Shown: positions 1-64,000 of the stretch, piece by piece
Position numbering within the stretch: the first letter of the stretch is position 1
Layout: each line of letters opens with the position of its first letter
DNA from: Candidatus Omnitrophota bacterium
GTDB lineage: Bacteria > Omnitrophota > Gorgyraeia > Aquiviventales > Aquiviventaceae
Reading direction: 5' to 3'
Length of the DNA stretch: 64,000 nucleotides
Assembly (NCBI GenBank): GCA_023247255.1
Contig: JAHFGV010000009.1
Span: 2,773-66,772 of the forward strand
The notes under the pieces: model-generated
The model's input: the letters and a program-made list of their open reading frames with translations, nothing else
Told to the model about the DNA's origin: nothing
The model's database searches: none
Made by a program: the position numbers and the translations under genes

Positions 1-901
1 GAAGAGCCATTTGCCTGCGTTTGGCTTCAATCCACGCTACCAGACGTTCCGGTTCGATGAACAGAAGCATCATCGGTGGGAACAAAAAAAGGAAGATGGT
101 CGGCACATGAAGGGTCAGCCATAACATGATCTGGAAGAGGATTCCAAGCCCAATTCCGAAGAGTCGGGTGCGTTGCACAAACCACAATATCGGTATCGTC
201 ATTTCAAATGCTAGCAGGGTGATTCCTAGTCCATAGCACAATCCAGGATGCTCACCGAGCCACGCGCGTAAGGGAAAATCCCGCACCACCCCGATTGCAG
301 GATAATGAATCAAGGTGTAGTAAGGATTCCCCGTCAACCAGTTACCCCCACCGGTTATTTTGCTGAGTGCGGTATACACGAAGGTCCAAGCCAATTGAAG
401 CTGGAGCATGCGTTGGATGAAGATGGGGCGTAGACGCCGGTGGGCTTGTGTGTCCGTGCGCCGCAAGCTGTCCAAAGACAAGAAATCCCCATGATAGTTC
501 GTGACACTCATCAGAAAAAGGCTCACCAGCAAGATGTCGAAGCTCAACGTCCCGATATGGTAGTCATTGAGCGCGTAAAAGTAATAGCAAACCAACGTCA
601 TCAGGATACAGCTAATCTGCGACCATAGGCCAAGCGTAAACAGTGTGAGGGTGACGTAGAAAGCCACGACGAATAATCCCACTACCCAATCAGGGCTAGC
701 TTCCACAACCCGCAGTATTGCTATGGGAAAGAAAGAAAAATTCTTGGTTTTAAAAGCGCTGGACAAGTAATTCTCATCCAGACGAAGCAGGGAAGGGATG
801 ACGTGTGCCCCTACGGTGAAGGCCATGGCCAGTCGAAACAAAGACAGACTGATGGATGGCCGTTCCACCAGGAAAGCCCGATGCCAAAGGGTGCGGATCA
901 T
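1..901 (-). CDS. integral membrane protein, partial (C-terminus beyond window start); HTTM/vitamin-K-gamma-carboxylase-like fold suspected
   Basis: Reverse-strand frame open from ATG (complement 899-901) to the window edge. My translation begins MIRTLWHRAFLVERPSISLSLFRLAMAFTVGAHVIP and is multi-TM hydrophobic. The N-terminal W-x-R-x-F...SLxLFRxxxxF pattern resembles HTTM-domain proteins. Not in the ORF track because there is no stop inside the window. Confidence 0.5.
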   Translation of the reverse strand, partial: MIRTLWHRAFLVERPSISLSLFRLAMAFTVGAHVIPSLLRLDENYLSSAFKTKNFSFFPIAILRVVEASPDWVVGLFVVAFYVTLTLFTLGLWSQISCILMTLVCYYFYALNDYHIGTLSFDILLVSLFLMSVTNYHGDFLSLDSLRRTDTQAHRRLRPIFIQRMLQLQLAWTFVYTALSKITGGGNWLTGNPYYTLIHYPAIGVVRDFPLRAWLGEHPGLCYGLGITLLAFEMTIPILWFVQRTRLFGIGLGILFQIMLWLTLHVPTIFLFLFPPMMLLFIEPERLVAWIEAKRRQMAL

Positions 902-1139
902 CTGTACTCCATTTCAAAACCCACGGTATTGCGGGTTTCAGATTTTAGATTAGGCCTATGCACTTCACGCAACTCGCAAGCGGCTCGCTCAACATGTGCA
1001 TGAGGCAAGGTGGCGTCAAGTGCATAGGCCTATTTTAGATTGTGGATGAGCTCGTCAATCACGAGGTGCACCCCGTCTTGAGGTTTTCCGGCCTGTGATA
1101 AGGAAAGCCTTGCCGTCCGTCTCCATGCCGCAGGTGGAA

Positions 1140-1580
1140 TTAGATTCCGTACAGATCGATTCTTCCGATGAATACTCGAACAATCTCGGCCGGTGCAGAG
1201 ATGGTCAGCGGAAGATGCGCATCCACCCATGCTCTCGGCACGATGAACATCAGACGCGTGCCCTCACGCTGGAAATAGGCATGCTGCCATGTGTTGAGCA
1301 TCGCTTCGGCCTCATCAGGAAATAGGCCGTTAGCAACAAGGGCCTCTCGGAGCGACCCACGCAGTCGTCCGACGTTTTCGGCGCTCAGGGTCTGATCAGG
1401 AAAGTCCGCTGAGACTTCTGCTAAGACCGCTTCTGGGTCGGCGGTGAGCGTCAAGGCTCCAAGTTCCTTGAAGGCTAACCGACCATTCGGACCCACCCGC
1501 ACTAGCCACACGCTTGGGAGCGTCAATCCAGCCCCAGAAGAATCCGTTGGACTCAGCAAGGTCACTTGCCGGGTCTGCAT
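1140..1580 (-). CDS. hypothetical protein
   Basis: 146-aa ORF co-oriented and closely spaced with neighbours; no recognisable motif. Confidence 0.35.
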   Translation of the reverse strand: MQTRQVTLLSPTDSSGAGLTLPSVWLVRVGPNGRLAFKELGALTLTADPEAVLAEVSADFPDQTLSAENVGRLRGSLREALVANGLFPDEAEAMLNTWQHAYFQREGTRLMFIVPRAWVDAHLPLTISAPAEIVRVFIGRIDLYGI

Positions 1581-1625
1581 GGTGTGTTTGGTTCGTAACA
1601 GCGAGTTAAGGTGTGCGACACCGCG

Positions 1626-2153
1626 CTAGAACAGGTAGCGTTCGCTCTCCCCGTTGTGGGCACGGACGTCAACGGCCTGAACTTGTCTTGGCGCCGTCCA
1701 TTGCACGTGATCCGTCTTTGGTCCAGGCCACGGGCCTCCCAGCGAGAGATTCCACCATTGGAGTTTGCCCACTGTCCGTTCTGAGAGCTCCGTCGTCTCT
1801 GCTCGTTCTGCGCCTTTGGATTGGTGGAATCGGATGCCCTCGTAGGAGGTGTTCGCATCGGGGTAGAACTCATTCAGGAGGCCGCCTCGAAATTCCACGC
1901 TCACGTTGACTGGCTGCGTCTGATCGAACGAGGCCGAGGGATGGAAGTACAGCACCGGGGTCTCAAGCCGCATGGTAACACTCTCGTTGCGATTGGTTGG
2001 ATGAAGCCCTTTATCGACGTCCCTTAACACGTCATCTTTGATGCGGTGGACAAAATCGGGAACGGCTTCCGTGGCTTCGATGACATTCATACCGCCAGCG
2101 ACAAACCCGTTATTGTAGTGTTGGCTGGTGATCGTGCCCCATTCATGGATCAC
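1626..2153 (-). CDS. hypothetical secreted protein. The N-terminal signal-peptide exon-like segment (complement 2178-2276) lies upstream in frame, separated only by TGA at 2175-2177.
   Basis: GTG-start ORF in the track. Upstream in the same frame reads MNIRNRLRSVEENPQWLSVLFTVAAVLSTPTQA-TGA-AQDEPSLVIHEWG, a canonical signal peptide with an AXA cleavage site. Confidence 0.4.
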   Translation of the reverse strand: MIHEWGTITSQHYNNGFVAGGMNVIEATEAVPDFVHRIKDDVLRDVDKGLHPTNRNESVTMRLETPVLYFHPSASFDQTQPVNVSVEFRGGLLNEFYPDANTSYEGIRFHQSKGAERAETTELSERTVGKLQWWNLSLGGPWPGPKTDHVQWTAPRQVQAVDVRAHNGESERYLF

Positions 2154-2473
2154 GAGCGATGGCTCGTCCTGCGCTCATGCCTGAGTTGGCGTCGACAGAA
2201 CGGCTGCGACTGTAAACAAAACGCTCAGCCACTGCGGATTCTCTTCGACACTCCTCAGCCGATTCCTTATGTTCATGAGTACCCTCCGGTTTTCATCCTC
2301 AGCGTGTTAGCTCCCCGAGCGTTCGAGGGGCTGGGAACAGTCGCCAGGCGTTGGCGTGGCGTCTGATAGTCCAGCGATTCATGGAGCCGCTCCGCTTCAT
2401 ACCAGATGCGGTAGAGCTGCCAGGCGACCTGGCCCTCGGCCAGCATCGAGGAGTTACTGTTTTCCGCAGCCTG

Positions 2474-2932
2474 CTAATAGTCACAACGATACGCGAGTTG
2501 CCGGCGAACGTCATCCGGACTCTCGATGAGGTCCGGATACTGGGCGTACACTACTGCAAACGATTTGAAGGATGGAAACTTCCAATTCAAATAACGGCAG
2601 AATCTGGGAGCGTCTTCGTTCGAGAGCACACCGATAAGAACGTTACGCCGAATGTTATCGTAGCCGATAGCGCGGGTAGGAAAAATCTCATGAGGATCCA
2701 AGGGAATACCGGTGTTGTCTCTGATTCCATAAACCTCTGCGAATCCATAAGACTTTCCCACGTGAAAGAACATGATCCAACCTGCCGGAGGAAATAAAAG
2801 AGGTATTCTGGGTAGTTCGCGTTTAAAAAATGGACTGAGATAATTGAGCCGAAAAGTCTGGTAATGGAACACGAGCGTCCAGAGGATGACAAACAGGGTA
2901 ATAACCCTATGCCGCAATCGAAGGGTTACCAT
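2474..2932 (-). CDS. hypothetical N-terminally membrane-anchored protein
   Basis: 152-aa ORF with one N-terminal hydrophobic helix (ITLFVILWTLVF); last gene of the minus-strand block before the 450-bp divergent intergenic region. Confidence 0.4.
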   Translation of the reverse strand: MVTLRLRHRVITLFVILWTLVFHYQTFRLNYLSPFFKRELPRIPLLFPPAGWIMFFHVGKSYGFAEVYGIRDNTGIPLDPHEIFPTRAIGYDNIRRNVLIGVLSNEDAPRFCRYLNWKFPSFKSFAVVYAQYPDLIESPDDVRRQLAYRCDY

Positions 2933-3476
2933 AGCAAAGAGTATACTCCTTTGCCTGTTCCTGAGTTATTCCTATTATTGCGCTAGAAACTTGATACCGC
3001 CTCTTGTAATCTGTTCTCCCACGCCCCACGTCTCCCGCCCCCTGCCCCTGTCTTTAATTCCCCTTGCCTCTAGTTTTAACTCCCTCGCCCCGTGCACTCA
3101 CGCCTTAAGCGAAGACGAGTTTCTCGGCATTCTATTAGGCTTAAGGGATGTGGAACCGGATACTGTTGTCGTATTCCAGATAAGTGTTGATTTTATCAGA
3201 CAGCTTTCAGAGAAGATTTAAGAGAAGAAAGCCATTAACAGACTGAGGAAGAACCCTTAACCCTGAACCGACTGGTATTTTTCAGCATCCTGTTAGTGCT
3301 CAATCCTCATCCCAAAGATCTTCCATGCTTTTCACGGGTTAGTTTTTTAACCCATCTGTTTTCAAGTAGTTATACATCAAGAAATGTATTTATTAAGTTT
3401 CTTGTCTGAGTTCTGGTACGTAACCTGCTTACATAGACTGTCACAGACTGTCCTAGTAGAAGGAGGCTATAGAAGT

Positions 3477-3659
3477 ATGCTCGATGGTCGGCTTACAATT
3501 ACAGAAGTAGCACAACAGCTAGGGGTTACGCCAAAGACAATCATGCGCTGGGAAAAATCAGGAAAGATCAAGCGGGCTAAGCGGGATTGGAAAGGTTGGC
3601 GGATTTACTCCCATGAAGAACTCCAAGAGATGAAGAGTTTTGTCGAAACAGTTTATTAA
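3477..3659 (+). CDS. small helix-turn-helix DNA-binding protein (MerR/excisionase-type HTH)
   Basis: MLDGRLTITEVAQQLGVTPKTIMRWEKSGKIKRAK... is a typical HTH. GGAGG lies 9 nt upstream of this ATG, so the track start at 3384 is probably too early. First gene of the plus-strand EPS operon. Confidence 0.55.
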   Translation: MLDGRLTITEVAQQLGVTPKTIMRWEKSGKIKRAKRDWKGWRIYSHEELQEMKSFVETVY

Positions 3660-3673
3660 AAAGTGAGGAAGCT

Positions 3674-4612
3674 ATGATCAAACATCGCTTATGGTTACGC
3701 TTGTTAGAGGCATCCTGTGGGCTGTTGTTGGTTACGGTCACAAACGCCCCGGTTTCAGCCGAGCAGGACGAAAATCCACTCTATCCATCCAATTCTGATC
3801 AATCGAAGAGTGCCTCATCTACCACTACCTCCGGGCCCATTATTGGCTACAAACCTATTCCCGAAAGCGCGCTGAGCGTGGTCATCCCTGCAAATGCTCA
3901 GGTTGCTGCATCTTCGAGTCCTGCGACGCCGCAGCTTAGGAGTTCTGTAGCAGCGGTAACTTCCGCATCCACCGTCCAGCCGAGTCCAAGCGTTTCCCCA
4001 TTGCCAGTGGTTTATCAGACTGGCGTGGTGGGAGAGGGGTTTTACACATTGGGCCGCGATGACGTGATCCGGATCGGCGTCCAGAACCAGCCGGAGTTTT
4101 CCGGAGATTTCATGATCGGATTTGATGGGCGCATTCAGTACAACTACCTGGGCGATATTCCCATTGCGGGAATGACGAAGTACGAAGTGAAACAAGTGCT
4201 GGAGCAATTGCTCGAGCAATACGTCCGTGTTCCGGTGGTAAACATCATGATTGTCGCCTATAACTCGAAAGTCGTCTATGTCATTGGCGAGGTGCACCAG
4301 CCGGGGAAGTTCATCATGCGGGGTGACCAAATCAAGTTGCGTGAGGCGATTCTGGCGGCTGGCCTTCCCAACAGCCGGGCAGCCCTGCAACGGGTTCATG
4401 TGATCCAACCCGATTTGGAGAAGCCACGCGTGCGCGTCATCAACGTTAAAAGAATTCTCTACAAGGGTAATCTCAAGTATGACATTGATCTGAGTGCCGG
4501 GGAGATTGTTGTTGTGCCATCCACCGTGCTCAGCAAGGTGAACGATTTTCTGGCGGCGCTACTGAGTCCTGTGACCCGGGCCGCATCGGTGGCTGCCCTG
4601 GCGGCTATGTGA
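3674..4612 (+). CDS. polysaccharide export outer-membrane protein, Wza/EpsE-like (Poly_export + SLBB)
   Basis: Signal peptide, Ser/Thr/Pro-rich linker, then YTLGRDDVIRIGV...GDIPIAGMTKYEVKQ...VYVIGEVHQPGKF characteristic of Wza-family exporters. Confidence 0.8.
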   Translation: MIKHRLWLRLLEASCGLLLVTVTNAPVSAEQDENPLYPSNSDQSKSASSTTTSGPIIGYKPIPESALSVVIPANAQVAASSSPATPQLRSSVAAVTSASTVQPSPSVSPLPVVYQTGVVGEGFYTLGRDDVIRIGVQNQPEFSGDFMIGFDGRIQYNYLGDIPIAGMTKYEVKQVLEQLLEQYVRVPVVNIMIVAYNSKVVYVIGEVHQPGKFIMRGDQIKLREAILAAGLPNSRAALQRVHVIQPDLEKPRVRVINVKRILYKGNLKYDIDLSAGEIVVVPSTVLSKVNDFLAALLSPVTRAASVAALAAM

Positions 4613-4723
4613 CAGGGGATGTGAGGGAGGGTTAGCGGGTCGGCGAGTGAGCGCGTTAGCCCGTTAACACGCAAACGCGACAACTCGCTCACACGCAAAC
4701 CTACTGACTCGTAAACCACTCTG

Positions 4724-6262
4724 TTGTTTATTGCTGAGGAGATGATGGTTCAAACTGAGACGTCAATTGGCTGGCAGGATTATCTGACGATCGTCTTTCG
4801 TCGTCGGTGGTACTTCCTGATTCCCTGCGCTCTTATCGTTATAGCGATTCTGATCGTCGGGTTTTTCCTTCCCAAGATCTACCGGGCGGAGACGCTGTTG
4901 CTTGTCGAGGAACGGCAGGTGATGAACCCCCTCATTCAAGGGCTTGTCGTTTCCACATCGGTCGATCAGCGGATGCGTATCCTGCGTGAGGAATTGCTTA
5001 GCTGGACGAGCCTCAGCCGTTTGGTGACGGAACTCGGTTTGGACAAAGGCGTCAAAAGTCCCTTGGCTTTTGAACGTCTCATCAAGCGGCTGCAAAAAGA
5101 CATCACCGTGAAAATGCGCGGGCATGATCTGGTCACCGTTTCCTACGAAGAGCAGAATCCTCACCTTGCCCAGAAATTGGTCAACACCATCACTAACCTC
5201 TATATGGAGCGCAACATCCAATCGCAGAGCACCGAGGCGGAGACGGCGATCAGCTTTATTGAAAAGGAATTGGCGATCTATCGGAAGAAGCTGGAGGATT
5301 CGGAGAAGAACTTGCGGGATTTCAAAGAGCTTTACATCACACAGATGCCGGTGGCGAATGAATTAAATCAACAGATCATTCAACTGGAGATTTTCCTGGC
5401 TGGGCTTTTGGTGGATAACACCGAACAGCATCCCACCGTGGTTCAGACGAAACGGCGCATTCAGGAGCTGAGGGAAAAACGAAACTCCGAAATCCGTCGG
5501 GTGGTCGCTCAAGCGGTCGTGGGGGGTGGGGATTCCGAATTTTATCAGCAGATGGCTCAATCGTTGGAGGATCCGGTTGCCGACGAATCCGCTTTAAGCC
5601 CTACGGTCCGCACGGCACGAGAAGCTTATCGAGCTTGGGTCGAGCGCTTGGACAGTCCCTCGACGATTCCCCAGTCTTCCGTTACGCCTGTGCAAGTCAT
5701 TGCTTCTACCCCTAAAGAAGGGGAGCAGCCTTCGTTCGAAGTGATCGGCGGTAACGGAGCTGCCTCCGTTTCTTTAGGTCCCCGCCAGGAGCAAGAACTG
5801 GCGCGTTTGACCCGTGATTATCAGGTGAACCAGTGGAACTACAACAATCTGTCGCAACGCTTGGAGCGTGCCAAGATTACTCAGAGGCTGGGTGAGTCGG
5901 ATGAAGGCACGAAGTTCAAGGTGCTGGAACCGGCCCGTCTACCGCTTAAACCGATACGCCCGAATTTTATAAAACTCTTTTTCCTCGCGCTCTTTTTGGG
6001 TATGAGTATTGGAGCGGGAGTGGCTTTTATCGCCGAATATCTGGACCAGTCTTTTCAATCTGCGGAAGAACTGGAAGCGGCCTTGGCCGTACCCGTTCTG
6101 GGGAGTATTTCCACCATCGTGACCGAAGGGGATATCGAGGCCAGGCGGACGCGCCTGAAAACGTGGGTGTCTTGGAAGATTCAACGGAAACGATTTCAAG
6201 ATCACGTGGTTAGTCCCATCTGGTCTCGCATCGACCGTGTTCTTGTGCGTTTGGGATTGTAA
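4724..6262 (+). CDS. polysaccharide chain-length determinant (PCP/Wzz/GumC-like), kinase domain not fused
   Basis: Two TM helices (res ~30-50 and ~430-450) flank a long coiled-coil periplasmic region; position between Wza and BY-kinase. Confidence 0.75.
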   Translation: MFIAEEMMVQTETSIGWQDYLTIVFRRRWYFLIPCALIVIAILIVGFFLPKIYRAETLLLVEERQVMNPLIQGLVVSTSVDQRMRILREELLSWTSLSRLVTELGLDKGVKSPLAFERLIKRLQKDITVKMRGHDLVTVSYEEQNPHLAQKLVNTITNLYMERNIQSQSTEAETAISFIEKELAIYRKKLEDSEKNLRDFKELYITQMPVANELNQQIIQLEIFLAGLLVDNTEQHPTVVQTKRRIQELREKRNSEIRRVVAQAVVGGGDSEFYQQMAQSLEDPVADESALSPTVRTAREAYRAWVERLDSPSTIPQSSVTPVQVIASTPKEGEQPSFEVIGGNGAASVSLGPRQEQELARLTRDYQVNQWNYNNLSQRLERAKITQRLGESDEGTKFKVLEPARLPLKPIRPNFIKLFFLALFLGMSIGAGVAFIAEYLDQSFQSAEELEAALAVPVLGSISTIVTEGDIEARRTRLKTWVSWKIQRKRFQDHVVSPIWSRIDRVLVRLGL

Positions 6263-7095
6263 TGCAAATGTACGAATCCTTCTACGGTCTTAAAGAAAAG
6301 CCTTTCAGTATGACGCCGGATCCGCGGTATTTCTATCCTTCGGCTAAGCACCAGGATGCGTTAAACCATATGGTCTACGCGATCCAGGAGCGCCGCGGAT
6401 TTGTCGTCGTCACCGGGGACATCGGTTCCGGCAAAACGACCCTCTCGCGCGTTCTCTTCCAGAAGCTGGATCCGGGCACTCAGACAGCGGTCATACGCAA
6501 CACGCAACTGACGGCCAAGGATTTGGTAGCCATGACGTTAGACGAGTTGGAAATTCCGTATGCCCCCGGCAGAACGAAGATGCAATTGATCGGCCTGTTA
6601 AACGAGTTTCTCATCCAACAGCTTAAGGACAATGCCAACGTCGTGCTTTTGATTGATGAAGCACAAAATCTCAAGCCCGCAGTCTTGGAAGAGGTCCGCA
6701 TGCTTTCCAACCTAGAGACGGAGAGGGAAAAGCTCATTCAGATTATCCTCATGGGTCAGCCGGAGCTTAAATCGACTCTGTGGTTAAAGTCGCTCACGCA
6801 ATTGCGTCAGCGCATTACGCTCCATTATCACCTGGCGCCTTTGGGTCAAGCGGAGATGGCGATTTACATTGGCCATCGGCTTCATGTCGCCGGCGCCAAT
6901 GGATTACCCATCTTCCGCTGTGATACCTTCCCGCAGATCTTTCACCACACTCAAGGGGTTCCCCGTCTCATTAACGCGATATGTGATCGGGCGCTTCTGA
7001 CCGGTTACATCAACGAGACCAAGACCATCGGCTCCGACGTCATTGACGAAGTCGCGCGCGAGCTTCCAGCACTGATGGAGCAACCCACCGCATGA
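6262..7095 (+). CDS. ExeA/GspA-like AAA ATPase (XrtA/PEP-CTERM-locus associated ATPase type)
   Basis: Walker A GDIGSGKTT, Walker B VVLLIDEAQ; N-terminal MQMYESFYGLKEKPF typical of ExeA-like proteins; ATG overlaps the preceding stop. Confidence 0.75.
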   Translation: MQMYESFYGLKEKPFSMTPDPRYFYPSAKHQDALNHMVYAIQERRGFVVVTGDIGSGKTTLSRVLFQKLDPGTQTAVIRNTQLTAKDLVAMTLDELEIPYAPGRTKMQLIGLLNEFLIQQLKDNANVVLLIDEAQNLKPAVLEEVRMLSNLETEREKLIQIILMGQPELKSTLWLKSLTQLRQRITLHYHLAPLGQAEMAIYIGHRLHVAGANGLPIFRCDTFPQIFHHTQGVPRLINAICDRALLTGYINETKTIGSDVIDEVARELPALMEQPTA

Positions 7096-7137
7096 ACGTA
7101 ATAAACGTAACACGTGACATGTTCACGTAACACGTAG

Positions 7138-7477
7138 CGAGGAACAGAAAAATACCCCTGGCTATCGGAAACTCCAGGGGTGGCAAGCTGCCATCGTCTG
7201 GCACATGAGGTTTATCGAGTTACCAGAAACTTCCCCCAAGAAGAACGGTTTGGAATAGTTGCCCAATGTAAGATGGGCTGCGCTTTCTGTGCCTACACAT
7301 TTAGTTGAAGGCCATGCTCGTGCTGGAAAACGAGAGCTGAGACGGTTCGTCGCTATGGCGCTCGGTTCGTTGGCAGAAGTCGAGTATCTCTTAGAACTGG
7401 GCTTTTGCAAAAATAGCCAACGCGTTGACCGAGTGTTGTGTCATTTCCCAAGAGAAGGTAATGAGGATTGTGTCATG
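7138..7477 (+). pseudogene. four-helix-bundle protein (23S rRNA intervening-sequence protein family) pseudogene: no start codon, frameshift near 7265, 3' end interrupted by MITE
   Basis: Frame A (7138-7255) reads ...SETPGVASCHRLAHEVYRVTRNFPQEERFGIVAQ. A second frame (7259-) reads VRWAALSVPTHLVEGHARAGKRELRRFVAMALGSLAEVEYLLELGF. Together these align to the intact paralogue at 9570-9932 (…NTIYKLTSTFPKEESYGLISQMRRAAVSVPVNIAEGYARNHRAELRQFLYVALGSLAELETL). Confidence 0.5.
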
Positions 7478-7586
7478 TTTCATGAGTCATGTGTCATGAA
7501 AAAAGCAGAAAATAAACAGGCATATCAAGCACGGCCAAAGTACGCCTTTTGCTTTCCATGACACATAACACATGACTCATGAAACA
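7469..7586. repeat. MITE-like hairpin repeat, copy 1 (arms built from CATGACACA/TGTGTCATG units around a ~58-bp core)
   Basis: Left arm tgtgtcatgtttcatgagtcatgtgtcatg, right arm catgacacataacacatgactcatgaaaca; core near-identical (1-2 mismatches) to reverse complement of 61338-61396. Confidence 0.55.
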
Positions 7587-7661
7587 GACGTGAGCGCTGC
7601 CACTAATCTCGATGCATTTTGCAAAACCTCTGTCACTTGTTACGTGTTACGGGAGTAACGA

Positions 7662-8582
7662 ATGAGCAAAATCACTCAGGCCCTTGAGAAGGCGGCGCGG
7701 GAGAGGCTCCAGCGCGAGAAGGAACAAGTTACAGTCGCTGCCAAGGAAACCACGATTCCCTTGGCCGCTTCGGCTCTTTCCGATATCGCCTCTGCGGGAG
7801 AGATCCAGATCGATTCCCACATTGTGGGAGCTACCGATTCGCAGTCTCCTATCGCTGAGCAATACCGCATCCTGCGCACTAATCTCCAGTCCTTGCGCTT
7901 TCAGTCGAGTCCAAAGGCCATCGTCATCACAAGCTCCGTGCATGGGGAAGGCAAGTCCGTGACTGCCCTCAATCTGGCCTTGGCTTTTTCCCGTCAAGAA
8001 AATCTCCGCGTAGTGCTCGTCGATGGGGATCTGCGCAAGGGTACGATTTGGAAATGGTTAGGTCTGCCTGAGCGTAGCGACGGTCTTGCGAGTGTGCTGC
8101 AAAGTGGCGGCCAGCTTAACGGTTCATTGGTGCGATTGCATCAGCCACCCCTGACGATTCTTCCGGCTGGTCTTGCTCCGGAACATCCTGCTGAGCTTCT
8201 GGAATCTTCCAGTATGAAGCGGCTGATTGGTACGCTGAAGGCTCAGTTCGACTTGGTTCTGATCGACTCTCCTCCTGTGCTTCCGGTTTCCGATCCCGGT
8301 ATTCTGGCCTCTCAGGTGGACGGGGTGTTGTTCGTTGTTCGAGCCGGCAGGACCCAGCGAAAGACGGTGATACAGGCCCAAAATCTCCTCAAGCAGATGA
8401 AGGCAACCTTCTTGGGTTGTGTCTTGACGCATGTGGAGTACTACCTTCCCGGCTATTACCGCTACTACCAGTATCGGTATGGCTCGAAAGAGCAGACAAG
8501 TGGCAAGGGAGTTAAAGACGGGGGCACGGGGCAAGAGACAGGGGGCGAGGGAAGACAAAAAGTACAAAGGAATACAGGTTAA
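7662..8582 (+). CDS. BY-family protein tyrosine autokinase (CpsD/CapB/Wzc cytoplasmic domain type)
   Basis: P-loop SSVHGEGKSVTALNLA, Walker B LVLIDSPPVL, C-terminal tyrosine cluster YYLPGYYRYYQYRYG. Confidence 0.8.
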   Translation: MSKITQALEKAARERLQREKEQVTVAAKETTIPLAASALSDIASAGEIQIDSHIVGATDSQSPIAEQYRILRTNLQSLRFQSSPKAIVITSSVHGEGKSVTALNLALAFSRQENLRVVLVDGDLRKGTIWKWLGLPERSDGLASVLQSGGQLNGSLVRLHQPPLTILPAGLAPEHPAELLESSSMKRLIGTLKAQFDLVLIDSPPVLPVSDPGILASQVDGVLFVVRAGRTQRKTVIQAQNLLKQMKATFLGCVLTHVEYYLPGYYRYYQYRYGSKEQTSGKGVKDGGTGQETGGEGRQKVQRNTG

Positions 8583-8752
8583 AAGATTACAAGATAAGAG
8601 ATGAAAAATACTAGGACCGGTTTTAAAAAAGGACGGGCGATGTCTAACTTTCAAGATTTGTGGGGATCTCTTATCAGTTCCCCCGCCCCCCGCCTCTCAT
8701 CCCCTGCCCCTAGTTTTGACTCCCTCGCCCCACGTCCCTTGCCCCATACTTT

Positions 8753-9541
8753 ATGAGAATGTTGACGTATCTACGTGAACTCTATCGCTACCGGGACCTC
8801 CTCTTCAGCCTAACGGCGCGTGACATTAAGGTGCGCTACCGCCAGACGCTGCTCGGAGTCGCATGGGCGGTTATGCAGCCTCTGGCTTTTATGTTCATCT
8901 TCACCCTGGTGTTTCAGAAATTCGGCAAGGTCAGCTCCGATGGAACCCCCTATCCCTTATTCTCTTATACGGGCCTTGTTCCGTGGACCTTTTTCTCGAC
9001 CAGCCTTGGGCTTGCCGTCAACTCGATTGCAGGCAACATGAGCCTTGTCAAGAAAGTCTATTTCCCCAAAGAGGTTTTTCCCATCGGTGTGGTTCTGGCA
9101 TGCTTCGTGGATTTCCTCATCGCCTCGAGTCTGGTAGGGGGGCTTTTAATGTTCTACCGGTTTCCGGTCAACGTGCAGATAATCTGGATTCCGTGGCTCA
9201 TCGGTCTTGAAATCGTTTTTTTGATCGGTATCAGTCTGCTTGTCTCTAGCCTGAACGTTTTCTTTCGAGACGTTAAATACATCGTTCCCCTGGCGGTGCA
9301 GCTCTTGATGTTCACCACCCCGGTTATCTATCCCACCTCGATGGTGCCTGAGCCTCTGCGGCGCTACTTTCTCCTCAATCCCATGGCTGTTGTTGTCGAT
9401 GGGGTGCGTCGTGTAGTCTTGCACGGACAACCCCCTGAGCTTGGGCCTCTCGTGCTTAGCACGGCGCTTGTCGGTCTCTTCGTTGGTCTCGCCTATGGTT
9501 ACTTCAAGCGCGTCGAAGTACGTTTTGCAGACCTCATCTAA
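8753..9541 (+). CDS. ABC-2 type polysaccharide exporter permease (Wzm-like)
   Basis: N-terminal YRYRDLLFSLTARDIKVRYRQTLLGVAWAVMQP signature of ABC-2 permeases; six predicted TM helices. Confidence 0.8.
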   Translation: MRMLTYLRELYRYRDLLFSLTARDIKVRYRQTLLGVAWAVMQPLAFMFIFTLVFQKFGKVSSDGTPYPLFSYTGLVPWTFFSTSLGLAVNSIAGNMSLVKKVYFPKEVFPIGVVLACFVDFLIASSLVGGLLMFYRFPVNVQIIWIPWLIGLEIVFLIGISLLVSSLNVFFRDVKYIVPLAVQLLMFTTPVIYPTSMVPEPLRRYFLLNPMAVVVDGVRRVVLHGQPPELGPLVLSTALVGLFVGLAYGYFKRVEVRFADLI

Positions 9542-9545
9542 AAGC

Positions 9546-9969
9546 GAGACAGGAGACAGGAGACAAGTGATGAAGCCAATTAAAAGTTACAGGGATCTTG
9601 AAACCTGGCAAGAGGGAATACGTCTTGTGAATACCATCTACAAACTTACCAGTACCTTTCCCAAAGAGGAGAGTTACGGACTCATTAGCCAGATGAGGCG
9701 TGCGGCTGTTTCTGTTCCAGTCAATATAGCGGAGGGGTATGCTCGCAACCACCGGGCGGAATTACGCCAATTCCTCTATGTTGCACTTGGGTCATTAGCT
9801 GAATTAGAAACGCTTAGCATTGTGGCTTGTCAAGTTAGTTATATTGATCAGGCCTGTCTCTCAAGAGAGCTTGAATCGTCCATAGCGGTCTTACGTTTTA
9901 AGACCTTAGCCTTCTTGCGTCATTTGAGGTAGCTTGCCATGTCTCCTGTCTCCTGTCTCCTGTCTCCTG
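9546..9969. mobile_element. hairpin-terminated insertion between wzm and wzt carrying the four-helix-bundle gene; arms are heptamer arrays (GAGACAG)x3 at 9546-9567 and (GTCTCCT)x4 at 9941-9969
   Basis: Arms are reverse complements of each other; right arm supplies the ATG and first ~10 codons (MSPVSCLLSPAP) of the downstream ABC ATPase. Confidence 0.4.
9570..9932 (+). CDS. four-helix-bundle protein (23S rRNA intervening-sequence protein family)
   Basis: MKPIKSYRDLETWQEGIRLVNTIYKLTSTFPKEESYGLISQMRRAAVSVPVNIAEGYARNHRAELRQFLYVALGSLAELETL matches family signature; track start 9441 overlaps wzm and is rejected. Confidence 0.7.
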   Translation: MKPIKSYRDLETWQEGIRLVNTIYKLTSTFPKEESYGLISQMRRAAVSVPVNIAEGYARNHRAELRQFLYVALGSLAELETLSIVACQVSYIDQACLSRELESSIAVLRFKTLAFLRHLR

Positions 9970-11216
9970 CGCCATGTCCCATTACGTTCGATCACGTCTG
10001 GAAACGCTACCGCATAGGCTCCAAACATGACAGCCTCCGCGATGCGATTCCTCGATTCTTTAAGCAAGAGGCCGGACTCAATGGACAATCATTGCACGAA
10101 GGCGAGTTCTGGGCGATTCAGGACGTGACTTTTGAAGTCAAACATGCCGAGACCGTGGGCATCATCGGACCCAATGGGGCGGGCAAGAGTACCGCTTTGA
10201 AACTGCTCTCCAAAATCTGCAAGCAAACGAAAGGACAGATACAAGTGATCGGCCGCCTGGCCGCGTTGATTGAAGTGGGTGCCGGTTTTCATCCTGATCT
10301 GACCGGCCGCGAAAATATTTATCTCAACGGGACCATCATGGGTCTGCGCCGCAAAGAGATCGACCGACTCTTTGATTCGATCGTGGAGTTCTCGGAACTT
10401 AAAGACTTCCTCGAGATGCCCGTGAAGCGTTACTCTTCGGGAATGGCGGTGCGTCTGGGATTTTCGGTCGCCGCTCACGTCAACCCGGAGGTTTTGCTGA
10501 TCGATGAGGTGCTTGCCGTCGGGGATCTCGTTTTTCAGCAGAAATGTTACCAACGCCTGCAGGATCTAAAGGCGGCTGGGACGACAATCGTGTTTATCTC
10601 GCACAACCTGGAGGCGATTCAACGGCTCTGTGACCGCGTTGTTCTCCTGGACAAGGGGCTCCTCATCCAGGAAGGAAATCCGGCCGAGGTCATCGCGGGC
10701 TATCGCAACAAGGTCCTCCAGACATACCGTTCCAAGATGCGCCTGCCGCATGGCAATGTCATCGAGGAACGGTCTCTCGATGAGGTGGCATTCACGCAGG
10801 CTTTTCTCACAGACGCCTCTGGCAATATCTCAGACGCATTCTCTACGGGAGATACCGTCAGATTGCACCTGAGCTACCACGCTAAGCGGAATATCGAGCA
10901 GCCCAGGATTGTGGTTACGATCGAACGCCTCGATGGACTCGTCTGCCACACCACCTCAACCGCACATGCCATAGATGCATTCACTATCTCCGAAGGCGAC
11001 GCTAGCCTGATGTTGGAATACGACGCTTTGAACCTGTTGCCAAACACGTATCGGATTCAGGCAGCCCTCTTCGAACATAACAATCCCGTTCCCTTGTCCG
11101 CATCCAGCTATCAACTCTATTTCACCTTGACCTCAGACAGTCCTGAGATTGGGGCTGTGCATCTCGATCATCACTGGGACACAAAGGTGATTCCTGCAAG
11201 AGACAAAGTCCATTAA
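9939..11216 (+). CDS. ABC transporter ATP-binding protein Wzt-like with ~150-aa C-terminal extension (probable carbohydrate/terminal-cap binding domain)
   Basis: Walker A GPNGAGKST, signature YSSGMAVRLGFS, Walker B LLIDEVLAVGD; residues ~270-425 form an extra domain beyond the NBD. Confidence 0.8.
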   Translation: MSPVSCLLSPAPCPITFDHVWKRYRIGSKHDSLRDAIPRFFKQEAGLNGQSLHEGEFWAIQDVTFEVKHAETVGIIGPNGAGKSTALKLLSKICKQTKGQIQVIGRLAALIEVGAGFHPDLTGRENIYLNGTIMGLRRKEIDRLFDSIVEFSELKDFLEMPVKRYSSGMAVRLGFSVAAHVNPEVLLIDEVLAVGDLVFQQKCYQRLQDLKAAGTTIVFISHNLEAIQRLCDRVVLLDKGLLIQEGNPAEVIAGYRNKVLQTYRSKMRLPHGNVIEERSLDEVAFTQAFLTDASGNISDAFSTGDTVRLHLSYHAKRNIEQPRIVVTIERLDGLVCHTTSTAHAIDAFTISEGDASLMLEYDALNLLPNTYRIQAALFEHNNPVPLSASSYQLYFTLTSDSPEIGAVHLDHHWDTKVIPARDKVH

Positions 11217-11218
11217 CG

Positions 11219-13156
11219 ATGTGTGGCATCGTAGGGGTGTGGAACTTAAGTGGTGGACGAGTGGGCGAAAACGTCCTTTCTGCGATGCTCTCGACCATTC
11301 GCTACCGCGGACCCGATGACAGCGACGTCTGGGTGGATAACTCCATTGGCTTGGGGCACTGCCGTCTGAGCATTTTGGATTTGAGCACGCGAGCCCGGCA
11401 ACCCTTTCTGAGTGCTGATGGTCAAGGTGTTCTTGTGTACAACGGGGAAGTGTACAACTATCAAGAGTTAGGCTCCGAACTCAAGCAGGAAGGCGTTTCC
11501 TTAATCAGCACGTCAGATACTGAGGTAGTTCTGTATGCCCTCCACCGCTGGGGTCCTGAACGAGCCATCCCGCGCTTTAATGGCATGTTTGCCCTGGCCT
11601 ACTTTGATCGCCGGACACAGAAGCTGTGGTTGGCTCGGGATCGACTAGGGATTAAACCACTCTACATCACCCGTTCTTCGTCAGGCGTTGTCTTTGGCTC
11701 TGAAATCAAAGCCTTGTTGGCGCATCCCGATGTCTCAGGCCGACCGGACATCCATGCTTTGACGGGACATGTGCTCTGCCGGCGTCTTGAAGGCACAGTG
11801 ACTCCTTTCGAGGGAATCCAATCGATTCAACCGGGGACGATCCTAGAGATCAGTCCTTCTGCAAGCGAAACCCTAACGTATTTTGATGTGCTGCGAGACC
11901 TCGATCTTGCTCGGCTGTTGGCTGCGGCCGAGGATGATCCCCTGCAGTTGGCCTCGGAGTTCAAGCGCCTCTTTTGCGAAAGCGTCTCCATGCATCTGGT
12001 AAGCGACGTTCCACTGGCTGCGATGTGCAGCGGTGGCGTCGATTCCAGCCTCATGACAGCGATTACGGTACCCCACAAACGCGACATCGTGGCGTATGTG
12101 GCGGACGTGAAAGGTGCACGGGTGAGCGAAGGGCGAAAGGCCAAGATCGTCGCTCGTCATCTAGGCATTCAGATACGACAGGTCGATGTAGATCAAGACG
12201 ACTACCTGCGGCTATGGCCGCTTACCATTTGGCACAACGACCAGCCTAATTTTCTCGTCAATGACGCGCCGTTTTTTGCTGTGGCGAATGCCTGCCGGCG
12301 GGATGGATTCAAGGTGGTCTTGACGGGGGAAGGCTCGGATGAACTCTTCGGCGGTTATTCCTGGTATCCGAATGTTTATCGGATGTGGAGACAACGACGC
12401 CGCCATGCCACGCTGTTTCCGGATATACCGTTCTGGAAGGCTATTGGGAGGTTTCTTCCACCTCTAAATCCGCTGGATCTTGACGCTTTGAGCGAGACCC
12501 CATTTTCTCGCATCCGGCAACGAGGCACCCCCGATGAGCGCCTGCGGCGCTTGTGTGTTGCCGACGTCGATCAGTACCCCCTGCGTCAGGCGGCCTTGTT
12601 CAAAAAACTCTCCCCGGTGTCTTGCGTGGAAGATCGGGCGTTTCTTTCCTATTGCCTGGACGATTTGTACAGCGTTCTGCAACTCTTGCTTCAGCGTAAC
12701 GACCGGATGGGGATGGCTTCGTCCATTGAATCGCGGGTGCCCTTTCTTGAAAATCGACTCATCGATTTTGCCATCCATTTACCGCGCCGAGCCAAGTATC
12801 ACCGGGGTATCACGAAATGGGCTGTCAAGGCTACGGCCGAACAATACCTTCCTCGCGAGATCGTCCATGCCCCAAAGATCGGCTTTGGGGTGGATGGCAA
12901 CTCATGGCGAATTGCAGCGAAGGTTCTGTTCCAGCCCGGAGCTATCGTGCAGGAGATCTTTAAGTGGCGCAGCTCTTCCATGCCTCTCTTGCGGGAACAA
13001 CTGGCTAAGCATCCGGGAATCGCCCTGACTATGGTTGGGGTAGAGCTGTGGGGACGGATCTTTCTGAGGAAGGATCAACCTGAAGCATTGGGAGAAGAAC
13101 TCGTCCGGATGTGTGGTCTCTCATCCAGCGCGAAGGTCTCGGCACGCCCCGCTTAG
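11219..13156 (+). CDS. asparagine synthase (glutamine-hydrolysing) family amidotransferase
   Basis: N-terminal MCGIVG nucleophile, PP-loop CSGGVDSS; 645 aa. Confidence 0.85.
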   Translation: MCGIVGVWNLSGGRVGENVLSAMLSTIRYRGPDDSDVWVDNSIGLGHCRLSILDLSTRARQPFLSADGQGVLVYNGEVYNYQELGSELKQEGVSLISTSDTEVVLYALHRWGPERAIPRFNGMFALAYFDRRTQKLWLARDRLGIKPLYITRSSSGVVFGSEIKALLAHPDVSGRPDIHALTGHVLCRRLEGTVTPFEGIQSIQPGTILEISPSASETLTYFDVLRDLDLARLLAAAEDDPLQLASEFKRLFCESVSMHLVSDVPLAAMCSGGVDSSLMTAITVPHKRDIVAYVADVKGARVSEGRKAKIVARHLGIQIRQVDVDQDDYLRLWPLTIWHNDQPNFLVNDAPFFAVANACRRDGFKVVLTGEGSDELFGGYSWYPNVYRMWRQRRRHATLFPDIPFWKAIGRFLPPLNPLDLDALSETPFSRIRQRGTPDERLRRLCVADVDQYPLRQAALFKKLSPVSCVEDRAFLSYCLDDLYSVLQLLLQRNDRMGMASSIESRVPFLENRLIDFAIHLPRRAKYHRGITKWAVKATAEQYLPREIVHAPKIGFGVDGNSWRIAAKVLFQPGAIVQEIFKWRSSSMPLLREQLAKHPGIALTMVGVELWGRIFLRKDQPEALGEELVRMCGLSSSAKVSARPA

Positions 13157-13198
13157 GGTAGTCTGACACGGACTGGGAAATCGAAGGAAAGGCTCCAC

Positions 13199-14251
13199 AT
13201 GCAGGATATAGCGGATGCACAAGTCGCAGAGAGTCTTGATCCTCAGGTTCTTATCCGCTCGCTCATCCATTCGATTGATCAGGTCATAGCCGGATTGATT
13301 CCCGAGGGGGCTCCTTGCGCATTGGTCGATTTTCCCAGTCACTCGAACGTCGGAGACAGCGCGATTTGGCTTGGTGAAAAAAAGGTTCTACGCCGTCGCG
13401 GTGTTACCGTTGTCTATGTCTGTGATGGGCGGACTTATGCACGTAAGCATCTGACAAAACGGTTGGGTCGAGAAGGGATCATTTTGATTCATGGAGGAGG
13501 TAATCTCGGTGATCTCTGGCCGGCGAGAGAGCAGTTTCGAGAAAAGATCATTCAGGATTTCACGGATCACAAGATCATCCAGCTTCCCCAGTCCATCCAC
13601 TTTGCTAAGTCGGAGAATCTCAAACAGGCAAAGGTTGTCTTCAACGCGCATCCTGATTTGACCATTCTGGTGCGTGACACGCACAGCTTTGAGATGGCAA
13701 AGAATGAATTTTCCGCAAAGAGCATTCTCTGTCCTGATCTAGCGTTTGCGCTCGATCGGCCATCTCGACCTTCGCTACCGGAGAGCGAAATGGTGTGGCT
13801 TTCACGCACCGATAAGGAATCGATGGGTTTTGCTTTAGGCGATACCTCGCCACATTTAAAGGGAGCACCCCTGAATAAAACCGATTGGCTCGGCGAGCGG
13901 CCCACGTTAACGCATAAGCTCTACACTTTCGTCAAAGAACGGATCGAGCGACGTCCCACGTATCTGGGCTGGTGTTCGGGGTTCTTATCCCAGGGCTACG
14001 ACTGGATTGCGAATCAGCGCTTAGAGCGGGGATACCGTGCTTTGAGTAGAGGCCGCGTGGTGATTACGGATCGTCTTCATGGCCACATCCTCAGCCTGCT
14101 CTTGGGCATTCCGCATGTGTTGCTCGACAATAATTACGGGAAGCTTCGGCGGTTCTATGAAACCTGGACATCCCAGAGCAGCCTCACATTTTGGGCAACC
14201 TCACCGGAACAAGCAAGGACCCTCGCAGAAAAGCTTCTTAGGCAAAGCTGA
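13199..14251 (+). CDS. polysaccharide pyruvyl transferase family protein
   Basis: DFPSHSNVGDSAIW...ILIHGGGNLGDLW...VITDRLHGHILSLLLGIPHVLL pattern of CsaB/WcaK-type pyruvyl transferases. Confidence 0.65.
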   Translation: MQDIADAQVAESLDPQVLIRSLIHSIDQVIAGLIPEGAPCALVDFPSHSNVGDSAIWLGEKKVLRRRGVTVVYVCDGRTYARKHLTKRLGREGIILIHGGGNLGDLWPAREQFREKIIQDFTDHKIIQLPQSIHFAKSENLKQAKVVFNAHPDLTILVRDTHSFEMAKNEFSAKSILCPDLAFALDRPSRPSLPESEMVWLSRTDKESMGFALGDTSPHLKGAPLNKTDWLGERPTLTHKLYTFVKERIERRPTYLGWCSGFLSQGYDWIANQRLERGYRALSRGRVVITDRLHGHILSLLLGIPHVLLDNNYGKLRRFYETWTSQSSLTFWATSPEQARTLAEKLLRQS

Positions 14252-14266
14252 CCACGGATTGAGCGA

Positions 14267-16120
14267 ATGGCGAACTTTTTGCTCGTGATCGACCCAGACC
14301 AAACGCGGCGCGAGGCGTTTATCGGAGGAGTCAAGACGCGCATAGCGCCACTGGAAGGACTGACCTCTTCGCGTCTTGACGTCGGTGACTGTTCCGTTCT
14401 TTGGGCAATCAATCCTCAAGCGCCTATGAGCCAATGCGTTGACGAAAGCGGCGCTGCCATCCTATGGGGAGAGGCGATTCAAGGACCGGGGCCAAAGCGG
14501 CTGAGTGCTTCCGAGCTTAAGGACTACTGGAAAGACCCTCTCCAACGTATGCCAGAAGCCTTGGATGGGTTCCATGCGGCGATCCGTTATACGCCGGGAT
14601 CCCGTTTAGTGATCGGTGCCGATCCACTGGGATTGTTTCCCCTGTATTACCATGCTGCCAATGACATCCTGCTGGTTGGCTCGAGCGTTGAGTTGTTCCA
14701 GTATCATCCGAGCTTCTCTGGAAAATTGTCGAAAGATGCTCTCGTTGACATTCTTTTGATCACGCATCCTGTGGATGGCATGACGATCTTCCGAGACGTC
14801 CGCCGCGTTCAAGCAGGCCATCTGCTTCTTTGGAATAAGGGCTCAGCTCCTCAAGAGCTGAAGCAATATGAGCTTCGCCCTTCGGATAGGTATTTCGATC
14901 TTCCTCACGGCGCTTTGGTGAATAAGCTTGATGACGTGCTGAACGACGCCATCGCGCGACACGTTCAGAGGGATAAAGCACACAGCATGCTGCTCTCCGG
15001 CGGTCGCGATTCGCGGATGCTCGCAGGCTTTATGAAGCGAGCGCATCTTAAGGAGATAGAAGCCCTCACGTTAGGCCATTCATTGAAAGATTACGAGCTG
15101 AGTTGTGCCCGTCGAGTGGCGCGGATGCTGCACTTAAAACATCGATGGGTGGACATTCCACAGGAGGATTACCCCCAGTACGCAGCGTCGCACGCCCGGT
15201 GGATGCACGGATCAGCGGGTTTTCAAGGCATCATGTTTTGGGGGCTGCCCGCCCATCTGCGAGACCTGCCACCGCGCCTGGTTACAGGACACGTGATGGA
15301 CTCCATTGTGGGAGGCAGCCACATCCCTTGGGCTTTCGATCCTGAAAGGGGAGAGCCGTCTTTTCAGACGTTCTTTGGGAATGTGAATCGCTATGGTCTC
15401 CCGGTTCCTTTCGTTGAACAACTCCTTAATCCTTCCCTCAACGATCTCGTGCAGCAAAGGATCACTCGCATGCAAGAGATTTACAACGGCTATGGCCGAT
15501 TGGAAAGCCAGAAAGCCTTATGCTTCGATCTTTACCACAGACAACGCTTTTTTATAGGAAGCATTCCCTGGATATGCTCGTTTGGGGCATGGCCGATTCT
15601 ACCGGCCGTCGATCATCGGCTACTCGATCATCTCACTGGAATGCCGGCGTCCTTTCTGGCGGGTCGGCATGGGCAGGATGCCTTATTGAAAGCAAAATTT
15701 CCTGAACTGGCCGCATTACCCTTGGATCGGAATTCAAGAAACACGCGGCCGCTTCAACCCCGTCTTCGTCACATGCTGGGTGATTCTCTGAAACAGCGTG
15801 TTTTTTCTCTGCGCCAGCATCTCGCTAACGGTAATGGTCATGGAAGGGTCGAACCGAAATCTGAGCGGCGCTATTTCTACCGTCTTTTTGACATCAATGG
15901 TCCGGGGTGGATGCGTGTCAGAGAACTGGCCGATTCCAAGAGAGGAGTTCTGTCTTCCTTAGTGAATAAAGAGGTCTATGAGCGTGCATTGCCATCACCG
16001 CAGACGATCCTTCAATACGCCGACCCGCTGGTGGAATCTGCAGGGCTTAAGTCGCTTTTAGGATTAATCTTGATATTGAGACAACGTCTGGAGAGTTTTG
16101 AGGCTGGAGAGGTTAGCTAA
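14267..16120 (+). CDS. asparagine synthetase B-like amidotransferase paralogue lacking the N-terminal Cys
   Basis: PP-loop LLSGGRDSRMLAG present; N-terminus MANFLLVIDP has no Cys2 nucleophile. Confidence 0.65.
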   Translation: MANFLLVIDPDQTRREAFIGGVKTRIAPLEGLTSSRLDVGDCSVLWAINPQAPMSQCVDESGAAILWGEAIQGPGPKRLSASELKDYWKDPLQRMPEALDGFHAAIRYTPGSRLVIGADPLGLFPLYYHAANDILLVGSSVELFQYHPSFSGKLSKDALVDILLITHPVDGMTIFRDVRRVQAGHLLLWNKGSAPQELKQYELRPSDRYFDLPHGALVNKLDDVLNDAIARHVQRDKAHSMLLSGGRDSRMLAGFMKRAHLKEIEALTLGHSLKDYELSCARRVARMLHLKHRWVDIPQEDYPQYAASHARWMHGSAGFQGIMFWGLPAHLRDLPPRLVTGHVMDSIVGGSHIPWAFDPERGEPSFQTFFGNVNRYGLPVPFVEQLLNPSLNDLVQQRITRMQEIYNGYGRLESQKALCFDLYHRQRFFIGSIPWICSFGAWPILPAVDHRLLDHLTGMPASFLAGRHGQDALLKAKFPELAALPLDRNSRNTRPLQPRLRHMLGDSLKQRVFSLRQHLANGNGHGRVEPKSERRYFYRLFDINGPGWMRVRELADSKRGVLSSLVNKEVYERALPSPQTILQYADPLVESAGLKSLLGLILILRQRLESFEAGEVS

Positions 16121-16121
16121 A

Positions 16122-17255
16122 ATGTCGGTTGTGGTCAGTCGCATAACGAGGTCGGACACCGAGACTCAGTGTAGAACCCAGGCATTGATTGAGGCTGCGG
16201 CTGCACGTTATGAGATCAGCTATGAGGTGAAAGGATCGGCCATCGCCGATGATGCCAATGCGTGGTTAGCCGCTAGTTTATTCCCTGCAATGAAACTGGG
16301 AGAAACGCTTCGATTGGAAGGCTTATTGGATAACCAATTGCTGCAAGGCGCCTCTCGCCTCCAAGACATCTTCCACGTTTGGTACCCGGATTTGCGTAAG
16401 GTATCCATTGAGTCAAGGCTCAGCGATAGCAGTAAAAAAGAGCGGCCAATAGCCACTCATGCAGTCGGCTGTTTCTTTTCAGGAGGTGTGGATTCGTTCT
16501 ATTCCATCCTGAAACACAAAGAGGAAATCACGCATCTTTTATTCATACACGGATTCGACATTCGGCTGGATGATCAGAAAATTTACCAGGCCTCTTTGAA
16601 GGCTGTGCATGAGGTAGCCGAGGCGCTTGGCAAGGAGGTTATCGAGATACGCACGAACCTGCGCGATTTTGGCGACCGCTATGTGAAGTGGGGGGAACAC
16701 TATTTTGGGGCAGCGCTCGCAAGCACAGCCTTACTCCTATCGTGCCAGCTAAAGAAAGTCTATCTGCCCAGTTCACACACCTATGAGCACCTTCATCCCT
16801 GGGGCTCTCACCCGCTCCTCGATCCTTTATGGAGCACCGAGACGATGGAGATTGTTCATGATGGCTGCGAGGCATCGAGGATTGAGAAGATTGCCCAGAT
16901 CGCTTCCTATGACATGGTGCGGAAATCTTTGCGGGTGTGCTGGCTGAATTGGGATAGGGCCTATAACTGCGGTCGCTGTGAGAAATGTCTACGCACGATG
17001 ACGAGCCTGCGCGCGCTGGGCGTTTCTGACATGCCTACTTTCAATCGTGCTTTAGACCTGAGCTTGGTGTCCCGTTTGGACGGCTCCAACCCTACGACGC
17101 GAATCTTTATCCAGGAAAACCTAAAGGCGGCCGAAGAGTCTAACGACGTCTCGTTGGCCAAGGCCCTTCGCAAGGCCTTAAACGGCCGGTACTCCCGAAT
17201 CGTAAGGAATGGGTCAGAAAGAATACTCAGAAAGCTTCGGCCTCTCTTCAAATGA
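16122..17255 (+). CDS. PP-loop ATPase, QueC-like / WbuX-PseA-type N-acetyl-sugar amidotransferase candidate
   Basis: CFFSGGVDSFYSIL PP-loop, C-terminal C-W-x-N-x5-CGRCEKCLR zinc-ribbon pattern like QueC C-terminus; GGAGAGG RBS 8 nt before ATG 16122; ~375 aa like WbuX family. Confidence 0.55.
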   Translation: MSVVVSRITRSDTETQCRTQALIEAAAARYEISYEVKGSAIADDANAWLAASLFPAMKLGETLRLEGLLDNQLLQGASRLQDIFHVWYPDLRKVSIESRLSDSSKKERPIATHAVGCFFSGGVDSFYSILKHKEEITHLLFIHGFDIRLDDQKIYQASLKAVHEVAEALGKEVIEIRTNLRDFGDRYVKWGEHYFGAALASTALLLSCQLKKVYLPSSHTYEHLHPWGSHPLLDPLWSTETMEIVHDGCEASRIEKIAQIASYDMVRKSLRVCWLNWDRAYNCGRCEKCLRTMTSLRALGVSDMPTFNRALDLSLVSRLDGSNPTTRIFIQENLKAAEESNDVSLAKALRKALNGRYSRIVRNGSERILRKLRPLFK

Positions 17256-18187
17256 CCAGCGTTGTGGTTTGCACTTTCAATCGATGCGAGAGTTTGCGGG
17301 ATACGTTGTCCTCTCTCGGTGAGCAGATACTCAAGGAAGGTTTGGAACTGGAGATCATCGTCGTGGATAACAACAGTTCCGATCGAACCCCGCAGGTCGT
17401 GGAGGAGGCGGCGAAGGATTCACCCTGGCCGATGCGCTACGTTTTTGAGAAGACTCAGGGACTCAGCCATGCAAGGAATCGCGGCATCCGAGAATCTCAC
17501 GGAGAGTTTCTGGCCTTCACCGATGACGATGTGCTGCCTGATCGCGGATGGGTTCAAGCGTTGTACGAAGCATTCATCGATCACTCCGCTGATTGCGCGG
17601 GTGGAAAGATTCTTCCGAAGTGGACCGAGTCGCCCCCGGATTGGTGTCTGGCGGAGGAAGTCCGAGCGCAACTGTGGGCAGTCCTTGCGCTGCTCGATCG
17701 TGGAGAAGAGATGCTTGTGGCCGAGACCTTAAATGGCAGCTTTCTTTTCGGCGCGAACATGGCCTTTCGCAAGAGCGTATTTGAGGAAGTGGGTTTTTTT
17801 AACCCGGCCCTGGGACGCTCAGGGGAGAATCTATTCAGCGGTGACGATACAGAGATGCTGCGACGGGCTTTGATGTCTCGAAAACGCGTCGTCTACAGCC
17901 CGCAGGCCATCGTCTACCACAAGGTATCACCTGAGCGATTGCATATAGGCTACCTGCGACGTTGGAAGTTTAACGTCGGTCTGACGAGCGCTCGGATTCA
18001 TCCGCAACCTTCCCGTTTGGTGCCGGCATGGCTCATGCGCGAGTGCCTCAGCAATGGCCTGGGCGCCTGCGCGGCCTATGTGCGAGGATCACGATTCATG
18101 GGTATTGCCCGAGAGCTGGCGTTTTGGTCCCAGGCAGGACGCATTGTGGCAACCATTAGTCCAAGGGTAAAAACAAACAAGGAGTAG
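17252..18187 (+). CDS. glycosyltransferase family 2
   Basis: VVVCTFNRCESLRDTLSSL... FTDDDV (DxD) ... GT-A fold hallmarks. Confidence 0.8.
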   Translation: MTSVVVCTFNRCESLRDTLSSLGEQILKEGLELEIIVVDNNSSDRTPQVVEEAAKDSPWPMRYVFEKTQGLSHARNRGIRESHGEFLAFTDDDVLPDRGWVQALYEAFIDHSADCAGGKILPKWTESPPDWCLAEEVRAQLWAVLALLDRGEEMLVAETLNGSFLFGANMAFRKSVFEEVGFFNPALGRSGENLFSGDDTEMLRRALMSRKRVVYSPQAIVYHKVSPERLHIGYLRRWKFNVGLTSARIHPQPSRLVPAWLMRECLSNGLGACAAYVRGSRFMGIARELAFWSQAGRIVATISPRVKTNKE

Positions 18188-19078
18188 GTGATGACGATTG
18201 ACGTGGATTCCTACCGTAAACGCTGGCGGGAGGGTATTTGTCTAGACCCGCAGAAAGACATTCCCCAGAATTTTCTGGATGAATTGGAGACATACTCCGG
18301 GTTACCCAGAGAAGAAGCCTCGCGCCTCTTTTATAACGGTACCGAGGAATACGCCAAAGAGTGGCGAGAGAAGTATCAGAATGATCCCAACGCGCGCATT
18401 AAGTTCTATGACGAATCTTTCACGCACATCTTCTTTGTGATGCACAACAGTGCCCTGAACACCGAGCTGAGCAGTCCGCTTTTGTATGTCTACGCCGCCG
18501 ATTGGGCCAAGCGGATGGGGGTGCGCAGCTATTTAGATTACGGATCAGGGACGGGCTCCGGTGCGATGTTTTTTGCGAGGCAGGGAATCGCAACGACCCT
18601 CGCGGATATTTCCAGCAGGATGCTCTCTTTTACCCGCTGGCGTTTCGAGCGACGTGGGCTTCAGGCTAATTATTTGGATTTAAAGCAGGACTCACTTCCC
18701 GAAAACGCTTTCGATATGATCACTTCCTTCCACGTTCTTCAGCACGTCGAGGATCCTGTGGCGACCATGAGACAGTTGCGAAACGCCCTCAAACCGGGAG
18801 GCATCCTGTTGGTTAACGGCGCTCTCAGAAAAGATCGAGAACGCCCCATGCAGCCAGACCACAGGGGTGCTCTGACACGACGCAAGTTCCGCTCGGTAGG
18901 CCTGCAAACGCTATGGCCTCCTATCTATGACATGCGTGAGCTCTCCAACACAACACCTCAGGCCTACCGAAGGATCGAGCGCCCAGCGATCGTAAATGCC
19001 GCAATCGGATTCTTCGACACTTGCGTCACAGCACCCGCTCTTCGTCGATCGCTTTACCTAATGACGCATCCAACATAA
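18188..19078 (+). CDS. class I SAM-dependent methyltransferase
   Basis: Motif I LDYGSGTGSGAMFFARQG, motif post-I/II region LKPGGILLVN. Confidence 0.75.
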   Translation: MMTIDVDSYRKRWREGICLDPQKDIPQNFLDELETYSGLPREEASRLFYNGTEEYAKEWREKYQNDPNARIKFYDESFTHIFFVMHNSALNTELSSPLLYVYAADWAKRMGVRSYLDYGSGTGSGAMFFARQGIATTLADISSRMLSFTRWRFERRGLQANYLDLKQDSLPENAFDMITSFHVLQHVEDPVATMRQLRNALKPGGILLVNGALRKDRERPMQPDHRGALTRRKFRSVGLQTLWPPIYDMRELSNTTPQAYRRIERPAIVNAAIGFFDTCVTAPALRRSLYLMTHPT

Positions 19079-19170
19079 CTGTTTCAAGTGGCACGTAACA
19101 TGTAACGCCCAACGGAGACGTTGATTCCTGACCCCACAGGGGTGTTAGGCAGCGCAATCACACGACGAAC

Positions 19171-20388
19171 ATGCCAACGATACAGTGGGTCAATGAACCG
19201 CAGCCTTTAAGGCTAGACGACTACGTTCAGGCGAAGGCCACACTCATCCAGCGCGTGATGGGTTTGGAAGGGGTTCTTGCCGTCTACGAGCACAGGAAAA
19301 AGGGAGATGCCTACGATCTGGGTATCTCAGACATTGACCCCGCAGTGGTTACCGAGGAGAGACTTCCAGAGAAGACCTGTCAGGTATTAAGAGCCCTTTC
19401 TAAGGATCCCGAGATCGTTAAGTTGCTTCGGGCGGCTGTGAGTGCTATTCCTTTGAGCGTATTTCAGGATCCTACCCGACAAGCCCTCTCCCATCTTTGT
19501 CTTTTGGCAGGCTCTACCCAGCAGGTGCAAACTTTCTCCGAAGCCGAGGGTACCATGACGCGTGTGTTTGCAGCAGCGGAGCAGGCTGGTCGAGCGACGA
19601 TTTCGTTGATGCAGCGTCTGCACGATCGGCGTTGGAACGTTTTGGGGACACTCGGAAACTTGAAGGGGGTCATGCATAACGCCCTTAACGCCTTAGGCCC
19701 TATTGAAGGTTGGCCGGAGGAGTTTCAAGATTGGTGGATGCGCGTGAGTCGATTACGACACCATTGGTTCTCGTTGGGACACGAGCGCTATGAAGAATTG
19801 GTGGGACTGACACAGTTAGGATACCTGCTTTCGATGCGTACCTGCTGGAAGTTAGACGCGATCTTCAAGGCTGAGGGTTTGGTGGGGTCTGGGAATACGC
19901 GATTCGTCCTCTGTCCCACTCCTCATCGGGATCTTCTCTGTTTCATCGATTCCGAAGCAGAGCAGGATCGTATACTCTCGCGGCTTGCGGCACGATGCCA
20001 GGGTTGGAACGTGGTGTGCCTTCCGAAGACTTTCTACGCGCAGGCCATCGAAATGACGGCTTATGCTTCCGGATCCTTTAGGGACCTTTTGGTTCAGTGT
20101 CTCGGTACCGATAAACCTCATCCTTCAACGCAACTGAGCGAGTTATCCAAGTCAGTGCTTGGCCGACGCGTGAGGGTGCAGCAGGCGTATTTGGAGTTTT
20201 TAGAGTCCCATCGATTTCCTCGAATTGGCTGCGAAGGTACTTGGTGGCTACGTCTTGGGCGAGCGGCAGGCTCCACAAAGAAAAGCTCACACTGGTTGGT
20301 GAACTCCTTCAAAGGGCTGGGGCTTCAGATTCAGACAGCGCAGGTGGTTCTGCGAGCAAAAGCCACTCTTTTCGCTAACGCATCATGA
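19171..20388 (+). CDS. hypothetical protein (405 aa)
   Basis: Long ORF in operon context between methyltransferase and GT; no confident motif (weak HRDL-like segment only). Confidence 0.45.
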   Translation: MPTIQWVNEPQPLRLDDYVQAKATLIQRVMGLEGVLAVYEHRKKGDAYDLGISDIDPAVVTEERLPEKTCQVLRALSKDPEIVKLLRAAVSAIPLSVFQDPTRQALSHLCLLAGSTQQVQTFSEAEGTMTRVFAAAEQAGRATISLMQRLHDRRWNVLGTLGNLKGVMHNALNALGPIEGWPEEFQDWWMRVSRLRHHWFSLGHERYEELVGLTQLGYLLSMRTCWKLDAIFKAEGLVGSGNTRFVLCPTPHRDLLCFIDSEAEQDRILSRLAARCQGWNVVCLPKTFYAQAIEMTAYASGSFRDLLVQCLGTDKPHPSTQLSELSKSVLGRRVRVQQAYLEFLESHRFPRIGCEGTWWLRLGRAAGSTKKSSHWLVNSFKGLGLQIQTAQVVLRAKATLFANAS

Positions 20389-22520
20389 AACCTCTAGTCA
20401 GCATCATTATCCCAACGCGCAATCGGGCCGAGACGTTTTTGCCTCAGGCGATTCGCTCTGTCGTCGCACAGACCTACGCGAATTGGGAGATGTTCGTCGT
20501 GGACGATGCCTCGACGGATAATACCGCTTCTGTGGTCGCTCTTTTTGCGCATAACGACCCGCGGATTCGGTATCTGCGAGCCCAAGGCAAAGGACCTGGC
20601 ATGGCGCGAAAGATCGCCTCCCAACAGATCTCTGGGGAGTATCTTGCTTTTCTCGATGACGATGATGTGTGGCTTCCGGATAAGCTCGACATCCAGATGG
20701 GGTATTTCAATCAGCATCCTGAGGTGGCACTACTCTACACGAAGGCGATCGTGATTGATGGACAAAACAAGTCTTGTGGGGAGAAACCTTCAGGGCCTGC
20801 GACGCGAACGTTTCAAGACTTGATCGAGCGTAACGCCATCGTTCTTTCCTCAGCCCTGGTGCGTCGCTCTTCTTTTGAGAAAGTCGGTGGGTTTGATGGA
20901 TACATCAGCCCTTCTGAGGACTACTACTTGTGGCTGCGCATCAGCCGACTCTATCCGATTGCTTATCTGGAGCAGTCCTTGGTTCACTACCGAAGACATC
21001 AGACGAATTTTTCCAGTCAGGCCGCTTGGAAGCGATTGCAGAAGGCGGTGGAGATATTCGAGCGCATCCAGCGATTGCCCCTCGCTGTGGAGGATCGTGT
21101 ACGCGTAGAGCGTCGACTCCGTCACCTGCGCTACCTTTATGGGAGACATCTCATTTTTAATCACCAACTTCCCGAAGCCCGCTGCCAATTCCAGAGCCTC
21201 CTGAAACTTGAGGGAAACTCCTCCTTGAACGACTCTTTACGTGCCCTAGGTTTGTGTGGGCTCACGTGGGCTCCTCGACCGGTTTTGGACGTTCTCCGTC
21301 GCCGATGGCAAAGGCAGGAACCGCAGTTGTTTTTTTCAGGAAAACCGGGCAATTCCGCGATGACCCCAATGGCCCATCGGATTGTCTATGTGGAGGCAGG
21401 CTCAGGTACGGGAGGATCGGCGAAATCCCTGTATCGGCTCTTAACCCACCTTAACCGGAGGCGATGGCAGCCGATCGTCATCATGCATGAGACCGCCCCG
21501 ATTGTATCGCGCATCCGGGAGATGGGCATTGAGGTTCATGTCAGACGATTGCGTCCGAAGATGGATGAGGATCGGCCCAGCTCAGGCGGATTTGGGAAGA
21601 ACCTGGTTGGTTTTCATCTGCCGCTGGCGCTCGAATTATGGAAGCTCTTCAGGGGCACGCGTCCAGCGTTGATTCATCTCAACAACAGCCCACAAGTAGG
21701 CCTCGCTGCCATCGTGGTTGCCCGGATGCTTGGCATTCCAGTGGTTTCTCATCTGCGAACGACGCGTGGCCTCAGCCGGCTTGAAAAACGGTTGATGCCA
21801 GGGATCCGTCGACTGATCGTTCTGAGCCAGCCGATGGCGCATCTTTGCAGAGCCGAGGGGTTGACGGATGCAAAGTTCTGCGTGATCCCCGATGGCGTGG
21901 AGATTTCTGAGTCACAGGCGACTAGCCGATTGATGGCGCGAGAAGCGTTGGGATTGGACGCAGAAGGTCCCGTTATCGGGATCGTTGGTCGCTTGATTCC
22001 CTTTAAAGGCCATGAAGATTTCTTCCGCGCCGGGGCCCTTTTGGCAAAGCGACATCCGGGTTTACGTTTCGTCGTCGCTGGCGGGTTCGTTCCCGAGACT
22101 AACGGGTTTGAACAACGATTGCATCGACTCGTCGACTCTCTCGGCTTGACATCGTCGGTGCGATGGCTGGGATGGCGAACACATACGGAAGAAGTGTATG
22201 CGGCACTCGATGTGTTGACGATGCCTTCGCAAGTAGCCGAGGGGCTTCCCTCGACGATTCTTGAAGCGATGGCGAGTGGCATTCCGGTGGTCGCTTCAGA
22301 CATCGGAGGCATTCCCGACGTAGTCGCTCATGGCTCGACCGGTTTTCTGGTGCCGCCTAAGGATCCCCATCGATTGGCGGAGGCTGTCGGGATGCTTCTG
22401 AGTCAACCGACTCTGCGGCAATCATTCGCTCATGCAGCGCTAGAGCGCGTTCGGCAATTCGATATACAGATCACCGTGAAACGTCTGGAAAGCCTGTATG
22501 AAGAATGTGTGCAAGGATGA
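20385..22520 (+). CDS. bifunctional glycosyltransferase: N-terminal GT2 fused to C-terminal GT4
   Basis: N-term MKPLVSIIIPTRNRAE...FLDDDD (GT2); C-term EGLPSTILEAMASGIPVVASDIGGIPDVV (GT4 E-x7-E region). Confidence 0.8.
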   Translation: MKPLVSIIIPTRNRAETFLPQAIRSVVAQTYANWEMFVVDDASTDNTASVVALFAHNDPRIRYLRAQGKGPGMARKIASQQISGEYLAFLDDDDVWLPDKLDIQMGYFNQHPEVALLYTKAIVIDGQNKSCGEKPSGPATRTFQDLIERNAIVLSSALVRRSSFEKVGGFDGYISPSEDYYLWLRISRLYPIAYLEQSLVHYRRHQTNFSSQAAWKRLQKAVEIFERIQRLPLAVEDRVRVERRLRHLRYLYGRHLIFNHQLPEARCQFQSLLKLEGNSSLNDSLRALGLCGLTWAPRPVLDVLRRRWQRQEPQLFFSGKPGNSAMTPMAHRIVYVEAGSGTGGSAKSLYRLLTHLNRRRWQPIVIMHETAPIVSRIREMGIEVHVRRLRPKMDEDRPSSGGFGKNLVGFHLPLALELWKLFRGTRPALIHLNNSPQVGLAAIVVARMLGIPVVSHLRTTRGLSRLEKRLMPGIRRLIVLSQPMAHLCRAEGLTDAKFCVIPDGVEISESQATSRLMAREALGLDAEGPVIGIVGRLIPFKGHEDFFRAGALLAKRHPGLRFVVAGGFVPETNGFEQRLHRLVDSLGLTSSVRWLGWRTHTEEVYAALDVLTMPSQVAEGLPSTILEAMASGIPVVASDIGGIPDVVAHGSTGFLVPPKDPHRLAEAVGMLLSQPTLRQSFAHAALERVRQFDIQITVKRLESLYEECVQG

Positions 22521-25357
22521 AGAATCGCTTCCTAAGACTTAAGCGAGGGATCAAACGACTGCTGGCACATCTCGCTCTGGCGAGTGGGCTCTTGGCTTTG
22601 ATCCGTTGGATATCCGGGCAGCGTCAGGATCGCTTTGCCATCCTGATGTATCACCGGCTAGGTCCCCAAGGACTTCCTCAAGAGGTGTTCGCGCATCAGA
22701 TGCGCTACGTCTCAAAACACTATCGATTGCTTCCGCTGGAAGAATTGGTCAGGCGGCACGTTCACAAAGAACCCATGCCACGCGGGGCAATGGCCATCAC
22801 CTTTGACGACGGCTACCGAGATTGTCTTGAAGTGGCGCAGCCGATTCTTTCATCGCTTGGTTTGCCAGCGACGGTGTTTCCCGTGGTCTCAGGGATTAAG
22901 GATGCGCAGCCCTTGTGGACGCATGTGGTCACGACGGTGTGTGAGCATCTTCCAGCAAACGAGGTATCGGTTCCCTTGGACTCTGAAACCCGACGTTACT
23001 CATGGAGAAACGATGCCGAACGCGGTCTGGTTGCTGAGACGATCAAGGAACAGCTCAAGCGTTTGGACAGCCAGTCGTTTGAGCGCGCTTTAGCGTTCTT
23101 GAAAGCGCAATGCCCTGACTGGAAACGCTTGACATGGGAGCAAGCGCCCATCGTGGATCGTCAGGGACTCCTGACGCTGCAAAAGTCCGGTTGGAATGTG
23201 GGTGCGCACACCGTGACTCATCCGATTCTCAGTCGCCTCTCGTTGGATCAGCTTCGCGGAGAGATCGAAGGTTCCAAACGTTGGCTTGAGGAACAGTTGA
23301 AGGAACCGGTGAGCGTGTTTTGTTATCCGAACGGAAAGTCTGACGACTACAATCCAGCAGTCATTCAGATCGTAGAAGCGTCTGGCTTCTCGGCAGCCTG
23401 CACCGCTGAGGAAGGCTGGAACGATGACACAACGTCCCCTTGGCAGATGAAGCGCCTGGTAACTTCAGAGCTTTCTCTGGCTGTCTTTGCCTGCGGGTTG
23501 GAATCGCTCTTTGCTCCTCGTCGTTGTCTGCACGCGCTTCGTGAGGGATGTCTCTTTTCGATCTCGAAGCTGAAGCGATTGGTTCTACGTGGGGGACTCC
23601 GTGCGCTGTGGGATTGGATGAAGGAACGACTGTGGATGGATCGAGAAGGGATTTTAATGACACTTCTTCTCAATCAGCCGCTGCGCATTCCACGAGCTAA
23701 GATTTTCTGCAACTACGCCTGGGCGAGTGAAGATGACCTAAAGAACTTACCGAATGTATTCCCGAGCCTTAACCCTCAGGTGATTCGCAAGCGCTATGAG
23801 CATGGGGATCGCTGTTGGGTAGGACGGAGAGAGACAAAGATCGTAACCTTCATGTGGATCGGCCGAGCAGCATGGGATGTTTGGTATTTCAGAGGCGAGA
23901 TTCCTTTGCTTCCTCACCAATGCTACAGCTATAACGCCTTTACTATCCCCTCCGCTCGAGGCTTGGGTGTGTTTCCTCAATGTGTGGAAGCTGCCCGGCA
24001 GGCACTCCTTGAAGAGGGGGTCACTTCTTTACTCGGTGTTGTGGATTCCAGAAACAGCGTTTCCTTACGGACCCTCAAGCGCTTCGGGATGTTTACCAGT
24101 GGCAGCCTATCGTTGAGGCGGCAATGGGGTTTCATGAAGCGTCGGATCGTTAAAATCACAGATGTGGAATCATCCCGTCATTCTAGCCATTCGTCGCTCA
24201 AACCCCTGTTGCGTCATCACCTCCCAGTCGCTGTGGTCTTAGGGCAGGGAAGAACAGGGCTCGGCGTGAATCGGCTCTTGGGGCGTCTGGGCATTCGGGT
24301 AGTCGGCGTCGATGCCGATGGACAAGCCTTGGGATTTCGTTCCCGTTACGTCACCCCGCAGCAAATCTCATGGGGAGAGACTCAGACGCTGTTGCAACTT
24401 TGCAAGGACCTGCGTCGAGGCACGGATGTCAAACCCGTTCTGATTCCCACATCGGATGATACGGTGCGATGGTTGATGAAGGATTGGGATGTTCTGGCAT
24501 CATCCATGCAGTGCTTGGCTCCAGAGCTCTCTGTCTGGGACATGCTCATGGACAAAAAACGCTGCCTGGAGGCTGCTGCTGCTTTAGGGGTCCACACGCC
24601 CAAAACATTTCGTGCGGATGAGGCTTTGCATGAGAGAGAGGGTCAGGGCTTCATTTATCCATGCGTTTTAAAGCCCATCGATAGACGAGCGATTTCCGGC
24701 CTTAATGGAGAGAAGGTATTTCTGCCGAAGGCTCGCGAGGAGATCCAAAGGGTGATCGCAGGTCTGGGCAGTCGACCTGAGCAATGGGTGGTCCAGGAGT
24801 TGATCCCGGGAGAGGATCGCTCTCATGGATCCTGCGCTGTGTGTTTGGGGCATCAGGGAGAAGTGTTGGGAGTTTTCACCAGTAGGAAGTTGCGTCAGTA
24901 TCCACCAGGCTACGGGATTGCGACGATCTGTGAAAGCGCTTGGGAGAGTGTTTTGGCTGAGCAAGCGATTCGGTTCCTACAAGGAGTGGGTTTCCGCGGG
25001 GTAGCAGAGGTGGAGTTCAAGCAGGATGCACAGGACGGAAAATGGAAGTTGATCGAAGTCAATCCTCGTCTTTGGATTCAGCACACGCTTGCTGCTCGAT
25101 GTGGGGTGAACCTGGCCTATGTCCTCTACCTGGCAACGATCGGTTTGGAACCCAAGCCATTGCCACGACAGAAAGAGAACATCCGATGGATTGCGGCAGA
25201 ACTGGATTGGTTCTCGCTGCGCCAAATCGCGCGTCAGCGTCGAGTGAATTGGCAGGAGTGGACTGAGGGTTTTCGGGCAGAGCGGGAGACTTCCTTGTGG
25301 CAGTGGGACGATCCCCGTCCGGCTATCCACCGTGCGCGGGAGCTCATGAGTTCTTAG
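22505..25357 (+). CDS. trifunctional fusion: polysaccharide deacetylase (NodB) – FemAB/GNAT-like acyltransferase – ATP-grasp ligase
   Basis: res ~95-110 MAITFDDGYRDC (NodB motif 1); res ~400-540 FemAB/GNAT-like; res ~690-870 VLKPIDRRAISGLNGEKVFL...ELIPGED...AEVEFKQD...KLIEVNPRLW (ATP-grasp). Confidence 0.7.
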   Translation: MCARMKNRFLRLKRGIKRLLAHLALASGLLALIRWISGQRQDRFAILMYHRLGPQGLPQEVFAHQMRYVSKHYRLLPLEELVRRHVHKEPMPRGAMAITFDDGYRDCLEVAQPILSSLGLPATVFPVVSGIKDAQPLWTHVVTTVCEHLPANEVSVPLDSETRRYSWRNDAERGLVAETIKEQLKRLDSQSFERALAFLKAQCPDWKRLTWEQAPIVDRQGLLTLQKSGWNVGAHTVTHPILSRLSLDQLRGEIEGSKRWLEEQLKEPVSVFCYPNGKSDDYNPAVIQIVEASGFSAACTAEEGWNDDTTSPWQMKRLVTSELSLAVFACGLESLFAPRRCLHALREGCLFSISKLKRLVLRGGLRALWDWMKERLWMDREGILMTLLLNQPLRIPRAKIFCNYAWASEDDLKNLPNVFPSLNPQVIRKRYEHGDRCWVGRRETKIVTFMWIGRAAWDVWYFRGEIPLLPHQCYSYNAFTIPSARGLGVFPQCVEAARQALLEEGVTSLLGVVDSRNSVSLRTLKRFGMFTSGSLSLRRQWGFMKRRIVKITDVESSRHSSHSSLKPLLRHHLPVAVVLGQGRTGLGVNRLLGRLGIRVVGVDADGQALGFRSRYVTPQQISWGETQTLLQLCKDLRRGTDVKPVLIPTSDDTVRWLMKDWDVLASSMQCLAPELSVWDMLMDKKRCLEAAAALGVHTPKTFRADEALHEREGQGFIYPCVLKPIDRRAISGLNGEKVFLPKAREEIQRVIAGLGSRPEQWVVQELIPGEDRSHGSCAVCLGHQGEVLGVFTSRKLRQYPPGYGIATICESAWESVLAEQAIRFLQGVGFRGVAEVEFKQDAQDGKWKLIEVNPRLWIQHTLAARCGVNLAYVLYLATIGLEPKPLPRQKENIRWIAAELDWFSLRQIARQRRVNWQEWTEGFRAERETSLWQWDDPRPAIHRARELMSS

Positions 25358-25638
25358 TTGGACAAACGTATGCGTCGGTTGCCTCTATCGATTGCAGCGC
25401 CGCTTGCAGTGAATGTTTCGCGAAAGATGATAGAAACAGCAGTCTGGTCTTTGGGGAGTTTAAGGCGAGCGCTGAGAATACGTTGGGCAGCGCGTTGCAT
25501 AGTTTCTCGTCGACTCGCTGTGGGCGTCAAAGGATGATTGGTCAGGTACATGCGGATGGCCTCGCGCACGCGTTCACTGCGACTCCGATGCTCGGCTTTT
25601 GCCAAGGTATCCACCCAGAACCACGAAGATATATCCAA
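25354..25638 (-). CDS. possible ribbon-helix-helix (CopG-like) small protein
   Basis: TTG-start ORF; VDTLAKAEHRSRSERVREAIRMYL fits the RHH helixA-G/SRSE-helixB signature; convergent with the 950-aa gene (4-nt overlap); no clear RBS. Confidence 0.3.
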   Translation of the reverse strand: MDISSWFWVDTLAKAEHRSRSERVREAIRMYLTNHPLTPTASRRETMQRAAQRILSARLKLPKDQTAVSIIFRETFTASGAAIDRGNRRIRLSN

Positions 25639-25653
25639 CTGAAAAGGATGTAG

Positions 25654-27120
25654 ATGGCTTTCAAGTCCTTTAACACGGCGATTCCGGTTGCGCTGCAGAC
25701 GCGGCGAGCGCTCCCCACCATTGACCGGCGCATATGGCTCATGGCGGTTTTGGCCTGTGGGTTTGCGGTCTTGGTGATGAAGGAGGTCGCATTGCCTTCA
25801 TCCCTCATCTTAGTTTTTGGGGGGCTGGGACTCTTCGCTTTGTTTGCAGTCGGCCTCCAGAGTCCGGAGATTCCGTTCTACGTGCTGGTTGCTTACCTCC
25901 CGTTTAGCCGTCTACTCGTCGGTGATTTCGGTACCCAGGCGACGGCGCTGAATCTTACCAACATCTTCACCTTAGGGGTGTTCATCGCTCATGTGTTTCG
26001 GCAAGGAGCGCGTGGACAAGCCCCATTTCAATCCACACCGTTGAATCGTATGATCTCGTTGTTCTGCGCCTTAGGGGCGGCCGCTTTGATACGGGCGGGT
26101 TGGGATTATGGTTCCTGGTATGCCTGGCACTATCTCATTCCCCTCAAGCGTTGGCTTACCCCGATGTTTCTTTACTTCCTCACGCTTTGGGTGGTGCGAG
26201 ATAAAAGAGTGCTGAAGACTTCAGCGATCCTCATCATGATCGTCGTGACTCTGGTTGCCCTCATGGCGATTCGGGATTACATGAATGTCGAGGGAAGCGG
26301 CTTTGAAGCCTCGCGCATCGGAGGGATCGCCGAACATTCCAATACCTTGGGGGCTTTCTTCGTCTACTACATGTTTTTACATCTAGGTTTCTTCCTCACC
26401 CACACTTCGAGGCCTCGAGCGTGGCTTTTATTGATTCCGTTTCTGCTTTGCTTCCGGGGAATCATGGTGACATTCTCCCGCGGGGCTTACCTGGCATTCG
26501 CGATAGGATCTCTGGCAGCCTGTTGGTTTCGACATAAGCTCTTGTTCGTTACCGCCGTAGTCGCACTGGTGTTTGCGATTCTCAATCCGACGTTGTTGCC
26601 TTCAGGGATTCGCTACCGGATGGGAATGACGATAATTCATCATGATACGGGTGTGGTTCAAGAGGACATCACGCAGAACCTCGAGGGCAGCTCGGCCTCG
26701 CGTATTGAGATATGGCGCGGAGCGCTCAAGATGATCCAGGATCATCCTTGGTGGGGGGTCGGTTACGAAGCCTTTCCTCGGTTCATGCCAAGTTATACCG
26801 AGGGAAAGATCGGATACATGGACGCCCATAATAGCTATCTCTTAATCGCTGCAGAGATGGGTTTACCGACTCTCGGTGTCTTTCTACTCGTTCTTTTAAT
26901 GATTGGATACTATACCCACTGGCTCTATCGGCATGCCCAGGACAAGGCGTTGAAGGCTATCGCCCTGGGATTCTTGGCGGGGTTGGCCGGGCTGTGGGTG
27001 GCGAATCTCTTCGGTTCACGCATGGACCACGCAGAGGTATCCGGATACTTCTGGATTATTTGTGGCCTTATTATGCGCGGCGTGTTGATTGAGCGGCAGG
27101 AATTAGCACACAGCAAATAG
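25654..27120 (+). CDS. O-antigen ligase/polymerase family membrane protein (Wzy_C-like)
   Basis: ~11 TM helices with a periplasmic loop; DAHNSYLLIAAEMGLPTLGVFLL matches the O-antigen ligase/Wzy_C motif. Confidence 0.65.
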   Translation: MAFKSFNTAIPVALQTRRALPTIDRRIWLMAVLACGFAVLVMKEVALPSSLILVFGGLGLFALFAVGLQSPEIPFYVLVAYLPFSRLLVGDFGTQATALNLTNIFTLGVFIAHVFRQGARGQAPFQSTPLNRMISLFCALGAAALIRAGWDYGSWYAWHYLIPLKRWLTPMFLYFLTLWVVRDKRVLKTSAILIMIVVTLVALMAIRDYMNVEGSGFEASRIGGIAEHSNTLGAFFVYYMFLHLGFFLTHTSRPRAWLLLIPFLLCFRGIMVTFSRGAYLAFAIGSLAACWFRHKLLFVTAVVALVFAILNPTLLPSGIRYRMGMTIIHHDTGVVQEDITQNLEGSSASRIEIWRGALKMIQDHPWWGVGYEAFPRFMPSYTEGKIGYMDAHNSYLLIAAEMGLPTLGVFLLVLLMIGYYTHWLYRHAQDKALKAIALGFLAGLAGLWVANLFGSRMDHAEVSGYFWIICGLIMRGVLIERQELAHSK

Positions 27121-27147
27121 CACACAGCACATGGCAGACACAACGGA

Positions 27148-29631
27148 ATGAAGGGATCCCACTCCGAACTCCAAACTCCGAATTCCGAATCCCGAACTGG
27201 GAAACATGTCCTATATCCCAGCCTGGGTATGATCGTTTCCCAATTCCCAGAGATGCACGAGACGTTCATCATGCGGGAACTGAGCGCGTTGCGCGATGCA
27301 GGAATTCCTCTGCGTATCTATTCATTGAAACGCTGCCGCGATCCTATCGTACATCCGCAAGCGCAAAAACTTCTCGGGTTGACTCGCTATGTGGTATGGA
27401 ACGATGCCGTTGTTTGGGTACGTGCGGCCGGGTTAGTTCTCCGGCGTCCGATGCGGGCGTTCTCGATACTCGGCTGGGTGGTTCGCCATCATTCTGGGAG
27501 GGCTTTCCTTTTGGCAAAGGCGCTCGTGGTATGGGCACAGGCGATTGTAATCGCCGAGAAGATGCGCGAGGAGGGGATTACGCATATCCATGCGCATTGG
27601 GCAACGGTGCCGACGACGGCGGCTGTGATCGCTTCCGATTGGCTGGGTATTCCCTTTAGCTTCACGGCGCACGCGTGGGATATCTTTGTTCGGAATCCAT
27701 CCCTGAAAGAGAAGATACGACTTTCAGCTAGGGTGATGACCTGCACGGATTACAACCGGCGGTTTCTCCAGCACTTGTGTCCGGGAGAGCGAGAGAAGAT
27801 CATCGTGAACTATCACGGCGTGGACCTCGGGAAGTTTCAACAACTACAACAAGAGACAAGAAACAGGGGACAGGGGACATGTTTTGTGTCTCCTATCTCC
27901 CGTCTCCCGTCTCCCGTCTCCTGTCCCGTTTTTCTATCGGTGGGTCGGCTCGTTGAGACCAAAGGCTATCCTGTTCTTTTGGAAGCCTACCGACGGCTGA
28001 AGTCGGAGGGCATGGCGTTTCACGCGGTGATCGTTGGGGAAGGTTGCCTGCGTGATAGGCTGGAACATCAGATTCGTGTGAACCATCTGGCCGATGTCGT
28101 CGAGTTGAGAAACGCGATGGGGCAGGAGGCACTACGCAAGCTCTATCGGGATGCCTTCGCCTTTGTCCTGCCTTGCACCGTTGCTGAAGACGGGGACCGC
28201 GATGGGATTCCGAATGTCATTCTCGAGGCCATGGCTTGTAGTTTGCCGATAGTCTCGACACAGATCTCGGGAATCCCAGAAGCCGTGCAGGATCGCCGCA
28301 GCGGATTGTTGGTTCCACCCAACGATGGGGAAGAGCTCGCTCGCGCCTTGAAACTTTTGCTGCAGCGGCCGAGTTTTGCCCGTGTATTGGGTGACCACGG
28401 GCGAATGTGGGCGGAGTGTACGTTTGACGCCCGCGAGCATATGCAACAACTCGTGGTTCGGATGAGGGGGTTGTTAGAGAAATCTGTTAGACCCGTTAAC
28501 GTCATGTACGTCATTTGGTCGCTGGAGGTCGGTGGGGCAGAGCGTGTTGTGATGACGCTCGCCAGTGGCCTGGACCGTAAGCGGTTTTCTCCGATCGTGG
28601 TGTGTCTCAATCAGGAAGGACGTATGGCGGCCATGCTTAAACAGCAAGGGATTACTGTGATTGCCCTGAACAAGCGTCCGGGAGTCGATTTGGGGATGCT
28701 GGTGCGTCTGGCGTGGTTGATGAGGCAGCATGGCGTGCAAGTTGTGCACGCGCATCTATGGGGAGCGAATCTGTGGGCGCGTATCGCTGCCATGATGGCA
28801 AGGGTACCGGTCGTCATTGTCCACGAACACGGGATGCAGCCTTGGCGAGGAACCTGGCATTTCCGAATCGACCGTTGGCTGGGACGAAGAACGAGCCGGA
28901 TTCTCTTTGCATCCTCGGAAGTCATGCAGAAGTATGGTGCAAAGACGGGGATGGCACAAAGGCGTTGCCTGTGGGTTCCCAATGGAATCGACGGGAGGCC
29001 GCAAGGATTGGATCGTACCCGTTTGCGAGCACGATTGGGTTTTTCCGATGAAGATCGCGTCGTGATCAGTGTCGGCCGACTCTCACCAGAGAAAGGGCAT
29101 GAAGATTTGTTGCTTGCCTTCGCTCAACTGAGGCAACAGGTGCCTCAGGCGCGTTTGGTATTGGTAGGAGACGGGATAGAGCGAGACACGCTCCAGGCGC
29201 TTCAAGCACGCTGTGGACTTAACGGTGAAGTGACCTTCGCGGGAGTGCAGGACGACGTGCGTCCGTGGCTCGCTGCTGCCGACGTCTACGTTCAGCCTTC
29301 GAGGCGGGAAGGTTTGTCACTGGCCGTTCTTGAGGCGATGGCCTTCGGGCTTCCCGTCATCGCGACCCATGTAGGGGATACGGCACGTGTCATTACCGAT
29401 GGAATGACAGGATACCTAGTGCCTGCTCAGCAACCGGAGGTCTTATCGGCTAAGCTCAAGCAGGTTCTCGATCAACGGGATCAGCAAGGAACTTTAGTAG
29501 AGGCGGCCCGCGCGCTTGTGCAGCGTGATTACTCCGAGCGCCAGATGGTGGGGATAGTGGAGAGGGTTTACGAGGAAGAACTCGTCAAAGAAACAATAAT
29601 TAGCACACAGCAATTAGTACACAGCACATAG
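27148..29631 (+). CDS. tandem GT4–GT4 glycosyltransferase (WbdA-like architecture)
   Basis: Two complete GT4 modules: DGIPNVILEAMACSLPIVSTQISGIPEAV (res ~350) and REGLSLAVLEAMAFGLPVIATHVGDTARVI (res ~720). Confidence 0.8.
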   Translation: MKGSHSELQTPNSESRTGKHVLYPSLGMIVSQFPEMHETFIMRELSALRDAGIPLRIYSLKRCRDPIVHPQAQKLLGLTRYVVWNDAVVWVRAAGLVLRRPMRAFSILGWVVRHHSGRAFLLAKALVVWAQAIVIAEKMREEGITHIHAHWATVPTTAAVIASDWLGIPFSFTAHAWDIFVRNPSLKEKIRLSARVMTCTDYNRRFLQHLCPGEREKIIVNYHGVDLGKFQQLQQETRNRGQGTCFVSPISRLPSPVSCPVFLSVGRLVETKGYPVLLEAYRRLKSEGMAFHAVIVGEGCLRDRLEHQIRVNHLADVVELRNAMGQEALRKLYRDAFAFVLPCTVAEDGDRDGIPNVILEAMACSLPIVSTQISGIPEAVQDRRSGLLVPPNDGEELARALKLLLQRPSFARVLGDHGRMWAECTFDAREHMQQLVVRMRGLLEKSVRPVNVMYVIWSLEVGGAERVVMTLASGLDRKRFSPIVVCLNQEGRMAAMLKQQGITVIALNKRPGVDLGMLVRLAWLMRQHGVQVVHAHLWGANLWARIAAMMARVPVVIVHEHGMQPWRGTWHFRIDRWLGRRTSRILFASSEVMQKYGAKTGMAQRRCLWVPNGIDGRPQGLDRTRLRARLGFSDEDRVVISVGRLSPEKGHEDLLLAFAQLRQQVPQARLVLVGDGIERDTLQALQARCGLNGEVTFAGVQDDVRPWLAAADVYVQPSRREGLSLAVLEAMAFGLPVIATHVGDTARVITDGMTGYLVPAQQPEVLSAKLKQVLDQRDQQGTLVEAARALVQRDYSERQMVGIVERVYEEELVKETIISTQQLVHST
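27853..27927. repeat. 75-bp hairpin repeat inserted in frame inside the GT4–GT4 gene (arms gagacaagaaacaggggacaggggaca / tctcctatctcccgtctcccgtctcccgtctcctgtccc)
   Basis: Self-complementary arms around tgttttgtg loop; encodes RNRGQGTCFVSPISRLPSPVSCP linker; same GACAGG/CCTGTC heptamer family as 9546-9969. Confidence 0.5.
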
Positions 29632-29634
29632 CAT

Positions 29635-31128
29635 ATGGCAGACCGCAAACCGAAAACTGCTTCCCAGCCACGTAGGCACGTAGGCACGGATGCACGACGT
29701 GTCTCCTCTGCCTTGTCTGCTCTCCCACGTTTCAAGCGTAAGGTTGTCATGGGGCTGAGCTTATTGCTCATCATCGGTTACGTGGCTAAGCTCGTCGATA
29801 CGCGCTATCCCTGGCTGTGGGCTTACCTGCTGGATCAGATCAGACCTCAGACGGTGCAAGCATCCGCAGGCCCGACCCACGTCCTGTTCACTTTCGTCGA
29901 CCATTTTGAACCGCACGACCAAGCGACCATGGATCGGTGGATGAGCGCTTATCCCCAGATGGCTGCGCGCCATCGCGATGCCGATGGACGTTTTCCGCAA
30001 CACTCGTGGTTTTGGCATTTCAGCTATGCCGATGGATTCGAGACCTTGTCGTACCTGAAGCAGCTGGCCGAGCTTTCTTATCAAGGATTCGGAGAGGTGG
30101 AGCTGCACCTGCACCATGGGCCCGATTCCGAAGAGAGCTTTTTAGAGCTCATGCGCAAGCGCCTGCAACTTTCACGATGGACGGGTTCGATGGTGACGGC
30201 CGAGACAAGGCCACAGACGCATTTTGGATTCATTCACGGATTATGGGCGCTGGACAATTCACGCGGGGGTAAGACCTGCGGTGTCAATAATGAGTTGACG
30301 CTGCTGGCACGTTTAGGCTGCTATGCGGATTTTACGCACCCCTCATGGGGGCCTATGCATCCGCGGATGGTCAATCGGCTTTACTACGCGACGGACGATC
30401 CGATGCGTCCTAAGTCCTATGACCGAGGTCCGGTCATGCAGGTGGGACGCTTACCTATCGGGGACCTGCTCATTTTCGAAGGGCCCAGTGTGGTGCGCTT
30501 GCGCGGTATCAAACCCGTCTATGACCATGGGGATGTGACGCAGGTAGATCTTCCGACCTCCGAGCGCGTCGATGCCTGGGTGCGAACCGGTATTCACGTC
30601 GAGGGACGTCCCGAGTGGGTTTTTATCAAAGTCTACACGCATGGGGCCATTGCGCGAGACCATGAGGCAGTCCTAGGACGCTGGAGCGACCGGATGCATG
30701 AATACCTGGAAGGTCATTACAACGATGGTGAGCGTTACGTCCTGCACTACGTCACGGCCCGCGAGGCCTACAACATCGCCAAGGCTGCGGAGGTGGGTAA
30801 ATCTGGGGATCCCAATGCGTTCCGTGATTTCGTTATCCCTCCCTACGCGAACCGGACCCTCATAGCCTCCGTACCCTATGAGCTCATCAGCGCTGACGAA
30901 GAGAAGTTGTGGGTGCGGTTGCTGACGCCACCCAGCAGTCGTGTAAGTATGCGATTGCATGCGCGCGTCGTTGACGTTTCTGGCGATGCGTCTGACATCG
31001 TGATTGAGCCCACGGATGAAGATACAGGGCTTACTCTCGCCACGACAGGAGAAGGAATCGTAACGTTTGAGTATGAGAGAAGAGGTATCAATCAGCAAGT
31101 AGCACATAGAGCAGATGGTACAAGATGA
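29635..31128 (+). CDS. hypothetical membrane-anchored protein (alternative start 29749)
   Basis: Single TM (MGLSLLLIIGYVAKLV) then large soluble domain with His-rich motifs (ELHLHHG); the region 29635-29748 overlaps a repeat so the true start may be the ATG at 29749. Confidence 0.5.
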   Translation: MADRKPKTASQPRRHVGTDARRVSSALSALPRFKRKVVMGLSLLLIIGYVAKLVDTRYPWLWAYLLDQIRPQTVQASAGPTHVLFTFVDHFEPHDQATMDRWMSAYPQMAARHRDADGRFPQHSWFWHFSYADGFETLSYLKQLAELSYQGFGEVELHLHHGPDSEESFLELMRKRLQLSRWTGSMVTAETRPQTHFGFIHGLWALDNSRGGKTCGVNNELTLLARLGCYADFTHPSWGPMHPRMVNRLYYATDDPMRPKSYDRGPVMQVGRLPIGDLLIFEGPSVVRLRGIKPVYDHGDVTQVDLPTSERVDAWVRTGIHVEGRPEWVFIKVYTHGAIARDHEAVLGRWSDRMHEYLEGHYNDGERYVLHYVTAREAYNIAKAAEVGKSGDPNAFRDFVIPPYANRTLIASVPYELISADEEKLWVRLLTPPSSRVSMRLHARVVDVSGDASDIVIEPTDEDTGLTLATTGEGIVTFEYERRGINQQVAHRADGTR

Positions 31129-32303
31129 ACCGAGCGACGAGCGACGAGCAACGAACCACGTCCCCCGCACCTTGCCCCATAAAGGTGGTCTACGTGATTG
31201 ACGATTTGGGCCTGGGAGGGGCGCAGAGGCAACTGACCGAGCTCGTTAGGGCGATCGACCGCAGCCGGTATCAGCCTTACGTGGTGAGTCTTTCAACCCA
31301 GCGCTTGGCTTACGCTAAGAATATTCGTGAGCTTGAGATTCCCTTGACGCTGATTGAGCATGAAGGGATATGGTCTTGGCGAACCCTTTGGCAGATCCTT
31401 CGCTTGCTGCAAAGGGTGCGGCCTACCGTCGTGCACACGTGGCTTTTCACCGCCGATCTCTATGGACGCCTGGCGGCTTGGCTGACGCGCGTGCCGGTGA
31501 TCGTCAGTGCCGTCCGCAGCGTGGATCCTTGGAAGCCGAGACATTACATTTTTGCGGATCGGCTCTTGTGCAATGTGACGAGCGCTTTTACTGTCAATGC
31601 GCAGGCTATCGGCGAGGTGCTTCGTAAGCGAGAGGGCGTTGAGCCCTCCAAACTCCATACGATCTATAACGGGGTGGATCTTTCGGCGTTCGATCCTTCG
31701 ATTCAGGATGGAGCGCTCCGGCGTCATCTTGGACTGGATAGAGTCGTTCGGCTTGTGGGTATCGTCGGACGTCTGGCTCCGGAGAAGGATCATCAGACGT
31801 TTCTGCACTCCGCAAGGTTGGTGGTAGAGCGTCATCCGGATGTTCGTTTCCTCATCGTCGGCAATGGTCCGCTGCGATCCGAGCTCGATGCGATGATCCG
31901 CAAGCTGAAACTACAGGCTCATGTCCACATGCTGGAGAGTCAGCAGCCGATCACTCCGATCTTCGCCGCCCTCGATATGGTTGTCGTCAGCTCGCGCTAC
32001 GAAGGCTGCTGCAACGTCATTCTAGAGGCTATGGCGATGGGCAAGCCCGTTATCGCCACAGACGTAGGAGGAAATCCGGAGTTGGTGAGTCACGAAGAAA
32101 CGGGATTTTTGATTCCGCCCGGGGAGCCCCAAGCGATGGCTGAGGCTATCGAGCGACTCTTGCAGCAGCGCTCTCGCGCGCAGTACTTCGGGCAGCAGGC
32201 GCGGCGTATCGTAGAGTCCCGGTTTAATCTGAAGCGCATGATCGATCAGACGATGGCTTTGTATGACGCACTGCTATGTCGTGTTGGCCCGTTAACGCGT
32301 TAG
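31125..32303 (+). CDS. glycosyltransferase family 4
   Basis: VVYVIDDLGLGGAQRQ N-terminus and EGCCNVILEAMAMGKPVIATDVGGNPELV C-terminal GT4 motif. Confidence 0.8.
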   Translation: MNRATSDEQRTTSPAPCPIKVVYVIDDLGLGGAQRQLTELVRAIDRSRYQPYVVSLSTQRLAYAKNIRELEIPLTLIEHEGIWSWRTLWQILRLLQRVRPTVVHTWLFTADLYGRLAAWLTRVPVIVSAVRSVDPWKPRHYIFADRLLCNVTSAFTVNAQAIGEVLRKREGVEPSKLHTIYNGVDLSAFDPSIQDGALRRHLGLDRVVRLVGIVGRLAPEKDHQTFLHSARLVVERHPDVRFLIVGNGPLRSELDAMIRKLKLQAHVHMLESQQPITPIFAALDMVVVSSRYEGCCNVILEAMAMGKPVIATDVGGNPELVSHEETGFLIPPGEPQAMAEAIERLLQQRSRAQYFGQQARRIVESRFNLKRMIDQTMALYDALLCRVGPLTR

Positions 32304-32429
32304 CGCATTTTCGCGTTCAACTTGAACAAACCCAACCCGCGAGTTCACCAACGCGCCAACGGGCAAACTCGCTAACCAGCGGGTGGTTTTCAACGGAGGA
32401 ATGAAGTACTGATTAAACGAGTGAGGTGA

Positions 32430-34730
32430 GTGATGCAACGATATGTGCCGACGATTCTCGTCTTGGTGATAGGTATGAGTTTGGGGTATGGCGTCGCAGC
32501 ATCGGGAGGGCCTGTGCAGGCGTTGCTTCGTCCCATGAAGGCCCTTTCGCATTTGATATCAAGCCCCGGTGATGCGTTGAAGGAGGGGTTAAAACCGCAA
32601 CCCCCATCCTCTTCTGCTTCTGCGAAAAACGCGGTCTTCTGGTTAAGCAGTTTTGAGTCTTCGGAAGAGATCGATAGACGTTGGAAGACTCGCAGTGTCG
32701 TAGCCAAGGTAGATAAACTCCATGCCAGCCATGGACTCTCCGCCGCGCGGTTGACCTATCAGATGGCTACGGCTCCCGCTTTTATGATGGAGAACTACCT
32801 GGATAGTGGACACGGCGATTGGCGGGGCTATGAAGCCCTGGAGTTTGATCTCACCAACGCAAATCCCAGCCAGGAGCGGATGATCCTAAAACTGAAAGAT
32901 CAGGATGGCCGCGGCTACAGCGAGGATATCTTCGTCAATTCAGGCGCATCGCAACATATCCGCGTGCGTCTGGAAGACGTTCAGGGTTACCTCGATCTTT
33001 CGCACGTCATCCAACTCAACCTGTTTCGATGGAAACCGCGCAAGGAGGCGACGTTTTATCTGGATGCCGTGTGCCTGACTCCCGCTGCACAGAGAATACC
33101 CGAATCGGATACGACGGGCTCATCGGGTTCATCAGTGATTCCCGTCTCTGCGGCTGTGACTCCGCAGGAGTCTTGGCAAGTGAAGTGGGTTTCGGGTCTG
33201 ACGAAGGTGTTTCGCGATCCCGCGCTTTTGGAGCAGGCGGCAACACCACCTCTTCGTCTAGCGCTCTCCAAGGGGGAATACGAGAGTGTACAAATCCTTG
33301 TCATTGGAGGAGAGCAGCCCGTTCAAGTGAAAGTTTCCGTTGGGCCACTCACGCATAGCGATGGACAGACCCAGTTTCCCAATGGCGTCGTCGAGATCCG
33401 TCGAGTCGATTACGTAACGACGAAGCAGCCTTACTATCCCGTAACCTTCGTCGGGGATTGGCCGGATCCCTTGCCGAGTGCGGATACGATCGACGTCCCC
33501 GCCGGTCAGGTTCAGCCTATCTGGATCACGGTGGGTGCGCCGACGCACCTTGTGGCCGGTCAATACAACGCGACCATCACCCTCCGCGGTTCGGATGGCC
33601 GTATCGAGCAAATGGAGCTGATCGTCACGCTATGGGACTTCACCCTTCCCCGGACAGCAAGTCTTAAGACAGCTTTTGATTTCTATCCCTCGCGACTCAG
33701 AAAGACCTATCAGGAGTTCGTTCTAGGCGGATCCGTTTGGGAGACTCGCTTAGAAGAATTGCAGCGGCTCTATTACTTGGATATGCTTAAGCACCGCGTT
33801 TCTCCCATTCTGCAAGCGGATCCTTCCAATGCTCGGTTCCAGCAAGAGATTGCCGAATATCTTAACCGTGGACTGAGCGCATTAGGAATTGGCTCCAGAG
33901 GAGGCAGCAACGGCAACAATTGGCCGAAGGATCCTGGGCAACTGGAGCAGGTCATGAGCTGGTATCGCAAGGCGGCTGAGTCCTTGCGTTTTCAACAGCT
34001 ATTGGATTTAGCCTACGTCTATACCTATGATGAGCCTCAGCCCGGAGATCCGAAGGTTGCGCGGGTGATGGCAGCGATTCACCAAGTCGATCCGGCGCTT
34101 AAGAATCTTCTGGTGATGCACTATGCCCCGGATCCTGTGCAGCATGCGGATTGGCTTAAGGATGCCGACATCATTTGCTTGCGTATCGCAAGCTTTGATC
34201 CTGCACAGGCACAGCAGCTCAAAGGGATGGGTAAGGAAGTGTGGATGTACGTCTCATCACCGGCGCATCCTTTTCCGGCGCTTGTCATTGATTATCCGGC
34301 CATCGCCCATCGTATTCTGCCGTGGATGGCCTGGAAGTATGGGGCGACAGGACTGCTCTATTGGTGCGTCGACTTCTGGAACGGAGATCCTTGGCAGGAT
34401 CCGGCAAACTTCAGCAAAGATCAGAACGGAAACGGTGCCTTGTACTACCCCAGCGCCGAAGGGCCGGTACCTTCGATCCGCATGGAGGCTTTGAGGGATG
34501 GCATTGAAGACTATGAATATCTCACTCTCTTGAATACGCTCTTAGAAAGTGCGAAAGGCATGGAGGATTCTGATCCGACTCTATTCGAGCAGGGACGCAA
34601 GCTCGTAGGCGTTGGATCGGATATCGTGGATTCCCTGCGCAGCTACAGCAAGGATCCCGAAAGGCTGTTGGCTTATCGAAAGGCCGTTGCCGAGACGATT
34701 GAGAAACTACAAAGAGTGTTAGCCCGTTAG
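32430..34730 (+). CDS. secreted large hypothetical protein, DUF4091-like/glycoside-hydrolase-like C-terminal region (possible EPS-modifying hydrolase)
   Basis: Signal peptide MMQRYVPTILVLVIGMSLGYGVAAS; C-terminal WMYVSS...LLYWCVDFWNGDPWQDP...ALYYPSAEGPVPSIRMEALRDGIEDYEYL pattern. Confidence 0.45.
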   Translation: MMQRYVPTILVLVIGMSLGYGVAASGGPVQALLRPMKALSHLISSPGDALKEGLKPQPPSSSASAKNAVFWLSSFESSEEIDRRWKTRSVVAKVDKLHASHGLSAARLTYQMATAPAFMMENYLDSGHGDWRGYEALEFDLTNANPSQERMILKLKDQDGRGYSEDIFVNSGASQHIRVRLEDVQGYLDLSHVIQLNLFRWKPRKEATFYLDAVCLTPAAQRIPESDTTGSSGSSVIPVSAAVTPQESWQVKWVSGLTKVFRDPALLEQAATPPLRLALSKGEYESVQILVIGGEQPVQVKVSVGPLTHSDGQTQFPNGVVEIRRVDYVTTKQPYYPVTFVGDWPDPLPSADTIDVPAGQVQPIWITVGAPTHLVAGQYNATITLRGSDGRIEQMELIVTLWDFTLPRTASLKTAFDFYPSRLRKTYQEFVLGGSVWETRLEELQRLYYLDMLKHRVSPILQADPSNARFQQEIAEYLNRGLSALGIGSRGGSNGNNWPKDPGQLEQVMSWYRKAAESLRFQQLLDLAYVYTYDEPQPGDPKVARVMAAIHQVDPALKNLLVMHYAPDPVQHADWLKDADIICLRIASFDPAQAQQLKGMGKEVWMYVSSPAHPFPALVIDYPAIAHRILPWMAWKYGATGLLYWCVDFWNGDPWQDPANFSKDQNGNGALYYPSAEGPVPSIRMEALRDGIEDYEYLTLLNTLLESAKGMEDSDPTLFEQGRKLVGVGSDIVDSLRSYSKDPERLLAYRKAVAETIEKLQRVLAR

Positions 34731-34790
34731 CGCGTTTGCGAATTGGCGGGTTTGCGGGTTTAGGATTTTAACGCACCAACGCGCTAGCCA

Positions 34791-35648
34791 ATGATAATGA
34801 AACTATTCCTCTTCACAACTGACAACGCTTTTGCCTTGCGCGCACAGGAAGCGGGGGTCGACAGCGTGATCGTCGACTGGGAGTCGAGGGGTAAGAGGCA
34901 AAGGCAGAGCCGGTATCCTCTCGAGGTCAACCAGGATACTCCGGAAGATGTCTCGCGTCTGGCGCAGCGGCTGACGATTCCGGTGACGGTTCGCGTCAAC
35001 GGTTTCGGGCTACACACGGCGGATGAGATTGAATGTGCCTTGGATCACGGAGCGCGCATTCTGATGCTGCCCATGGCGCAGCAGCCCGATGAGGTTGAGG
35101 GATTCCTGAAACAGGTCCGCCATCGGGTGAAAACGATCGTTCAGATTGAAACGCAGGCTTTGGTTGAACAGGCCTGCGCGCTTCGAGATTTTGCGTGGGA
35201 TTACGCTTATATCGGGCTGAACGATCTCATGGTATCCCGCGGGGGTTGGTTCCTGTGGGATGCTGTACTTGATGGGACGGTGGAGCGGCTTTTTCAAGCC
35301 CTCGCTGACCGCGCCGTCGGATTGGGTGGGGTAACCGTGGTGGGGGGAGGACTTCCTGTCCGGTTCGCTCTGCTCCTGCATGAAATGGTCCGACTCGGTT
35401 GCCAATTGAGTTTCTTGCGGCGTACGTTCAAAAAGGAACTCATGGATCGCGATTTCAACGCGGAGATTCGGGCCGTTCGGGGCTTTTGCGAAGCCAGTGC
35501 TCATCGAGGAGAGCAGGCAATTATCTGGGATCATCAAAGATTCGTGGAGGAGCTATTAACCCTGCGAAGGAATAATGACTTTGCTCGTCATGTACAGCAC
35601 TCACAAGCCGAGTGGGGAACACCTCTGTCGGTTGAAGGCGTTACGTGA
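34791..35648 (+). CDS. HpcH/HpaI aldolase/citrate-lyase family protein
   Basis: VDSVIVDWES ... TIVQIETQALVEQ ... YIGLNDLMVSRGG match the TIM-barrel HpcH/HpaI pattern. Confidence 0.6.
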   Translation: MIMKLFLFTTDNAFALRAQEAGVDSVIVDWESRGKRQRQSRYPLEVNQDTPEDVSRLAQRLTIPVTVRVNGFGLHTADEIECALDHGARILMLPMAQQPDEVEGFLKQVRHRVKTIVQIETQALVEQACALRDFAWDYAYIGLNDLMVSRGGWFLWDAVLDGTVERLFQALADRAVGLGGVTVVGGGLPVRFALLLHEMVRLGCQLSFLRRTFKKELMDRDFNAEIRAVRGFCEASAHRGEQAIIWDHQRFVEELLTLRRNNDFARHVQHSQAEWGTPLSVEGVT

Positions 35649-36525
35649 TTCTTTAAAAGTCATCGTCGCCACTACCGAAGAAGAGGCAAAGGCCATGGCC
35701 CCTGAGGTTGAGATTATCTTGGGGCATCGATATCTGCGTCAGTGTCTTGCGGTTGCCAGACGGTTGCGTTGGGTTCAAAGCTCCGCCGGTGGGGTGGATC
35801 AACTTCCCTGTGAGGGGCTTGCTTCACGCGGCATTCTGTTGACGCGAACCACGTTATCGTCATCGGTGATTGCACGGCATGCCATCACTTTAGCTTGGGC
35901 CCTGACTCGGGGTTTGCCACAGGCTTTTAAACTTCAAGCCAGTAGACGATGGGATCCTGCGGGAGTGTCTTTCCTGAGCATGCCGCGACAGGCTTTGGTT
36001 CTCGGAATGGGGTGTATCGGACGCACCCTTGCCGCTCAGCTACGCTCCGAGGGATTGCGTGTGATTGGGGTCAAACGCACCCTCGATGAAAGTGTCAGGG
36101 CTTGGTGTGATGATTTGCGCGATACACAAACATGGCAGAGCGCTTTGCCAGAAGTGGACTGGTGTTTCGTAGCTTTGCCTCTGACGGAAACTACCCGACA
36201 TTTCGTCGACGAGACCGTCATGCGTGCGCTACCCGCTCACGCGGTTTTGGTAAATGTGGGGCGCGGAGAGGTTCTGGATACCGAGGCACTCATCCGTGTC
36301 CTCAACGATGGCCATTTGGGAGGTGTTGCTCTGGATGTGGTGGAGAAACAGCCCTTGCACTCCGACGATTCTCTCTGGCAAGCGCCGCGTCTGTTGATCA
36401 CTCCCTATGTGGCTGCGCACGAACCGAATCGCGCTGCAGCGCTGGAGCGTTTCTTTGAATCTCAGGTTCAGCGCTATCTGGATGGTGAACCGTTAGAAGA
36501 TGTGGTTGTGTTCGATAAGCAATGA
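35575..36525 (+). CDS. D-isomer-specific 2-hydroxyacid dehydrogenase (NAD-binding)
   Basis: LVLGMGCIGRTLAAQLRSEGLRVIGVKR Rossmann motif; VLVNVGRGEV; catalytic H in ITPYVAAHEP. The start is uncertain: the track start overlaps the upstream gene by 74 nt, and a TTG at 35632 is an alternative. Confidence 0.7.
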   Translation: MTLLVMYSTHKPSGEHLCRLKALRDSLKVIVATTEEEAKAMAPEVEIILGHRYLRQCLAVARRLRWVQSSAGGVDQLPCEGLASRGILLTRTTLSSSVIARHAITLAWALTRGLPQAFKLQASRRWDPAGVSFLSMPRQALVLGMGCIGRTLAAQLRSEGLRVIGVKRTLDESVRAWCDDLRDTQTWQSALPEVDWCFVALPLTETTRHFVDETVMRALPAHAVLVNVGRGEVLDTEALIRVLNDGHLGGVALDVVEKQPLHSDDSLWQAPRLLITPYVAAHEPNRAAALERFFESQVQRYLDGEPLEDVVVFDKQ

Positions 36526-36903
36526 GTGACAAGGGATAAATTAGGTTTGCGCGTTAGCCCGTTAAAATCTTAAACCCGCAAACGCGCTAACTTTTTTGGT
36601 TCTTCCGGCTTTGCAGTGGTTAAAAGGAACAATACTTCCCTCTCCCCAAAGGGGAGAGGGATCGGGTGAGGGGAAGATACTCAGGAGAGCGGAGAATAGG
36701 TTGCATTACCGCCATGCCGATTCGACGCTGCACTCAGCGCAAGGGGCAACCTTTCATTTGCTGCGCTCAGTATGAGTGAAGCCGATCCGATTGGCACATT
36801 TCCCTCCACCAACCCCCCCTCGCCCTAACCCTCTCCCTTTTCAGGGAGAGGGGAAAGAATGCCCATGGTAATCCCGGAAGCGCCAGCTTTTTAAGGTATC
36901 CTC

Positions 36904-37692
36904 ATGAGAATTGTGGCACTGACGTTTCATGATGTGGTGACGAAGGAAGAGAGCGCTTCTTCTCAGGCCGACGTGTTCTACCGCATCACCACCGGTGAGT
37001 TGGAAACCGTGCTCTCTCAACTACGTCGACTCGGCTATCAAGCTGCCAATTCAAAAGAATTCCGGGTTTGGCAAGAGGCAAGATCCAATCTTTCTAAGAG
37101 GGTTGTGGTGCTGACATTCGACGATGGATATGCCAGCCATTTTGAATCCGTTGCCCCCTTGCTTTTGCGCTATCGCTTCAGTGGGACATTTTTTGTTCCC
37201 GCGGCCTTGGTTGGACGATCGGGTTATATGAGTTGGGACCAATTGCGCAAACTGGTTTTCCTGGGTATGGAAATCGGATCGCACGGGCTCTCCCACAGGC
37301 CCTTTACGCAGCTATCTCGCCAGCAACTCGACCTGGAACTGACAGGGTCCAAGCGCTTGTTGGAAGATAATCTCGGAATACCCATCCGCGCCATCGCTGC
37401 TCCAGGAGGGTTTTGGAGCGCCTCTGTGGCCGAGGCTGTTCGACGTGCCGGTTATGAGGCGGCTTGGGTTTCAACGATTGGCACCAACGGCCCTCAGACA
37501 AACCCCCTAGCCTTGCGCCGGGTTGTGGTGCGTCGGCCATTCTCTGCCGAGCGTATTGTATCGATGGTCGAAGGTTGGCAACCCGCATTCTGGTGGGCGT
37601 CGAGCCAGCAGCATACGATTCAATTGCTCAAGCGTCTATTAGGAGTCTACCGGTATGAGCAGCTCAAACGTCGACTCGTGCCGAATGCGTAA
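36904..37692 (+). CDS. polysaccharide deacetylase (NodB family)
   Basis: VVVLTFDDGYASHFESVAPLL... GMEIGSHGLSH NodB motifs. Confidence 0.75.
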   Translation: MRIVALTFHDVVTKEESASSQADVFYRITTGELETVLSQLRRLGYQAANSKEFRVWQEARSNLSKRVVVLTFDDGYASHFESVAPLLLRYRFSGTFFVPAALVGRSGYMSWDQLRKLVFLGMEIGSHGLSHRPFTQLSRQQLDLELTGSKRLLEDNLGIPIRAIAAPGGFWSASVAEAVRRAGYEAAWVSTIGTNGPQTNPLALRRVVVRRPFSAERIVSMVEGWQPAFWWASSQQHTIQLLKRLLGVYRYEQLKRRLVPNA

Positions 37693-37753
37693 GAGTGTTA
37701 GCACGTTTTCGCGCTAACGGACTAACGGGGCAAACACGCTAACATTAGGTACC

Positions 37754-38881
37754 ATGACTCTCATCTTCTGGGTTTCACTGACGGTACTGATCTACATCTA
37801 CATCGGCTACCCGCTTTTGGTGTGGATCTGCGCGCGTGTGTGGGGGCGTTTGCCGCAGCGATCATCCATTCTGCCATTGGTATCTCTGGTGATTCCAGCC
37901 TATAACGAAGCCCTGTATATCGAGGGGAAGTTGCGTAATAGTTTAAATCTTGACTATCCGAAGGATCGTTTGGAGGTTGTCGTGGCCTCTGATGGATCGA
38001 CGGATGAGACGGAAGCGATCGTCAAGCGATTTCGTCCTTTTGGCGTGCGGTTGGTATCGATGGTGCAGAACATTGGGAAATCTGCCATGCTCAATCGAGT
38101 GATGGGTTTCTTGAGTGGAGAAATCGTCGTTTTCTCCGATGCTTCCACTGAGCTCGCTGCGAATGCCATCCGTTTTTTGATGCGTTCTTTCGCAGACCCT
38201 AAAGTAGGTTGCGTCTCAGGGAAATATCATCTCAAGCAAGTGAAAGACCTGCGTTCACAGGGGGAAGGGTTGTATTGGCGCTACGAAACGTTCATCAAGG
38301 AACAGGAGAGTCGACTCCATTCGATTCTAGGTGCCCATGGAGCCTGTTATGCTATCCGCAAGCGACTGTTTCAACCTTTGGAGAACGCTTCAATCAACGA
38401 CGATTACCTCATTCCCATGCGAATTGTGGCCCAGGGATACCGAGCCGTGTATGAGCCCGAGGCCATGGCGTGGGAAGAAGAGTCGACTTCAATGGAAGGA
38501 GAGTTTTCCCGACGTCGACGCATCGCTGCCGGGAACTGTCAACAGATTGTCGCTTTGCGCTCCCTTTTGTCACTCCGACACGGGTGGGTGGTTTTTTGTT
38601 TCTTCTCCCACAAAGTCCTGAGGTCCTTTGCTCCAGTGTTTCTGGGTATTCTTATCCTATCGAGCTTCGGATTACCAAATCCCTGGCGGTTTCTGTCCCT
38701 TGCTTTTCAGTCCCTATTCTATGCGAGCGCATGGGTGGGGTATTACTGTCAAAAACGGGGTTATCCGGTTAAGTGGTTATCGCCATCACTGTATTTTTGT
38801 CTGGGTAATTTAGCTACTCTGGCCGGTTTGATACGATATTTCTTAGGTAGAAAAAGATTAATCTGGGAAAGGGCGCGTTAA
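37754..38881 (+). CDS. glycosyltransferase family 2 (processive/cellulose-synthase-like topology with C-terminal TM helices)
   Basis: N-terminal TM, VIPAYNEAL, ASDGSTDET (DxD), C-terminal multi-TM region. Confidence 0.75.
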   Translation: MTLIFWVSLTVLIYIYIGYPLLVWICARVWGRLPQRSSILPLVSLVIPAYNEALYIEGKLRNSLNLDYPKDRLEVVVASDGSTDETEAIVKRFRPFGVRLVSMVQNIGKSAMLNRVMGFLSGEIVVFSDASTELAANAIRFLMRSFADPKVGCVSGKYHLKQVKDLRSQGEGLYWRYETFIKEQESRLHSILGAHGACYAIRKRLFQPLENASINDDYLIPMRIVAQGYRAVYEPEAMAWEEESTSMEGEFSRRRRIAAGNCQQIVALRSLLSLRHGWVVFCFFSHKVLRSFAPVFLGILILSSFGLPNPWRFLSLAFQSLFYASAWVGYYCQKRGYPVKWLSPSLYFCLGNLATLAGLIRYFLGRKRLIWERAR

Positions 38882-38891
38882 TACAGAAATA

Positions 38892-38907
38892 TGGTATGAA
38901 ACGTGCT
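38892..38907 (+). promoter_or_regulatory. candidate sigma-54 promoter (TGGTAT-N5-GTGCT; GG-N10-GC)
   Basis: -24/-12 spacing satisfied, 23 nt upstream of ATG 38929; near-identical architecture to 42738-42753. Confidence 0.3.
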
Positions 38908-38928
38908 TTATATAAATATAGGGGTTCT

Positions 38929-39750
38929 ATGACTTTATCCAAGTTCGTAAGGCATATAATCCACTTGTTTGGGACTCTTGTCACTCTAGTTCTACTGGCC
39001 ACACCGGTACAATCGGCTGTGATTGATTTTGACTTCAACACCCTTGCAGATGGGGCCAACAATGCGGCGGTCAAGGATTACATGCAGGGTGTCCTTGATG
39101 TGGAGCGACCAGGAGAGACCGTAGCAGTGCAGGGAGCTAGGGCGGAGAAAAACTACAACGGCGATCGACATGTCGTCGGCCCAGTTTCAGGGAGTGTGGT
39201 AACATCCGAAACCTTGGGTACCTCTGATCTTAACGTCCACCATGACTTACCCTTCGACGCTTTTCTCATCAATGGGGGTAGCGCAACGCAAATCACCATG
39301 ACCTTTTCTTTCCCTATTTATCTTGGGTCGTTCGACTATGAAATCTTTCCCGATGGAACCTGTCCACGAGAGACTTGTGCAGAAGCTAACTGGCCGGATT
39401 TTTCCTTTGAAGCCGATGACGTTCTGCAATTTCGTACCTTGGGGATCGTGCCGGGTACCGAAGGCACCTATGCGCATTCTCCGCGCAGCGGTCCGATTCG
39501 CAATGAACGCGCTCCTCAATTTCTTGGTATGAGTAGTTTATGGCTCTTCCCCGATGGGGTGACGAAATTGGAATTTATTGATTGGCCCAGACATATTGGC
39601 ATCGATAACCTCCATATCGATGATGATAAGGGTAGAGGGACTGAGGGACCTCCGGTTGTTCCAGAGCCGACATCGCTTTTCTTGATGACTACAGGGCTAG
39701 CGGGGTTGGCTGTCTCAGGACGTCGCTCTAAGTTACTACAAAAAACGTGA
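38929..39750 (+). CDS. PEP-CTERM sorting-domain protein (exosortase substrate)
   Basis: Signal peptide MTLSKFVRHIIHLFGTLVTLVLLATPVQSA; C-terminal VVPEPTSLFLMTTGLAGLAVSGRRSKLLQKT (PEP motif, TM helix, basic tail). ATG 38896 is an alternative start. Confidence 0.7.
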   Translation: MTLSKFVRHIIHLFGTLVTLVLLATPVQSAVIDFDFNTLADGANNAAVKDYMQGVLDVERPGETVAVQGARAEKNYNGDRHVVGPVSGSVVTSETLGTSDLNVHHDLPFDAFLINGGSATQITMTFSFPIYLGSFDYEIFPDGTCPRETCAEANWPDFSFEADDVLQFRTLGIVPGTEGTYAHSPRSGPIRNERAPQFLGMSSLWLFPDGVTKLEFIDWPRHIGIDNLHIDDDKGRGTEGPPVVPEPTSLFLMTTGLAGLAVSGRRSKLLQKT

Positions 39751-39911
39751 AAGTAAGTTGCGAGGATGTCGTTCGTAGATGCCTTCGACATTTTAAAATA
39801 AACGACGACTATGATGTCCAAAGACAGAGCAGTCTAGGTTTTTTATCTGTTCAGAGCCCGAGGTGTTTTTTTAACTTATTTTTTTGGTAACCTTTAACGA
39901 GGAGATTAGTA

Positions 39912-40625
39912 ATGCAAAAGGGAGCAGCAATCATTTTTTTAGCAGGAGGACTTATCCTGCTTGGTGCCGGTTCGGTTGGAGCAGTTCCTGTGATTGATGG
40001 GTTTCTCGGTGTTGGAGAATGGACCGGAGGAGTACTCAGTGGGAGTGATCCCAACGAACCTCTAATCCCGGACAGCTATGATCTTTCTGGGGTTGTTATG
40101 ATCAAAGAATTGGGAGGCTCTCCAGGAGACGACGGTTTGTACGTTCTCTTAACGACTTATGCCGTACCGTCACTGGTAGATGCAGATGTAGGGCCACCGC
40201 CAGCATCAGTCAATATCGCTACCGACTACGATGGAGATTCAGATTTTGCGGATGCAGGAGATTTGTTTACCGTACATACCCTATTCACCGGTTTTGACGT
40301 GTTTAGCCCAACCGCTGGCCTGTTGCTAGATGGGGTGGCTGGTGTTCATTACGCAATGGGTTCGGTGATCGAGTATTTTATCCCTTCTTCGGTCATTTCC
40401 AGTGTTGTACCTCTACCGAGTTCTTTTTCAGGATTTGCCATTTATGACAATGGAGGAGATGCTCCGGATGATCGTATGCCAATTAAGCTAGGGGGGGGTG
40501 GTCCGGGAGAAGAGCCTGTTATTCCGGAACCTGCTTCTTTATGGTTAATGAGTGGCGGGCTTGGTCTTCTGGCTTCCCAGTATCGAGGAAGGCGGTGGCA
40601 GCGGCCATGCTCGACTCAGTCCTAA
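39912..40625 (+). CDS. PEP-CTERM sorting-domain protein
   Basis: GAGGAG RBS; signal peptide; C-terminus VIPEPASLWLMSGGLGLLASQYRGRRWQR. Confidence 0.75.
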   Translation: MQKGAAIIFLAGGLILLGAGSVGAVPVIDGFLGVGEWTGGVLSGSDPNEPLIPDSYDLSGVVMIKELGGSPGDDGLYVLLTTYAVPSLVDADVGPPPASVNIATDYDGDSDFADAGDLFTVHTLFTGFDVFSPTAGLLLDGVAGVHYAMGSVIEYFIPSSVISSVVPLPSSFSGFAIYDNGGDAPDDRMPIKLGGGGPGEEPVIPEPASLWLMSGGLGLLASQYRGRRWQRPCSTQS

Positions 40626-40990
40626 CTGTTTTTTACAGACACTTTGTTGTTTGAAAACAACACTTATCCCCTAATTTACTGGCTTTTGGAAGTTGTTCAG
40701 GCATCGGGGTGTTAGTTTTTTAAAGATCTAAGTATGTGGACAAAAATATCTTGATATATTTCTTCGCGTTTCTCGTCGAACGTTCCACTATTCACTGATC
40801 ACTGGCCACTGACTGAGTGATACCCATAGAGTTATGGTCATGAAGGACCAAGGAAGTATTAAAAATTTAGAGAGTTAGGAAATAAATTGGCATGCTCTCT
40901 GCTTAGTAAAAGAAGTGTCATCGGTTTTATGGTTTTAAGTCTGTTTGTCGCATGATTGAAGTGTGAAGTGATTGAAGGCTCTGAAGGGTT

Positions 40991-41755
40991 GTGGCTGTGA
41001 GTCATTTCCCCACCGGTGAGCCAATCCTTAACCCAGGAATTTATTTAGATACGATGAGTGTTCTTGTCGCTAAATTACTAACGGCCCATCAAGGACTGGT
41101 TGTTGAGCTTCAACGGTTCTGGTTGCTCTGGAGCTACCAGCATCCCGTGCCTCCTTTTACGTTGGCATGGCGATTGGTTCTGAAGCGCGCAGTGGATGTG
41201 ATTGCTTCTGCCTTAGGGCTTCTTTTTCTGATGCCGCTTTTGGCATGTATCGCCTTGGCGGTGAAGCTTACTTCCAAAGGACCGATCTTTTATAATCAAG
41301 AACGGGTGGGGCATTTTGGTGAGCGTTTTACCATGTATAAATTCCGTACGATGATAGTGGACGCTGAAGTCAATGGTCCGGTTTGGGCAGATCAGCAGAG
41401 AGATCCGCGCGTCACGCCACTGGGCAATTTTCTAAGACAGACCCACCTCGATGAGTTACCGCAGCTTTTGAATGTTTTGACGGGACAAATGAGTTTGGTA
41501 GGGCCACGGCCCGAGCGACCTTGCTTCGTAGAAAGATTGGATCGTCAGATTCCCCGCTACGATAGGCGTCTGTTGGTTAAGCCCGGTCTTACGGGATTGG
41601 CACAGGTTCATTATCGGTATGACCAGACCGTGGATGATGTCAAGCGTAAGTTGCGATTTGACCTGTTTTATATCAAGCGTATGTGTCTAATGCTTGACCT
41701 GCGCATCCTTGCGTGGACATTCTTGGTTGTGGTAACCGGGCGTGGAATTCGTTAG
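40991..41755 (+). CDS. bacterial sugar transferase (polyprenyl-phosphate glycosyl-1-phosphate transferase, WbaP/EpsL C-terminal-domain type) – priming enzyme
   Basis: [20 protein letters not shown]...[27 protein letters not shown]...[25 protein letters not shown]. Confidence 0.75.
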
Positions 41756-41814
41756 GCGTGTTTGCCGTACGTATTACGTGTTACGCAGATACAGGAGAGA
41801 AGAGGAGGACGGCA

Positions 41815-42489
41815 ATGCGAAAAACAGCAGCAAGTATCGTTTTGGTAATTGGGCTTATGCTGTTTGGTACCGAGGCGGTTGGGGCGGTCCCAGCCATTGA
41901 TGGGTTATTGGGTGTGGGGGAATGGAGCGGAGCGATTCTCAGCGGGACCGATCCCAACGAAGCCTTGATTCCTAACAGTTATGACTTGTCAGGCATCGTC
42001 ATGATCCAAGAGATGGGGGGAGCTGCCGCAGATGACGGGTTGTACATTTTGATTACGACCTACGCAGCACCGAGTTTAGTCGATTCAGGTGTGGGTCCGC
42101 CTCCCGCATCTGTGAGCGTCATTACCGACTACAATGGAGACTTGGACTTTGCCGATGCAGGCGATATTTTCACGGTCCATACCCTAGCGAGCGGATTCGA
42201 TGTCTTCAGTCCAACGGCAGGGCTTCTTTTAGACGGTGTAGCCGGAACCCATTATGCTTTTGGTTCGGTCATTGAGTATTTCATTCCATCCTCGGTCATC
42301 GCTGGCATAGTGCCTCTACCCAGTAGTTTTGCGAGCTTTGCTGTCTACGACAATGGTGGCGATGCTCCGGATGACCGTATGCCGAATCTTGGATTCTTCA
42401 CGCCCGTTCCAGAACCTTCCAGCATGCTTTTGATGGGGCTTGGGCTATTGGGTGGTATTATCCAACGCCGAAGGGGGCTATTTTCTTGA
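41815..42489 (+). CDS. PEP-CTERM sorting-domain protein, paralogue of 39912-40625
   Basis: AGGAGGA RBS before ATG 41815; ~65-70% identity to 39912-40625 throughout; C-terminus PVPEPSSMLLMGLGLLGGIIQRRRGLFS. Confidence 0.75.
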   Translation: MRKTAASIVLVIGLMLFGTEAVGAVPAIDGLLGVGEWSGAILSGTDPNEALIPNSYDLSGIVMIQEMGGAAADDGLYILITTYAAPSLVDSGVGPPPASVSVITDYNGDLDFADAGDIFTVHTLASGFDVFSPTAGLLLDGVAGTHYAFGSVIEYFIPSSVIAGIVPLPSSFASFAVYDNGGDAPDDRMPNLGFFTPVPEPSSMLLMGLGLLGGIIQRRRGLFS

Positions 42490-42533
42490 GCGGTTGATCG
42501 ATTTTAAGTGAATTCACACCTTCTCTTCTTCTC

Positions 42534-42569
42534 CAGCAGGCAGCTTTGTAAAGGCTGCCTGCTTTTTTT
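42534..42569 (+). terminator. rho-independent terminator
   Basis: cagcaggcagc-tttgtaaag-gctgcctgc followed by TTTTTTT. Confidence 0.8.
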
Positions 42570-42737
42570 AATAAACGTTATGTTGAAATAAATCATCATA
42601 GTGTAAGCACGTGATCTCTCGCTTTCGTGATCGTTCTTCACTCATAGAAAGTTTGGAATAGCTATTTATATAAGCCCTAATATATCAAAGAGTTACGTGT
42701 CTGTTTTTGTAAACAGATGTCGTAAAAAATCTCAGTT

Positions 42738-42753
42738 TGGTACAAAAACTGCT
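42738..42753 (+). promoter_or_regulatory. candidate sigma-54 promoter (TGGTAC-N5-CTGCT; GG-N10-GC)
   Basis: ~65 nt upstream of ATG 42819 of a PEP-CTERM gene. Confidence 0.3.
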
Positions 42754-42818
42754 CAATATCAACTTAGATATGTGAGGGAGTAGTGGTCAGTGACCAACGA
42801 CAGCCGGTGAGAGGAAAA

Positions 42819-43252
42819 ATGGGAAAGCTTAGATTCCTTCTTGTGCTATTCGTCATAGGAAGTGGGTTCCTTTTCACGAGTGGTTGTCAGGACTAGTAAA
42901 TAGCCTTATTTCGAGCCTGGTTGATAATTTTATTTCGAGCCTATTCGGTAGTGGAGCAGATTCTGATTCAGAGGCGTGGGCTATCTTTAATTCTGAAAGT
43001 GCCATTTCTGAAGAAGCTGAGCTTTTGCTTGAAGCGAGTTCAACGGATGGAGAGAATAGTAGTGGAGAGAGTAGTAGTTTTTCTGGAATAGAATTGTCAA
43101 ACAGCGCCGTTCCTGTGGCTACTCTTCACAATCCTGAGCCTGCTAGCCTTGCGTTATTTGGAGGAGGGCTGGTCGGTCTGATCTCTTTGAATCGGAAAAG
43201 AATCTCTAGGCGTAAGTCAACGTCTTCATCGACCTCACCGGAAGGAAGTTAG
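42819..43252 (+). CDS. small acidic Ser-rich PEP-CTERM protein; reading frame broken by a −1 shift at the T4 run 42871-42874
   Basis: AGGA RBS then ATG 42819 encodes MGKLRFLLVLFVIGSGFLF (signal peptide); body (track ORF 42884-43252, TTG) is in −1 frame and ends NPEPASLALFGGGLVGLISLNRKRISRRK. Confidence 0.5.
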
Positions 43253-43260
43253 CGCGCCTC

Positions 43261-44193
43261 GTGAAAGGATCCCAACACATGCGTCAGTCTATCCTAGCGA
43301 CAGCGCTCATAAAGGCGATTCGTGAAACCACTCGTCTTTTTAGTTCCCATCGCAAGCTCTGGCTCCCATTTTTAGTCACTGCTTGCGTGGAAGCCTGTTT
43401 GTTGGGAATGATCTGGTTAGCGCCCCACCCGCCCTTTTCAAAACTTTTTGCTCCACCCATCCGTTACTTCTTCGGTGACCGCATGCTTCACTATCCTTGG
43501 CACCTTTGGTTTCTGTATTACGCAATGAAGCACACCCAGGTAATGGCATCGATTACGGTAGGGGCATTCATGACGGGTGTAGCTTGCGCCCTGGTGCGTC
43601 AATGGCATCAGGGCGGCATACTTTCCATTCGGGACGTGCTGGTTCATCGAGAGGTACGCTATGTGAGGGTATGTATCCTATGGGCCGTTATCTGGGGAAT
43701 GGCTAGAGTAGCCGGTGTAGTCGTTGCGCGTTTTATCCCTGATCCCATAGGCCGATTCTGGGTAGGGCTTGGCTTGATTCTGTTGCTACAAAGCGCGCTC
43801 ATCTACGCAATCCCAGTGGTGATTTTTCATCGATGCTCATGGCTAAAGGCTATGGGGTACAGCGTGAAAGAGACGCTCCGTCATCCTGTGAGCACGATCT
43901 TGGTGGTGGTGCTTCCGAGCACGTTGCTAGTTTTGTTTGCCATCGTCGTCAGCCCTGGGCGTGCGACTCAATGGATGGTTCAAATATCTCCCGAATTCAT
44001 GCTGGTGTGTATGCTCGGTCGTTTAATCCTGTGGACTGTTGTCGACGCTGTAGTGACAGTTTCCGTGTGTCATCTGTGGTGGTTCCATCGCGGTCCATCC
44101 TTGGAACCGGTTGCCTGTTCTCATGCGAAGTCCCTGTCAAGCGCTGTTGCCGCCTCATCGGGTGATCTCAAAGAGAATGCTGTGGTTGCGTGA
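43261..44193 (+). CDS. polytopic membrane protein of unknown function
   Basis: 310 aa, ~7-8 predicted TM helices, Trp/His-rich loops; no known motif. Confidence 0.5.
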   Translation: MKGSQHMRQSILATALIKAIRETTRLFSSHRKLWLPFLVTACVEACLLGMIWLAPHPPFSKLFAPPIRYFFGDRMLHYPWHLWFLYYAMKHTQVMASITVGAFMTGVACALVRQWHQGGILSIRDVLVHREVRYVRVCILWAVIWGMARVAGVVVARFIPDPIGRFWVGLGLILLLQSALIYAIPVVIFHRCSWLKAMGYSVKETLRHPVSTILVVVLPSTLLVLFAIVVSPGRATQWMVQISPEFMLVCMLGRLILWTVVDAVVTVSVCHLWWFHRGPSLEPVACSHAKSLSSAVAASSGDLKENAVVA

Positions 44194-45214
44194 ACTCGTA
44201 AGAACTACTTGCGCGTTAGCCAGTTTGCGAACTGAGCGTTTTCCACTTACCAACCCGCAAACCCGCAAACTCACAAACCTGCCAACTCGCAAACCCGCCA
44301 ACCCACTCACTTACTTCGCCCTTCTATGTATCCCATTGCTTATCTCAGGATGCAGCTCATCCTACCAAGGGGAACGGTTATTCTGGCATGCCCAGCGTCT
44401 GGCTATTCCCATTCTCAAGAATCCGACTGACGTGACTGCGGGTCAGCTTTCCAAAGCCGTGGCAGCGTTTCAGAAAGTGGTGAAACACACGCCGGATACG
44501 ATTTGGGCTGCTCGGGCGCATGCCGCGATAGGATCTCTTTATGTGACTCAACGCGAGTTTGACAAAGCGCGGGAAGCCTATTTCTTAGTTCTCGAGAATT
44601 ATCACCAGCACCGAGCGCTGGTTCTGGCGTGTCGTGTGTCTATTGCCAAGACCTATGAAATGGAGAAAGACTGGGAAAAAGCCGTCAAGGTATATGAGGA
44701 AATTCCTGACCAACACCCTTGGACCCAAATGGGTTTAGAAACGCCGCTTTATATCGCCAAGACCTATGCCGAGCGCAAGGAATCGGATAAGGCCACCCGG
44801 GCTTATGAGCGCGCCATCCGCCGATACCTAAGACTGATCCCGACAGCTCCCAGTCGTCAAAAGGAGTTGCAAGTAAAAGGGTACCTGGCGAGCGCCTATC
44901 TAAATGTGGGCGAAGGGCAACAGGCTATTGATCTTTTCGAGGAACTTCTGGCAGACGGAAAGAATATTTCTGTGAATCGTCCTGTTATCCTGCTGATGAT
45001 GGGCAGGATTTACGAGATTAAGTTACATAACCGCGAAAAGGCGAATCAAGCTTATGCCACACTGATCGCTGAGTTTCCAGATCATGCATTAGCCGCGGTA
45101 GCCAAACGTCAACTGGAGCAAAACGGTTATTCTTCCGAACAACCTGCTTCTGTTACCGGCTTGGGTCCTATGGTTCCTCAAGTTCCGCAGCCAGGGGCGT
45201 CTGCAGCACCCTGA
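44111..45214 (+). CDS. TPR-repeat lipoprotein (PrsT-like but short); true start probably downstream of track start
   Basis: Lipobox LLISGC-SSS; TPR-like helical repeats (AHAAIGSLYVTQREFDKAREAYF..., KAVKVYEEI...); the track N-terminus is translated from CCGCAAAC tandem repeats and is unlikely to be real. Confidence 0.55.
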   Translation: MPVLMRSPCQALLPPHRVISKRMLWLRELVRTTCALASLRTERFPLTNPQTRKLTNLPTRKPANPLTYFALLCIPLLISGCSSSYQGERLFWHAQRLAIPILKNPTDVTAGQLSKAVAAFQKVVKHTPDTIWAARAHAAIGSLYVTQREFDKAREAYFLVLENYHQHRALVLACRVSIAKTYEMEKDWEKAVKVYEEIPDQHPWTQMGLETPLYIAKTYAERKESDKATRAYERAIRRYLRLIPTAPSRQKELQVKGYLASAYLNVGEGQQAIDLFEELLADGKNISVNRPVILLMMGRIYEIKLHNREKANQAYATLIAEFPDHALAAVAKRQLEQNGYSSEQPASVTGLGPMVPQVPQPGASAAP

Positions 45215-45277
45215 CACTGAGGGGGTCGTTTATCCATAATTTCTAATCTAGCGGTTCATTGACTTCTACTGAGGAAA

Positions 45278-46135
45278 ATGCTCCGATTCTCTATGCGTTC
45301 CTGTTTGTTAGGTGTTTTCTTTTCGTCAGCCTTGTTGCTCTTATTCTGGCCTACTTTGGTCTGGATGGCCCAGCGGTTTGAAGCGCACGATTCTTTTTAT
45401 TCTCATGGTTGGTTGATTCCTGTGGCCAGTGGTTGGTTGATCTGGCGCAGCCGTGTTGCTCTGGCAGCGACGAAGCGTCAGGGCAGTCTCTGGGGACTGC
45501 TGTTGTTAGTTCCATCGGTGGCGGTTCATGTGATAGCCACTTGGTGGGATCTTCACTTTGTTTCAGGATTTACGATGATGGCGGCTGTCTGGGCAACGGT
45601 GTGGACGCTCTGGGGATTCCAGACGTTGTGGGTGTTACGCGTGGGTTTGTTGTTCTTGCTCTTCATGGTCCCGCTGCCTAGTATTTTGCTTATTTCCATC
45701 AGCTTCAAGTTGAAGCTGATCGCTGCGATGCTGGCTACGAACCTGCTGACGTTGCTAGGAATGCCCGCGCATCAGGCAGGATCCACGATTCACGTGCCGG
45801 GAGCGTCAGTGATAGTCGATGATGCCTGCAGTGGTCTGCGTTCTCTCATCAGCCTGGTGGCGTTGACTAGTTTGTGGACTTGTCTGGTTGGGCCTTCCTT
45901 TAAACGGTGGCACAAGGCAGTACTTTTGGCATCGTCCATCCCGATTGCCCTGGCGGCCAACATGACGCGCATTCTGGTGTTAGTGTTTCTCACTGCCATC
46001 TATGGTCCCAAGATCGCGGAGGGATTCATTCATTATGGCTCTGGGCTGGTGGTGTTCGGTCTTGCCTTGTTGGCTTTGGTATGGCTCAGTCAGTGTATGA
46101 TCAAACCGGAACCTGCCTCCGGCATGTTGTCTTAA
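45278..46135 (+). CDS. exosortase (EpsH/XrtA family, short form)
   Basis: 8 TM helices; conserved DDACSGLRS (Cys) and NMTRILV (Arg) exosortase motifs. Confidence 0.8.
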   Translation: MLRFSMRSCLLGVFFSSALLLLFWPTLVWMAQRFEAHDSFYSHGWLIPVASGWLIWRSRVALAATKRQGSLWGLLLLVPSVAVHVIATWWDLHFVSGFTMMAAVWATVWTLWGFQTLWVLRVGLLFLLFMVPLPSILLISISFKLKLIAAMLATNLLTLLGMPAHQAGSTIHVPGASVIVDDACSGLRSLISLVALTSLWTCLVGPSFKRWHKAVLLASSIPIALAANMTRILVLVFLTAIYGPKIAEGFIHYGSGLVVFGLALLALVWLSQCMIKPEPASGMLS

Positions 46136-46149
46136 GAATCGCTGTCCCG

Positions 46150-46839
46150 ATGACTCCACGCTGCGCGCGTCATACCTCAGATGCCAAAGATTCCAAACAC
46201 CGGCACCCGGTTTATGCCGTCGAGCCGGCCTTGGCGGCTTTAGGGGTGGTGGTTTTGGCTTCGTGGGTGTTGTGGGCGGGACAGACACCGGCCAGAGGGA
46301 CTTTTCATCCGTTTTCTGTTCCTCAGACCCTAGGCCTGTGGACGGGCAAGTCTCTTGCCGTAGATCAGCGCACCTTAGATATTCTTGAGACGGATGATGT
46401 GACGTTAATGGAGTACCAGATGGGCCAGGAGCCGCCGGTTTGGTTCGCTCAGGTAGCTGGATTTGGACATCGAGCCGCGTTTCATCCACCCGAGTTGTGC
46501 TATGTGGGCAGTCATTTTGAGGTGTTGGAGCGACAGCCTGTATCGGTGATAGTCAATGGGAAGCCCCAACGCCTGATGCGGCTTTTGATCGGGCAGGGAA
46601 AAGATCGCTTTGAAGCGTGGTACTGGTTTTCAGTCAACGGCAGGGTGACCCCGAACTACTATCAACAACAGCTTTGGCTGGTTGGGCAGAACATCCGTCG
46701 TCAGACAGCTTCAGGAACCTTGGTTAGGATTTCCACTCCATTCACGGATGCAAGGAGTACTCACCGACGGCTATTGGCGTTTGTCAGTTCTTATGAAAAG
46801 TATGCCGGTCAGCCCTTCACAGCAACCGATGCTTCGTAG
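46150..46839 (+). CDS. EpsI-family exosortase-associated protein
   Basis: Starts after exosortase stop; N-terminal TM then TLDILETDDVTLMEYQMGQEPPVWFAQVAGFGHRAAFHPPELCYVGSHFEVL typical of EpsI. Confidence 0.65.
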   Translation: MTPRCARHTSDAKDSKHRHPVYAVEPALAALGVVVLASWVLWAGQTPARGTFHPFSVPQTLGLWTGKSLAVDQRTLDILETDDVTLMEYQMGQEPPVWFAQVAGFGHRAAFHPPELCYVGSHFEVLERQPVSVIVNGKPQRLMRLLIGQGKDRFEAWYWFSVNGRVTPNYYQQQLWLVGQNIRRQTASGTLVRISTPFTDARSTHRRLLAFVSSYEKYAGQPFTATDAS

Positions 46840-46973
46840 CCGAGACATCCCGCCCACCCGTTCGCTGAAGCAAACCAACTGGGCGGATGGCCGAAGGCCG
46901 TTGGCCTATGACAGGACAGTTTCTCCCATCTCCCATTCTCCCCCAGTCATTTCCCATCATCGCATAAAGCTTC

Positions 46974-47002
46974 TTGACTCCCGGAAGGACTCGTGGTATT
47001 CT
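46974..47002 (+). promoter_or_regulatory. candidate sigma-70 promoter TTGACT-N17-TATTCT upstream of the PAS kinase
   Basis: Near-consensus −35/−10 with 17-nt spacer, 49 nt before ATG 47051. Confidence 0.3.
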
Positions 47003-47050
47003 CATCCTCTTGTGCTTTCTTGCCAACAGGACAGCTTAACCACTCCTTGG

Positions 47051-48127
47051 ATGGAAGACACGTTCCAAACAGTTGAATCCTGGCAACAGTTGTGCATGGT
47101 GGCTCCTTGCGGGCTGATTCTTGTGGATAGCCAGGGGATCATCCGTTTCATGAATCCTGCGGCGGCCACGCTTTTGGGTTTGGATTCCAGTACTGTTCTC
47201 GGACATGTGCTTCTGGATGCGTTAACAGGCTGGAAAGACACGATTTTTGCCTCAACGCTTGCTAGCCTCTTTGCCAGTTCCTCGGAGGCCATAGATTTCA
47301 CTGTTTTTGGTGTAGACCAGCAGCCTTTACGTCTTTCGGTAGCCTGCGTTCCCAACGGGACGACAAAGCCACGCGGCTTGCTTTTGACCATCACCGAGCA
47401 GGGAGATACCGACAGCCTGAAGCGACGGCTCCACCGTGCGGAATACCAAGCCTCTATCGGAAAATTGGCCAGAGGCATCGCCCATGAGTTGAACAGTCCT
47501 TTGGATGGCGTATTGCGGTATACCCACTTGGCTTTGGAACAGCTTACGGAGGATTCCTCAATTCGTGAATACCTGGTTCACGTCAAGCAAGGCCTGGATC
47601 GGATGGTCCGAGCCGTACGGACTTTCTTGGAATTCTCCCGACAGGTCACCACTCCTGCCCATCGAGTGGCTGATCTGAATCGATTGATTGAAGACGCCCT
47701 GATATTGCTCCAGCCCCGTGCCCGCTTTCAGCATGTCCAGATCGTGAAACATTTCGATCCCTCCCTGCCTGCTGTGTTGGATAGCGGGATTCAACATGTC
47801 GTTCTCAACCTCGTGAAGAATGCGTTCGATGCGATGCCGCGCGGAGGTCTCCTGACGATTACCACACGCCTGAATGGAGACTCGATCTATGTGGAGGTGG
47901 AGGATACCGGAATGGGTATTCCTGAATCGATTCACCCGCGCATTTTCGAGCCTTTCTTCTCCACCAAGCCGATTCACCAAGGCAGTGGTTTGGGGTTGGT
48001 CATTGCGAAGGAAGTGGTGGAACGCTCAGGCGGCACGATCGAGTTTACCAGTCATGCCGGAGTGGGAAGTCGGTTCTGCGTTCGTCTTCCGATTGCTCAA
48101 CAGCAGCCAGGAGAAAATGGCGCGTAA
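47051..48127 (+). CDS. PAS-domain sensor histidine kinase (PrsK-like partner of the sigma-54 regulator; soluble)
   Basis: PAS (LILVDSQGIIRFMNPAAATLLG), H-box ARGIAHELNSPL, N/G boxes LVKNAFDAM...DTGMGI...GSGLGL. An alternative start at 46829 overlaps epsI. Confidence 0.7.
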   Translation: MEDTFQTVESWQQLCMVAPCGLILVDSQGIIRFMNPAAATLLGLDSSTVLGHVLLDALTGWKDTIFASTLASLFASSSEAIDFTVFGVDQQPLRLSVACVPNGTTKPRGLLLTITEQGDTDSLKRRLHRAEYQASIGKLARGIAHELNSPLDGVLRYTHLALEQLTEDSSIREYLVHVKQGLDRMVRAVRTFLEFSRQVTTPAHRVADLNRLIEDALILLQPRARFQHVQIVKHFDPSLPAVLDSGIQHVVLNLVKNAFDAMPRGGLLTITTRLNGDSIYVEVEDTGMGIPESIHPRIFEPFFSTKPIHQGSGLGLVIAKEVVERSGGTIEFTSHAGVGSRFCVRLPIAQQQPGENGA

Positions 48128-49520
48128 CCGTATTCTAGTGGTTGACGACGATCCTTTGATTCGCGGATCGTTATATGAGTACCTGCGTGGCCAGCGCTAC
48201 GAAGTGGAGATGGCCGCGGATGGTCTTGAGGCAATCAATCAGATGACACGGCATGCATTCGATTTGGTCATTACTGACTGGAAGATGACTCAAGTGGATG
48301 GGCTCCATTTGTTAAACCATATCAAGGACAATCATGGCCACGTCAACGTGGTTATTCTCACCGGTTTTGGCACCATCGGTTCTGCGGTCGAAGCTATTCG
48401 TCATGGGGCTTTTGACTATCTAACCAAACCCATTCAGCCGGGTGAGTTGCAAACTACCGTCGAGCGGGCCCTCAGCCGCCAGGATGCGTTCGGCATGAGC
48501 TTAACGGGCGATCCCTTTGAAGGGGTCATCGGTGATGATGTTAAAATACAGCAGGTGTTTGCCATGGTCAGGGCCGTAGCCAGCACTCCCTCAACGGTGT
48601 TGCTTGAAGGAGAAAGCGGAACCGGCAAACGCGTCATTGCACAGGCGATCCATCGCTCCGATGGTCATCGGGCCCAGCAGCCATTCATCGAGATTAGTTG
48701 CGGGGCTTTGTCCGATACCCTGTTGGAAAGCGAGCTCTTCGGCCATGTGAAAGGGGCTTTTACAGGGGCGATTCGTGATAAACAAGGACGTTTTGAAATC
48801 GCCCATGGCGGCACTCTATTGCTCGATGAGGTCGATACCATTCCCGGTGCCCTTCAGGTAAAGCTGCTGCGCATCATTCAAGACCGGCGTTTTGAGCGTG
48901 TGGGCGATTCCAAGACGATGCAAGTGGATGTGCGCATCATCGCGGCCAGTAACCGCCGCCTGATTGATTGTGTCCGGCAAGGTAAGTTCCGTGAAGACCT
49001 GTATTATCGTCTGAATGTTTTTGCCATTTGCCTGCCACCGCTGCGCGAACGCGGCAGGGATATCCAGCCTCTGGCACAGCATTTCATCAGTCGTTACGCG
49101 ACTCGGATGGGCAAAGCGGTTGAAGGCTTGACGGATGAAGCCTTGGGGTTGCTCAATCGCTATCCGTGGCCAGGCAACGTGCGGGAATTGGAAAACGTCA
49201 TTGAACGTGCGGTGATTTTGGCTCGACATTCCAAGTTACAACCGGCAGATTTGCCAGACGAATTGCGCCATTTTTCAAAAGAGACGGTCAGTGTATCCCG
49301 TGTAGGTCCTACGCCAGATACTGCCGAGGAGACTTTGGATGATTCCTCTGCTCGTCGGACATTGCGGGATGCTTTAAAACCCTCGGAACGCGACCTCATC
49401 ACTCAAGTGTTGGCTGAGGTGCGTTGGAACCGATCCGAGGCAGCTAAACGCCTAGGGATTCATCGGTCGACACTCTACCACAAAATACGACAACTCGGGA
49501 TTGTAGGTTCGCTACATTGA
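48117..49520 (+). CDS. sigma-54-dependent response regulator (NtrC family; PrsR-like)
   Basis: Receiver ILVVDDDPLIRGSL...DLVITDWKM; AAA+ GESGTGKRV, GAFTGA; Fis-type HTH RSEAAKRLGIHRSTLYHKIRQLGI; start overlaps kinase stop by 11 nt. Confidence 0.8.
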   Translation: MARNRILVVDDDPLIRGSLYEYLRGQRYEVEMAADGLEAINQMTRHAFDLVITDWKMTQVDGLHLLNHIKDNHGHVNVVILTGFGTIGSAVEAIRHGAFDYLTKPIQPGELQTTVERALSRQDAFGMSLTGDPFEGVIGDDVKIQQVFAMVRAVASTPSTVLLEGESGTGKRVIAQAIHRSDGHRAQQPFIEISCGALSDTLLESELFGHVKGAFTGAIRDKQGRFEIAHGGTLLLDEVDTIPGALQVKLLRIIQDRRFERVGDSKTMQVDVRIIAASNRRLIDCVRQGKFREDLYYRLNVFAICLPPLRERGRDIQPLAQHFISRYATRMGKAVEGLTDEALGLLNRYPWPGNVRELENVIERAVILARHSKLQPADLPDELRHFSKETVSVSRVGPTPDTAEETLDDSSARRTLRDALKPSERDLITQVLAEVRWNRSEAAKRLGIHRSTLYHKIRQLGIVGSLH

Positions 49521-49583
49521 CTCGGTCAGCGGTTGTATCATTGACTTCATTACCTATCGTTTTTTCATTGATTATCCGAGTCG

Positions 49584-50651
49584 ATGGCATCTGCAGGTGC
49601 TGAGAAGTCCTTAAGGTTGACGGATGTAGTTGAGGAAAAACGATGGCTGCGTTTACAGGATTGCTTTGCAAATGTCTTGGGAATGCTAGTGCGTACTGTC
49701 AGCGCCTCCCGGGATCTTTTGGTTGAGCCGAGTTGGGGTTCATTAAGACAGCCGACCGAGTCACTCATCGATGGGCTTCGTATCGGCGATGAGCTTGAAA
49801 GTCTTTTACCTTTCCAGAATCCTCCGAAGACAGTTTCCATCCTTACCGTTCCGCTTGGATTGACCTACGCCTTAGTTCCCATCCATCTGCGCACGGGTGT
49901 CGAAAGGCTCGTGGCCTACTTCATCATCGGGCCAGCGATTGTGGGAGTTCGTGAAAACGAATCACAATTTTGCAAGCGAGCAGAGGCACTGGGATTGAAT
50001 GCGGATCGGATATGGCCGCTTTTGCTTTTCCTGAGGTCCTATACCCATAGCGGTTTCCGTCAGGCCATTGAGTTGTTGGATGAAGTAGGATCTTCCCTGA
50101 TCGAATTCGCTTATCAACTGCACCCATCCCATCTAGCATTGGCTTCTAGTACCCTAGCCGTTGAGGCAAGGCATGTGACTCGACGGGATCGACTGCTAAA
50201 GGTGCTTCTGGATGCAGCCGTCAAGTGTACCGGCGCCGACGGTGGCTCCGTGATGCTTTATACCCCTGCGGGTGACCGCTTGACAATCGCCGCAGCGGTT
50301 GGCTTAAGCGATCAGGTGGTGGCTCAAACGTGCTCCAGACGGGGGGAAGGAATCGCAGGTGTCGTAGCCAGAGAATGTTCGATTCGTATTATTGATAAAA
50401 CTCACGCACAGGAGCGCTTCAAAAGTCTGATGCAGCGTCCTGAGCTTGTGTCTTCTCTGGTAGCCAGCCTGATTCCTGAAGCAAACCAGGAACCGATTGG
50501 GGTATTAAACCTTCGAACCAGCCGTCTCGAGTCGCGTTTTACGCAAGATCATGTAGAGCTTTTGCGTCGGTTACTCGATCTAGCCAGCACGGCCCTGAGT
50601 AGTCTTTCCCCGCTTTCCTCCAGCAAGGCTAATCCCTGTGCTCAAAGCTGA
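49584..50651 (+). CDS. GAF-domain protein
   Basis: C-terminal half LKVLLDAAVKCTGADGGSVMLYTPAGDRLTIAAAVGLSDQV...GIAGVVARECSIRIID resembles GAF. Confidence 0.5.
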   Translation: MASAGAEKSLRLTDVVEEKRWLRLQDCFANVLGMLVRTVSASRDLLVEPSWGSLRQPTESLIDGLRIGDELESLLPFQNPPKTVSILTVPLGLTYALVPIHLRTGVERLVAYFIIGPAIVGVRENESQFCKRAEALGLNADRIWPLLLFLRSYTHSGFRQAIELLDEVGSSLIEFAYQLHPSHLALASSTLAVEARHVTRRDRLLKVLLDAAVKCTGADGGSVMLYTPAGDRLTIAAAVGLSDQVVAQTCSRRGEGIAGVVARECSIRIIDKTHAQERFKSLMQRPELVSSLVASLIPEANQEPIGVLNLRTSRLESRFTQDHVELLRRLLDLASTALSSLSPLSSSKANPCAQS

Positions 50652-50783
50652 CGATATGGGGCACGGGAACTGATAAGAAATCCTCGTAAGGAATTTTCGA
50701 TTGCTGATTTACCATTCACGGACAGAAGCAAAGCGTCAGGAATATCGGGTGGGTGTGCGGCTTGCAGATAATTTTAGGAGTGA

Positions 50784-52190
50784 TTAGAAACGTTGTTTAC
50801 GCAGATAGGCGGGGAGGATTTTAAGGCTGGTACGATACTTGGCAATCGTTCTACGGGCGACACGGATGTGGCGCTCTGCCAGTTTCTTGACCAAAGCTTC
50901 GTCGCTGAGCGGATGTCGGGCATCTTCATCACCGACCAGACGTTGCATCTGGGCTTTAATGGTTGTTTCTGACACGTGTTCATCCGAGTGATTCTGTGGA
51001 ACGTAACTCGGAAACCACTCCTCCAGACGCAAAACCCCCCAAGGGCTGGAGATACTCTTATCCGCGATCGCCCGGCTCACCGTGGAGGGATGGCGACCGA
51101 TGAGTTTGGCCACCTGAGCTTGGGTGAGGGGTTTCAGGGCTTGCGGCCCTTGATCGAGGAAGTCCCGCTGAAGACTTAACAAGCAACGCCCAATGGATAG
51201 TAAAGTAGTCTGGCGCTCGTCAATCGCGCGAATCACCCACTGCGCCTGGCGGAATTTAGTGGCTAAAAATTCCTTAGCCTCCGATGGGGTATGTGGGTCG
51301 CGGAGCATTTTCTGGTAAGCTCGGTTGAGCCAGAGGCTTGGCATTCGCTCGTCGTTGAGTTCCACGTCATAGTAGTTTTCTCGTCGGATGATGATTAGGT
51401 CGGGTACCAGGCAGGCCGATGATATTGGGTGTGCGAAGTAACTGCCTGGTTTAGGGTTCAATTGTTTTATCTGCTCCAGGGCAGAGGCTACCTGTGAAAT
51501 GGGAACCCGCATAGCCTTGGCTAAGGCGCTGACACGTTGTTGCACCACAAGCGGGAAATGGTCCCGGAGCATTCGGTAAGAGAGACTGTCTTGCGCATGA
51601 CGGTGCTGGAGCTGAATCATGAGACATTCCTGGAGGTTTCTTGATCCCACTCCCGCAGGATCCAATCCTTGAATCGTTTGCAGAATGCCTTCGAGCTGCT
51701 GGGCCTCCACGTGCAGTTCCTGAGTAAGCTGTGTCAGTTCGACTTCCAGATACCCGCTTTCATTCAGGTGATAGACGAGCGCTTCTGCAAGGCTATAGTC
51801 ATGCGCGGATAGTTTTTGGCAACCCAACTGCTTCATCAACCACGCATGAAGCGATTCCCCTGTCCAATGGTAGCGCTCGATACTTTGGAAATCCGCTTGG
51901 CTACTCGACGATAATTCCTGCCTTTCTGAGGGATCTTCCCACTCTTGGTCCCTATCATCTGGCCCATCCGGACTGTCGCTGTGCGTCATTTGGGCATTTT
52001 CAGGGGAATCCCTAGAATCACGTTCCTCCGCCGGTTCATAGACTTCTAGTAGAGGATTTTCTTGCGCCTGTTGTTGCAGAAAAGTCTGGAGTTCCATGAT
52101 TGGCATGCGCAGGACTTCAAGCGCTAAAGCAAGGTGAGGTGCCAGTTGCAATTGCTGTTGTGTCGTTTGTGTGGTTTGTAGTCCAGTCAT
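50784..52190 (-). CDS. rpoN: RNA polymerase sigma-54 factor
   Basis: Gln/acidic N-terminal region, HTH, C-terminal RpoN box ARRTIAKYRTSLKI. Confidence 0.85.
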   Translation of the reverse strand: MTGLQTTQTTQQQLQLAPHLALALEVLRMPIMELQTFLQQQAQENPLLEVYEPAEERDSRDSPENAQMTHSDSPDGPDDRDQEWEDPSERQELSSSSQADFQSIERYHWTGESLHAWLMKQLGCQKLSAHDYSLAEALVYHLNESGYLEVELTQLTQELHVEAQQLEGILQTIQGLDPAGVGSRNLQECLMIQLQHRHAQDSLSYRMLRDHFPLVVQQRVSALAKAMRVPISQVASALEQIKQLNPKPGSYFAHPISSACLVPDLIIIRRENYYDVELNDERMPSLWLNRAYQKMLRDPHTPSEAKEFLATKFRQAQWVIRAIDERQTTLLSIGRCLLSLQRDFLDQGPQALKPLTQAQVAKLIGRHPSTVSRAIADKSISSPWGVLRLEEWFPSYVPQNHSDEHVSETTIKAQMQRLVGDEDARHPLSDEALVKKLAERHIRVARRTIAKYRTSLKILPAYLRKQRF

Positions 52191-52421
52191 TTTGCGAGAA
52201 TCCAGTTAAAGGGTGCAAAGGGATAACGGACGGATGTGGAGAAAAGAATAAGCATAGCATGTTTGATGCCAACTGGCAACAAAAAATCCGATTCAAAATA
52301 ATCGTTATTAGACCTTGACAGCGAGGGTGAGTTAAGGGTATAGTTTTGCCACTATTGTGGCAGGAAGTGGAAGGAAGTGGTTTCCCACTTCAGAGGAAGT
52401 GGGGGAGGTTAGTGTTGTGTC

Positions 52422-52859
52422 ATGTTTTATGGAGAGTACGCACACACCATTGATCGCAAGGGCCGCATCATTGTGCCGGCCAAGTTTCGGCAAGTGCTGA
52501 AAGAGCAGCAGATTCATTCCTTGTTCATCACGCGTGGCTTGGATGGATGTCTTTTTCTGTTTCCGGAAGCAGAATGGCGCATCGCTGAGAATCGATTCAA
52601 GCAGATCCCTTTTACCAAAGGGGAAGGGCGCAAGTTTACCCGGCTTCTGTTTTCCGGTGCGATGGAGGTGACCATCGATTCCCTCGGGCGGCTCCATGTG
52701 CCCAAGACCCTGAAGGAGTTTGCCGGGATCAAACAAGATGTGGTGGTCGTCGGAGTTTCCAACCGAATGGAAGTTTGGTCGAAAGAGAATTGGCAGGTGT
52801 TTTACGAAAGCTCGCGACAGAGCTTTGAAGAAGTCGCTGAGCGCGTGATGGTGGAGTAA
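52422..52859 (+). CDS. mraZ: transcriptional regulator MraZ
   Basis: MFYGEYAHTIDRKGRIIVPAKFRQ start and duplicated MraZ domain. Confidence 0.85.
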   Translation: MFYGEYAHTIDRKGRIIVPAKFRQVLKEQQIHSLFITRGLDGCLFLFPEAEWRIAENRFKQIPFTKGEGRKFTRLLFSGAMEVTIDSLGRLHVPKTLKEFAGIKQDVVVVGVSNRMEVWSKENWQVFYESSRQSFEEVAERVMVE

Positions 52860-52900
52860 TCAGAAATCAGAACTCAGGGTGTGGTAGTTCTCAACCCCGG

Positions 52901-53818
52901 ATGTTTCTTGTCTGTAGTTTTATGATAGCGGCGGTGCATCAACCGGTGATGGCAAAGGAAGTTCTCCACTTCCTGAACCCGGCTGCCACGTCTGTGATCG
53001 TAGATGCCACCGTCGGAACGGCGGGACACAGCTTGCAGCTGGTGCCTCAGTTGATCCCCAACGGCAAGCTGATTGCCATCGATCGCGATTGTCAAGCGCT
53101 CGAGGTAGCCCAGCAACGACTCGGTGAATTTCAGTCAGTTGTTACGATGGTGCACGGTGACTTCCGACAGTTATCTGAGATTCTTAAGCAGCAAGGCCTC
53201 TCGCAAGTCGATGGGATACTCTTCGATTTAGGCATGTCCAGTTTTCAATTGGACTGCGCCGAGCGAGGATTCAGTTTTTTAAAGGAAGGCCCACTCGATA
53301 TGCGGATGGATTCCAAACAGTCCACTACCGCCGCCGCATTGATCCATAAGCTGTCTGCCGCAGAACTCCACCTGATCTTAAGGACGTTTGGGGAGGAACG
53401 TTTCGCCAGACGCATCGTATCGCGGATCATCCAAGAGCGCGGACAGAATCCCATCGAGACGACTACTCAATTAGCACAGTTGATCAGCCGCGCGGTTCCC
53501 AAAAGCGCACGGTACCAACGGCTGCATCCTGCGACAAGGACGTTTCAGGCTCTGCGCATGGCCGTGAATGACGAAGGCGCCGCTCTGCAAGCGGTGCTGG
53601 AGTGTATTCCGTCTTTGCTGCGCCCGAAAGGAAGATTGGTCGTGATTAGTTTTCATTCGATTGAAGACCGGATGGTAAAGCGGGCTCTCGTCCATGGGAT
53701 CCATGCCGGTTGGTGGACGCCCTTGACGAAAAAGCCCGTGCGGCCCTCTGCCGAAGAAGTGACGAGTAATCCTCGTGCGCGCTCAGCAAAGCTGCGAGCC
53801 GCACAGCGTTGTGCATAG
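52901..53818 (+). CDS. rsmH: 16S rRNA (cytosine1402-N4)-methyltransferase
   Basis: HQPVMAKEVLHFL...VDATVGTAGHS...; an internal Met at 52922 may be the true start. Confidence 0.85.
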   Translation: MFLVCSFMIAAVHQPVMAKEVLHFLNPAATSVIVDATVGTAGHSLQLVPQLIPNGKLIAIDRDCQALEVAQQRLGEFQSVVTMVHGDFRQLSEILKQQGLSQVDGILFDLGMSSFQLDCAERGFSFLKEGPLDMRMDSKQSTTAAALIHKLSAAELHLILRTFGEERFARRIVSRIIQERGQNPIETTTQLAQLISRAVPKSARYQRLHPATRTFQALRMAVNDEGAALQAVLECIPSLLRPKGRLVVISFHSIEDRMVKRALVHGIHAGWWTPLTKKPVRPSAEEVTSNPRARSAKLRAAQRCA

Positions 53819-53827
53819 GAGGAAGCC

Positions 53828-54130
53828 GTGTCGGTGTATCGCTGGTTGGTTTTGATTGGCATTGTGGTGATCGTGGGGTGCTTACAGGTCGCTCAGCGAA
53901 CCGCTGTGTTCCTGAAAGGCTACGGTTTAGGCGAACGGTCAAATCAGATTCATGCTCAGGAAACCGAGGTGTTGTGGTTGAAGGCACAAACCATTTCCTT
54001 GGTTTCGCCCAGGCGATTATTAGATGAGGCTGGGCGGTTGGCCTCACACAAACAACGAGGATCGATCGCTTCCCCCCAGGGTTTACGCGTAGTATCGATA
54101 CGCGGTCGCGGTGATGGCACGAACGACTAA
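53828..54130 (+). CDS. ftsL: cell division protein FtsL-like
   Basis: 100-aa protein with one TM (WLVLIGIVVIVGCL) followed by a coiled coil, in the canonical position between rsmH and ftsI. Confidence 0.5.
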   Translation: MSVYRWLVLIGIVVIVGCLQVAQRTAVFLKGYGLGERSNQIHAQETEVLWLKAQTISLVSPRRLLDEAGRLASHKQRGSIASPQGLRVVSIRGRGDGTND

Positions 54131-55844
54131 CGAACGGATCCTCAACATATGGCTGGTGAGTCTGGGGCTGCTGATGGGGTTGTGGATGCGCTGCTTCTGG
54201 ATTCAAGGGGTGGCTTCGCGTCGATACACAGCCGTGTTGAGCGCTCAACATCGCTTGCGCACTGTTCTGCCTGCTCAGCGGGGGACGATTTACGATCGTT
54301 CCGGAAGGCCCCTGGCCTTGAGTGTGCTTGCCCCTTCGGTGTTTGCCAACGCACGTCAGATTGTTGCCAAGCGTCAGACAGCTGAGCGGTTGGCTGCGAT
54401 TGTGCCCCGGGATGTTACAAGGATCCAGCGGCGACTGGAACGCGACAAGGGTTTTGTCTGGATTGCCCGTCAACTGGAGCCGGAAGTGGCCAGTCAGGTT
54501 TTAGATTTGAAGATGGTTGGTTTGGGCATGATGGAAGAGCCGAAACGACGCTATCCACACGGCCATCTGGCTGGACATGTTGTTGGGGTCGTGAATATTG
54601 ATGGGCGCGGGCTGGAAGGACTGGAGATGACCTTCAACAGTTTGCTCCACGGTCAGAATGGATGGCGCTCCACGCTACGAGATGCGAAAGGAAACATCCT
54701 GATAGGTCCATGGACCGCACAAAGTCCTCCGGTAAATGGGCTGGACATTGTATTAACCATTGACAGTGTGGTGCAACAATTGACCGAAGAAGCCCTGGCA
54801 TGGGGGGTGAAAACCTACCACGCCAAAGGCGGATCGGTTGTAGTGATGGATCCGTATACCGGCGCTATCTTCGCCATGGCCAACTGGCCGGTTTATGATC
54901 CGAACGAACCCGGCCGTTCTCTAGCCGAGCATCGACGCAATCGAGCGGTGACTGATCTGTTCGAGCCAGGGAGTATTTTCAAGATTGTTTCGGCAGCGGC
55001 CTTACTGGAAGAAGGCAAAGTCAGTCCAGAAGAAAACGTTTTCTGTGAGCAAGGGACGTACCGAACCGTGGCAGGGCATATTCTTCACGATCACAAACCG
55101 CATGGCATGCTCTCCTTCCATGATGTGATCAAATTCTCCTCCAATATCGGCGTGGCCAAGATGGCTCAGCGTCTTAGCCCAGAGGAACTCTACCGGTATA
55201 TCCGGATGTTTGGCTTTGGGCAGAAGACGGCGATAGATGTGCCCGGAGAGGTCAACGGAATCATCCAACCGCCCACTCGATGGTCAAAACTTTCTCCATT
55301 CATTATTCCCATCGGACAGGAAATCGCAGCCACGCCGATTCAACTGGCGGTCATGACTGCCGTCGTGGCCAATGGAGGGATGCGTGTGCGGCCGTATGTT
55401 GTGGAGCGTATTCAAAGTTCCGATGGCTCGGTGATACGTGTTCCATCCACGGAGCCTCCGGTACGTATTATCCGAGAGTCAACCGCCAAGATTTTGCAGG
55501 GAATGTTGTCCAGCGTCGTAGAGTCGGGCACCGGTCAACTGGCGAGCGTCGACGGCCTCCAAGTTGCCGGTAAAACCGGGACGGCTCAAAAACTTGAGCC
55601 GACCGGCAGCTACTCCCACAGCCGTTTCTTCGCTTCGTTTGTTGGCTTTGGGCCGGTGCCTGACTCTCGATTTGTAATCGTGGTTTCTATCGATGAACCC
55701 CGGCCACTCTATTTTGGAGGAGTGGTGGCAGCGCCGATCTTCAAGCGGATCGTGAACCCGTTAGCCGACTACTGGGACCTGCGGCAGGTTCCATCGGCTC
55801 CCACATTGACGCAACAATCTGATCCTGTCACACGAAAGACATAA
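54111..55844 (+). CDS. ftsI: peptidoglycan D,D-transpeptidase FtsI (PBP3)
   Basis: TM anchor, dimerisation domain, transpeptidase motifs SIFKIV (SxxK), SSN, KTGTA. Confidence 0.85.
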   Translation: MMARTTNERILNIWLVSLGLLMGLWMRCFWIQGVASRRYTAVLSAQHRLRTVLPAQRGTIYDRSGRPLALSVLAPSVFANARQIVAKRQTAERLAAIVPRDVTRIQRRLERDKGFVWIARQLEPEVASQVLDLKMVGLGMMEEPKRRYPHGHLAGHVVGVVNIDGRGLEGLEMTFNSLLHGQNGWRSTLRDAKGNILIGPWTAQSPPVNGLDIVLTIDSVVQQLTEEALAWGVKTYHAKGGSVVVMDPYTGAIFAMANWPVYDPNEPGRSLAEHRRNRAVTDLFEPGSIFKIVSAAALLEEGKVSPEENVFCEQGTYRTVAGHILHDHKPHGMLSFHDVIKFSSNIGVAKMAQRLSPEELYRYIRMFGFGQKTAIDVPGEVNGIIQPPTRWSKLSPFIIPIGQEIAATPIQLAVMTAVVANGGMRVRPYVVERIQSSDGSVIRVPSTEPPVRIIRESTAKILQGMLSSVVESGTGQLASVDGLQVAGKTGTAQKLEPTGSYSHSRFFASFVGFGPVPDSRFVIVVSIDEPRPLYFGGVVAAPIFKRIVNPLADYWDLRQVPSAPTLTQQSDPVTRKT

Positions 55845-55860
55845 CACGCGGATTTTCCTA

Positions 55861-57369
55861 ATGACGACGATGATGACCCTTCGAGAGTTGTTGTACGGCC
55901 TGACGGCGGAATCCATCGCCCCGGTGTCGATTACAGGGATCTGTTGCCATTCGAAGCAGGTGCGTCCGGGAGATTTGTTTATCGCCATTCGAGGGCCAAG
56001 AAGCGACGGACACGCTTTTATTGAAGAAGCCATTGCGCGAGGAGCCGCGGCTATCTTGGCGCAGTCTTTGCCGGCGATCTATCGATCGAGTGCAAGGATC
56101 GTTCCCCAACTGCGTGCCTGTCCTTGCGTCGTGGTTGCGGATACGCACAAAGCCCTATCGGTGATTGCTGCCCGGTTCTTTAGGCATCCGTCCCGCAAGC
56201 TGCGATTGGTGGGTGTCACCGGGACAAATGGTAAGACGACCACGACCTATCTGCTTAAAGCCATACTGGAATCTGCCGGGGCCCATGTGGGGTTGCTGGG
56301 GACAATCGTGTATCAAATCGGAGAACGCATGGTTCCTTCGACGAACACGACCCCGGGGCCGTTGGAGTTGCAGCGCTACATTGCGCAGATGGCATCCGAG
56401 GGGCTGGAGTGGTGCGTGATGGAAGTATCATCGCATGGCCTGGCGCAAGGGCGAATCGATGGTCTGGAGTTTGAGGCGGGAATCTTCACCAACCTAGGTT
56501 CGGATCATCTGGATTACCACAAGACCATCGAGGCCTACGCAGCAGCCAAACGGAGGCTCTTCGACTATTTAAGGCCTCATGGCCACGCCGTGGTCAATGG
56601 GGATGATTCCTATGGCCGTATCCTGGCACAGACGATTCCGCATGCGGTGATTACTTATGGTATGCAGCGTCCCGCAAGAGTCATGGCGCGCGAGATTTTT
56701 TGTTCATGGGAAGGGACCCGGCTTTTGTTGGAAAGTCCCTGGGCGGTCATTCCGATCACCACGCCGCTTTTGGGAAGACACAACGTGATGAATATCGCTG
56801 CTGCCGTCACCACCTTGCTGGCTCTGGGAATCGCCCCCGCAGCCATTCAGGATGCTTTGGCTTCCTTCGATCAAGTGCCGGGACGCTTTGAGCGTGTGTC
56901 GAACGATACAGGCGTCCATGTCGTGATCGATTACGCCCATACCGCAGAGGCCATGCGTCTGGTTCTTCTGTCGTTGCGGGAACTGACTCGTGGACGCTTG
57001 ATTGTCGTGTTTGGATGTGGCGGCGATCGCGATCAGGCTAAACGTCCGATGATGGGGAAGATCGCAAGCCTGTTGGCCGATGCGGTGGTCCTGACGTCCG
57101 ACAACCCTCGGGGTGAAGATCCGCTTGAGATCATCCGTCAGATTCGTTCAGGATTTGTTCCTGGTTTTTCTAATTTCCACGAAGTCTCGGATCGCGAGCA
57201 GGCCATTGCCACAGCCTTGGCGATGGCCCGGTCGAACGATACGGTATTGATTGCAGGCAAGGGGCATGAATCTTTTCAAATCTTTCACCATGTCTCGGTG
57301 CCCTTTCTGGATCGGGAAGTTGCTGAACGATGGGCTTGGTCTCGGCACAGCGTGGTTCTTTCCTCATGA
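55861..57369 (+). CDS. murE: UDP-N-acetylmuramoyl-L-alanyl-D-glutamate–2,6-diaminopimelate ligase
   Basis: Mur ligase P-loop VGVTGTNGKTTTTYL, DAP-type recognition region (DNPRGEDP). Confidence 0.85.
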   Translation: MTTMMTLRELLYGLTAESIAPVSITGICCHSKQVRPGDLFIAIRGPRSDGHAFIEEAIARGAAAILAQSLPAIYRSSARIVPQLRACPCVVVADTHKALSVIAARFFRHPSRKLRLVGVTGTNGKTTTTYLLKAILESAGAHVGLLGTIVYQIGERMVPSTNTTPGPLELQRYIAQMASEGLEWCVMEVSSHGLAQGRIDGLEFEAGIFTNLGSDHLDYHKTIEAYAAAKRRLFDYLRPHGHAVVNGDDSYGRILAQTIPHAVITYGMQRPARVMAREIFCSWEGTRLLLESPWAVIPITTPLLGRHNVMNIAAAVTTLLALGIAPAAIQDALASFDQVPGRFERVSNDTGVHVVIDYAHTAEAMRLVLLSLRELTRGRLIVVFGCGGDRDQAKRPMMGKIASLLADAVVLTSDNPRGEDPLEIIRQIRSGFVPGFSNFHEVSDREQAIATALAMARSNDTVLIAGKGHESFQIFHHVSVPFLDREVAERWAWSRHSVVLSS

Positions 57370-57486
57370 GACCGACAGGACATTGTGAATGGGGGATTGT
57401 AGATCTCGGATTTCGGATTGAAAGACGCAATCGATTTGCAATCGAGAATTCGAATCCGCGGTATCGTCGGTTTTGAAACGGGATCG

Positions 57487-58893
57487 ATGATGTGGACGGT
57501 GACGCAGCTTCTTGAAGCGACTCAGGGAGAGCTGATACAGGGCGGCTGCAATGATTCCATTGCCGGTATCGCGATCGATTCCCGACGCCTCGTCGCCGGG
57601 GAAGCCTTCGTGGCGATTCAGGGCCGCCGCTTGGATGGGCATGATTTTATCAAAGAGGCCGTCCAACAAGGGGCTTCTTGCCTTCTGGTTTCCGAGAGCT
57701 CGGTGTTGCAGAAGCATTCGTTGAACGGTATGCCGGCCATCCGGGTTGCCGACACGACTCAAGCATTGGGCGAATTAGCCCGGTATCATCGTCGGCGAAT
57801 TGGATTGTCCGTAGTGGCGGTGACCGGTTCTTGTGGAAAGACAACGACGAAAGATCTCATTGCGCATCTGTTAGGGGCGTTTGGTTCTGTGCTTAAGACC
57901 GAAGGCAATCAAAACAACCACATCGGAGTTCCACTGAGTTTGCTGCGGATCAGGCCGGATCATCAAGTGGCGGTGGTGGAGGTGGGAAGCAATCATCCGG
58001 GGGAGATCGCGTACTTGGCTTCTATCGTGCAGCCGGACGTCGCGGTGATCACCAATATCGGGCCAGCGCACCTTGAGTTTTTCGGATCATTGACAGAAGT
58101 GCTTCGAGAGAAGCTTTCCCTTTTAGAGGCTTTGCAGCCAGAGGGAACGGCTGTGATTCCTGGGGATCAGTTGGAAGTATGCCTGGAAGCATCGCGGCGA
58201 CTTCACCCGAGGGTTCGATTCGCCAGTTTCGGGACCAGTGATCGTTGCGACCTTCAGGCGATGGATATTCAACGGACCGCGGATGGGATGAGCTTGCATC
58301 TGAGGGATCATCTCGGTCAGTGGACGATTCCGTTGGTGGGTTACCACAATGTGGAGAACGCTTTGGCGGCCTTAGCCTGTGTGTGGGCTTTGGGATTTTC
58401 TTTGTCATCGGCAAAAGAAACCTTGAGGTCTTTTAGCAGCCTCCCGCTTCGTTCACAAGTCTTAAGGGGTAATGGCTTGACCATCCTCAATGACTGTTAC
58501 AACGCCAATCCGCTTTCATGCGCCCGGGCGCTGGAAACGCTCAAGGACATGCCTGTTCACCGACGATTGGCGATTCTGGGCGATATGCTGGAACTGGGGG
58601 ATTATGCTCCCTTGGCGCATCAGGCGATTGGACGGCTGGCTGCTCAAACCGGAGTGGAAATGGTGATGGCAGTCGGACAATATGCGGATTGCGTGGCTCG
58701 TGGGGTTGAGGAAGCGCAATCCAGTTGTGTGATGACCTATCGGACAGTGCAAGAGCTGATGGTAAACCTTCGAGACATTGTGCAGCCCGGGGATGGTGTT
58801 TTGGTGAAGGGATCTCGGCGACTCAACCTGGAACAAGTCACGGAATTTTTACTCCACCGTCGCGACCATGAGGATGGGACTGCTGCTGTCTGA
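57487..58893 (+). CDS. murF: UDP-N-acetylmuramoyl-tripeptide–D-alanyl-D-alanine ligase
   Basis: VAVTGSCGKTTTKD P-loop; start moved to MMWTVTQLLEA (the track start 57418 adds 23 non-conserved residues). Confidence 0.85.
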   Translation: MMWTVTQLLEATQGELIQGGCNDSIAGIAIDSRRLVAGEAFVAIQGRRLDGHDFIKEAVQQGASCLLVSESSVLQKHSLNGMPAIRVADTTQALGELARYHRRRIGLSVVAVTGSCGKTTTKDLIAHLLGAFGSVLKTEGNQNNHIGVPLSLLRIRPDHQVAVVEVGSNHPGEIAYLASIVQPDVAVITNIGPAHLEFFGSLTEVLREKLSLLEALQPEGTAVIPGDQLEVCLEASRRLHPRVRFASFGTSDRCDLQAMDIQRTADGMSLHLRDHLGQWTIPLVGYHNVENALAALACVWALGFSLSSAKETLRSFSSLPLRSQVLRGNGLTILNDCYNANPLSCARALETLKDMPVHRRLAILGDMLELGDYAPLAHQAIGRLAAQTGVEMVMAVGQYADCVARGVEEAQSSCVMTYRTVQELMVNLRDIVQPGDGVLVKGSRRLNLEQVTEFLLHRRDHEDGTAAV

Positions 58894-59869
58894 GGCGGCG
58901 GTCGTTTTTTTGATCAGCGCCAGCTTATGTATGTTAGTCGGACGTGTGGCCGTTAGGCTACTCAGTCGCACTCAGTGCATGCAACCGGATCGGTACGAAG
59001 ATTGCGCCCCCCTGCTCGCCTACCAACAGACCAAGCCCCGAGTTCCAACTATGGGAGGGGTGTTTGTTTTGGGTGTGGGCATTCTGGTGGCCATCACCGC
59101 TGGAGCCTTAGAGCATTCCAGTGGTTGGGGGATATTAGGGTCCATCCTTGGTCTGGCCGCAGTTGGGTTTTGGGATGATTGGCTGAAATGTCGTTCCCGG
59201 AAAGGTACTGGCCTAGGCGCATTTCCTAAGCTCCTGATCGCTTTGGGCATTGGAGGGTTTTTAGCAGTCGCGATGGGTTCGGGTCGTGTTGTTCAAGGGG
59301 GCTTCAGCAAGCTGGAGATCCCTGTGATTAATCAGAGTATAGAATTGGGATGGCTGTCTATTCCCTTTGCCATGTGCGTGATGGCGGGCTGTGCGCATGC
59401 CGTAAACCTTACCGATGGGATGGATGGTTTGGCCGCCGGCTGCATGGCTATCGCTTTCTCGGCATTTGGACTGTTGCTCCTGCGCGATCCTTCTCAGGGT
59501 CCAGCGATGGTGTTTTGGTGTGTCAGTCTAGCAGGAGCGTGCGTAGGGTTTTTGTGGTTCAACGGGTTTCCTGGGTCTGTTTTTCTTGGAGATGTTGGGG
59601 CCCTCGGGCTGGGGGCAGCTCTGGCGGCGCTTAGCCTGTTGAGCCACAAGGCTCTGTGGTTGCTTGTGATTGGAGGCGTGTTTGTTCTAGAGGCGCTATC
59701 GGTGATGCTGCAGGTGGCGTCGTACAAATGGCGCGGTAAGCGACGGATCTTTCGAGTCGCTCCCTTACATCACCATTTTCATTTGGGTGGCTTGAGCGAG
59801 CCCAAGGTGGTCATGCGTTTCTGGATCATGGGGCTGCTTTTGGCGGCGGCGGGTTTGGTGGTGGGATGA
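58868..59869 (+). CDS. mraY: phospho-N-acetylmuramoyl-pentapeptide transferase
   Basis: 10-TM protein; NAVNLTDGMDGLA and VFLGDVGALGLG MraY motifs. Confidence 0.85.
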   Translation: MRMGLLLSEAAVVFLISASLCMLVGRVAVRLLSRTQCMQPDRYEDCAPLLAYQQTKPRVPTMGGVFVLGVGILVAITAGALEHSSGWGILGSILGLAAVGFWDDWLKCRSRKGTGLGAFPKLLIALGIGGFLAVAMGSGRVVQGGFSKLEIPVINQSIELGWLSIPFAMCVMAGCAHAVNLTDGMDGLAAGCMAIAFSAFGLLLLRDPSQGPAMVFWCVSLAGACVGFLWFNGFPGSVFLGDVGALGLGAALAALSLLSHKALWLLVIGGVFVLEALSVMLQVASYKWRGKRRIFRVAPLHHHFHLGGLSEPKVVMRFWIMGLLLAAAGLVVG

Positions 59870-61302
59870 CGGTTGCTGTTGCGCTCTCAGGATCGGTCCA
59901 TACGCTGGAGGGTTGGGCGTCTCAGAAATCTGTGTCTGATGTGTTTGGAGATAGCTGGGCCGGACGTCGAGTCACCGTCTTGGGGTTGGCCAGAAGTGGC
60001 GTTGCTGCGGCTGAGTTGCTTTGTCGAATCGGTTGTCGGGTGGGGCTTTCGGAGCTTCGGGATACGCCGGCCACACGCTCGGCGCAGGCGATACTGCGAG
60101 AACGAGGCATAGAGGTTGTAGAACTCGGGGGGCACTCTCGAGAGCTCATTACCGCATCGGATCTCGTGGTGGTCAGCCCTGGGATTTCGGAGACTGCCGA
60201 GCCTGTTGTGTGGGCCCGTGAGCTGGGATTGCCGGTCTTAAGCGAGATTGAGCTGGCCTTTCATTTCTGTCCGGTACCAGTCGTCGCTGTCACCGGCACT
60301 AACGGAAAGAGTACCGTGGTGACGCTCATTGCCGAAGTTCTGCGCAGTTGTGGCAGGCAAGCGATCGCCTGCGGCAACTTAGGCCTTCCTTTTTCAGCCG
60401 TGATCGGACGATTCGGTCCCAAGGGTATTGCAGTGGTAGAGGTTAGTTCTTTTCAGCTTCTTCATTGTGAGCGCTTTCGACCCCGTATTGGAGTCCTGTT
60501 AAATCTGGGTACCAACCACCTTGACCGCCATCCGAATTGGCAAACCTATTGTGAAGCCAAACGGCGGCTGTTCCAAGCGCAAACCCAAAAGGATTGGGCG
60601 GTGCTCAACGGGACCGATACCTCGGTCGTGGCGTTGGGTGAGGGACTGCTCGCTCAGCGCGTGTGGTTCGGTCAGAATCGGTCCAATGGCCCCGATTGGT
60701 TTCTGAGTCCCAAGACCCAGGCCAGTTTATCTGAGACGGCACAGGCGGTCCTTCAGGTGGCGCGGATTCTCGATATCCCGGATCCGTTGACCTGGCAGGT
60801 GATTCGTTCGTTTCGGGGATTGGAACATCGATTGGAGCCTGTGGCGACGATCCGCGGGATTCGATTCATCAACGATTCTAAATCGACCACACCGGAAAGC
60901 CTGCTGTATGCCTTGAAACGTCTTTCCGGGGAACTGGTGTTGATCATCGGAGGAAGGGACAAGGGTTTAAACTTCCAGCCGTTGATTGCCGCGCTTAAAG
61001 AGCCGCGCATCAAGGGACTGGTGTTGATCGGAGAATCCCGTCGCAGACTTCGTCAGTTACTGGATGAGGCTCTCCTCGCTGAGTTTGTCTCTCATGGTCG
61101 ATCCGTTGGCGCATCCTCTCGTTCTGTTTGGCAAGTGCGCGAATGCGACTCGTTGGAACAGGCCCTTGAGGCTGCGATTTCTCTGGCTCATCCGGGGACC
61201 ACGGTGCTGTTTTCTCCCGCGTGCGCCAGCTTTGACATGTTCCAGGATTTCGAACAACGAGGCCAGCGTTTCAAGGCAATCGTGCAGAAGCTGGTGTCAT
61301 GA
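59866..61302 (+). CDS. murD: UDP-N-acetylmuramoylalanine–D-glutamate ligase
   Basis: VVAVTGTNGKSTV P-loop, N-terminal Rossmann VTVLGLARSG. Confidence 0.85.
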   Translation: MTVAVALSGSVHTLEGWASQKSVSDVFGDSWAGRRVTVLGLARSGVAAAELLCRIGCRVGLSELRDTPATRSAQAILRERGIEVVELGGHSRELITASDLVVVSPGISETAEPVVWARELGLPVLSEIELAFHFCPVPVVAVTGTNGKSTVVTLIAEVLRSCGRQAIACGNLGLPFSAVIGRFGPKGIAVVEVSSFQLLHCERFRPRIGVLLNLGTNHLDRHPNWQTYCEAKRRLFQAQTQKDWAVLNGTDTSVVALGEGLLAQRVWFGQNRSNGPDWFLSPKTQASLSETAQAVLQVARILDIPDPLTWQVIRSFRGLEHRLEPVATIRGIRFINDSKSTTPESLLYALKRLSGELVLIIGGRDKGLNFQPLIAALKEPRIKGLVLIGESRRRLRQLLDEALLAEFVSHGRSVGASSRSVWQVRECDSLEQALEAAISLAHPGTTVLFSPACASFDMFQDFEQRGQRFKAIVQKLVS

Positions 61303-61450
61303 AAGACTGTTTCATGTTTCATGTGTCATGAGTCATGGAAAGCAAAAGGCGTACTTTGGCCGTGCTTGAGATGCCTGTTTATTTTCTGCTTTTTTCATGA
61401 CACATGAACCATGACACAGCCCTTATTACTTCTCTTGGAACATGACACAA
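61297..61450. repeat. MITE-like hairpin repeat, copy 2 (inverted relative to copy 1), occupying the whole murD–ftsW spacer
   Basis: 61338-61396 equals reverse complement of 7501-7560 with 1-2 mismatches; flanking TGTGTCATG/CATGACACA arrays; murD stop lies in the first unit. Confidence 0.55.
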
Positions 61451-61457
61451 CACTGAT

Positions 61458-62573
61458 ATGACCCCACGACAGTTGCGCCGGATTTTTCTGATGATCGTCT
61501 TTACCCTCCTCGGGCTAGGGATCATCGAGGTCTATTCCGCAACGTCCTTGATGTCCCACATGGCGTATGGAGATAGCTTGTGGTTTGTCAAACGTCATCT
61601 TGCGGCGATTGTGGTGGGATTGAGTCTGGGATTGGGATGTCTGATGGTTCCTTATCCTGCAGTGCGCGGCCAGGCTCGTTGGCTATTTTTGATTAGCCTT
61701 GTGCTTTTGTTTTTAGCTTTCGTGTGGGGGCAAGAGATCGGTGGTGCAAGACGCTGGCTGCGCCTGGGACGGTTGAGCTTTCAACCCTCTGAGTTTGCAC
61801 AATTGTCCGTAGTGATCTACTTGGCGGATCTGCTTGCGCGGACCCGGGGAAAGATTCGACAGGGTTGGCAGGGGCTTTGGGCTCCCCTTTTGGTGAGCGG
61901 CCTTGTGGCTGGCGTTATTCTTCTGCAACCGGATTTGGGAACAGCGGTGGCCATCGGATCGATTGCCTTGCTGTTGTTGTGGATGGCAAAGGCTCGCTGG
62001 TCAGACCTGGTGTGTGTCAGCGTCATCGCTTTAGTGGCTGTTGGAATACTCATAGCCGGCGAGGAATACCGGCGAAGGAGAATCTTTGCGTTTCTTGATC
62101 CTTGGAAAGATCCGCAGGGCAGTGGCTACCAGATCTTGCAATCTTATTTCGCGCTAGCCTCGGGAGGGTGGTTGGGACAAGGCCTGGGGGGATCGTCGCA
62201 GAAGCTTTTTTATCTGCCCAGCGCGCATACGGATTTTATCTTCGCCATGGTTGGGGAGGAGCTGGGATGGCTGGGCACGACTGCTGTTTTGGCACTGCTG
62301 GCTTTGTTGTTGAGTTGCGGATTTCGAATCGCCTTGTCGCTCCAGAATTGGTTTAGCAAATATCTCGTGTGCGGATTGGTGGGGATGATGGGGCTTGAGG
62401 CGATGATCAACATCGCTGTGGTTACCGGCTTGATGCCCACCAAAGGTCTACCCCTGCCCCTGGTTTCCTATGGCGGCAGTGCCATGGTGGTCAATCTCAT
62501 CGCTTGTGCGCTCATCCTGCACGCTAGTCGTCATGATCAACGATACACGCTTGAAAGTGCTCTTGGTCGCTGA
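61458..62573 (+). CDS. ftsW: peptidoglycan glycosyltransferase/lipid II flippase FtsW (SEDS family)
   Basis: 10-TM SEDS protein; HTDFIFAMVGEELG and PTKGLPLPLVSYGGS motifs. Confidence 0.85.
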   Translation: MTPRQLRRIFLMIVFTLLGLGIIEVYSATSLMSHMAYGDSLWFVKRHLAAIVVGLSLGLGCLMVPYPAVRGQARWLFLISLVLLFLAFVWGQEIGGARRWLRLGRLSFQPSEFAQLSVVIYLADLLARTRGKIRQGWQGLWAPLLVSGLVAGVILLQPDLGTAVAIGSIALLLLWMAKARWSDLVCVSVIALVAVGILIAGEEYRRRRIFAFLDPWKDPQGSGYQILQSYFALASGGWLGQGLGGSSQKLFYLPSAHTDFIFAMVGEELGWLGTTAVLALLALLLSCGFRIALSLQNWFSKYLVCGLVGMMGLEAMINIAVVTGLMPTKGLPLPLVSYGGSAMVVNLIACALILHASRHDQRYTLESALGR

Positions 62574-63714
62574 AGGAAGCGGCGGACATCTGATTCCCGC
62601 CTTGGAGGTGGCCCAGCGATTGGCCAACCAAGGGGTTCTAGCCAAGGTGTGGTATGCCCAGCGTCCGCGCAGTGCGCGATTGCTCCAAGCCTTGTCCCAA
62701 CAAATGCTCAGCGATCGTTTGTCGGTTGAGGCGATTCCCCTACCGAGTTCTTCCCATGTATTGAATCGAGTCAAAGCCTGTGGTGATCTCTGGCTGCGGA
62801 CGCATCAGTGTTTCAAAGCTTTTGGCCCACATATCATTGTGGGTTTTGGCGGATGGATCTGTGCACCAGTGATGCTGGCGGCACGTCTTGCCTATCCGCA
62901 TATCCAGTGGCATCAGGCAAAGGACGCGAGTTATCCCGAGGGGTTTCCGAATCGCGTTCGCACGATGGTGCATGAGCAAAACGTCGTCATGGGACGGGCC
63001 AATCGACTCTTAGCCTACTGGGTCAACCGGGTGGCTCTTTCATTTGAGAAAGCCCAAACGTTCAAAAATCCTCCATCTTGGGTGAGGACAGGAATGCCGA
63101 TCCGCTCAGGGATTGGAAGGATGCGTCAATCGACAGACGCCGCACGATTTGGGTTCAGTCCCGAGAAACCCACGGTACTTGTTTTGGGAGGCAGCCAGGG
63201 ATCGCGTGCCCTCAACCGATTAGTGAGCCAAGGGCTATCCCTTTGCTCGGAGCAAGAACGACGCCAGTGGCAATTTCTTCATGTTACAGGGATGGAGGAT
63301 GAACCGGACGTTCGTGAACTTTACTCCTCGGCTGGCATCCAGGCGTGGGTATCGCCTTTTCTGGTGGATATGGAAAGCGCCTATGCACAGGCGGATGTGG
63401 TCATCGCCCGGGCGGGTGCTTCCACCCTTGCAGAGTTAGCGAGTTGTGGCCGGCCGGCCGTACTGATCCCTTATCCTTATGCCCGGGCGCATCAGCATGC
63501 CAATGCGCGTCTGGCGGAATCGGTCGGAGGGGCGTTCGTCGTGGAAGAGCACGAGGCTACCGCCTCCAGACGCCTGCTCGAGGCCATTCGGTGGTTATTG
63601 CATGATCCACAGTTACGAACCTGCATGGGCCAGAACATGCAACGCCTGGCCGTGACGGATGCCACGCAGCGGTTAGCAGATCTTATCGTGGAGACGGCGA
63701 TCCTATCACAATGA
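62533..63714 (+). CDS. murG: UDP-N-acetylglucosamine–N-acetylmuramyl-(pentapeptide) pyrophosphoryl-undecaprenol N-acetylglucosamine transferase
   Basis: LKVLLVAEGSGGHLIPALEVA N-terminal G-loop; start set at MINDTR (the track start 62470 overlaps ftsW by 100 nt). Confidence 0.85.
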   Translation: MINDTRLKVLLVAEGSGGHLIPALEVAQRLANQGVLAKVWYAQRPRSARLLQALSQQMLSDRLSVEAIPLPSSSHVLNRVKACGDLWLRTHQCFKAFGPHIIVGFGGWICAPVMLAARLAYPHIQWHQAKDASYPEGFPNRVRTMVHEQNVVMGRANRLLAYWVNRVALSFEKAQTFKNPPSWVRTGMPIRSGIGRMRQSTDAARFGFSPEKPTVLVLGGSQGSRALNRLVSQGLSLCSEQERRQWQFLHVTGMEDEPDVRELYSSAGIQAWVSPFLVDMESAYAQADVVIARAGASTLAELASCGRPAVLIPYPYARAHQHANARLAESVGGAFVVEEHEATASRRLLEAIRWLLHDPQLRTCMGQNMQRLAVTDATQRLADLIVETAILSQ

Positions 63715-63755
63715 TAATCAGAGACATTGTCGATTGACGATTTTCGATTTTGAAA

Positions 63756-64000
63756 ATGTCCAGGGATAGCACAGTGATCATTGAGCCGGGTATGCGTTTG
63801 CATTTTATGGGCGTCGGAGGCATCGGGATGAGCGGCCTGGCGCAGTTGTGTAAGAATACAGGCTGTGTGGTTTCCGGATGCGACGTAAAGGCTAACGCTT
63901 TGAGTCACCGTTTGCATGAGCAGGGCGTTCGGATCTGGGAAGGCCACGACGCCTCCCATCTCAAGGAAACCCCAGACGTTGTTATCTACAGCTCGGCTGT
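63756..64000 (+). CDS. murC: UDP-N-acetylmuramate–L-alanine ligase, N-terminal fragment (truncated by window end)
   Basis: My translation MSRDSTVIIEPGMRLHFMGVGGIGMSGLAQL...VVIYSSA matches MurC N-terminus (hIHFIGIGGIGMSG); absent from the ORF track because there is no stop inside the window. Confidence 0.6.
   Translation, partial: MSRDSTVIIEPGMRLHFMGVGGIGMSGLAQLCKNTGCVVSGCDVKANALSHRLHEQGVRIWEGHDASHLKETPDVVIYSSA

Follow-up and report, generated by a model that had tools for sequence, protein, structure and literature searches.

We asked what the 566-bp spacer at 7096-7661 is made of, how it came to lie where it does, and whether it represents something more general. The spacer is the junction of a gene for an ExeA-like AAA_22 ATPase and a BY-kinase-like gene, and it was studied within a window of 64,000 nt, which is the whole stretch of DNA analyzed here. 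The two genes that it separates are polysaccharide-export genes. The window derives from a Candidatus Omnitrophota genome; the closest relatives of the ExeA-like protein (77 to 79% identity) all belong to Omnitrophota MAGs. The features discussed below are collected in Table 1.

No sigma-70-like promoter was found in 6900-10100, which includes the spacer, and two terminator-like sites were not above chance; the absence of a promoter-like site in the spacer fits cotranscription of its neighbors. The initial annotation held that the spacer also carries the upstream region of the kinase gene. This is true in a trivial sense, in that the kinase Shine-Dalgarno sequence GGGAG (7651-7655) overlaps the right arm of the repeat structure described below; no sigma-70-like promoter or terminator was found in the spacer. 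Rfam at gathering thresholds gave no match in the window and no rRNA, and the only match of a permissive scan of 7050-7700, to a miRNA, was discarded as spurious (E = 0.05, 23 bits versus 211). The PADLOC library of defense systems gave zero matches, and the PHROGs phage library returned a weak Avd match alone.

Table 1. Positions in the window of the spacer's components, its neighboring genes, and the related repeats
Feature	Coordinates	Strand	Basis or remark
ExeA-like AAA_22 ATPase gene, upstream in operon	6262..7095	+	TGA stop 7093-7095
Left arm, ACGTAAC-type tandem heptamer array	7105..7148	+	TRF 7105-7136, 4.7 copies, then inverted-repeat arm 7123-7148
4HB (PF05635/TIGR02436, "S23p") pseudogene	7139..7431	+	Profile matches, tblastn, alignment with orthologues
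Nested hairpin repeat copy A, ~157 nt	7432..7588	+	TCATGNN-type heptamer arms 7469-7502 and 7553-7586, ~50-nt core
Stretch from hairpin to right arm	7589..7628	+	Weak similarity to 4HB 3' end in alignment
Right arm, complement of left array (ACTTGTTACGTGTTACGG, 7635-7652)	7629..7654	+	Inverted-repeat search, motif search, fold
BY-kinase-like P-loop gene (AAA_31/ParA-type), downstream in operon	7662..8582	+	
Intact paralogous 4HB cassette	9546..9969	+	(GAGACAG)x2.9 at 9546-9565, ORF 9570-9932, (TGTCTCC)x4.3 at 9940-9969
Hairpin repeat copy B	61294..61454	-	Between murD and ftsW, orientation opposite to copy A

The spacer contains the remains of a four-helix-bundle (4HB) gene. The frame at 7180-7308 matched profile positions 9-36 of PF05635 (E = 1e-4), and the frame at 7259-7561 matched positions 35-79 with a score over the gathering score (E = 1e-9). 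The initial annotation had named failure of the two frames to align to 4HB HMMs as grounds for rejecting it, and both frames aligned. A tblastn search with the intact paralogue as the query recovered just a single additional copy in the window (7148-7390, 42% identity, E = 4e-15). Alignment with the orthologues placed a -1 frameshift near 7190 and a +1 frameshift near 7268, and reading the sequence directly revealed that an in-frame TAG occupies 7256-7258 and that no start codon (ATG, GTG, or TTG) lies in frame between 7118 and 7190. The second 4HB copy and its missing start codon, both reported in the initial annotation, were thereby confirmed, and the single frameshift reported with them had to be replaced by two frameshifts and a stop codon. 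As read from the sequence, an ATG at 7092-7094 overlaps the exeA stop and opens an ORF of 12 codons only; in an orthologous locus (L004), the ATGA at the end of exeA is the start of an intact 4HB gene. The C-terminal third of the pseudogene is lost or interrupted, and the segment 7589-7628, which separates the hairpin from the right arm, may be a remnant of the 4HB 3' end. Two further assemblies matched the spacer with 0 mismatches (over 522 and 325 nt), so the frame damage is not an error of a single assembly, and the gene is truly dead.

Next, we examined the repeats around the decayed gene. The motif ACGTAACACGT occurred exactly at 7105-7115 and 7125-7135, and its complement occurred with one mismatch at 7635-7645 and 7642-7652. 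With up to one mismatch allowed, the window held 7 matches (0.24 expected), a number reached by 0 of 100 shuffles. The best inverted pair joined 7123-7148 with 7629-7654 (26 nt, 81%), and the two arms paired to close the minimum-free-energy fold of 7090-7670 (z = -5.9). A consensus fold, which is weak evidence in that it draws on three orthologues only, retained 19 pairs in the closing stem, including 2 with compensatory changes. TRF reported a period of 7 at 7105-7136, within each arm of the nested hairpin, and to either side of the intact paralogue. Flanking repeats had been claimed for this spacer, and they are present, with ttacgtgttacg at 7640-7651, one base off the earlier figure. They are not terminal inverted repeats of fixed sequence but degenerate tandem heptamer arrays, which vary in sequence from cassette to cassette and whose arms are complementary all the same.

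A second repeat is nested in the spacer. It had been described as a 118-bp hairpin (7469-7586) abutted by the 3' end of the 4HB copy; the hairpin was recovered, its extent was corrected to about 7432-7588, and rather than abutting the 4HB gene, it interrupts it within its last third. The arms of copy A are 34 nt long and 82% complementary (96% over the inner 23 nt), and the fold energy of the hairpin is -56.6 kcal/mol (z = -4.65). Copies A and B share a 64-nt core that is 98.4% identical (one mismatch) and 101 nt at 95% identity. The segment 7432-7588 had no counterpart in the orthologous cassettes of L004 and L006 and recurs at the murD/ftsW junction, which indicates a later insertion into the cassette. 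We extended the window by 3.5 kb through an exact-protein look-up and counted two copies in the resulting ~68 kb; no further copies were found in 145 other loci. The hairpin had been called a MITE, and like a MITE, it is small and noncoding, has inverted arms, and is present in at least two copies. Unlike a MITE, however, it has heptamer arrays for arms and lacks a target-site duplication (the flanks are ..TTGACCG / ACGTGAG.. for copy A and ..CATATC / TCTTTC.. for copy B). In the ~68 kb, only its two copies and no nearby related transposase or parent transposon were found. The name is not supported. At both hairpin copies, other assemblies of this genome stop at the repeat or within it, suggesting that these repeats fragment short-read assemblies. 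Two Logan contigs break inside copy B.

Heptamer hairpins without a 4HB gene are common in this genome (27863-27925, which lies inside an ORF; murB/ddl; and downstream of ddl). The idea that such short-loop hairpins are internally deleted cassettes found no support: a six-frame hmmsearch with filters off detected no 4HB remnants (E ≥ 0.5) in the six regions tested, namely, 7460-7600, 61290-61460, 8500-8760, 27850-27935, L007, and L045.

To reconstruct the history of the junction, we compared 49 related loci. Two of them, L004 and L006, carry an intact 4HB ORF at the exeA/kinase junction (135 and 126 amino acids; TIGR02436, E = 4e-31 and 7e-30), and their DNA aligns with that of the window. Their arms are inverted (GTGACAA)n arrays of 32 nt, 88% complementary and 371 to 389 nt apart. 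Where the window has ACGTAAC/GTTACGT, these orthologues have AAGTGAC/GTCACTT, and thus both arms changed together. The closest relative, L003, has a solo array of the right-arm type, (ACGTGTC)2(ACGTGTT)2, and L011 has kept an array remnant at this junction. In L007, L008, and L013, all sister lineages, the junction measures 21 to 30 nt. In a neighbor-joining tree of ExeA and the kinase, calculated without bootstrap, every cassette and every trace of one fell within one clade. These results are consistent with one old gain of the exeA/kinase cassette in the ancestor of an Omnitrophota clade, followed by decay and loss. Moreover, the intact orthologues, the short sister junctions, and the absence of the hairpin from the orthologues bear out the order of events proposed in the initial annotation, in which an operon junction first received a 4HB element and this element then took up a second, small one.

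The intact paralogue, about 2 kb downstream of the spacer, shows what an undamaged cassette looks like. Its ORF matched PF05635 (E = 2e-32) and TIGR02436 (E = 1e-29), its arms are perfectly complementary as inverted repeats across 20 nt, and in the minimum-free-energy fold of 9530-9990 the arrays form the closing stem (z = -3.5). Its right arm codes for the first ~12 codons of an ABC ATPase gene. A counterpart of this cassette is absent in every relative, and the original ABC ATPase start has been replaced; at the perm/abcA junctions of L010 and L011, there is an ordinary gene of ~250 amino acids without inverted arms. Cassettes can supply a start codon and N-terminal residues to a downstream gene, as at 9939-9975.

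We then surveyed 4HB genes more widely with a metagenome scan, for which the query was an alignment of four 4HB sequences, an alignment of eight proteins being too diverse. The scan returned 80 loci with 74 testable 4HB genes, and 252 ORFs of those loci served as controls. The best flanking inverted-repeat score had a median of 16.5 for the 4HB genes and 7.5 for the controls (Mann-Whitney test, P value = 2e-30), and a score above 12.5, the 99th percentile of the controls, was reached by 57 of the 74 4HB genes versus 3 of the 252 controls. Lag-7 identity was 0.41 in both 4HB flanks versus 0.25 in the controls. The top lag was 7 or 14 in 52/74 left flanks and 48/74 right flanks, compared with 5/74 within the coding sequences and 10/119 at a distance of 500 nt. 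We counted 60 distinct heptamers. The commonest left heptamer was complementary to the commonest right heptamer in 23 of the 74 loci, as opposed to 0.9% when heptamers were compared across loci. Median arm length was 29 nt, with a median separation of 406 nt, and the left arm was G-rich and the right arm C-rich with few exceptions (left arm G-rich in 51 of 54 cassettes).

The cassettes of this survey lie close to their neighbors (median gap, about 50 nt), and where both neighbors are codirectional, 36 4HB genes were in sense and 2 in antisense (P value = 5e-9). The junctions that we could identify were nuoC/nuoD, guaB/guaA, DUF1385/prfA, carA/carB, and T2SS-F/pilin. Five cassettes with GAATCAT-type arrays and 72 to 80% amino acid identity occupied unrelated junctions, including carA/carB, T2SS-F/pilin, and a site beside an M23 peptidase gene. 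The DNA homology among them begins and stops exactly at the arrays, which indicates that the unit that spreads includes the arms. Among related 4HB copies, dN/dS was 0.08 to 0.14, indicating purifying selection and hence that the 4HB protein is generally functional elsewhere. Like cassettes were found in Nostoc punctiforme, Calothrix brevissima, Geminocystis, Gemmatirosa (with an 8-nt period), and Picosynechococcus PCC 7003, where the cassette sits between cas10/cmr2 and cmr3. Arm mismatches were G.U compatible in 60 cases and A.C in 59, which is uninformative on RNA-level selection; with no excess of G.U, complementarity may instead be maintained in the DNA, for instance through template switching from one arm to the other. 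Because heptamer hairpins without a 4HB gene are common, the arrays may also be an independent feature within which 4HB genes merely lie.

Taken together, we favor, with a probability of roughly 0.6, the reading that the spacer is a decayed 4HB cassette of the intervening-sequence (IVS) type, of a kind whose arms would pair in RNA, which would undergo RNase III processing, and which would spread as a unit. Such a cassette is a promoterless unit of ~430 bp with a 4HB ORF between two inverted tandem-heptamer arrays. The comparisons above show it at the exeA/kinase junction in the same direction as both genes, apparently gained once in the clade ancestor; in this lineage, it lost its coding capacity and was then interrupted by a second, smaller inverted-heptamer hairpin, and pairing of its arms is still predicted. 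The two arms would fold together in the polycistronic transcript into a long stem that closes a loop containing the ORF, and by analogy with the rRNA-resident elements, RNase III may cut that stem. A cut of this kind would part the upstream from the downstream cistron, and in intact copies it would release the 4HB message. The cassette would spread together with its arms and would need no recognizable transposase. The stem of the decayed copy is imperfect (81% over 26 nt), which counts against this reading, as does the conclusion drawn for Coxiella that its S23p is probably not made.

Other explanations fit parts of these data. The cassettes might be purely DNA-level selfish elements, whose arms serve as recombination or hairpin substrates for an enzyme supplied in trans, as with MITEs or REPINs, so that the RNA stem is a by-product without any role in operon expression. 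Duplication of the entire cassette, sharply delimited by the arrays, its presence at unrelated operon junctions that were ancestrally contiguous, the absence of a G.U bias in the arm mismatches, and the two near-identical nested-hairpin copies in opposite orientations all agree with this explanation. We nevertheless consider it doubtful, given that the cassettes have no associated transposase, integrase, or HUH gene, that the hairpin copies lack target-site duplications, that 60 heptamers argue against sequence-specific recognition by one enzyme, and that the sense bias (36:2) and the arm polarity (51/54) indicate limits imposed by transcription or translation. A selfish element of this kind is compatible with the IVS-type cassette that we favor, as it concerns origin more than function.

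It is less probable still that nothing was inserted and that the 4HB gene is simply a small gene of ordinary vertical descent, with arrays produced in place by replication slippage and arms matched by quasipalindrome template switching. Heptamer arrays do abound without a 4HB gene at many junctions in this genome and its relatives, and heptamer repeats are described as over-represented in bacteria (PMC4692102). An origin in place is hard to reconcile, however, with the same cassette lineage and heptamer family appearing at unrelated junctions, with the splitting of conserved gene pairs (nuoC/nuoD, guaB/guaA, carA/carB, and cas10/cmr3), with the 21- to 30-nt junctions of the sister lineages, or with the cassette at 9546-9969, which has no counterpart in relatives and replaced the ABC ATPase start. 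Finally, ACGTAACACGT could be a transcription factor operator for the kinase gene, with two direct copies behind exeA and, ahead of the kinase gene, an inverted pair that would allow DNA looping. Its over-representation (7 matches versus 0.24 expected) and its recurrence at another gene junction (41769-41786) are what such an operator would lead one to expect, yet GTGACAA replaces the motif in the orthologous cassettes with arm complementarity kept, the same geometry surrounds 4HB genes with 60 unrelated heptamers, and the spacer has no promoter-like site, and we regard this explanation as very unlikely.

The locus at 7096-7661 is a dead relic and of limited interest by itself; it is the general pattern that matters. 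To our knowledge, the origin and purpose of the IVSs of 23S rRNA, of their S23p/4HB proteins, and of the heptamers of cyanobacteria and Xanthomonas have been unexplained since about 1990. This locus and the 74 related loci suggest that the three belong together. A unit consisting of an ORF within a heptamer stem is found in many mRNA operons across phyla, in sense orientation and with its protein under purifying selection. We tentatively propose, without rating it as probable, that 4HB genes, and apparently also GxxExxY (TIGR04256) genes, are the cargo of phylum-spanning promoterless cassettes with mostly 7-nt inverted arrays, inserted in sense at operon junctions; that S23p IVSs, STRR arrays, and Xanthomonas hairpins are one phenomenon; and that the Avd-like 4HB protein acts on its own arms, whether to mobilize them, to maintain them, or to process RNA. 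What is descriptive in this proposal was observed here, and the functional link between protein and arms is hypothetical. Culturable carriers, such as Nostoc punctiforme (NPUN_RS34290 on pNPUN01), Picosynechococcus PCC 7003 (cas10/cmr3), and Xanthomonas campestris (XCC0516), make the question testable. In addition, cassettes split conserved operons, and they can yield misleading associations, such as that of 4HB with CRISPR loci.

How do these cassettes compare with known systems? REP/REPIN sequences are palindromes at operon junctions, and in a REPtron, a small RAYT gene, encoding an HUH/Y1 transposase, lies between inverted REPs. REP arms are a fixed palindrome of ~20 nt and spread without a classical transposon structure. 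The cassettes resemble a REPtron in their location at operon junctions, in the small gene between inverted repeats, and in the lack of a classical transposon structure; they differ in that the 4HB gene is not an HUH/Y1 gene, the arms are tandem arrays, and no single arm sequence is amplified genome-wide.

The 4HB protein has as its closest solved structure 2gsc (XCC0516; E = 2e-21), and it showed distant homology to Avd (NF033474, E = 2e-5; PHROG 3206, E = 2e-7; PF22296, weak). Avd serves diversity-generating retroelements as an accessory protein, and a pentameric four-helix-bundle fold common to both has been reported (PMC10053308). The 4HB proteins scored 24 to 25 bits against a cutoff of 80 for NF033474, which leaves them outside that family, and their neighbors here are genes for an ExeA-like ATPase, a BY-kinase, and an ABC transporter, with no sign among these of a reverse transcriptase or of template/variable repeats.

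Heptameric arrays have a literature of their own. PMC4692102 describes GGGAATC arrays in Xanthomonas and the STRR arrays GGGGAYT in Nostoc and Calothrix as intergenic convergent pairs that are transcribed and could form stem-loops when inverted, and in the passages covered it treats them as simple repeats that form G-quadruplexes. By the definition given there (intergenic tandem 7-nt repeats, often convergent), the arrays found here belong to this type, but their heptamers vary by cassette and many are too G-poor for quadruplexes. One GGGAATC array in its supplementary table overlaps the start codon of XCC0516, adjoining accB. The passages covered draw no connection between the arrays and this protein family, and the terms "S23," "four helix," and "intervening" do not occur in its text or supplements. 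Within the literature we covered, which is incomplete, we found no description of 4HB genes with inverted heptamer arrays outside rRNA.

The closest counterpart is the IVS of 23S rRNA. IVSs that carry S23p are known from Coxiella burnetii, Leptospira, Brucella, and Xanthomonas (PMC4990558). That of C. burnetii is 428 nt long and has an S23p ORF, a terminal inverted-repeat stem of 28 bp, which RNase III cuts in its middle, and, immediately ahead of the ORF start, two or three GACAGAT heptamers in tandem; its origin and function were termed unclear, and its ORF was reported as decaying and probably not made (PMC4990558). IVS and cassette have in common a PF05635/TIGR02436 ORF, a length of ~430 nt, complementary termini that form a stem of 20 to 30 bp around a loop containing the ORF, tandem heptamers directly before the start codon, and a tendency of the ORF to decay. 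They differ in location, the IVS lying in helix 25 or 45 of 23S rRNA and the cassette between protein-coding genes of an mRNA operon, and in the state of the ORF, which is decaying in Coxiella and under purifying selection (dN/dS of ~0.1) in the wider 4HB sample. The anatomy of the cassette is thus that of the Coxiella 23S IVS, but in an mRNA operon, where, by analogy, it may likewise be excised by RNase III.

The intact four-helix-bundle (4HB) cassette supplies part of the gene downstream of it: the ATG and first ~12 codons of the ABC-transporter ATPase gene (MSPVSCLLSPAPC) come from (TGTCTCC)x4, the right arm of the cassette. Since relatives without the cassette begin this protein with MGQTLHPIEF or MHPIEL, we conclude that insertion of the cassette replaced the original start of the gene. 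A 4HB gene also occupies the kinase/permease junction of two related Omnitrophota loci, L006 and L010. The L006 copy has no stop codon and runs on across its own right arm, so that it forms a single 390-aa ORF with the permease gene, which is either a genuine fusion or a sequencing error. In the window, the kinase/permease spacer contains G-rich and C-rich arrays in inverted orientation, with 25-nt arms that are 88% complementary, and no 4HB signal was detectable in the 168-nt loop between them. By eye, the C-rich array is similar to window positions 3010-3098.

We also found a different gene in cassettes of like construction. At the exeA/kinase junction of L010, a GxxExxY protein gene (TIGR04256, E value = 7e-38) is enclosed by 34-nt inverted arms that lie 378 nt apart. 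The same design is seen at GxxExxY genes of Sphingomonas (at the fabD/fabG junction), Bernardetia and Treponema, and the motif CACGGATTCG is common to the Treponema and L010 arms. These sequence comparisons point to GxxExxY as a second cargo family of 4HB-type cassettes.

Heptamer features recur elsewhere in the window genome. The right-arm 12-mer TTACGTGTTACG of the decayed exeA/kinase cassette is repeated exactly in a solo array that separates another gene, at 40991-41755, from the following ORF, which runs in the same direction, and a short-loop hairpin, (ACAGGGG)2 ... (GTCTCCC)5, lies in frame within an 827-aa glycosyltransferase-like ORF. Further heptamer features occupy gene junctions of the dcw cluster: a solo (ATTGTCG) array at murG/murC, inverted (GGTTCGG)/(CCCTGAA) arrays at murB/ddl and inverted (ATTTTCG)/(CAATCGA) arrays downstream of ddl. 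Other arrays differ in orientation or period. Those of the 14-mer AATTAGCACACAGC flank the 2.5-kb glycosyltransferase-like ORF as direct, not inverted, repeats, and tandem arrays of 8-nt period (CACGTAGG, GTTTGCGG and AACCCGCA) are present as well.

Coordinates of cassettes, arrays and hairpins
Feature	Locus	Positions
Right arm at ABC ATPase start	window	9939-9975
Kinase/permease inverted arrays	window	8494-8552; 8680-8745
Kinase/permease 4HB ORF	L006	7940-9112
GxxExxY cassettes	L010	737-1182
	L142	462-898
	L140	463-913
	L139	443-903
In-frame heptamer hairpin	window	27863-27925
Glycosyltransferase-like ORF	window	27148-29631
14-mer arrays	window	27104-27140; 29598-29626
Solo array with right-arm 12-mer	window	41769-41786
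dcw heptamer features	window	63726-63749
	L143 (dcw cluster, same genome)	16183-16272; 17474-17529
8-nt-period arrays	window	29669-29696; 34718-34761; 44245-44306
4HB cassette in CRISPR locus	L135	672-1070

The hairpin repeat nested in the decayed cassette (copy A) and its counterpart at murD/ftsW (copy B) coincide with assembly ends. In independent assemblies of the window genome (L001, L002, L144 and L145), contigs end at window positions 7420 and 7617, adjoining copy A, and others end inside copy B, a pattern consistent with a palindromic or repeated element having broken the assemblies. The motif AGTGTTGTGTCATG opens the left extension of both copies and also sits directly on the mraZ start codon (window ~52400; L143 2540-2560).

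On a plasmid of Picosynechococcus sp. PCC 7003 (L135), cas10/cmr2 and cmr3 are separated by a 4HB cassette whose arms are of the (AGGAGAT) type. This placement may be the reason that "23S rRNA IVP" was counted as CRISPR linked in a large clustering study.

Follow-up and report, generated by a model that had tools for sequence, protein, structure and literature searches.

A predicted surface-polysaccharide gene cluster of Omnitrophota combining a Wzm/Wzt-type ABC exporter with an outer-membrane export cassette

The DNA analysed here, a window of 64,000 nucleotides from an uncultured Omnitrophota bacterium (an Omnitrophota-like MAG), carries a co-directional exosortase/PEP-CTERM polysaccharide locus that extends over roughly 3.4–49.5 kb, a wider region than the 8753–29631 delimited by the initial annotation. 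It opens with a MerR-OPX-PCP-AAA22-tyrosine kinase cassette (the head cassette) and further encodes a single phosphoglycosyl transferase, three PEP-CTERM proteins, an exosortase and a sigma-54 regulator. All genes described below are on the plus strand unless noted. Across 3384–42500 the genes overlap or are separated by short gaps, and the only convincing plus-strand terminators of this region are at 3336 and 42535. The genes named previously all proved to be real ORFs, correctly placed and with significant family matches; those for OPX, PCP and BY-kinase are all located upstream of 8753.

The head operon is preceded by a sigma-54-type −24/−12 promoter element, TGGTACGTAACCTGCT (3414..3429, plus strand). 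This element (TGGCAY-N5-YTGCT) precedes the MerR ORF by ~45–70 nt in 11 of the 18 loci examined, window included, against a chance expectation of ~0.003 per locus. The first gene of the cassette (3384..3659; Pfam MerR, 44.7 bits) encodes a small MerR-type HTH protein, the true start of which is probably later than annotated; a MerR-type gene is also present upstream of OPX in most related loci, including L003 and L006 (related loci are denoted by L numbers). It is followed by an OPX/Wza-family outer-membrane polysaccharide export protein (3674..4612; Pfam Poly_export, 58 bits; SLBB_2) composed of a signal peptide, a Ser/Pro-rich linker, the Poly_export domain, one SLBB domain and a short C-terminal helix (90 bits against TIGR03027 pepcterm_export, under the cut-off). 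The polysaccharide co-polymerase (PCP; 4724..6262; Pfam GNVR and Wzz) is a chain-length determinant of the XrtA-system type (TIGR03007, 326.8 bits, cut-off 278.85) without a fused kinase. Next to it are an AAA_22 ATPase of the XrtA/PEP-CTERM type (6262..7095; TIGR03015, 310.1 bits, cut-off 324.5), which shares 71–79% identity with its orthologues in related loci, and a stand-alone BY-type tyrosine autokinase (7662..8582; TIGR01007, 148 bits, cut-off 108; 144.8 bits against TIGR03018, under the cut-off).

The ABC-2 permease Wzm (8753..9541; Pfam ABC2_membrane, 63 bits) is split from Wzt by an inserted 23S_rRNA_IVP (four-helix-bundle) gene (9570..9932; PF05635, 112 bits), which is flanked by GAGACAGGAGACA-type inverted repeats, is common to the window and the sister contig L005, and lies outside the polysaccharide pathway. 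Wzt (9939..11216) consists of an ATPase (ABC_tran; residues about 20–265) and a C-terminal carbohydrate-binding domain (CBD; residues about 281–405, nt 10779–11153) that matches Pfam Wzt_C at residues 281–405 with 51.9 bits (cut-off 30.4). Full-length Wzt matches its A. aeolicus counterpart (PDB 7k2t/8dku) with E = 2e−68. The initial annotation had proposed comparing residues 270–425 with the O9a Wzt domain as its own check, and the AF2 model of this segment (pLDDT 88) resembles solved Wzt CBDs, and no other fold comes equally close: in a Foldseek search the 17 best PDB matches are all Wzt CBDs (Aquifex, Klebsiella O12-type, E. coli O9a), with TM-scores of 0.70–0.74 and E-values of 1e−8 to 2e−7 for 8dky, 6o14, 5hno and 2r5o, and the next fold class appears at E = 1e−5. 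The modelled extension thus folds as a Wzt carbohydrate-binding domain, and CBD-type Wzt proteins recognise a terminal cap (PMC9445017).

Downstream of Wzt is a series of modification and glycosyltransferase genes. A glutamine-dependent AsnB-type amidotransferase (11219..13156; TIGR01536, 409 bits), probably involved in sugar-carboxylate amidation, directly follows Wzt in L003 and L005 as well, and in L006 is found one gene further downstream. Next come a polysaccharide pyruvyl transferase (13199..14251; Pfam PS_pyruv_trans, 119.8 bits), two divergent Asn_synthase-like genes with weak Asn_synthase matches (14267–16120 and 16098–17255) and a GT2 glycosyltransferase (17252..18187; Pfam, 112 bits), an orthologue of which occurs in 6 of 11 related loci examined that carry Wzm/Wzt. 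The stand-alone class I SAM methyltransferase (18188..19078; Pfam Methyltransf_11), a candidate modifying or capping enzyme, had been put forward as a chain terminator, an idea that found no support: it has no WbdD match in PDB, and its orthologue was found only in one sister strain (L171), which means that this Wzt clade does not have it as a conserved partner. No conserved capping enzyme was identified across Wzm/Wzt-positive loci, which counts against the one-polymer reading favoured below. The adjacent orphan protein of 405 aa (19171..20388), with an invariant G-x-S-D-x-D motif, has no Pfam or NCBIfam match and 15 relatives among 1.84 billion representatives; it possibly has a nucleotidyltransferase fold (non-significant NTase match, E = 0.39). 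The two-domain GT2+GT4 ORF (20385..22520; Pfam), described earlier as a fusion, corresponds in L171 to separate GT2 and GT4 genes with a toxin-antitoxin cassette between them. A fusion of polysaccharide deacetylase and ATP-grasp domains (22505..25357; Pfam) has orthologues in L093, L111 and L171. As for the tandem GT4-GT4 glycosyltransferase (27148..29631; two Pfam Glycos_transf_1 stretches), its designation as WbdA-like is not supported beyond the domain architecture: for both halves the best-scoring model is the stp2 family of the XrtA system (325.9 bits), and the PDB matches are generic GT4 enzymes. Its orthologues in L111 and L007 score 800 and 890 bits, respectively. The following block (29635..34730) opens with a membrane-anchored 497-aa protein without an assigned family and also encodes a GT4 (31125–32303) and a GH123-like glycoside hydrolase (32430–34730), the N-terminal hydrophobic segment of which is possibly a signal peptide or anchor; GH123 is linked to Wzm/Wzt in L007 too.

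Between the deacetylase fusion and the tandem glycosyltransferase resides a polytopic membrane protein (25654..27120) assigned to Pfam Wzy_C (86 bits), a family model that cannot tell ligases from polymerases. In PDB, its sequence matches the WaaL ligase 7tpg only, and it retains the SRG, R..IW, HPWxGVG and AHN motifs of the WaaL catalytic region. Of the two roles implied by the earlier label 'Wzy/ligase-like', a WaaL/PglL-type ligase therefore appears more likely than a polymerase. Orthologues are present in the Wzm/Wzt-positive loci L001, L007 and L111. No Wzx flippase was detected in the 64-kb window by phmmer with a related Wzx, the polytopic candidates being only the Wzy_C protein and a 7-TM protein without an assigned family; a Wzx, Wzy or WaaL gene may lie outside these 64 kb, which counts against the one-polymer reading favoured below. 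The initial annotation had recognised two pathways in one block; all the genes it named are there, but without Wzx the Wzy-dependent set is incomplete and, with the Wzy_C protein matching only WaaL, these are not two complete pathways.

The distal part of the locus encodes a PgaB-like deacetylase with a membrane GT2 (36904..38881), two PEP-CTERM proteins (38896–39750 and 39912–40625; Pfam PEP-CTERM, 25.3 and 21.0 bits, cut-off 20.7) and a small polyprenyl-phosphate glycosyl-1-phosphate transferase (40991..41755; Pfam Bac_transf, 223.6 bits; TIGR03025, 294.6 bits, cut-off 295.55), the only initiating enzyme found in the locus, with a sigma-54-like site upstream (40888–40903). A third PEP-CTERM protein (41713..42489; Pfam, 33.6 bits) is followed by a strong intrinsic terminator (42535–42563; 13-bp stem and T-run). 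The block at 44111..46839 opens with a TPR protein and includes an exosortase (45278–46135; TIGR02602, 147.8 bits, cut-off 105.55; 161.7 bits versus 208 for the XrtA-specific model) and an EpsI-domain ORF (45907–46839; TIGR02914, 77 bits). These are followed by a PrsK/PrsR-like pair of sensor histidine kinase and sigma-54-dependent response regulator (46682..49520; TIGR02915, 378.5 bits, under the cut-off of 502.6), and the locus is adjoined by rpoN (sigma-54) on the minus strand (50784..52190; TIGR02395, 394 bits).

Comparison with related loci showed that the order OPX-PCP-AAA22-kinase-Wzm-Wzt is kept in L001, L003 and L006, and that, of the 17 close relatives with enough sequence, 9 have Wzm-Wzt behind the kinase gene. 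The order persists in relatives at only 58–61% Wzt identity and is therefore not a chance juxtaposition; gene junctions in L003 and L001 are 4 nt or overlapping. In the window itself, a 170-nt gap separates the kinase gene from wzm and IVP genes are inserted, and the L001 operon holds both Wzx and Wzm/Wzt; these observations count against the one-polymer reading favoured below. A Wzx-like ORF is absent from most Wzm/Wzt-positive loci. Polysacc_synt (Wzx) follows this head cassette in L131 and L138, two sister loci that are more distantly related; in L131 it is accompanied by Wzy_C. Hence, Wzm/Wzt and Wzx plus Wzy_C are swapped as modules behind a common head cassette.

Judged from its sequence, we consider the locus to be a large surface-polysaccharide gene cluster in which a putatively cap-reading ABC exporter occupies the place normally taken by a flippase, beside an outer-membrane export cassette. 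The conserved promoter upstream of the head operon, together with the sigma-54 activator and rpoN, points to sigma-54 control. Building on this gene content, the CBD fold and the modular swap, the reading we favour, with somewhat better than even confidence, is an exosortase/PEP-CTERM exopolysaccharide locus under sigma-54 control whose inner-membrane step depends on the ABC transporter instead of Wzx/Wzy, one ABC assembly line feeding the PCP/OPX conduit. Presumably a single polymer, an undecaprenyl-phosphate-linked heteropolysaccharide, would be initiated by the phosphoglycosyl transferase (40991), built to full length in the cytoplasm by the GT2, GT4 and tandem GT4 enzymes, and decorated via amidation, pyruvylation, methylation and deacetylation/ATP-grasp chemistry. 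A postulated cap, of presumed chemistry, on the non-reducing end of the finished chain would be read by the Wzt CBD and license export by Wzm/Wzt. The chain might then be handed over in the periplasm, conceivably through physical coupling of the ABC transporter to PCP/OPX, to the presumably co-transcribed PCP/AAA22/tyrosine-kinase/OPX cassette and cross the outer membrane. The Wzy_C-family protein may serve as a ligase transferring the chain from the lipid carrier to a putative acceptor, and exosortase-processed PEP-CTERM proteins would join the same matrix. We prefer ABC export of one polymer because of the conserved adjacency with tight junctions in relatives, the lack of Wzx, the single phosphoglycosyl transferase and the lack of an intrinsic terminator between the Wzy-type and ABC gene sets. 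One of the fates suggested earlier, a single ABC-exported polymer finally released through Wza/BY-kinase, agrees with these observations; the exosortase/PEP-CTERM nature of the locus, which alters the likely fate of the polymer, had been missed.

Alternatively, the gene block could serve two polymers: a capped O-antigen-like chain exported by Wzm/Wzt, ligated to lipid A-core by the WaaL-type Wzy_C protein and delivered by Lpt, and an exosortase-associated exopolysaccharide using OPX/PCP/kinase with a flippase and a polymerase encoded elsewhere or unrecognised. In line with this, characterised CBD-type Wzt systems all serve O antigens (PDB titles; PMC9445017), the Wzy_C protein resembles WaaL, L007 has Wzm-Wzt-GT4-Wzy_C but lacks OPX/PCP in the 10 kb upstream, and the locus is rich in glycosyltransferases and has a second pair, which is PgaB/PgaC-like. 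Moreover, Wzm/Wzt is missing from roughly half of the closest head cassettes; the cassette can thus do without it, which also counts against the favoured reading. Nevertheless, we regard two polymers as unlikely, given the single initiating transferase, the absence of Wzx within 46 kb, the position of wzm-wzt right behind the kinase gene in relatives and the terminator-free continuity of the gene sets. Quite improbable, in our estimate, is a true hybrid in which Wzm/Wzt replaces Wzx and flips short lipid-linked units or blocks, the CBD reads a pyruvyl or methyl mark, and Wzy_C polymerises in the periplasm under PCP and tyrosine kinase before OPX export. A PCP-2-type chain-length protein with BY-kinase does normally partner a Wzy polymerase (PMC12220298), a Wzy_C protein co-occurs with Wzm/Wzt, and in L124 Wzy_C is located between the kinase gene and Wzm-Wzt; yet the only structural relative of the Wzy_C protein detectable by sequence is a ligase, the tandem multi-domain glycosyltransferases suggest cytoplasmic polymerisation, and known O-antigen-type Wzm/Wzt channels transport complete polymers (PMC9445017). 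Finally, the locus has taken up IVP and RHH/PIN genes at many points, differs by insertions and a gene fusion from a strain with a 91%-identical Wzt, and contains glycan-specific genes that are highly variable among related loci, but a purely historical adjacency, in which a variable region shuffles cassettes, toxin-antitoxin and IVP genes and Wzm/Wzt is not functionally coupled to the OPX/PCP cassette, is highly improbable in view of the order and tight junctions persisting across many divergent loci and of Wzc/Wza lying immediately ahead of Wzm-Wzt in independent lineages.

The favoured assembly line, from ABC transporter to OPX, differs from characterised CBD-type Wzt systems, in which the O antigen proceeds to WaaL/Lpt and not to OPX, and this counts against it. 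The earlier notion of normally alternative pathways overstated the oddity of the locus. Wzc/Wza are found beside Wzm/Wzt in about 12–14 of 80 unrelated Wzt loci, which is not rare, and several unrelated phyla have genuine Wzc/Wza genes immediately ahead of Wzm-Wzt. The combination of an ABC exporter with an outer-membrane export cassette thus appears to be a recurrent variant of known pathways rather than a new kind of system.

The permease of the ABC exporter encoded in the window, Wzm (8753-9541, plus strand), matches Pfam ABC2_membrane (63 bits, cut-off 26.9), and its partner, Wzt (9939-11216, plus strand), joins ABC_tran to Pfam Wzt_C at residues 281-405 (51.9 bits, cut-off 30.4). The NBD of Wzt is of the O-antigen/teichoic-acid exporter class, aligning with A. 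aeolicus Wzt (7k2t/8dku) over residues 20-377 (E = 2e-68), and the same Aquifex structures are the best PDB matches of the AF2 model of the whole protein (pLDDT 85.7; Foldseek E = 7e-40). The initial annotation had taken the C-terminal extension for a carbohydrate-binding module. Since phmmer searches of PDB with the isolated C-terminal domain gave no match, its fold was established using an AF2 model of residues 270-425 (58 homologues, pLDDT 88.3) and Foldseek. The best 17 PDB matches of this model were exclusively Wzt carbohydrate-binding domains (CBDs), with query-normalised TM scores of 0.62-0.74 (0.68-0.74 for crystal-structure domains, at an rmsd of 2.1-4.0 Å, mostly 2.1-3.4 Å). They include Aquifex 8dky, a crystal structure with bound 3-O-methyl-mannose, the O12-type Kdo-cap-binding domain (5hno/5hnp) and E. 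coli O9a (2r5o), and the first unrelated (Ig-like) folds rank three orders of magnitude behind. Because all 17 are Wzt CBDs, the extension does not have an unrelated fold, and its reading as a carbohydrate-binding module is borne out. Sequence identity to solved Wzt CBDs is 12-18%, and the alignment of Wzt with the Aquifex protein stops short of the cap-binding pocket (Trp362, His355, Leu300 and others in Aquifex); the near-invariant Tyr255 of Wzt falls at or beside the position of the Aquifex hinge residue Tyr233 (PMC9445017). In CBD-type Wzt systems this domain reads the modified non-reducing end (PMC9445017), so it is reasonable to infer that the polymer of the window also carries a cap, of unspecified chemistry.

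A dedicated terminator of the WbdD (kinase/methyltransferase) or WbbB (Kdo transferase) type was not recognisable in the locus. The class I SAM methyltransferase (18188-19078, plus strand), put forward initially as the chain terminator, produced only generic class I matches, none of them to WbdD among PDB entries and family models. Together with the adjoining 405-aa protein, it has orthologues in only one sister strain among the related loci. With no similarity to WbdD and no conservation in related Wzm/Wzt loci, it was rejected as a WbdD homologue, and the proposed terminator role is unsupported. No capping enzyme common to the Wzm/Wzt-positive loci emerged among those compared; the cap may be made by a chemistry other than the WbdD/WbbB type. 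The 405-aa protein (19171-20388, plus strand) has only 15 representatives among 1.84 billion proteins. Their invariant E-P...G-x-S-D-x-D...H...R-x-x-W pattern suggests a nucleotidyltransferase fold, to which the sole match is non-significant, and one relative (P0250) is a fusion with GNAT/FemAB-like acetyltransferase domains. These features, a G-x-S-D-x-D motif in an orphan family and a non-significant nucleotidyltransferase match, give no support to a WbdD-like kinase.

The tandem GT4-GT4 (27148-29631, plus strand) has its two GT4 modules arranged as in WbdA and finds its best family in stp2 of XrtA systems; the label "WbdA-like" is one of domain architecture only. The supposed GT2-GT4 fusion (20385-22520, plus strand) corresponds in the sister strain L171 to two separate genes (3751-6913 of that locus) with a toxin-antitoxin cassette of ~1 kb between them, and was discarded as an ancestral polymerase fusion. 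A further GT4 gene follows the deacetylase/ATP-grasp gene in L171 but not in the window; this, with the GT2/GT4 split, indicates recent remodelling of the glycan genes. Two further toxin-antitoxin-like cassettes (PIN_3/HicB-like and DUF5678) lie within the same glycan operon of L171. In the window, the spacer preceding the Wzy_C gene contains a 94-aa antisense ORF (25354-25638, minus strand) with 60% identity to an RHH_1 antitoxin of the sister strain. There the antitoxin forms a pair with a PIN toxin (L171 10933-11633), a partner that the window seems to lack. Two small inserts are present in operon spacers (9547-9962 and 7096-7661) and look like small mobile insertions. The first holds an intact 23S_rRNA_IVP (four-helix-bundle) gene (9570-9932) flanked by the inverted repeats GAGACAGGAGACA / TGTCTCCTGTCTC, with the opening codons of the Wzt ORF lying in the right arm; the second holds a truncated copy (7259-7561) between inverted repeats of the ACGTAACACGT and GTGTCATG types. 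IVP genes occur in the same operon of three related loci (L005, L006 and L089). The four-gene stretch 11219-17255 contains three Asn_synthase-like genes (starts at 11219, 14267 and 16098), with a pyruvyl transferase gene (13199-14251) between the first and the remaining pair. The gene at 11219 alone passes the AsnB model; those at 14267 and 16098 are strongly divergent.

From ~3.4 to 50.6 kb, the plus strand forms a single dense array of co-directional genes. Every gene named in the initial annotation was found as an ORF with family matches at the annotated position, except that the Wza-like (3674-4612), Wzz-like (4724-6262) and BY-kinase (7662-8582) genes, all on the plus strand, lie upstream of the range to which they had been assigned (8753-29631). 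Further along the plus strand are three PEP-CTERM proteins, all passing the Pfam PF07589 cut-off (starts at 38896, 39912 and 41713), a TPR protein in the downstream part of the locus, an exosortase with an EpsI domain (45278-46839), and a histidine kinase with a sigma-54-dependent response regulator (46682-49520). The locus has a single initiating phosphoglycosyl transferase, of the Bac_transf type (40991-41755). It is adjoined by rpoN on the opposite (minus) strand, and the dcw cell-wall cluster begins after it, at 52.9 kb; MurE and Wzt have their named relatives solely in Candidatus Omnitrophota MAGs, and a metagenomic contig of 60-70 kb encodes a protein 100% identical to the MurE of the window. 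Upstream of the locus, an HTTM-domain membrane protein is encoded on the minus strand (2-913), and the family search returned no matches for the ORFs at 1.1-3.3 kb. A PgaB-like deacetylase and a membrane GT2 weakly similar to PgaC (36904-38881) may constitute a small synthase-type side module.

NCBIfam matches place the genes initially described as Wzc-type in an exosortase (XrtA/PEP-CTERM) system. The chain-length determinant passes TIGR03007 (326.8 bits, cut-off 278.85), the AAA_22 ATPase encoded between it and the kinase falls just under the TIGR03015 cut-off (310 against 324.5 bits), and the kinase passes the generic BY-kinase model and stays below the cut-off of TIGR03018. The exosortase passes TIGR02602 (147.8 bits, cut-off 105.55), as does EpsI its own model (77 bits, cut-off 42.8). 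The XrtA-specific model gives the exosortase 161.7 bits, under its cut-off of 208, and the matches of the response regulator and the TPR protein (PrsR/PrsT families) are both under the family cut-offs. Scores under XrtA-specific cut-offs are to be expected in a distant phylum. The exosortase and EpsI-domain ORFs lie in different frames with a 229-nt overlap and are jointly collinear with a fused XrtD-type model (positions 9-239 and 285-475), reflecting either a natural split or a frameshift. A small fourth PEP-CTERM protein appears to be split over two frames (signal-peptide ORF, 42783-42896; PEP-CTERM ORF, 42884-43252).

The same genes had also been read as a Wzy-dependent set. The Wza-family exporter (OPX), the chain-length co-polymerase (PCP), the BY-kinase and a polymerase/ligase-family Wzy_C protein (25654-27120, plus strand) are indeed present, but no Wzx flippase was detected in the window with the Wzx of a related locus as query (phmmer, E up to 10), and by hydropathy no protein of the locus other than Wzy_C has at least 10 TM segments. 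The sole solved relative of Wzy_C by sequence is the Cupriavidus WaaL ligase 7tpg, with which the SRG, R..IW, HPWxGVG and AHN motifs align. Given the missing Wzx, the single initiating transferase and the WaaL-like Wzy_C, the set, by its gene content in the window, is an export cassette plus a probable ligase, incomplete as a pathway. We lean towards a single ABC-dependent, cap-gated line that would feed the PCP/AAA22/kinase/OPX conduit of a sigma-54-controlled exosortase/PEP-CTERM matrix locus: the polymer would cross the inner membrane through Wzm/Wzt, gated by its cap, and would then be handed to the conduit, with Wzy_C acting as ligase.

Regulatory signals bear on whether the gene block serves one polymer or two. 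A sigma-54-type -24/-12 element (3414-3429) precedes the MerR ORF; counting the window, 11 of 18 loci have such an element ~45-70 nt upstream of this ORF, with a chance expectation of ~0.003 per locus. Intergenic sigma-54-like sites also precede the phosphoglycosyl transferase gene (40888) and the small PEP-CTERM gene (42738-42753). Window-wide, the number of such patterns (44 observed, 33 expected) is not above chance, so only the positional conservation before the head operon carries weight. The sigma-70 promoter scan, which returned fewer sites than shuffled sequence, is uninformative. Only two plus-strand intrinsic terminators are convincing, one preceding the locus (3336) and one following the third PEP-CTERM gene (42535), and nothing in the promoter and terminator scans points to separate control of the ABC and Wza/kinase gene sets. 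With one initiating transferase and no sign of separate regulation, we consider it unlikely that two polymers share one gene block. The 378-nt spacer 36526-36903 contains two perfect G/C-rich hairpins, TCCCTCTCCCCAAAGGGGAGAGGGA (36637-36661) and CCCTCTCCCTTTTCAGGGAGAGGG (near 36840).

A hybrid, in which the ABC exporter serves as flippase for a Wzy polymerase, is more doubtful: it would suit a locus with a Wzy_C-family protein and no Wzx, and the motifs of that protein align with those of WaaL. Still less probable is a proteoglycan line: the periplasm would receive only finished chains, licensed by the Wzt CBD, which would be joined covalently there to PEP-CTERM proteins by the Wzy_C-type ligase and/or the exosortase, and the glycoconjugate would leave through the PCP/OPX conduit, driven by the kinase and the AAA_22 ATPase. 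If so, the exosortase system would have its long-sought partner in an ABC-exported, end-capped glycan, and an O-antigen-type exporter would be combined with a capsule-type outer-membrane machine.

Related loci were collected by scanning metagenomes with the AAA22 protein, followed by phmmer annotation. The head cassette (MerR-OPX-PCP-AAA22-tyrosine kinase) is kept in all 24 loci examined. The order MerR-OPX-PCP-AAA22-kinase-(DgkA)-Wzm-Wzt is shared with three loci of Wzt relatives (L001, L003 and L006) at 58-61% identity, with 4-nt or overlapping junctions. Wzm(-Wzt) comes next after the kinase gene in 9 of the 17 close relatives with enough downstream sequence. At that place, the more distant sisters L131 and L138 have Polysacc_synt (Wzx), to which L131 adds Wzy_C, and other related loci have GT-C enzymes. 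Loci with Wzm/Wzt mostly lack a Wzx-like ORF, L001 being the exception, and orthologues of the Wzy_C protein and tandem GT4 of the window accompany Wzm/Wzt (L001, L007 and L111). A constant head with varied partners would be expected if the head cassette were a generic outer export module, with Wzm/Wzt among several inner-membrane modules that can replace one another. That the adjacency is only historical we regard as very improbable, since gene order and close junctions persist at 58-61% Wzt identity. In L001 and L006, a DAGK_prokar (DgkA/undecaprenol-kinase-like) gene, absent from the window, lies between the tyrosine kinase gene and wzm, which fits a polyprenyl-phosphate carrier.

In textbook schemes, cap-reading Wzt exporters go with LPS O antigens, and tyrosine-kinase PCP-2 proteins go with Wzy polymerases. 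Reviews likewise assign PCP-2/BY-kinases to Wzy-dependent pathways; to ABC pathways of the Kps type they assign PCP-3 (PMC12220298). The window and its relatives hold a cap-reading Wzt exporter and a PCP-2-type/kinase/OPX cassette in one operon, without a flippase. As background, we scanned contigs with a Wzt alignment, the matches listed being distant Wzt loci of other phyla at up to 42% identity. In 12-14 of the 80 listed, a Wzc-like gene, accompanied by OPX or not, is no more than 10 kb from Wzm-Wzt; it nearly always lies upstream and on the same strand. By Pfam, genuine Wzz+GNVR+kinase proteins occur in the Pyrinomonadaceae, Pustulibacterium marinum, Anaerolineae and Capsulimonadaceae loci, and kinase-type domains only in a Bacteroidia locus. 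In Synechocystis, judged by gene numbering, wzc (sll0923) is a few genes from wzm/wzt (slr0977/slr0982) (PMC4594306), and a survey has already attributed some OPX genes to ABC pathways from their gene neighbourhood, with Wzt_C as marker (PMC9601211). The juxtaposition of Wzc/Wza with Wzm-Wzt is thus recurrent and under-studied, not unique; as far as we found in the literature, characterisation as a single pathway exists for no such locus of other phyla. Should the coupling prove real, the PCP/kinase/OPX machine would be agnostic about the route of the polymer across the inner membrane, a Wzy-independent role would fall to PCP-2 kinases, and the ABC route could feed exosortase-linked matrices. 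One head cassette with two alternative inner-membrane modules is a natural comparative set for module docking; the practical weight is limited because the host is uncultured and similar juxtapositions exist in other phyla.

Those other-phyla loci (Pustulibacterium marinum, L071; Pyrinomonadaceae, L021; Anaerolineae, L032) resemble the window in having a PCP-2a tyrosine kinase, with or without OPX, directly upstream of Wzm-Wzt and on the strand of these genes. Unlike in the window, their Wzc is fused; exosortase and AAA_22 were not detected in them by sequence search, nor was a PEP-CTERM gene within 10 kb. With group 1 capsule (Wzx-Wzy-Wza-Wzc) loci, the window shares OPX, PCP, BY-kinase, a Wzy_C-family protein and a WbaP/WcaJ-class initiating enzyme, but the search of the locus gave neither Wzx nor a Wzb phosphatase, kinase and PCP are separate proteins, and there is an additional AAA_22 ATPase. 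Group 2/3 capsule systems (KpsMT-KpsE-KpsD) have a comparable set of ABC transporter, PCP and OPX, which there moves the finished polymer over both membranes (PMC9601211, PMC12220298). Their PCP is of the PCP-3 type, whereas that of the window is PCP-2-like with a separate BY-kinase; the transporter of the window is of the O-antigen type with a CBD, and its lipid carrier is probably undecaprenyl phosphate, unlike theirs. Membership in group 2 was rejected: the KpsM model gives 58 bits against a cut-off of 300, the KpsE-family model is marginal (E = 5e-4), and neither a Capsule_synth protein nor a KpsS/KpsC-type linker enzyme is among the ORFs scanned (3.4-50.6 kb).

The CBD-type Wzm/Wzt O-antigen systems of E. 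coli O9a, K. pneumoniae O12/R. terrigena and Aquifex aeolicus have in common with the window an ABC-2 permease, a Wzt CBD of the same fold, multi-domain GT4 enzymes, a methyltransferase and a nearby WaaL-like Wzy_C protein. The window differs in initiation (a Bac_transf phosphoglycosyl transferase instead of a WecA type), in the absence of a recognisable WbdD/WbbB-like terminator, and in the operon context of Wzm/Wzt, which includes OPX, PCP, tyrosine kinase and exosortase genes, none of which, to our knowledge, O-antigen systems use. With XrtA/PEP-CTERM EPS systems (PMC1569441) and zooglan-type loci (bioRxiv 10.64898/2025.12.21.693542), the window shares exosortase and EpsI, PEP-CTERM proteins, an XrtA-type chain-length determinant, a PEP-CTERM-type ATPase, tyrosine kinase and OPX, stp2-like GT4s, an AsnB-type amidotransferase and deacetylases, as well as the sigma-54 response regulator, histidine kinase and TPR protein. 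The founding PEP-CTERM paper nowhere mentions an ABC transporter (Haft et al. 2006, PMC1569441), and the systems described are treated as Wzx/Wzy-type, whereas the window, without Wzx, has a CBD-type Wzm/Wzt at that place.

Follow-up and report, generated by a model that had tools for sequence, protein, structure and literature searches.

The window analysed here, a stretch of 64,000 nucleotides, carries between wzm and wzt a small gene enclosed by tandem heptamers. What is this element, how did it come to occupy the spacer of an operon, and how does it act on the genes next to it? The gene product belongs to the PF05635/TIGR02436 four-helix-bundle (4HB) family, which was earlier named '23S rRNA intervening-sequence protein'. 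That name stems from an apparently atypical rRNA location, and after 30 years the family is still listed as 'function unknown'. The following features define the locus:

8753 to 9541, plus strand: wzm, ABC-2 permease (PF01061 at 3.8e-17), 93% identical to the Wzm of L086
9546 to 9566, plus strand: left arm, GAGACAG GAGACAG GAGACAA as read from the sequence, pairing with the right arm
9570 to 9932, plus strand: 4HB gene of 120 aa (PF05635/TIGR02436), ATG at 9570 and TAG at 9930-9932
9940 to 9969, plus strand: right arm, TGTCTCC x4 (9940-9967) followed by TG, reverse-complementary to the left arm

The TAA stop codon of wzm (9539-9541) is separated by 4 nt from the left arm, whose three heptamers end 3 nt before the 4HB ATG. 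An inverted-repeat search matched 9546-9565 with 9940-9959 over 20 nt at 100% complementarity, or over 25 nt at 92%. This perfect 20-bp inverted repeat confirms the initial annotation, which had placed the 4HB gene in the loop of a heptamer hairpin between wzm and wzt; the right array that it gave as (GTCTCCT)x4 is the TGTCTCC x4 array taken from one base further on. In the predicted RNA fold, left and right arms are paired in the MFE and the centroid structure alike (z = -3.5). With up to 3 mismatches, the 14-mer GAGACAGGAGACAG occurs 19 times within the window as compared to 5.76 ± 2.14 times in shuffled sequences, and 0 of 100 shuffles reached a count of 19. At 8400-10200, no sigma-70-like promoter was found and the cassette arms are without terminator-like features. 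A permissive Rfam search of 6500-10500 gave no rRNA match and no meaningful RNA family. The cassette is a promoter-less 4HB gene with inverted heptamer arrays on either side, inserted in sense orientation into the wzm-wzt operon spacer. A likely Shine-Dalgarno sequence of the 4HB gene is GGAG at 9559-9562, which is part of the third and last left heptamer and precedes the start codon by 7 nt.

The ORF encodes a bona fide family member, as it matches TIGR02436 at 1.3e-29 (102.6 bits, cut-off 24) and PF05635 at 2e-32 (112 bits, cut-off 33.8). The published family motif is GxxRxxxSxxxNxxE (PMC3936711). Its RxxxSxxxNxxE part is present in the window protein as RRAAVSVPVNIAEG, and R44, S48, N52, and E55 are invariant across the family alignment. 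AlphaFold modelled the monomer as four helices with a pLDDT of 94.8. The best Foldseek match of this model was 2GSC (XCC0516; TM 0.90, rmsd 1.2), followed by 2RLD and then by the Avd structure 4DWL; a profile search against PDB sequences also retrieved 2GSC (1e-39). The predicted fold is an Avd-like, up-and-down four-helix bundle resembling XCC0516. The solved relatives 2GSC and 2RLD have five chains apiece. The 4HB gene is under purifying selection, with dN of 0.18-0.35 and saturated dS against its orthologues. Membership in a defence system was considered and dropped as PADLOC gave no defence-system match for either 4HB variant.

Is the association of a 4HB gene with heptamers peculiar to this locus? 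We fetched 80 4HB loci, and for 75 of them, from about 20 phyla including archaea, the flanks were scored. The best 21-nt window matched itself at lag 7 at 14.9 positions on average in the upstream and at 14.7 in the downstream flank, as compared to 8.9 in controls. When lags from 3 to 12 were compared in the flanks of these 75 loci, lag 7 was enriched and no other. One or both flanks scored ≥15/21 at lag 7 in 60/75 4HB loci vs 9/447 control windows, and the score of a stem between the two flanks was ≥12 in 49/75 loci vs 2/375 controls. Among other genes of the same loci, 9/79 upstream and 10/75 downstream flanks passed the lag-7 threshold. Two independent sets replicated the rule (21/26 JGI metagenome loci and 30/38 viral-contig loci), and heptamer arrays were undetectable in about 15% of the family members surveyed. 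The heptamer-array architecture is a rule for the PF05635/TIGR02436 family across bacteria and archaea. As none of the 80 fetched loci lies within rRNA, the rRNA location of 4HB/IVS elements appears to be a rare special case. Searching open-access papers brought up work on heptamer repeats and work on IVS elements but none connecting them; we found no earlier account of the rule, although one may exist.

The survey bears on the simplest alternative, i.e., that simple-sequence repeats or G-quadruplex motifs happen to stand beside the 4HB gene. This has next to no probability. The repeats GGGAATC and GGGGAYT (PMC4692102) and TAACTGA (PMC4679880) have indeed been described as free-standing intergenic repeats, whereas the enrichment found here is restricted to lag 7 and to 4HB flanks, and the two arms match one another. 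The G-quadruplex reading is rejected because GAGACAG has no G-tracts.

The heptamer sequence varies from locus to locus and is shared by both arms of one locus. The left-arm consensus agrees at 6-7 of 7 positions with the reverse complement of the right arm in 23/27 loci, whereas such agreement occurs in 5.6% of mismatched locus pairs. The left arm has more G than C in 45/47 loci, and where the neighbours are co-directional, 46 4HB genes are in sense and 5 in antisense orientation. Thus, the G-rich array marks the 5' side of the coding strand, and the arms match within a locus and differ between loci. Similarity of the heptamers rises with 4HB protein identity, from 3.7/7 at <60% to 5.7/7 at 80-90%. 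A universal heptamer consensus was discarded, since the shared core NNN-A/C-G-T/G-G is weak (3.7 bits vs 2.9 in shuffled controls). At another locus, the arrays of near-identical strains differ by unit indels and concerted changes of units.

These patterns invite a comparison with TRAP, the trp attenuation protein of Bacillus, whose ring recognises triplet repeats spaced along an RNA. A putative pentameric 4HB ring might likewise bind the G-rich 5' array RNA with one heptamer per subunit, and this binding would compete with the hairpin, resulting in autoregulation of 4HB and gating of downstream translation. The five chains of 2GSC and 2RLD, the G-rich 5' array, and the weak common core are in line with such a regulator, and the arrays consist mostly of 3-6 units. 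Right arrays, however, reach up to 15 units, and the heptamers are very diverse while the protein is conserved. Hence, we regard a TRAP-like regulator as improbable.

Next, we consider whether the cassette moves. In cassettes of four unrelated lineages, Verrucomicrobiota, Planctomycetota, Acidobacteriota, and the L087 organism, homology has both of its limits exactly at the arrays and the flanks are unrelated. A near-identical cassette lies upstream of wzm in L135 and between wzm and wzt in L092, the Wzm proteins being 95% identical. In L086, the closest relative of the window (Wzm 93% and Wzt 91% identical), the wzm-wzt spacer holds a different 4HB gene (4HB-B, 33% identical) with different heptamers (GTTAGCG). 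Arrays and ORF therefore form one discrete heritable unit, which is present at sites unrelated to each other and has changed slots among close relatives. This supports the mobile unit proposed in the initial annotation, with the 4HB gene as its cargo, and adds the qualification that the copy in the window is old. All close relatives of the window 4HB protein (65-74% identical) were found at the wzm-wzt junction and none at other genomic sites. Because of this shared position and the saturated synonymous sites, the window copy is not regarded as a recent insertion; it is an old, vertically inherited resident. The stems of orthologous cassettes are kept despite changed heptamers (20/20, 22/25, 21/24, 29/37, and 20/22 paired positions). 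No target-site duplication was visible at the cassette boundaries compared, and no enzyme for cassette movement was found. L003, which diverges right past the right arm, was not used as evidence: its GC-rich tail has no counterpart in the window, and the repeat has most likely given rise to a chimeric assembly.

A spacer that has no 4HB gene and retains an identical wzt N-terminus had been named as an observation that would speak against the mobile unit. L091 partly fits this description, as it has a solo right-type array and encodes a similar Wzt N-terminus in the absence of a 4HB gene. However, L091 is nested among relatives carrying 4HB, and hence it reads as a loss of the gene.

Among the closest known systems are the 23S intervening sequences (IVS) of Coxiella burnetii and Leptospira. 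In these, an S23p/4HB ORF lies in the loop of an inverted-repeat stem, as in the window cassette (PMC4990558). The Coxiella IVS carries GACAGAT x3 and GACAGAA before the S23p ATG together with a 28-bp stem, RNase III cleaves it at the first repeat, and its heptamer number varies among strains (PMC4990558). The wzm-wzt cassette shares both the stem of ~20-28 bp from terminal inverted repeats that enclose an S23p ORF and the tandem heptamers right before the ORF start; GACAGAT x3 and GAGACAG x3 each end a few nt before the ATG. The IVS is transcribed from the host promoter, and the cassette presumably is as well. The differences concern location and fate. While an IVS resides in helix 25 or 45 of 23S rRNA, the window element sits between protein-coding genes in the wzm-wzt mRNA spacer, and its right arm forms part of the neighbour gene's coding region. 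RNase III cleavage, demonstrated for the Coxiella IVS, is assumed by analogy for the window element, and the Coxiella ORF is decaying while the window protein is under purifying selection.

The Correia elements of Neisseria, ERIC, and REPINs are small palindromes in operon spacers and are co-transcribed like the cassette; Correia stems are RNase III substrates, and ORF-less copies outnumber others (see also PMC3116915). In these families, the arm sequence is conserved, the target site is duplicated, and the transposase is supplied in trans. Unlike these, 4HB cassettes have locus-specific tandem-heptamer arms, many with their own non-enzymatic ORF; the window cassette does not belong to the MITE/Correia/REPIN class as arms differ between loci, the compared boundaries lack a duplication, and an ORF is present. 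Avd of diversity-generating retroelements has the same fold as the window protein (model vs 4DWL, TM ~0.78) at a sequence identity of about 11%, and many homologues of the window protein also match PF22296 (bAvd). No reverse transcriptase domain occurs among the products called from ~2 kb upstream to 10 kb downstream of the cassette, and no template/variable repeat pair lies near it; hence, it is not such a retroelement. Its neighbours encode transporters, a kinase, asparagine synthases, and glycosyltransferases. Eukaryotic foldback (FB) transposons have long inverted termini made of short tandem repeats of variable number, and an ORF in their loop is optional. Their resemblance to the cassette is an analogy without homology, as they belong to another host domain and the cassette ORF is no transposase.

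How far has the cassette become entangled with its host? Two features downstream of the 4HB gene are relevant here:

9926 to 9929, plus strand: GAGG, probable Shine-Dalgarno sequence of wzt from its sequence, inside the last 4HB codons and 9 nt 5' of the wzt ATG
9939 to 11216, plus strand: wzt, ABC ATPase with Wzt_C domain, ATG and first ~11 codons in the right arm, conserved core from P14-I-T-F

The ATG at 9939 is located at the inner end of the right arm. It is the only in-frame start of wzt and the first start codon past the in-frame TAG of the 4HB gene, and the right arm codes for Wzt residues 1-11. At the orthologous loci L087, L131, L132, and L134, wzt begins within the right arm too. 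In an alignment, Wzt homologues outside the clade start with M-x-P-I and are without the 10-13 arm-encoded residues. The earlier claim that the right arm provides the ATG and first codons of wzt is therefore borne out. Since the cassette supplies the start codon and the N-terminus of an essential ABC-exporter ATPase, its clean loss is no longer possible.

Heptamers inside a coding 5' end could in principle act as a contingency switch, in which the gain or loss of 7-nt units toggles polysaccharide export by phase variation, because a change by one or two units puts the ORF out of frame. The wzt ATG is separated from the conserved Wzt core by four heptamers, arrays at the other locus mentioned above vary by unit indels in near-identical strains, and the units of L091 and L134 each contain an ATG, giving a start codon in every frame. 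On the other hand, four contigs that cover the wzm-wzt locus and were assembled independently have the same arrays, and four units are short for efficient slippage. A switch would also leave the left arm and the family-wide association with 4HB unexplained, and we consider it very improbable.

We favour a different explanation, which as a whole is probably correct: the element is an old, still functional member of a widespread class of 4HB-heptamer cassettes, built like the Coxiella IVS and presumably acting at the RNA level. Read-through from the host operon would transcribe the cassette, and the arms would pair in the transcript as a duplex of 20-30 bp. Within this duplex, the GGAG that likely serves 4HB as ribosome-binding site and the wzt ATG may both be masked. 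If so, wzt translation depends on coupling and/or RNase III cleavage: ribosomes on the 4HB ORF would stop 7 nt 5' of the wzt ATG and allow wzt translation by coupling, and/or RNase III may cut the duplex, by analogy with the Coxiella IVS. A cut in mid-stem would detach the wzt ATG from the remainder of the coding sequence, and this fits awkwardly with simple beneficial processing. The arrays themselves presumably evolve in concert at the DNA level via slippage and arm-to-arm conversion.

RNA-level selection on wobble pairs found no support. In 77 stems, 61 mismatches were of the G.U type on the sense strand and 67 of the A.C type (p = 0.66). As G.U is no commoner than A.C, there is no visible sign that selection for an RNA helix of the sense strand maintains stem complementarity, and a DNA-level process could explain arm complementarity equally well. 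One such explanation is a foldback-type transposable element, in which the arrays are terminal inverted repeats of tandem binding sites and RNA pairing is incidental; a putative nucleic-acid-binding 4HB pentamer would recruit host enzymes or reverse transcriptase for movement or maintenance. The absence of a G.U bias suits this idea, as do the exact coincidence of unit and array boundaries, the correlation of heptamer similarity with 4HB identity, and the unit indels and concerted changes between near-identical strains. Moreover, the nearest protein of known function, Avd, acts in a reverse transcriptase-RNA complex. However, the 4HB protein has no catalytic domain, target-site duplications were not seen, and the window copy and its neighbours have stayed in the same slots through saturated synonymous divergence. 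The sense orientation (46 vs 5) and the G-rich 5' arm (45/47) also argue for a strand-specific and, hence, probably transcript-level constraint. We therefore judge a DNA-level foldback element to be unlikely and retain the transcribed, IVS-like cassette as the preferred reading.

The heptamer hairpin, which houses nearly all members and moves together with them, gives the large 4HB family (>594 confirmed among the matches listed in one scan, from ~20 phyla and archaea) a defining nucleic-acid partner, and the origin of rRNA intervening sequences becomes a tractable question. The cassettes are also a concrete candidate source of over-represented prokaryotic heptanucleotide repeats. Such repeats include STRR of cyanobacteria, GGGAATC of Xanthomonas, and GGGGAYT of Nostoc (PMC4692102) as well as TAACTGA of Beggiatoaceae (PMC4679880). 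Like the cassette arrays, they are tandem 7-nt units, usually ~4, transcribed, and located in short co-directional spacers, and GGGAATC forms 70-75 convergent (inverted) pairs in Xanthomonas (PMC4692102). The respective papers treat them as free-standing units (quadruplex or translational signals) and draw no link to 4HB (PMC4692102, PMC4679880). Our results suggest that many described heptanucleotide repeats may be arms or remnants of 4HB cassettes. A more far-reaching joint reading, which we put forward tentatively and regard as doubtful, is that PF05635 cassettes form an unrecognised pan-prokaryotic class of autonomous hairpin elements. In that case, rRNA intervening sequences would be a minor subset of them, the pentameric 4HB ring would read its own heptamers on RNA or single-stranded DNA, one unit per subunit, for spread or maintenance of the element, and the heptanucleotide-repeat excess (STRR, GGGAATC, and similar) would stem mainly from decayed cassettes.

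Decay can be followed within the window itself, which contains these further elements:

7096 to 7660, plus strand: decayed second cassette in the ATPase/tyrosine-kinase gene slot, inverted heptamer arms and a 4HB pseudogene
7465 to 7586, plus strand: ORF-less hairpin of ~120 bp, copy 1 of 2, TGTTTCA/TGTGTCA/TGAGTCA arms, nested in the decayed cassette
8520 to 8747, plus strand: 4HB-less hairpin in the slot upstream of wzm, GGGGCAA/GGGGCGA-type arm at 8528-8552 and its reverse complement at 8721-8745
27161 to 27196, plus strand: solo heptamer array, ACTCCGA-type, 5 units, just 5' of a GT4 gene
27853 to 27927, plus strand: 'empty' hairpin of the GAGACAG/TGTCTCC family, 5-6-nt loop, in frame (75 nt) in a GT4 glycosyltransferase gene
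31131 to 31190, plus strand: solo C-rich heptamer array (CGAGCGA x2, CGAGCAA, ... CGTCCCC CGCACCT TGCCCCA), coding for a GT4 glycosyltransferase N-terminus
36543 to 36591, plus strand: small hairpin with GTTTGCG/CGTTAGC units, of the heptamer family flanking 4HB-B in L086
61302 to 61424, plus strand: 120-bp hairpin, copy 2 of 2, between murD and ftsW, loop inverted relative to copy 1

The decayed cassette has arms of ACGTAAC/ACGTGAC units (7096-7138) and of GTCACTT GTTACGT GTTACGG (7632-7660). Its pseudogene (~7139-7440) lacks a start codon and is interrupted by an in-frame TAG at 7256-7258, and its C-terminus is cut by the nested 120-bp element. The fragment still matches PF05635 at 1e-9, and it matches best with the second 4HB of L087, which is intact and occupies the same slot (49% identity, E 5e-22). 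The two copies of the 120-bp hairpin fold as RNA at -47.6 kcal/mol (z = -7.0, copy 1) and -49.5 kcal/mol (z = -6.2, copy 2). The small hairpin at 36543-36591 folds only weakly better than shuffles (z = -1.1). The slot of the 8520-8747 hairpin, which has a 168-nt loop, holds intact 4HB cassettes in the relatives L131 and L135. A 4HB remnant in this loop ('MSNFQDLW', N-terminal-like by eye) was dropped, as tblastn of 8553-8720 with 116 family proteins gave no significant match. Cassettes in decay end up as copies with internal deletions, as hairpins without an ORF, and as solo arrays.

The hairpin at 27853-27927, which had been reported as an empty copy, does exist and can be assigned to the heptamer family of the wzm-wzt cassette by its unit sequence (GAGACAA GAAACAG GGGACAG GGGACAT / TGTCTCC TATCTCC CGTCTCC x3). 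Its RNA folds at -31.2 kcal/mol (z = -3.0). The insert lies at a variable inter-domain linker, where most GT4 homologues are 12-20 residues shorter. Neighbour genes have co-opted arm sequence as coding sequence in the start and N-terminus of Wzt, in this glycosyltransferase linker, and in the C-terminal tail of the tyrosine kinase, which is encoded by the left arm of the 8520-8747 hairpin. Genome annotation faces systematic artefacts from arms that extend coding regions, from hairpins inserted in frame, and from contigs that break at cassettes. The GT4 N-terminus encoded by the array at 31131-31190 contains SPAPCPI, as in Wzt.

The 4HB gene (a four-helix-bundle gene, formerly annotated as "23S rRNA intervening-sequence protein") lies between wzm and wzt and forms a cassette with two inverted heptamer arrays. 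The initial annotation had placed heptamer arms after the wzm stop and after the 4HB stop, and the sequence reads exactly so:

9539-9541, + strand: wzm stop codon TAA, read from the sequence.
9546-9566, + strand: left arm, GAGACAG twice and then GAGACAA, beginning four bases past the wzm stop.
9570 (ATG) to 9930-9932 (TAG), + strand: 4HB ORF of 120 codons, PF05635/TIGR02436.
9939 (ATG), + strand: wzt (ABC_tran plus Wzt_C), starting one base before the right arm at its sole in-frame start.
9940-9967 (units), + strand: right arm, TGTCTCC four times and then TG, seven bases past the 4HB TAG.

By repeat search, the arms are 100% complementary over 20 nt or 92% over 25 nt. The arm motif is enriched in the window, with 19 matches against 5.8 ± 2.1 in shuffles, and none of 100 shuffles reached 19. 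The ORF clearly belongs to PF05635/TIGR02436 by profile match, and its product is confidently predicted as a four-helix bundle (pLDDT 94.8). The nearest solved structures are XCC0516 (2GSC, TM 0.90) and BT_0352 (2RLD), followed by Avd of diversity-generating retroelements. The protein is thus Avd-like, yet no retroelement is nearby.

The right arm had further been said to provide the wzt ATG and first codons, which holds as ATG 9939 has no in-frame competitor. In all five orthologous copies, wzt starts within the right arm, and in the alignment Wzt homologues outside the clade begin M-x-P-I and have no N-terminal extension. Hence, the description of the element as not neutral is correct.

We compared the wzm-wzt junctions of relatives and found that cassette content differs among them. 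In L086, the locus of the window's closest relative (Wzm 93%, Wzt 91% identical), the junction carries a different 4HB gene (4HB-B, 33% identical to that of the window) with GTTAGCG/CGCTAAC arms; homology to the window is lost at the wzm stop and returns at the Wzt codons P-I-T-F. Wzm is 95% identical between L092 and L135. L135 has the order [4HB-C]-wzm-[4HB-A]-wzt, where 4HB-A and 4HB-C are different 4HB genes. In L092, the slot upstream of wzm is empty and the wzm-wzt spacer carries an internally deleted 4HB-C. Between the two slots, 4HB-C is nearly identical at its 3' ORF end and right array. L091 lacks a 4HB gene and a left arm, and a solo right-type array (TGTCTCA/TGTCCCA) encodes the Wzt N-terminus, which shows that the right arm outlasts loss of the remaining cassette. 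In L091 (725-790) and in another relative, L134 (1224-1290), each right-arm unit contains an ATG (CATGTCT/CATGTCC). As the 7-nt unit is out of step with the codon length, three consecutive units place a start codon in each reading frame, and wzt would keep a start if units were gained or lost. L003 (1040-1367) is identical to the window through 4HB and the right arm, after which comes unrelated GC-rich sequence with an opposite-strand gene; this contig is a probable chimeric assembly joined at the repeat.

The same unit behavior is seen between distant genomes. Four copies are armed with GTGACAA/GTGACGA, from Chthoniobacterales, Gemmataceae, Pyrinomonadaceae, and the L087 organism. The first three have 4HB proteins that are ~69% mutually identical and flanking sequences without homology; when the four copies are aligned as DNA, similarity extends exactly from left array to right array. 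Heptamer similarity rises with protein identity, from 3.7-3.8 of 7 positions below 60% to 4.5 at 60-70%, 5.4 at 70-80%, and 5.7 at 80-90%. L117 and L120, two near-identical strains, diverge chiefly within the arrays, where they show a 15-nt indel and one substitution repeated in two units. At L117:1630-1700, there are also 14 substitutions clustered in ~60 nt of the 4HB ORF, about its conserved SxPxNIAEG motif, and a 1-nt indel, which suggests gene conversion from a paralogous copy. The initial observation is confirmed, and its interpretation as a small mobile unit with the 4HB gene as cargo is supported by homology that ends at the arrays and by turnover at the junction. Neither an enzyme for movement nor a target duplication was found for the cassette.

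The cassette in the window is a long-standing resident. Every close relative of its 4HB (65-74% identical) lies at a wzm-wzt junction, and the sole close match in a JGI metagenome scan is the L087 locus again. By the names of the nearest homologues, the window probably comes from an Omnitrophota relative. Carriers of this 4HB lineage span the whole Wzt clade (80%, 69%, and 67% identity to the window over the N-terminal ~200 residues of Wzt). L086, L092, and L091 branch from within these carriers, which makes the lineage ancestral at wzm-wzt and the other states derived. Against its orthologues, the window 4HB has dN of 0.18-0.35 with synonymous sites saturated; hence, the protein is under purifying selection. 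Paired stem positions are kept in the five orthologous copies (20/20, 22/25, 21/24, 29/37, and 20/22), with units changed on both arms (GAGACAG, GAGACGG/GGGACAA, GAGACAA/GAGACAT, GGGACAT).

For the family as a whole, we fetched 80 loci with relatives of the window 4HB, one genome per species, from ~20 phyla including Methanophagales and Methanobacteriota archaea, CPR bacteria, and cyanobacteria. The heptamer pattern is plain by eye in their printed flanks; we quantified it in 75 of them, those whose flanks were complete. The lag-7 self-match of the best 21-nt window averages 14.9 upstream and 14.7 downstream versus 8.9 in controls, and the other lags from 3 to 12 do not differ from control. 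A score of at least 15/21 in at least one flank is reached by 60/75 loci versus 9/447 control windows; around other genes of the same loci, only 9/79 and 10/75 flanks reach it. Flank-to-flank complementarity (stem score ≥ 12) is present in 49/75 loci versus 2/375 controls. Arrays recur in 21/26 metagenome and 30/38 viral-contig loci, the family being rare in viral contigs (40 matches in 2.9 million contigs versus more than 594 in genomes). The unit varies by locus (CGTGAAG, GGGGATA, GTCAGTA, GTGACGA, CGGGAGT, and others), and in 23/27 loci the left consensus unit and the reverse-complemented right one share 6-7 of 7 positions, a level reached by 5.6% of mismatched pairs of loci. Arrays mostly have 3-6 units. 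On the coding strand, the 5'-side array is G-rich and C-poor (G > C in 45/47 loci), and with co-directional neighbors the 4HB gene runs along in 46 loci and against in 5. Contigs with family members are mostly very short, consistent with assemblies breaking at these elements. In an Acidobacteriaceae MAG (L025:3029-3074), an Acido-Lenti-1 RNA (RF01687, 54.7 bits) lies ~1.2 kb downstream of a 4HB cassette.

The window copy is a known kind of element in a new setting. In Coxiella, the 23S rRNA intervening sequence forms a 28-bp stem, and its S23p ATG is immediately preceded by three GACAGAT units and one GACAGAA; the unit number is strain-variable, and RNase III cuts at the first repeat (PMC4990558). 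The window element is built alike and, by analogy, may work alike, but it lies outside the location that defines that family; none of the 80 loci is inside an rRNA gene. It also resembles Correia elements, which are hairpin MITEs in transcripts, but without their conserved arm sequence and target duplication. Heptanucleotide repeats are described as GGGAATC in Xanthomonas (70-75 inverted pairs, four units preferred) and GGGGAYT in Nostoc (PMC4692102), and as TAACTGA in Beggiatoaceae (PMC4679880); neither paper mentions 4HB genes. A survey reports 18 family members interspersed in cas operons and does not mention repeats (PMC3936711). Our search covered the open-access literature and found no statement of the family-wide rule, which does not by itself prove novelty; the architecture appears to be undescribed as a general one.

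The 4HB gene is in sense orientation in the operon, and no promoter-like site was found within 8400-10200. The predicted transcript fold pairs both arms (-150.8 kcal/mol, z = -3.5). The last left unit contains GGAG, 7 nt upstream of the 4HB ATG, and the wzt ATG sits at the inner end of the right arm, 7 nt downstream of the 4HB stop. In the operon transcript, the arm duplex would mask both start regions; ribosomes could then open it, with 4HB coupled to wzm and wzt to 4HB, and/or RNase III could cut it. Among mismatches in 77 stems, sense-strand G.U-type (61) are not favored over A.C-type (67); hence, concerted evolution of the DNA, and not selection on the RNA helix, may keep the arms matched. 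No defense-system or RNA-family match was found for the 4HB locus.

The window holds a whole population of heptamer structures:

7096-7660: decayed cassette with ACGTAAC/GTTACGT-type arms and a 4HB pseudogene (repeat search and homology).
7465-7586: ORF-less hairpin of ~120 bp, nested in the decayed cassette (fold z = -7.0).
8520-8747: hairpin with GGGGCAA/GGGGCGA arms and a 168-nt loop, between the tyrosine-kinase gene and wzm.
27161-27196: solo array.
27853-27927: "empty" hairpin, in frame within a GT4 glycosyltransferase.
31131-31190: solo array.
36543-36591: small hairpin, GTTTGCG/CGTTAGC.
61302-61424: second copy of the ~120-bp hairpin, between murD and ftsW (fold z = -6.2).

The pseudogene has no start codon and a TAG in frame, and its C-terminus is cut by the nested hairpin. 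Both ~120-bp hairpins have very stable predicted folds, TGTTTCA/TGTGTCA/TGAGTCA arms, and a conserved ~60-nt loop in opposite orientations. The hairpin at 27853-27927 had been called an empty copy of the cassette's repeat family, and its GAGACAG/TGTCTCC units bear this out. It adds 12-20 residues to a variable inter-domain GT4 linker relative to most homologues. The ORF (27232-29628, 799 aa) fuses two complete GT4 glycosyltransferases (EpsE-like 1-405, TIGR03088-like 423-784), which are fused in some homologues and separate in others.

Near its 3' end (8520-8582), the tyrosine-kinase ORF (7662-8582) contains the left arm of the 8520-8747 hairpin. This arm encodes the C-terminal tail, which includes KDGGTGQETGGEGRQ and sits downstream of a Tyr-rich cluster, another instance in which an arm has been co-opted for coding. 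At their N-termini, Wzt and the GT4 glycosyltransferase at 31125 have the arm-derived peptide SPAPCPI in common (9939-9980 and 31125-31190), both N-termini being read from C-rich arrays. Runs of AGCACAC/AGCAAAT/AGCACAT-type heptamers at 27100-27145 and 31090-31125 overlap the stop codons of upstream genes, have no complementarity to the following arrays, and may be remnants of other cassettes. In L086 (860-935), an extra hairpin nested between the left array and the 4HB-B start, GAGTTTGCGGGTTTGCGTGTTTAAATCCTAAACCCACTAACTCGCAAACACGCTAACTC, is closely similar to the free-standing hairpin at 36543-36591. The inverted repeat at 36620-36860 (26-nt arms, 142 nt apart, with a small palindrome in each, ctctccccaaaggggagag and ccctctcccttttcagggagagg) is not heptamer-built and looks REP-like.
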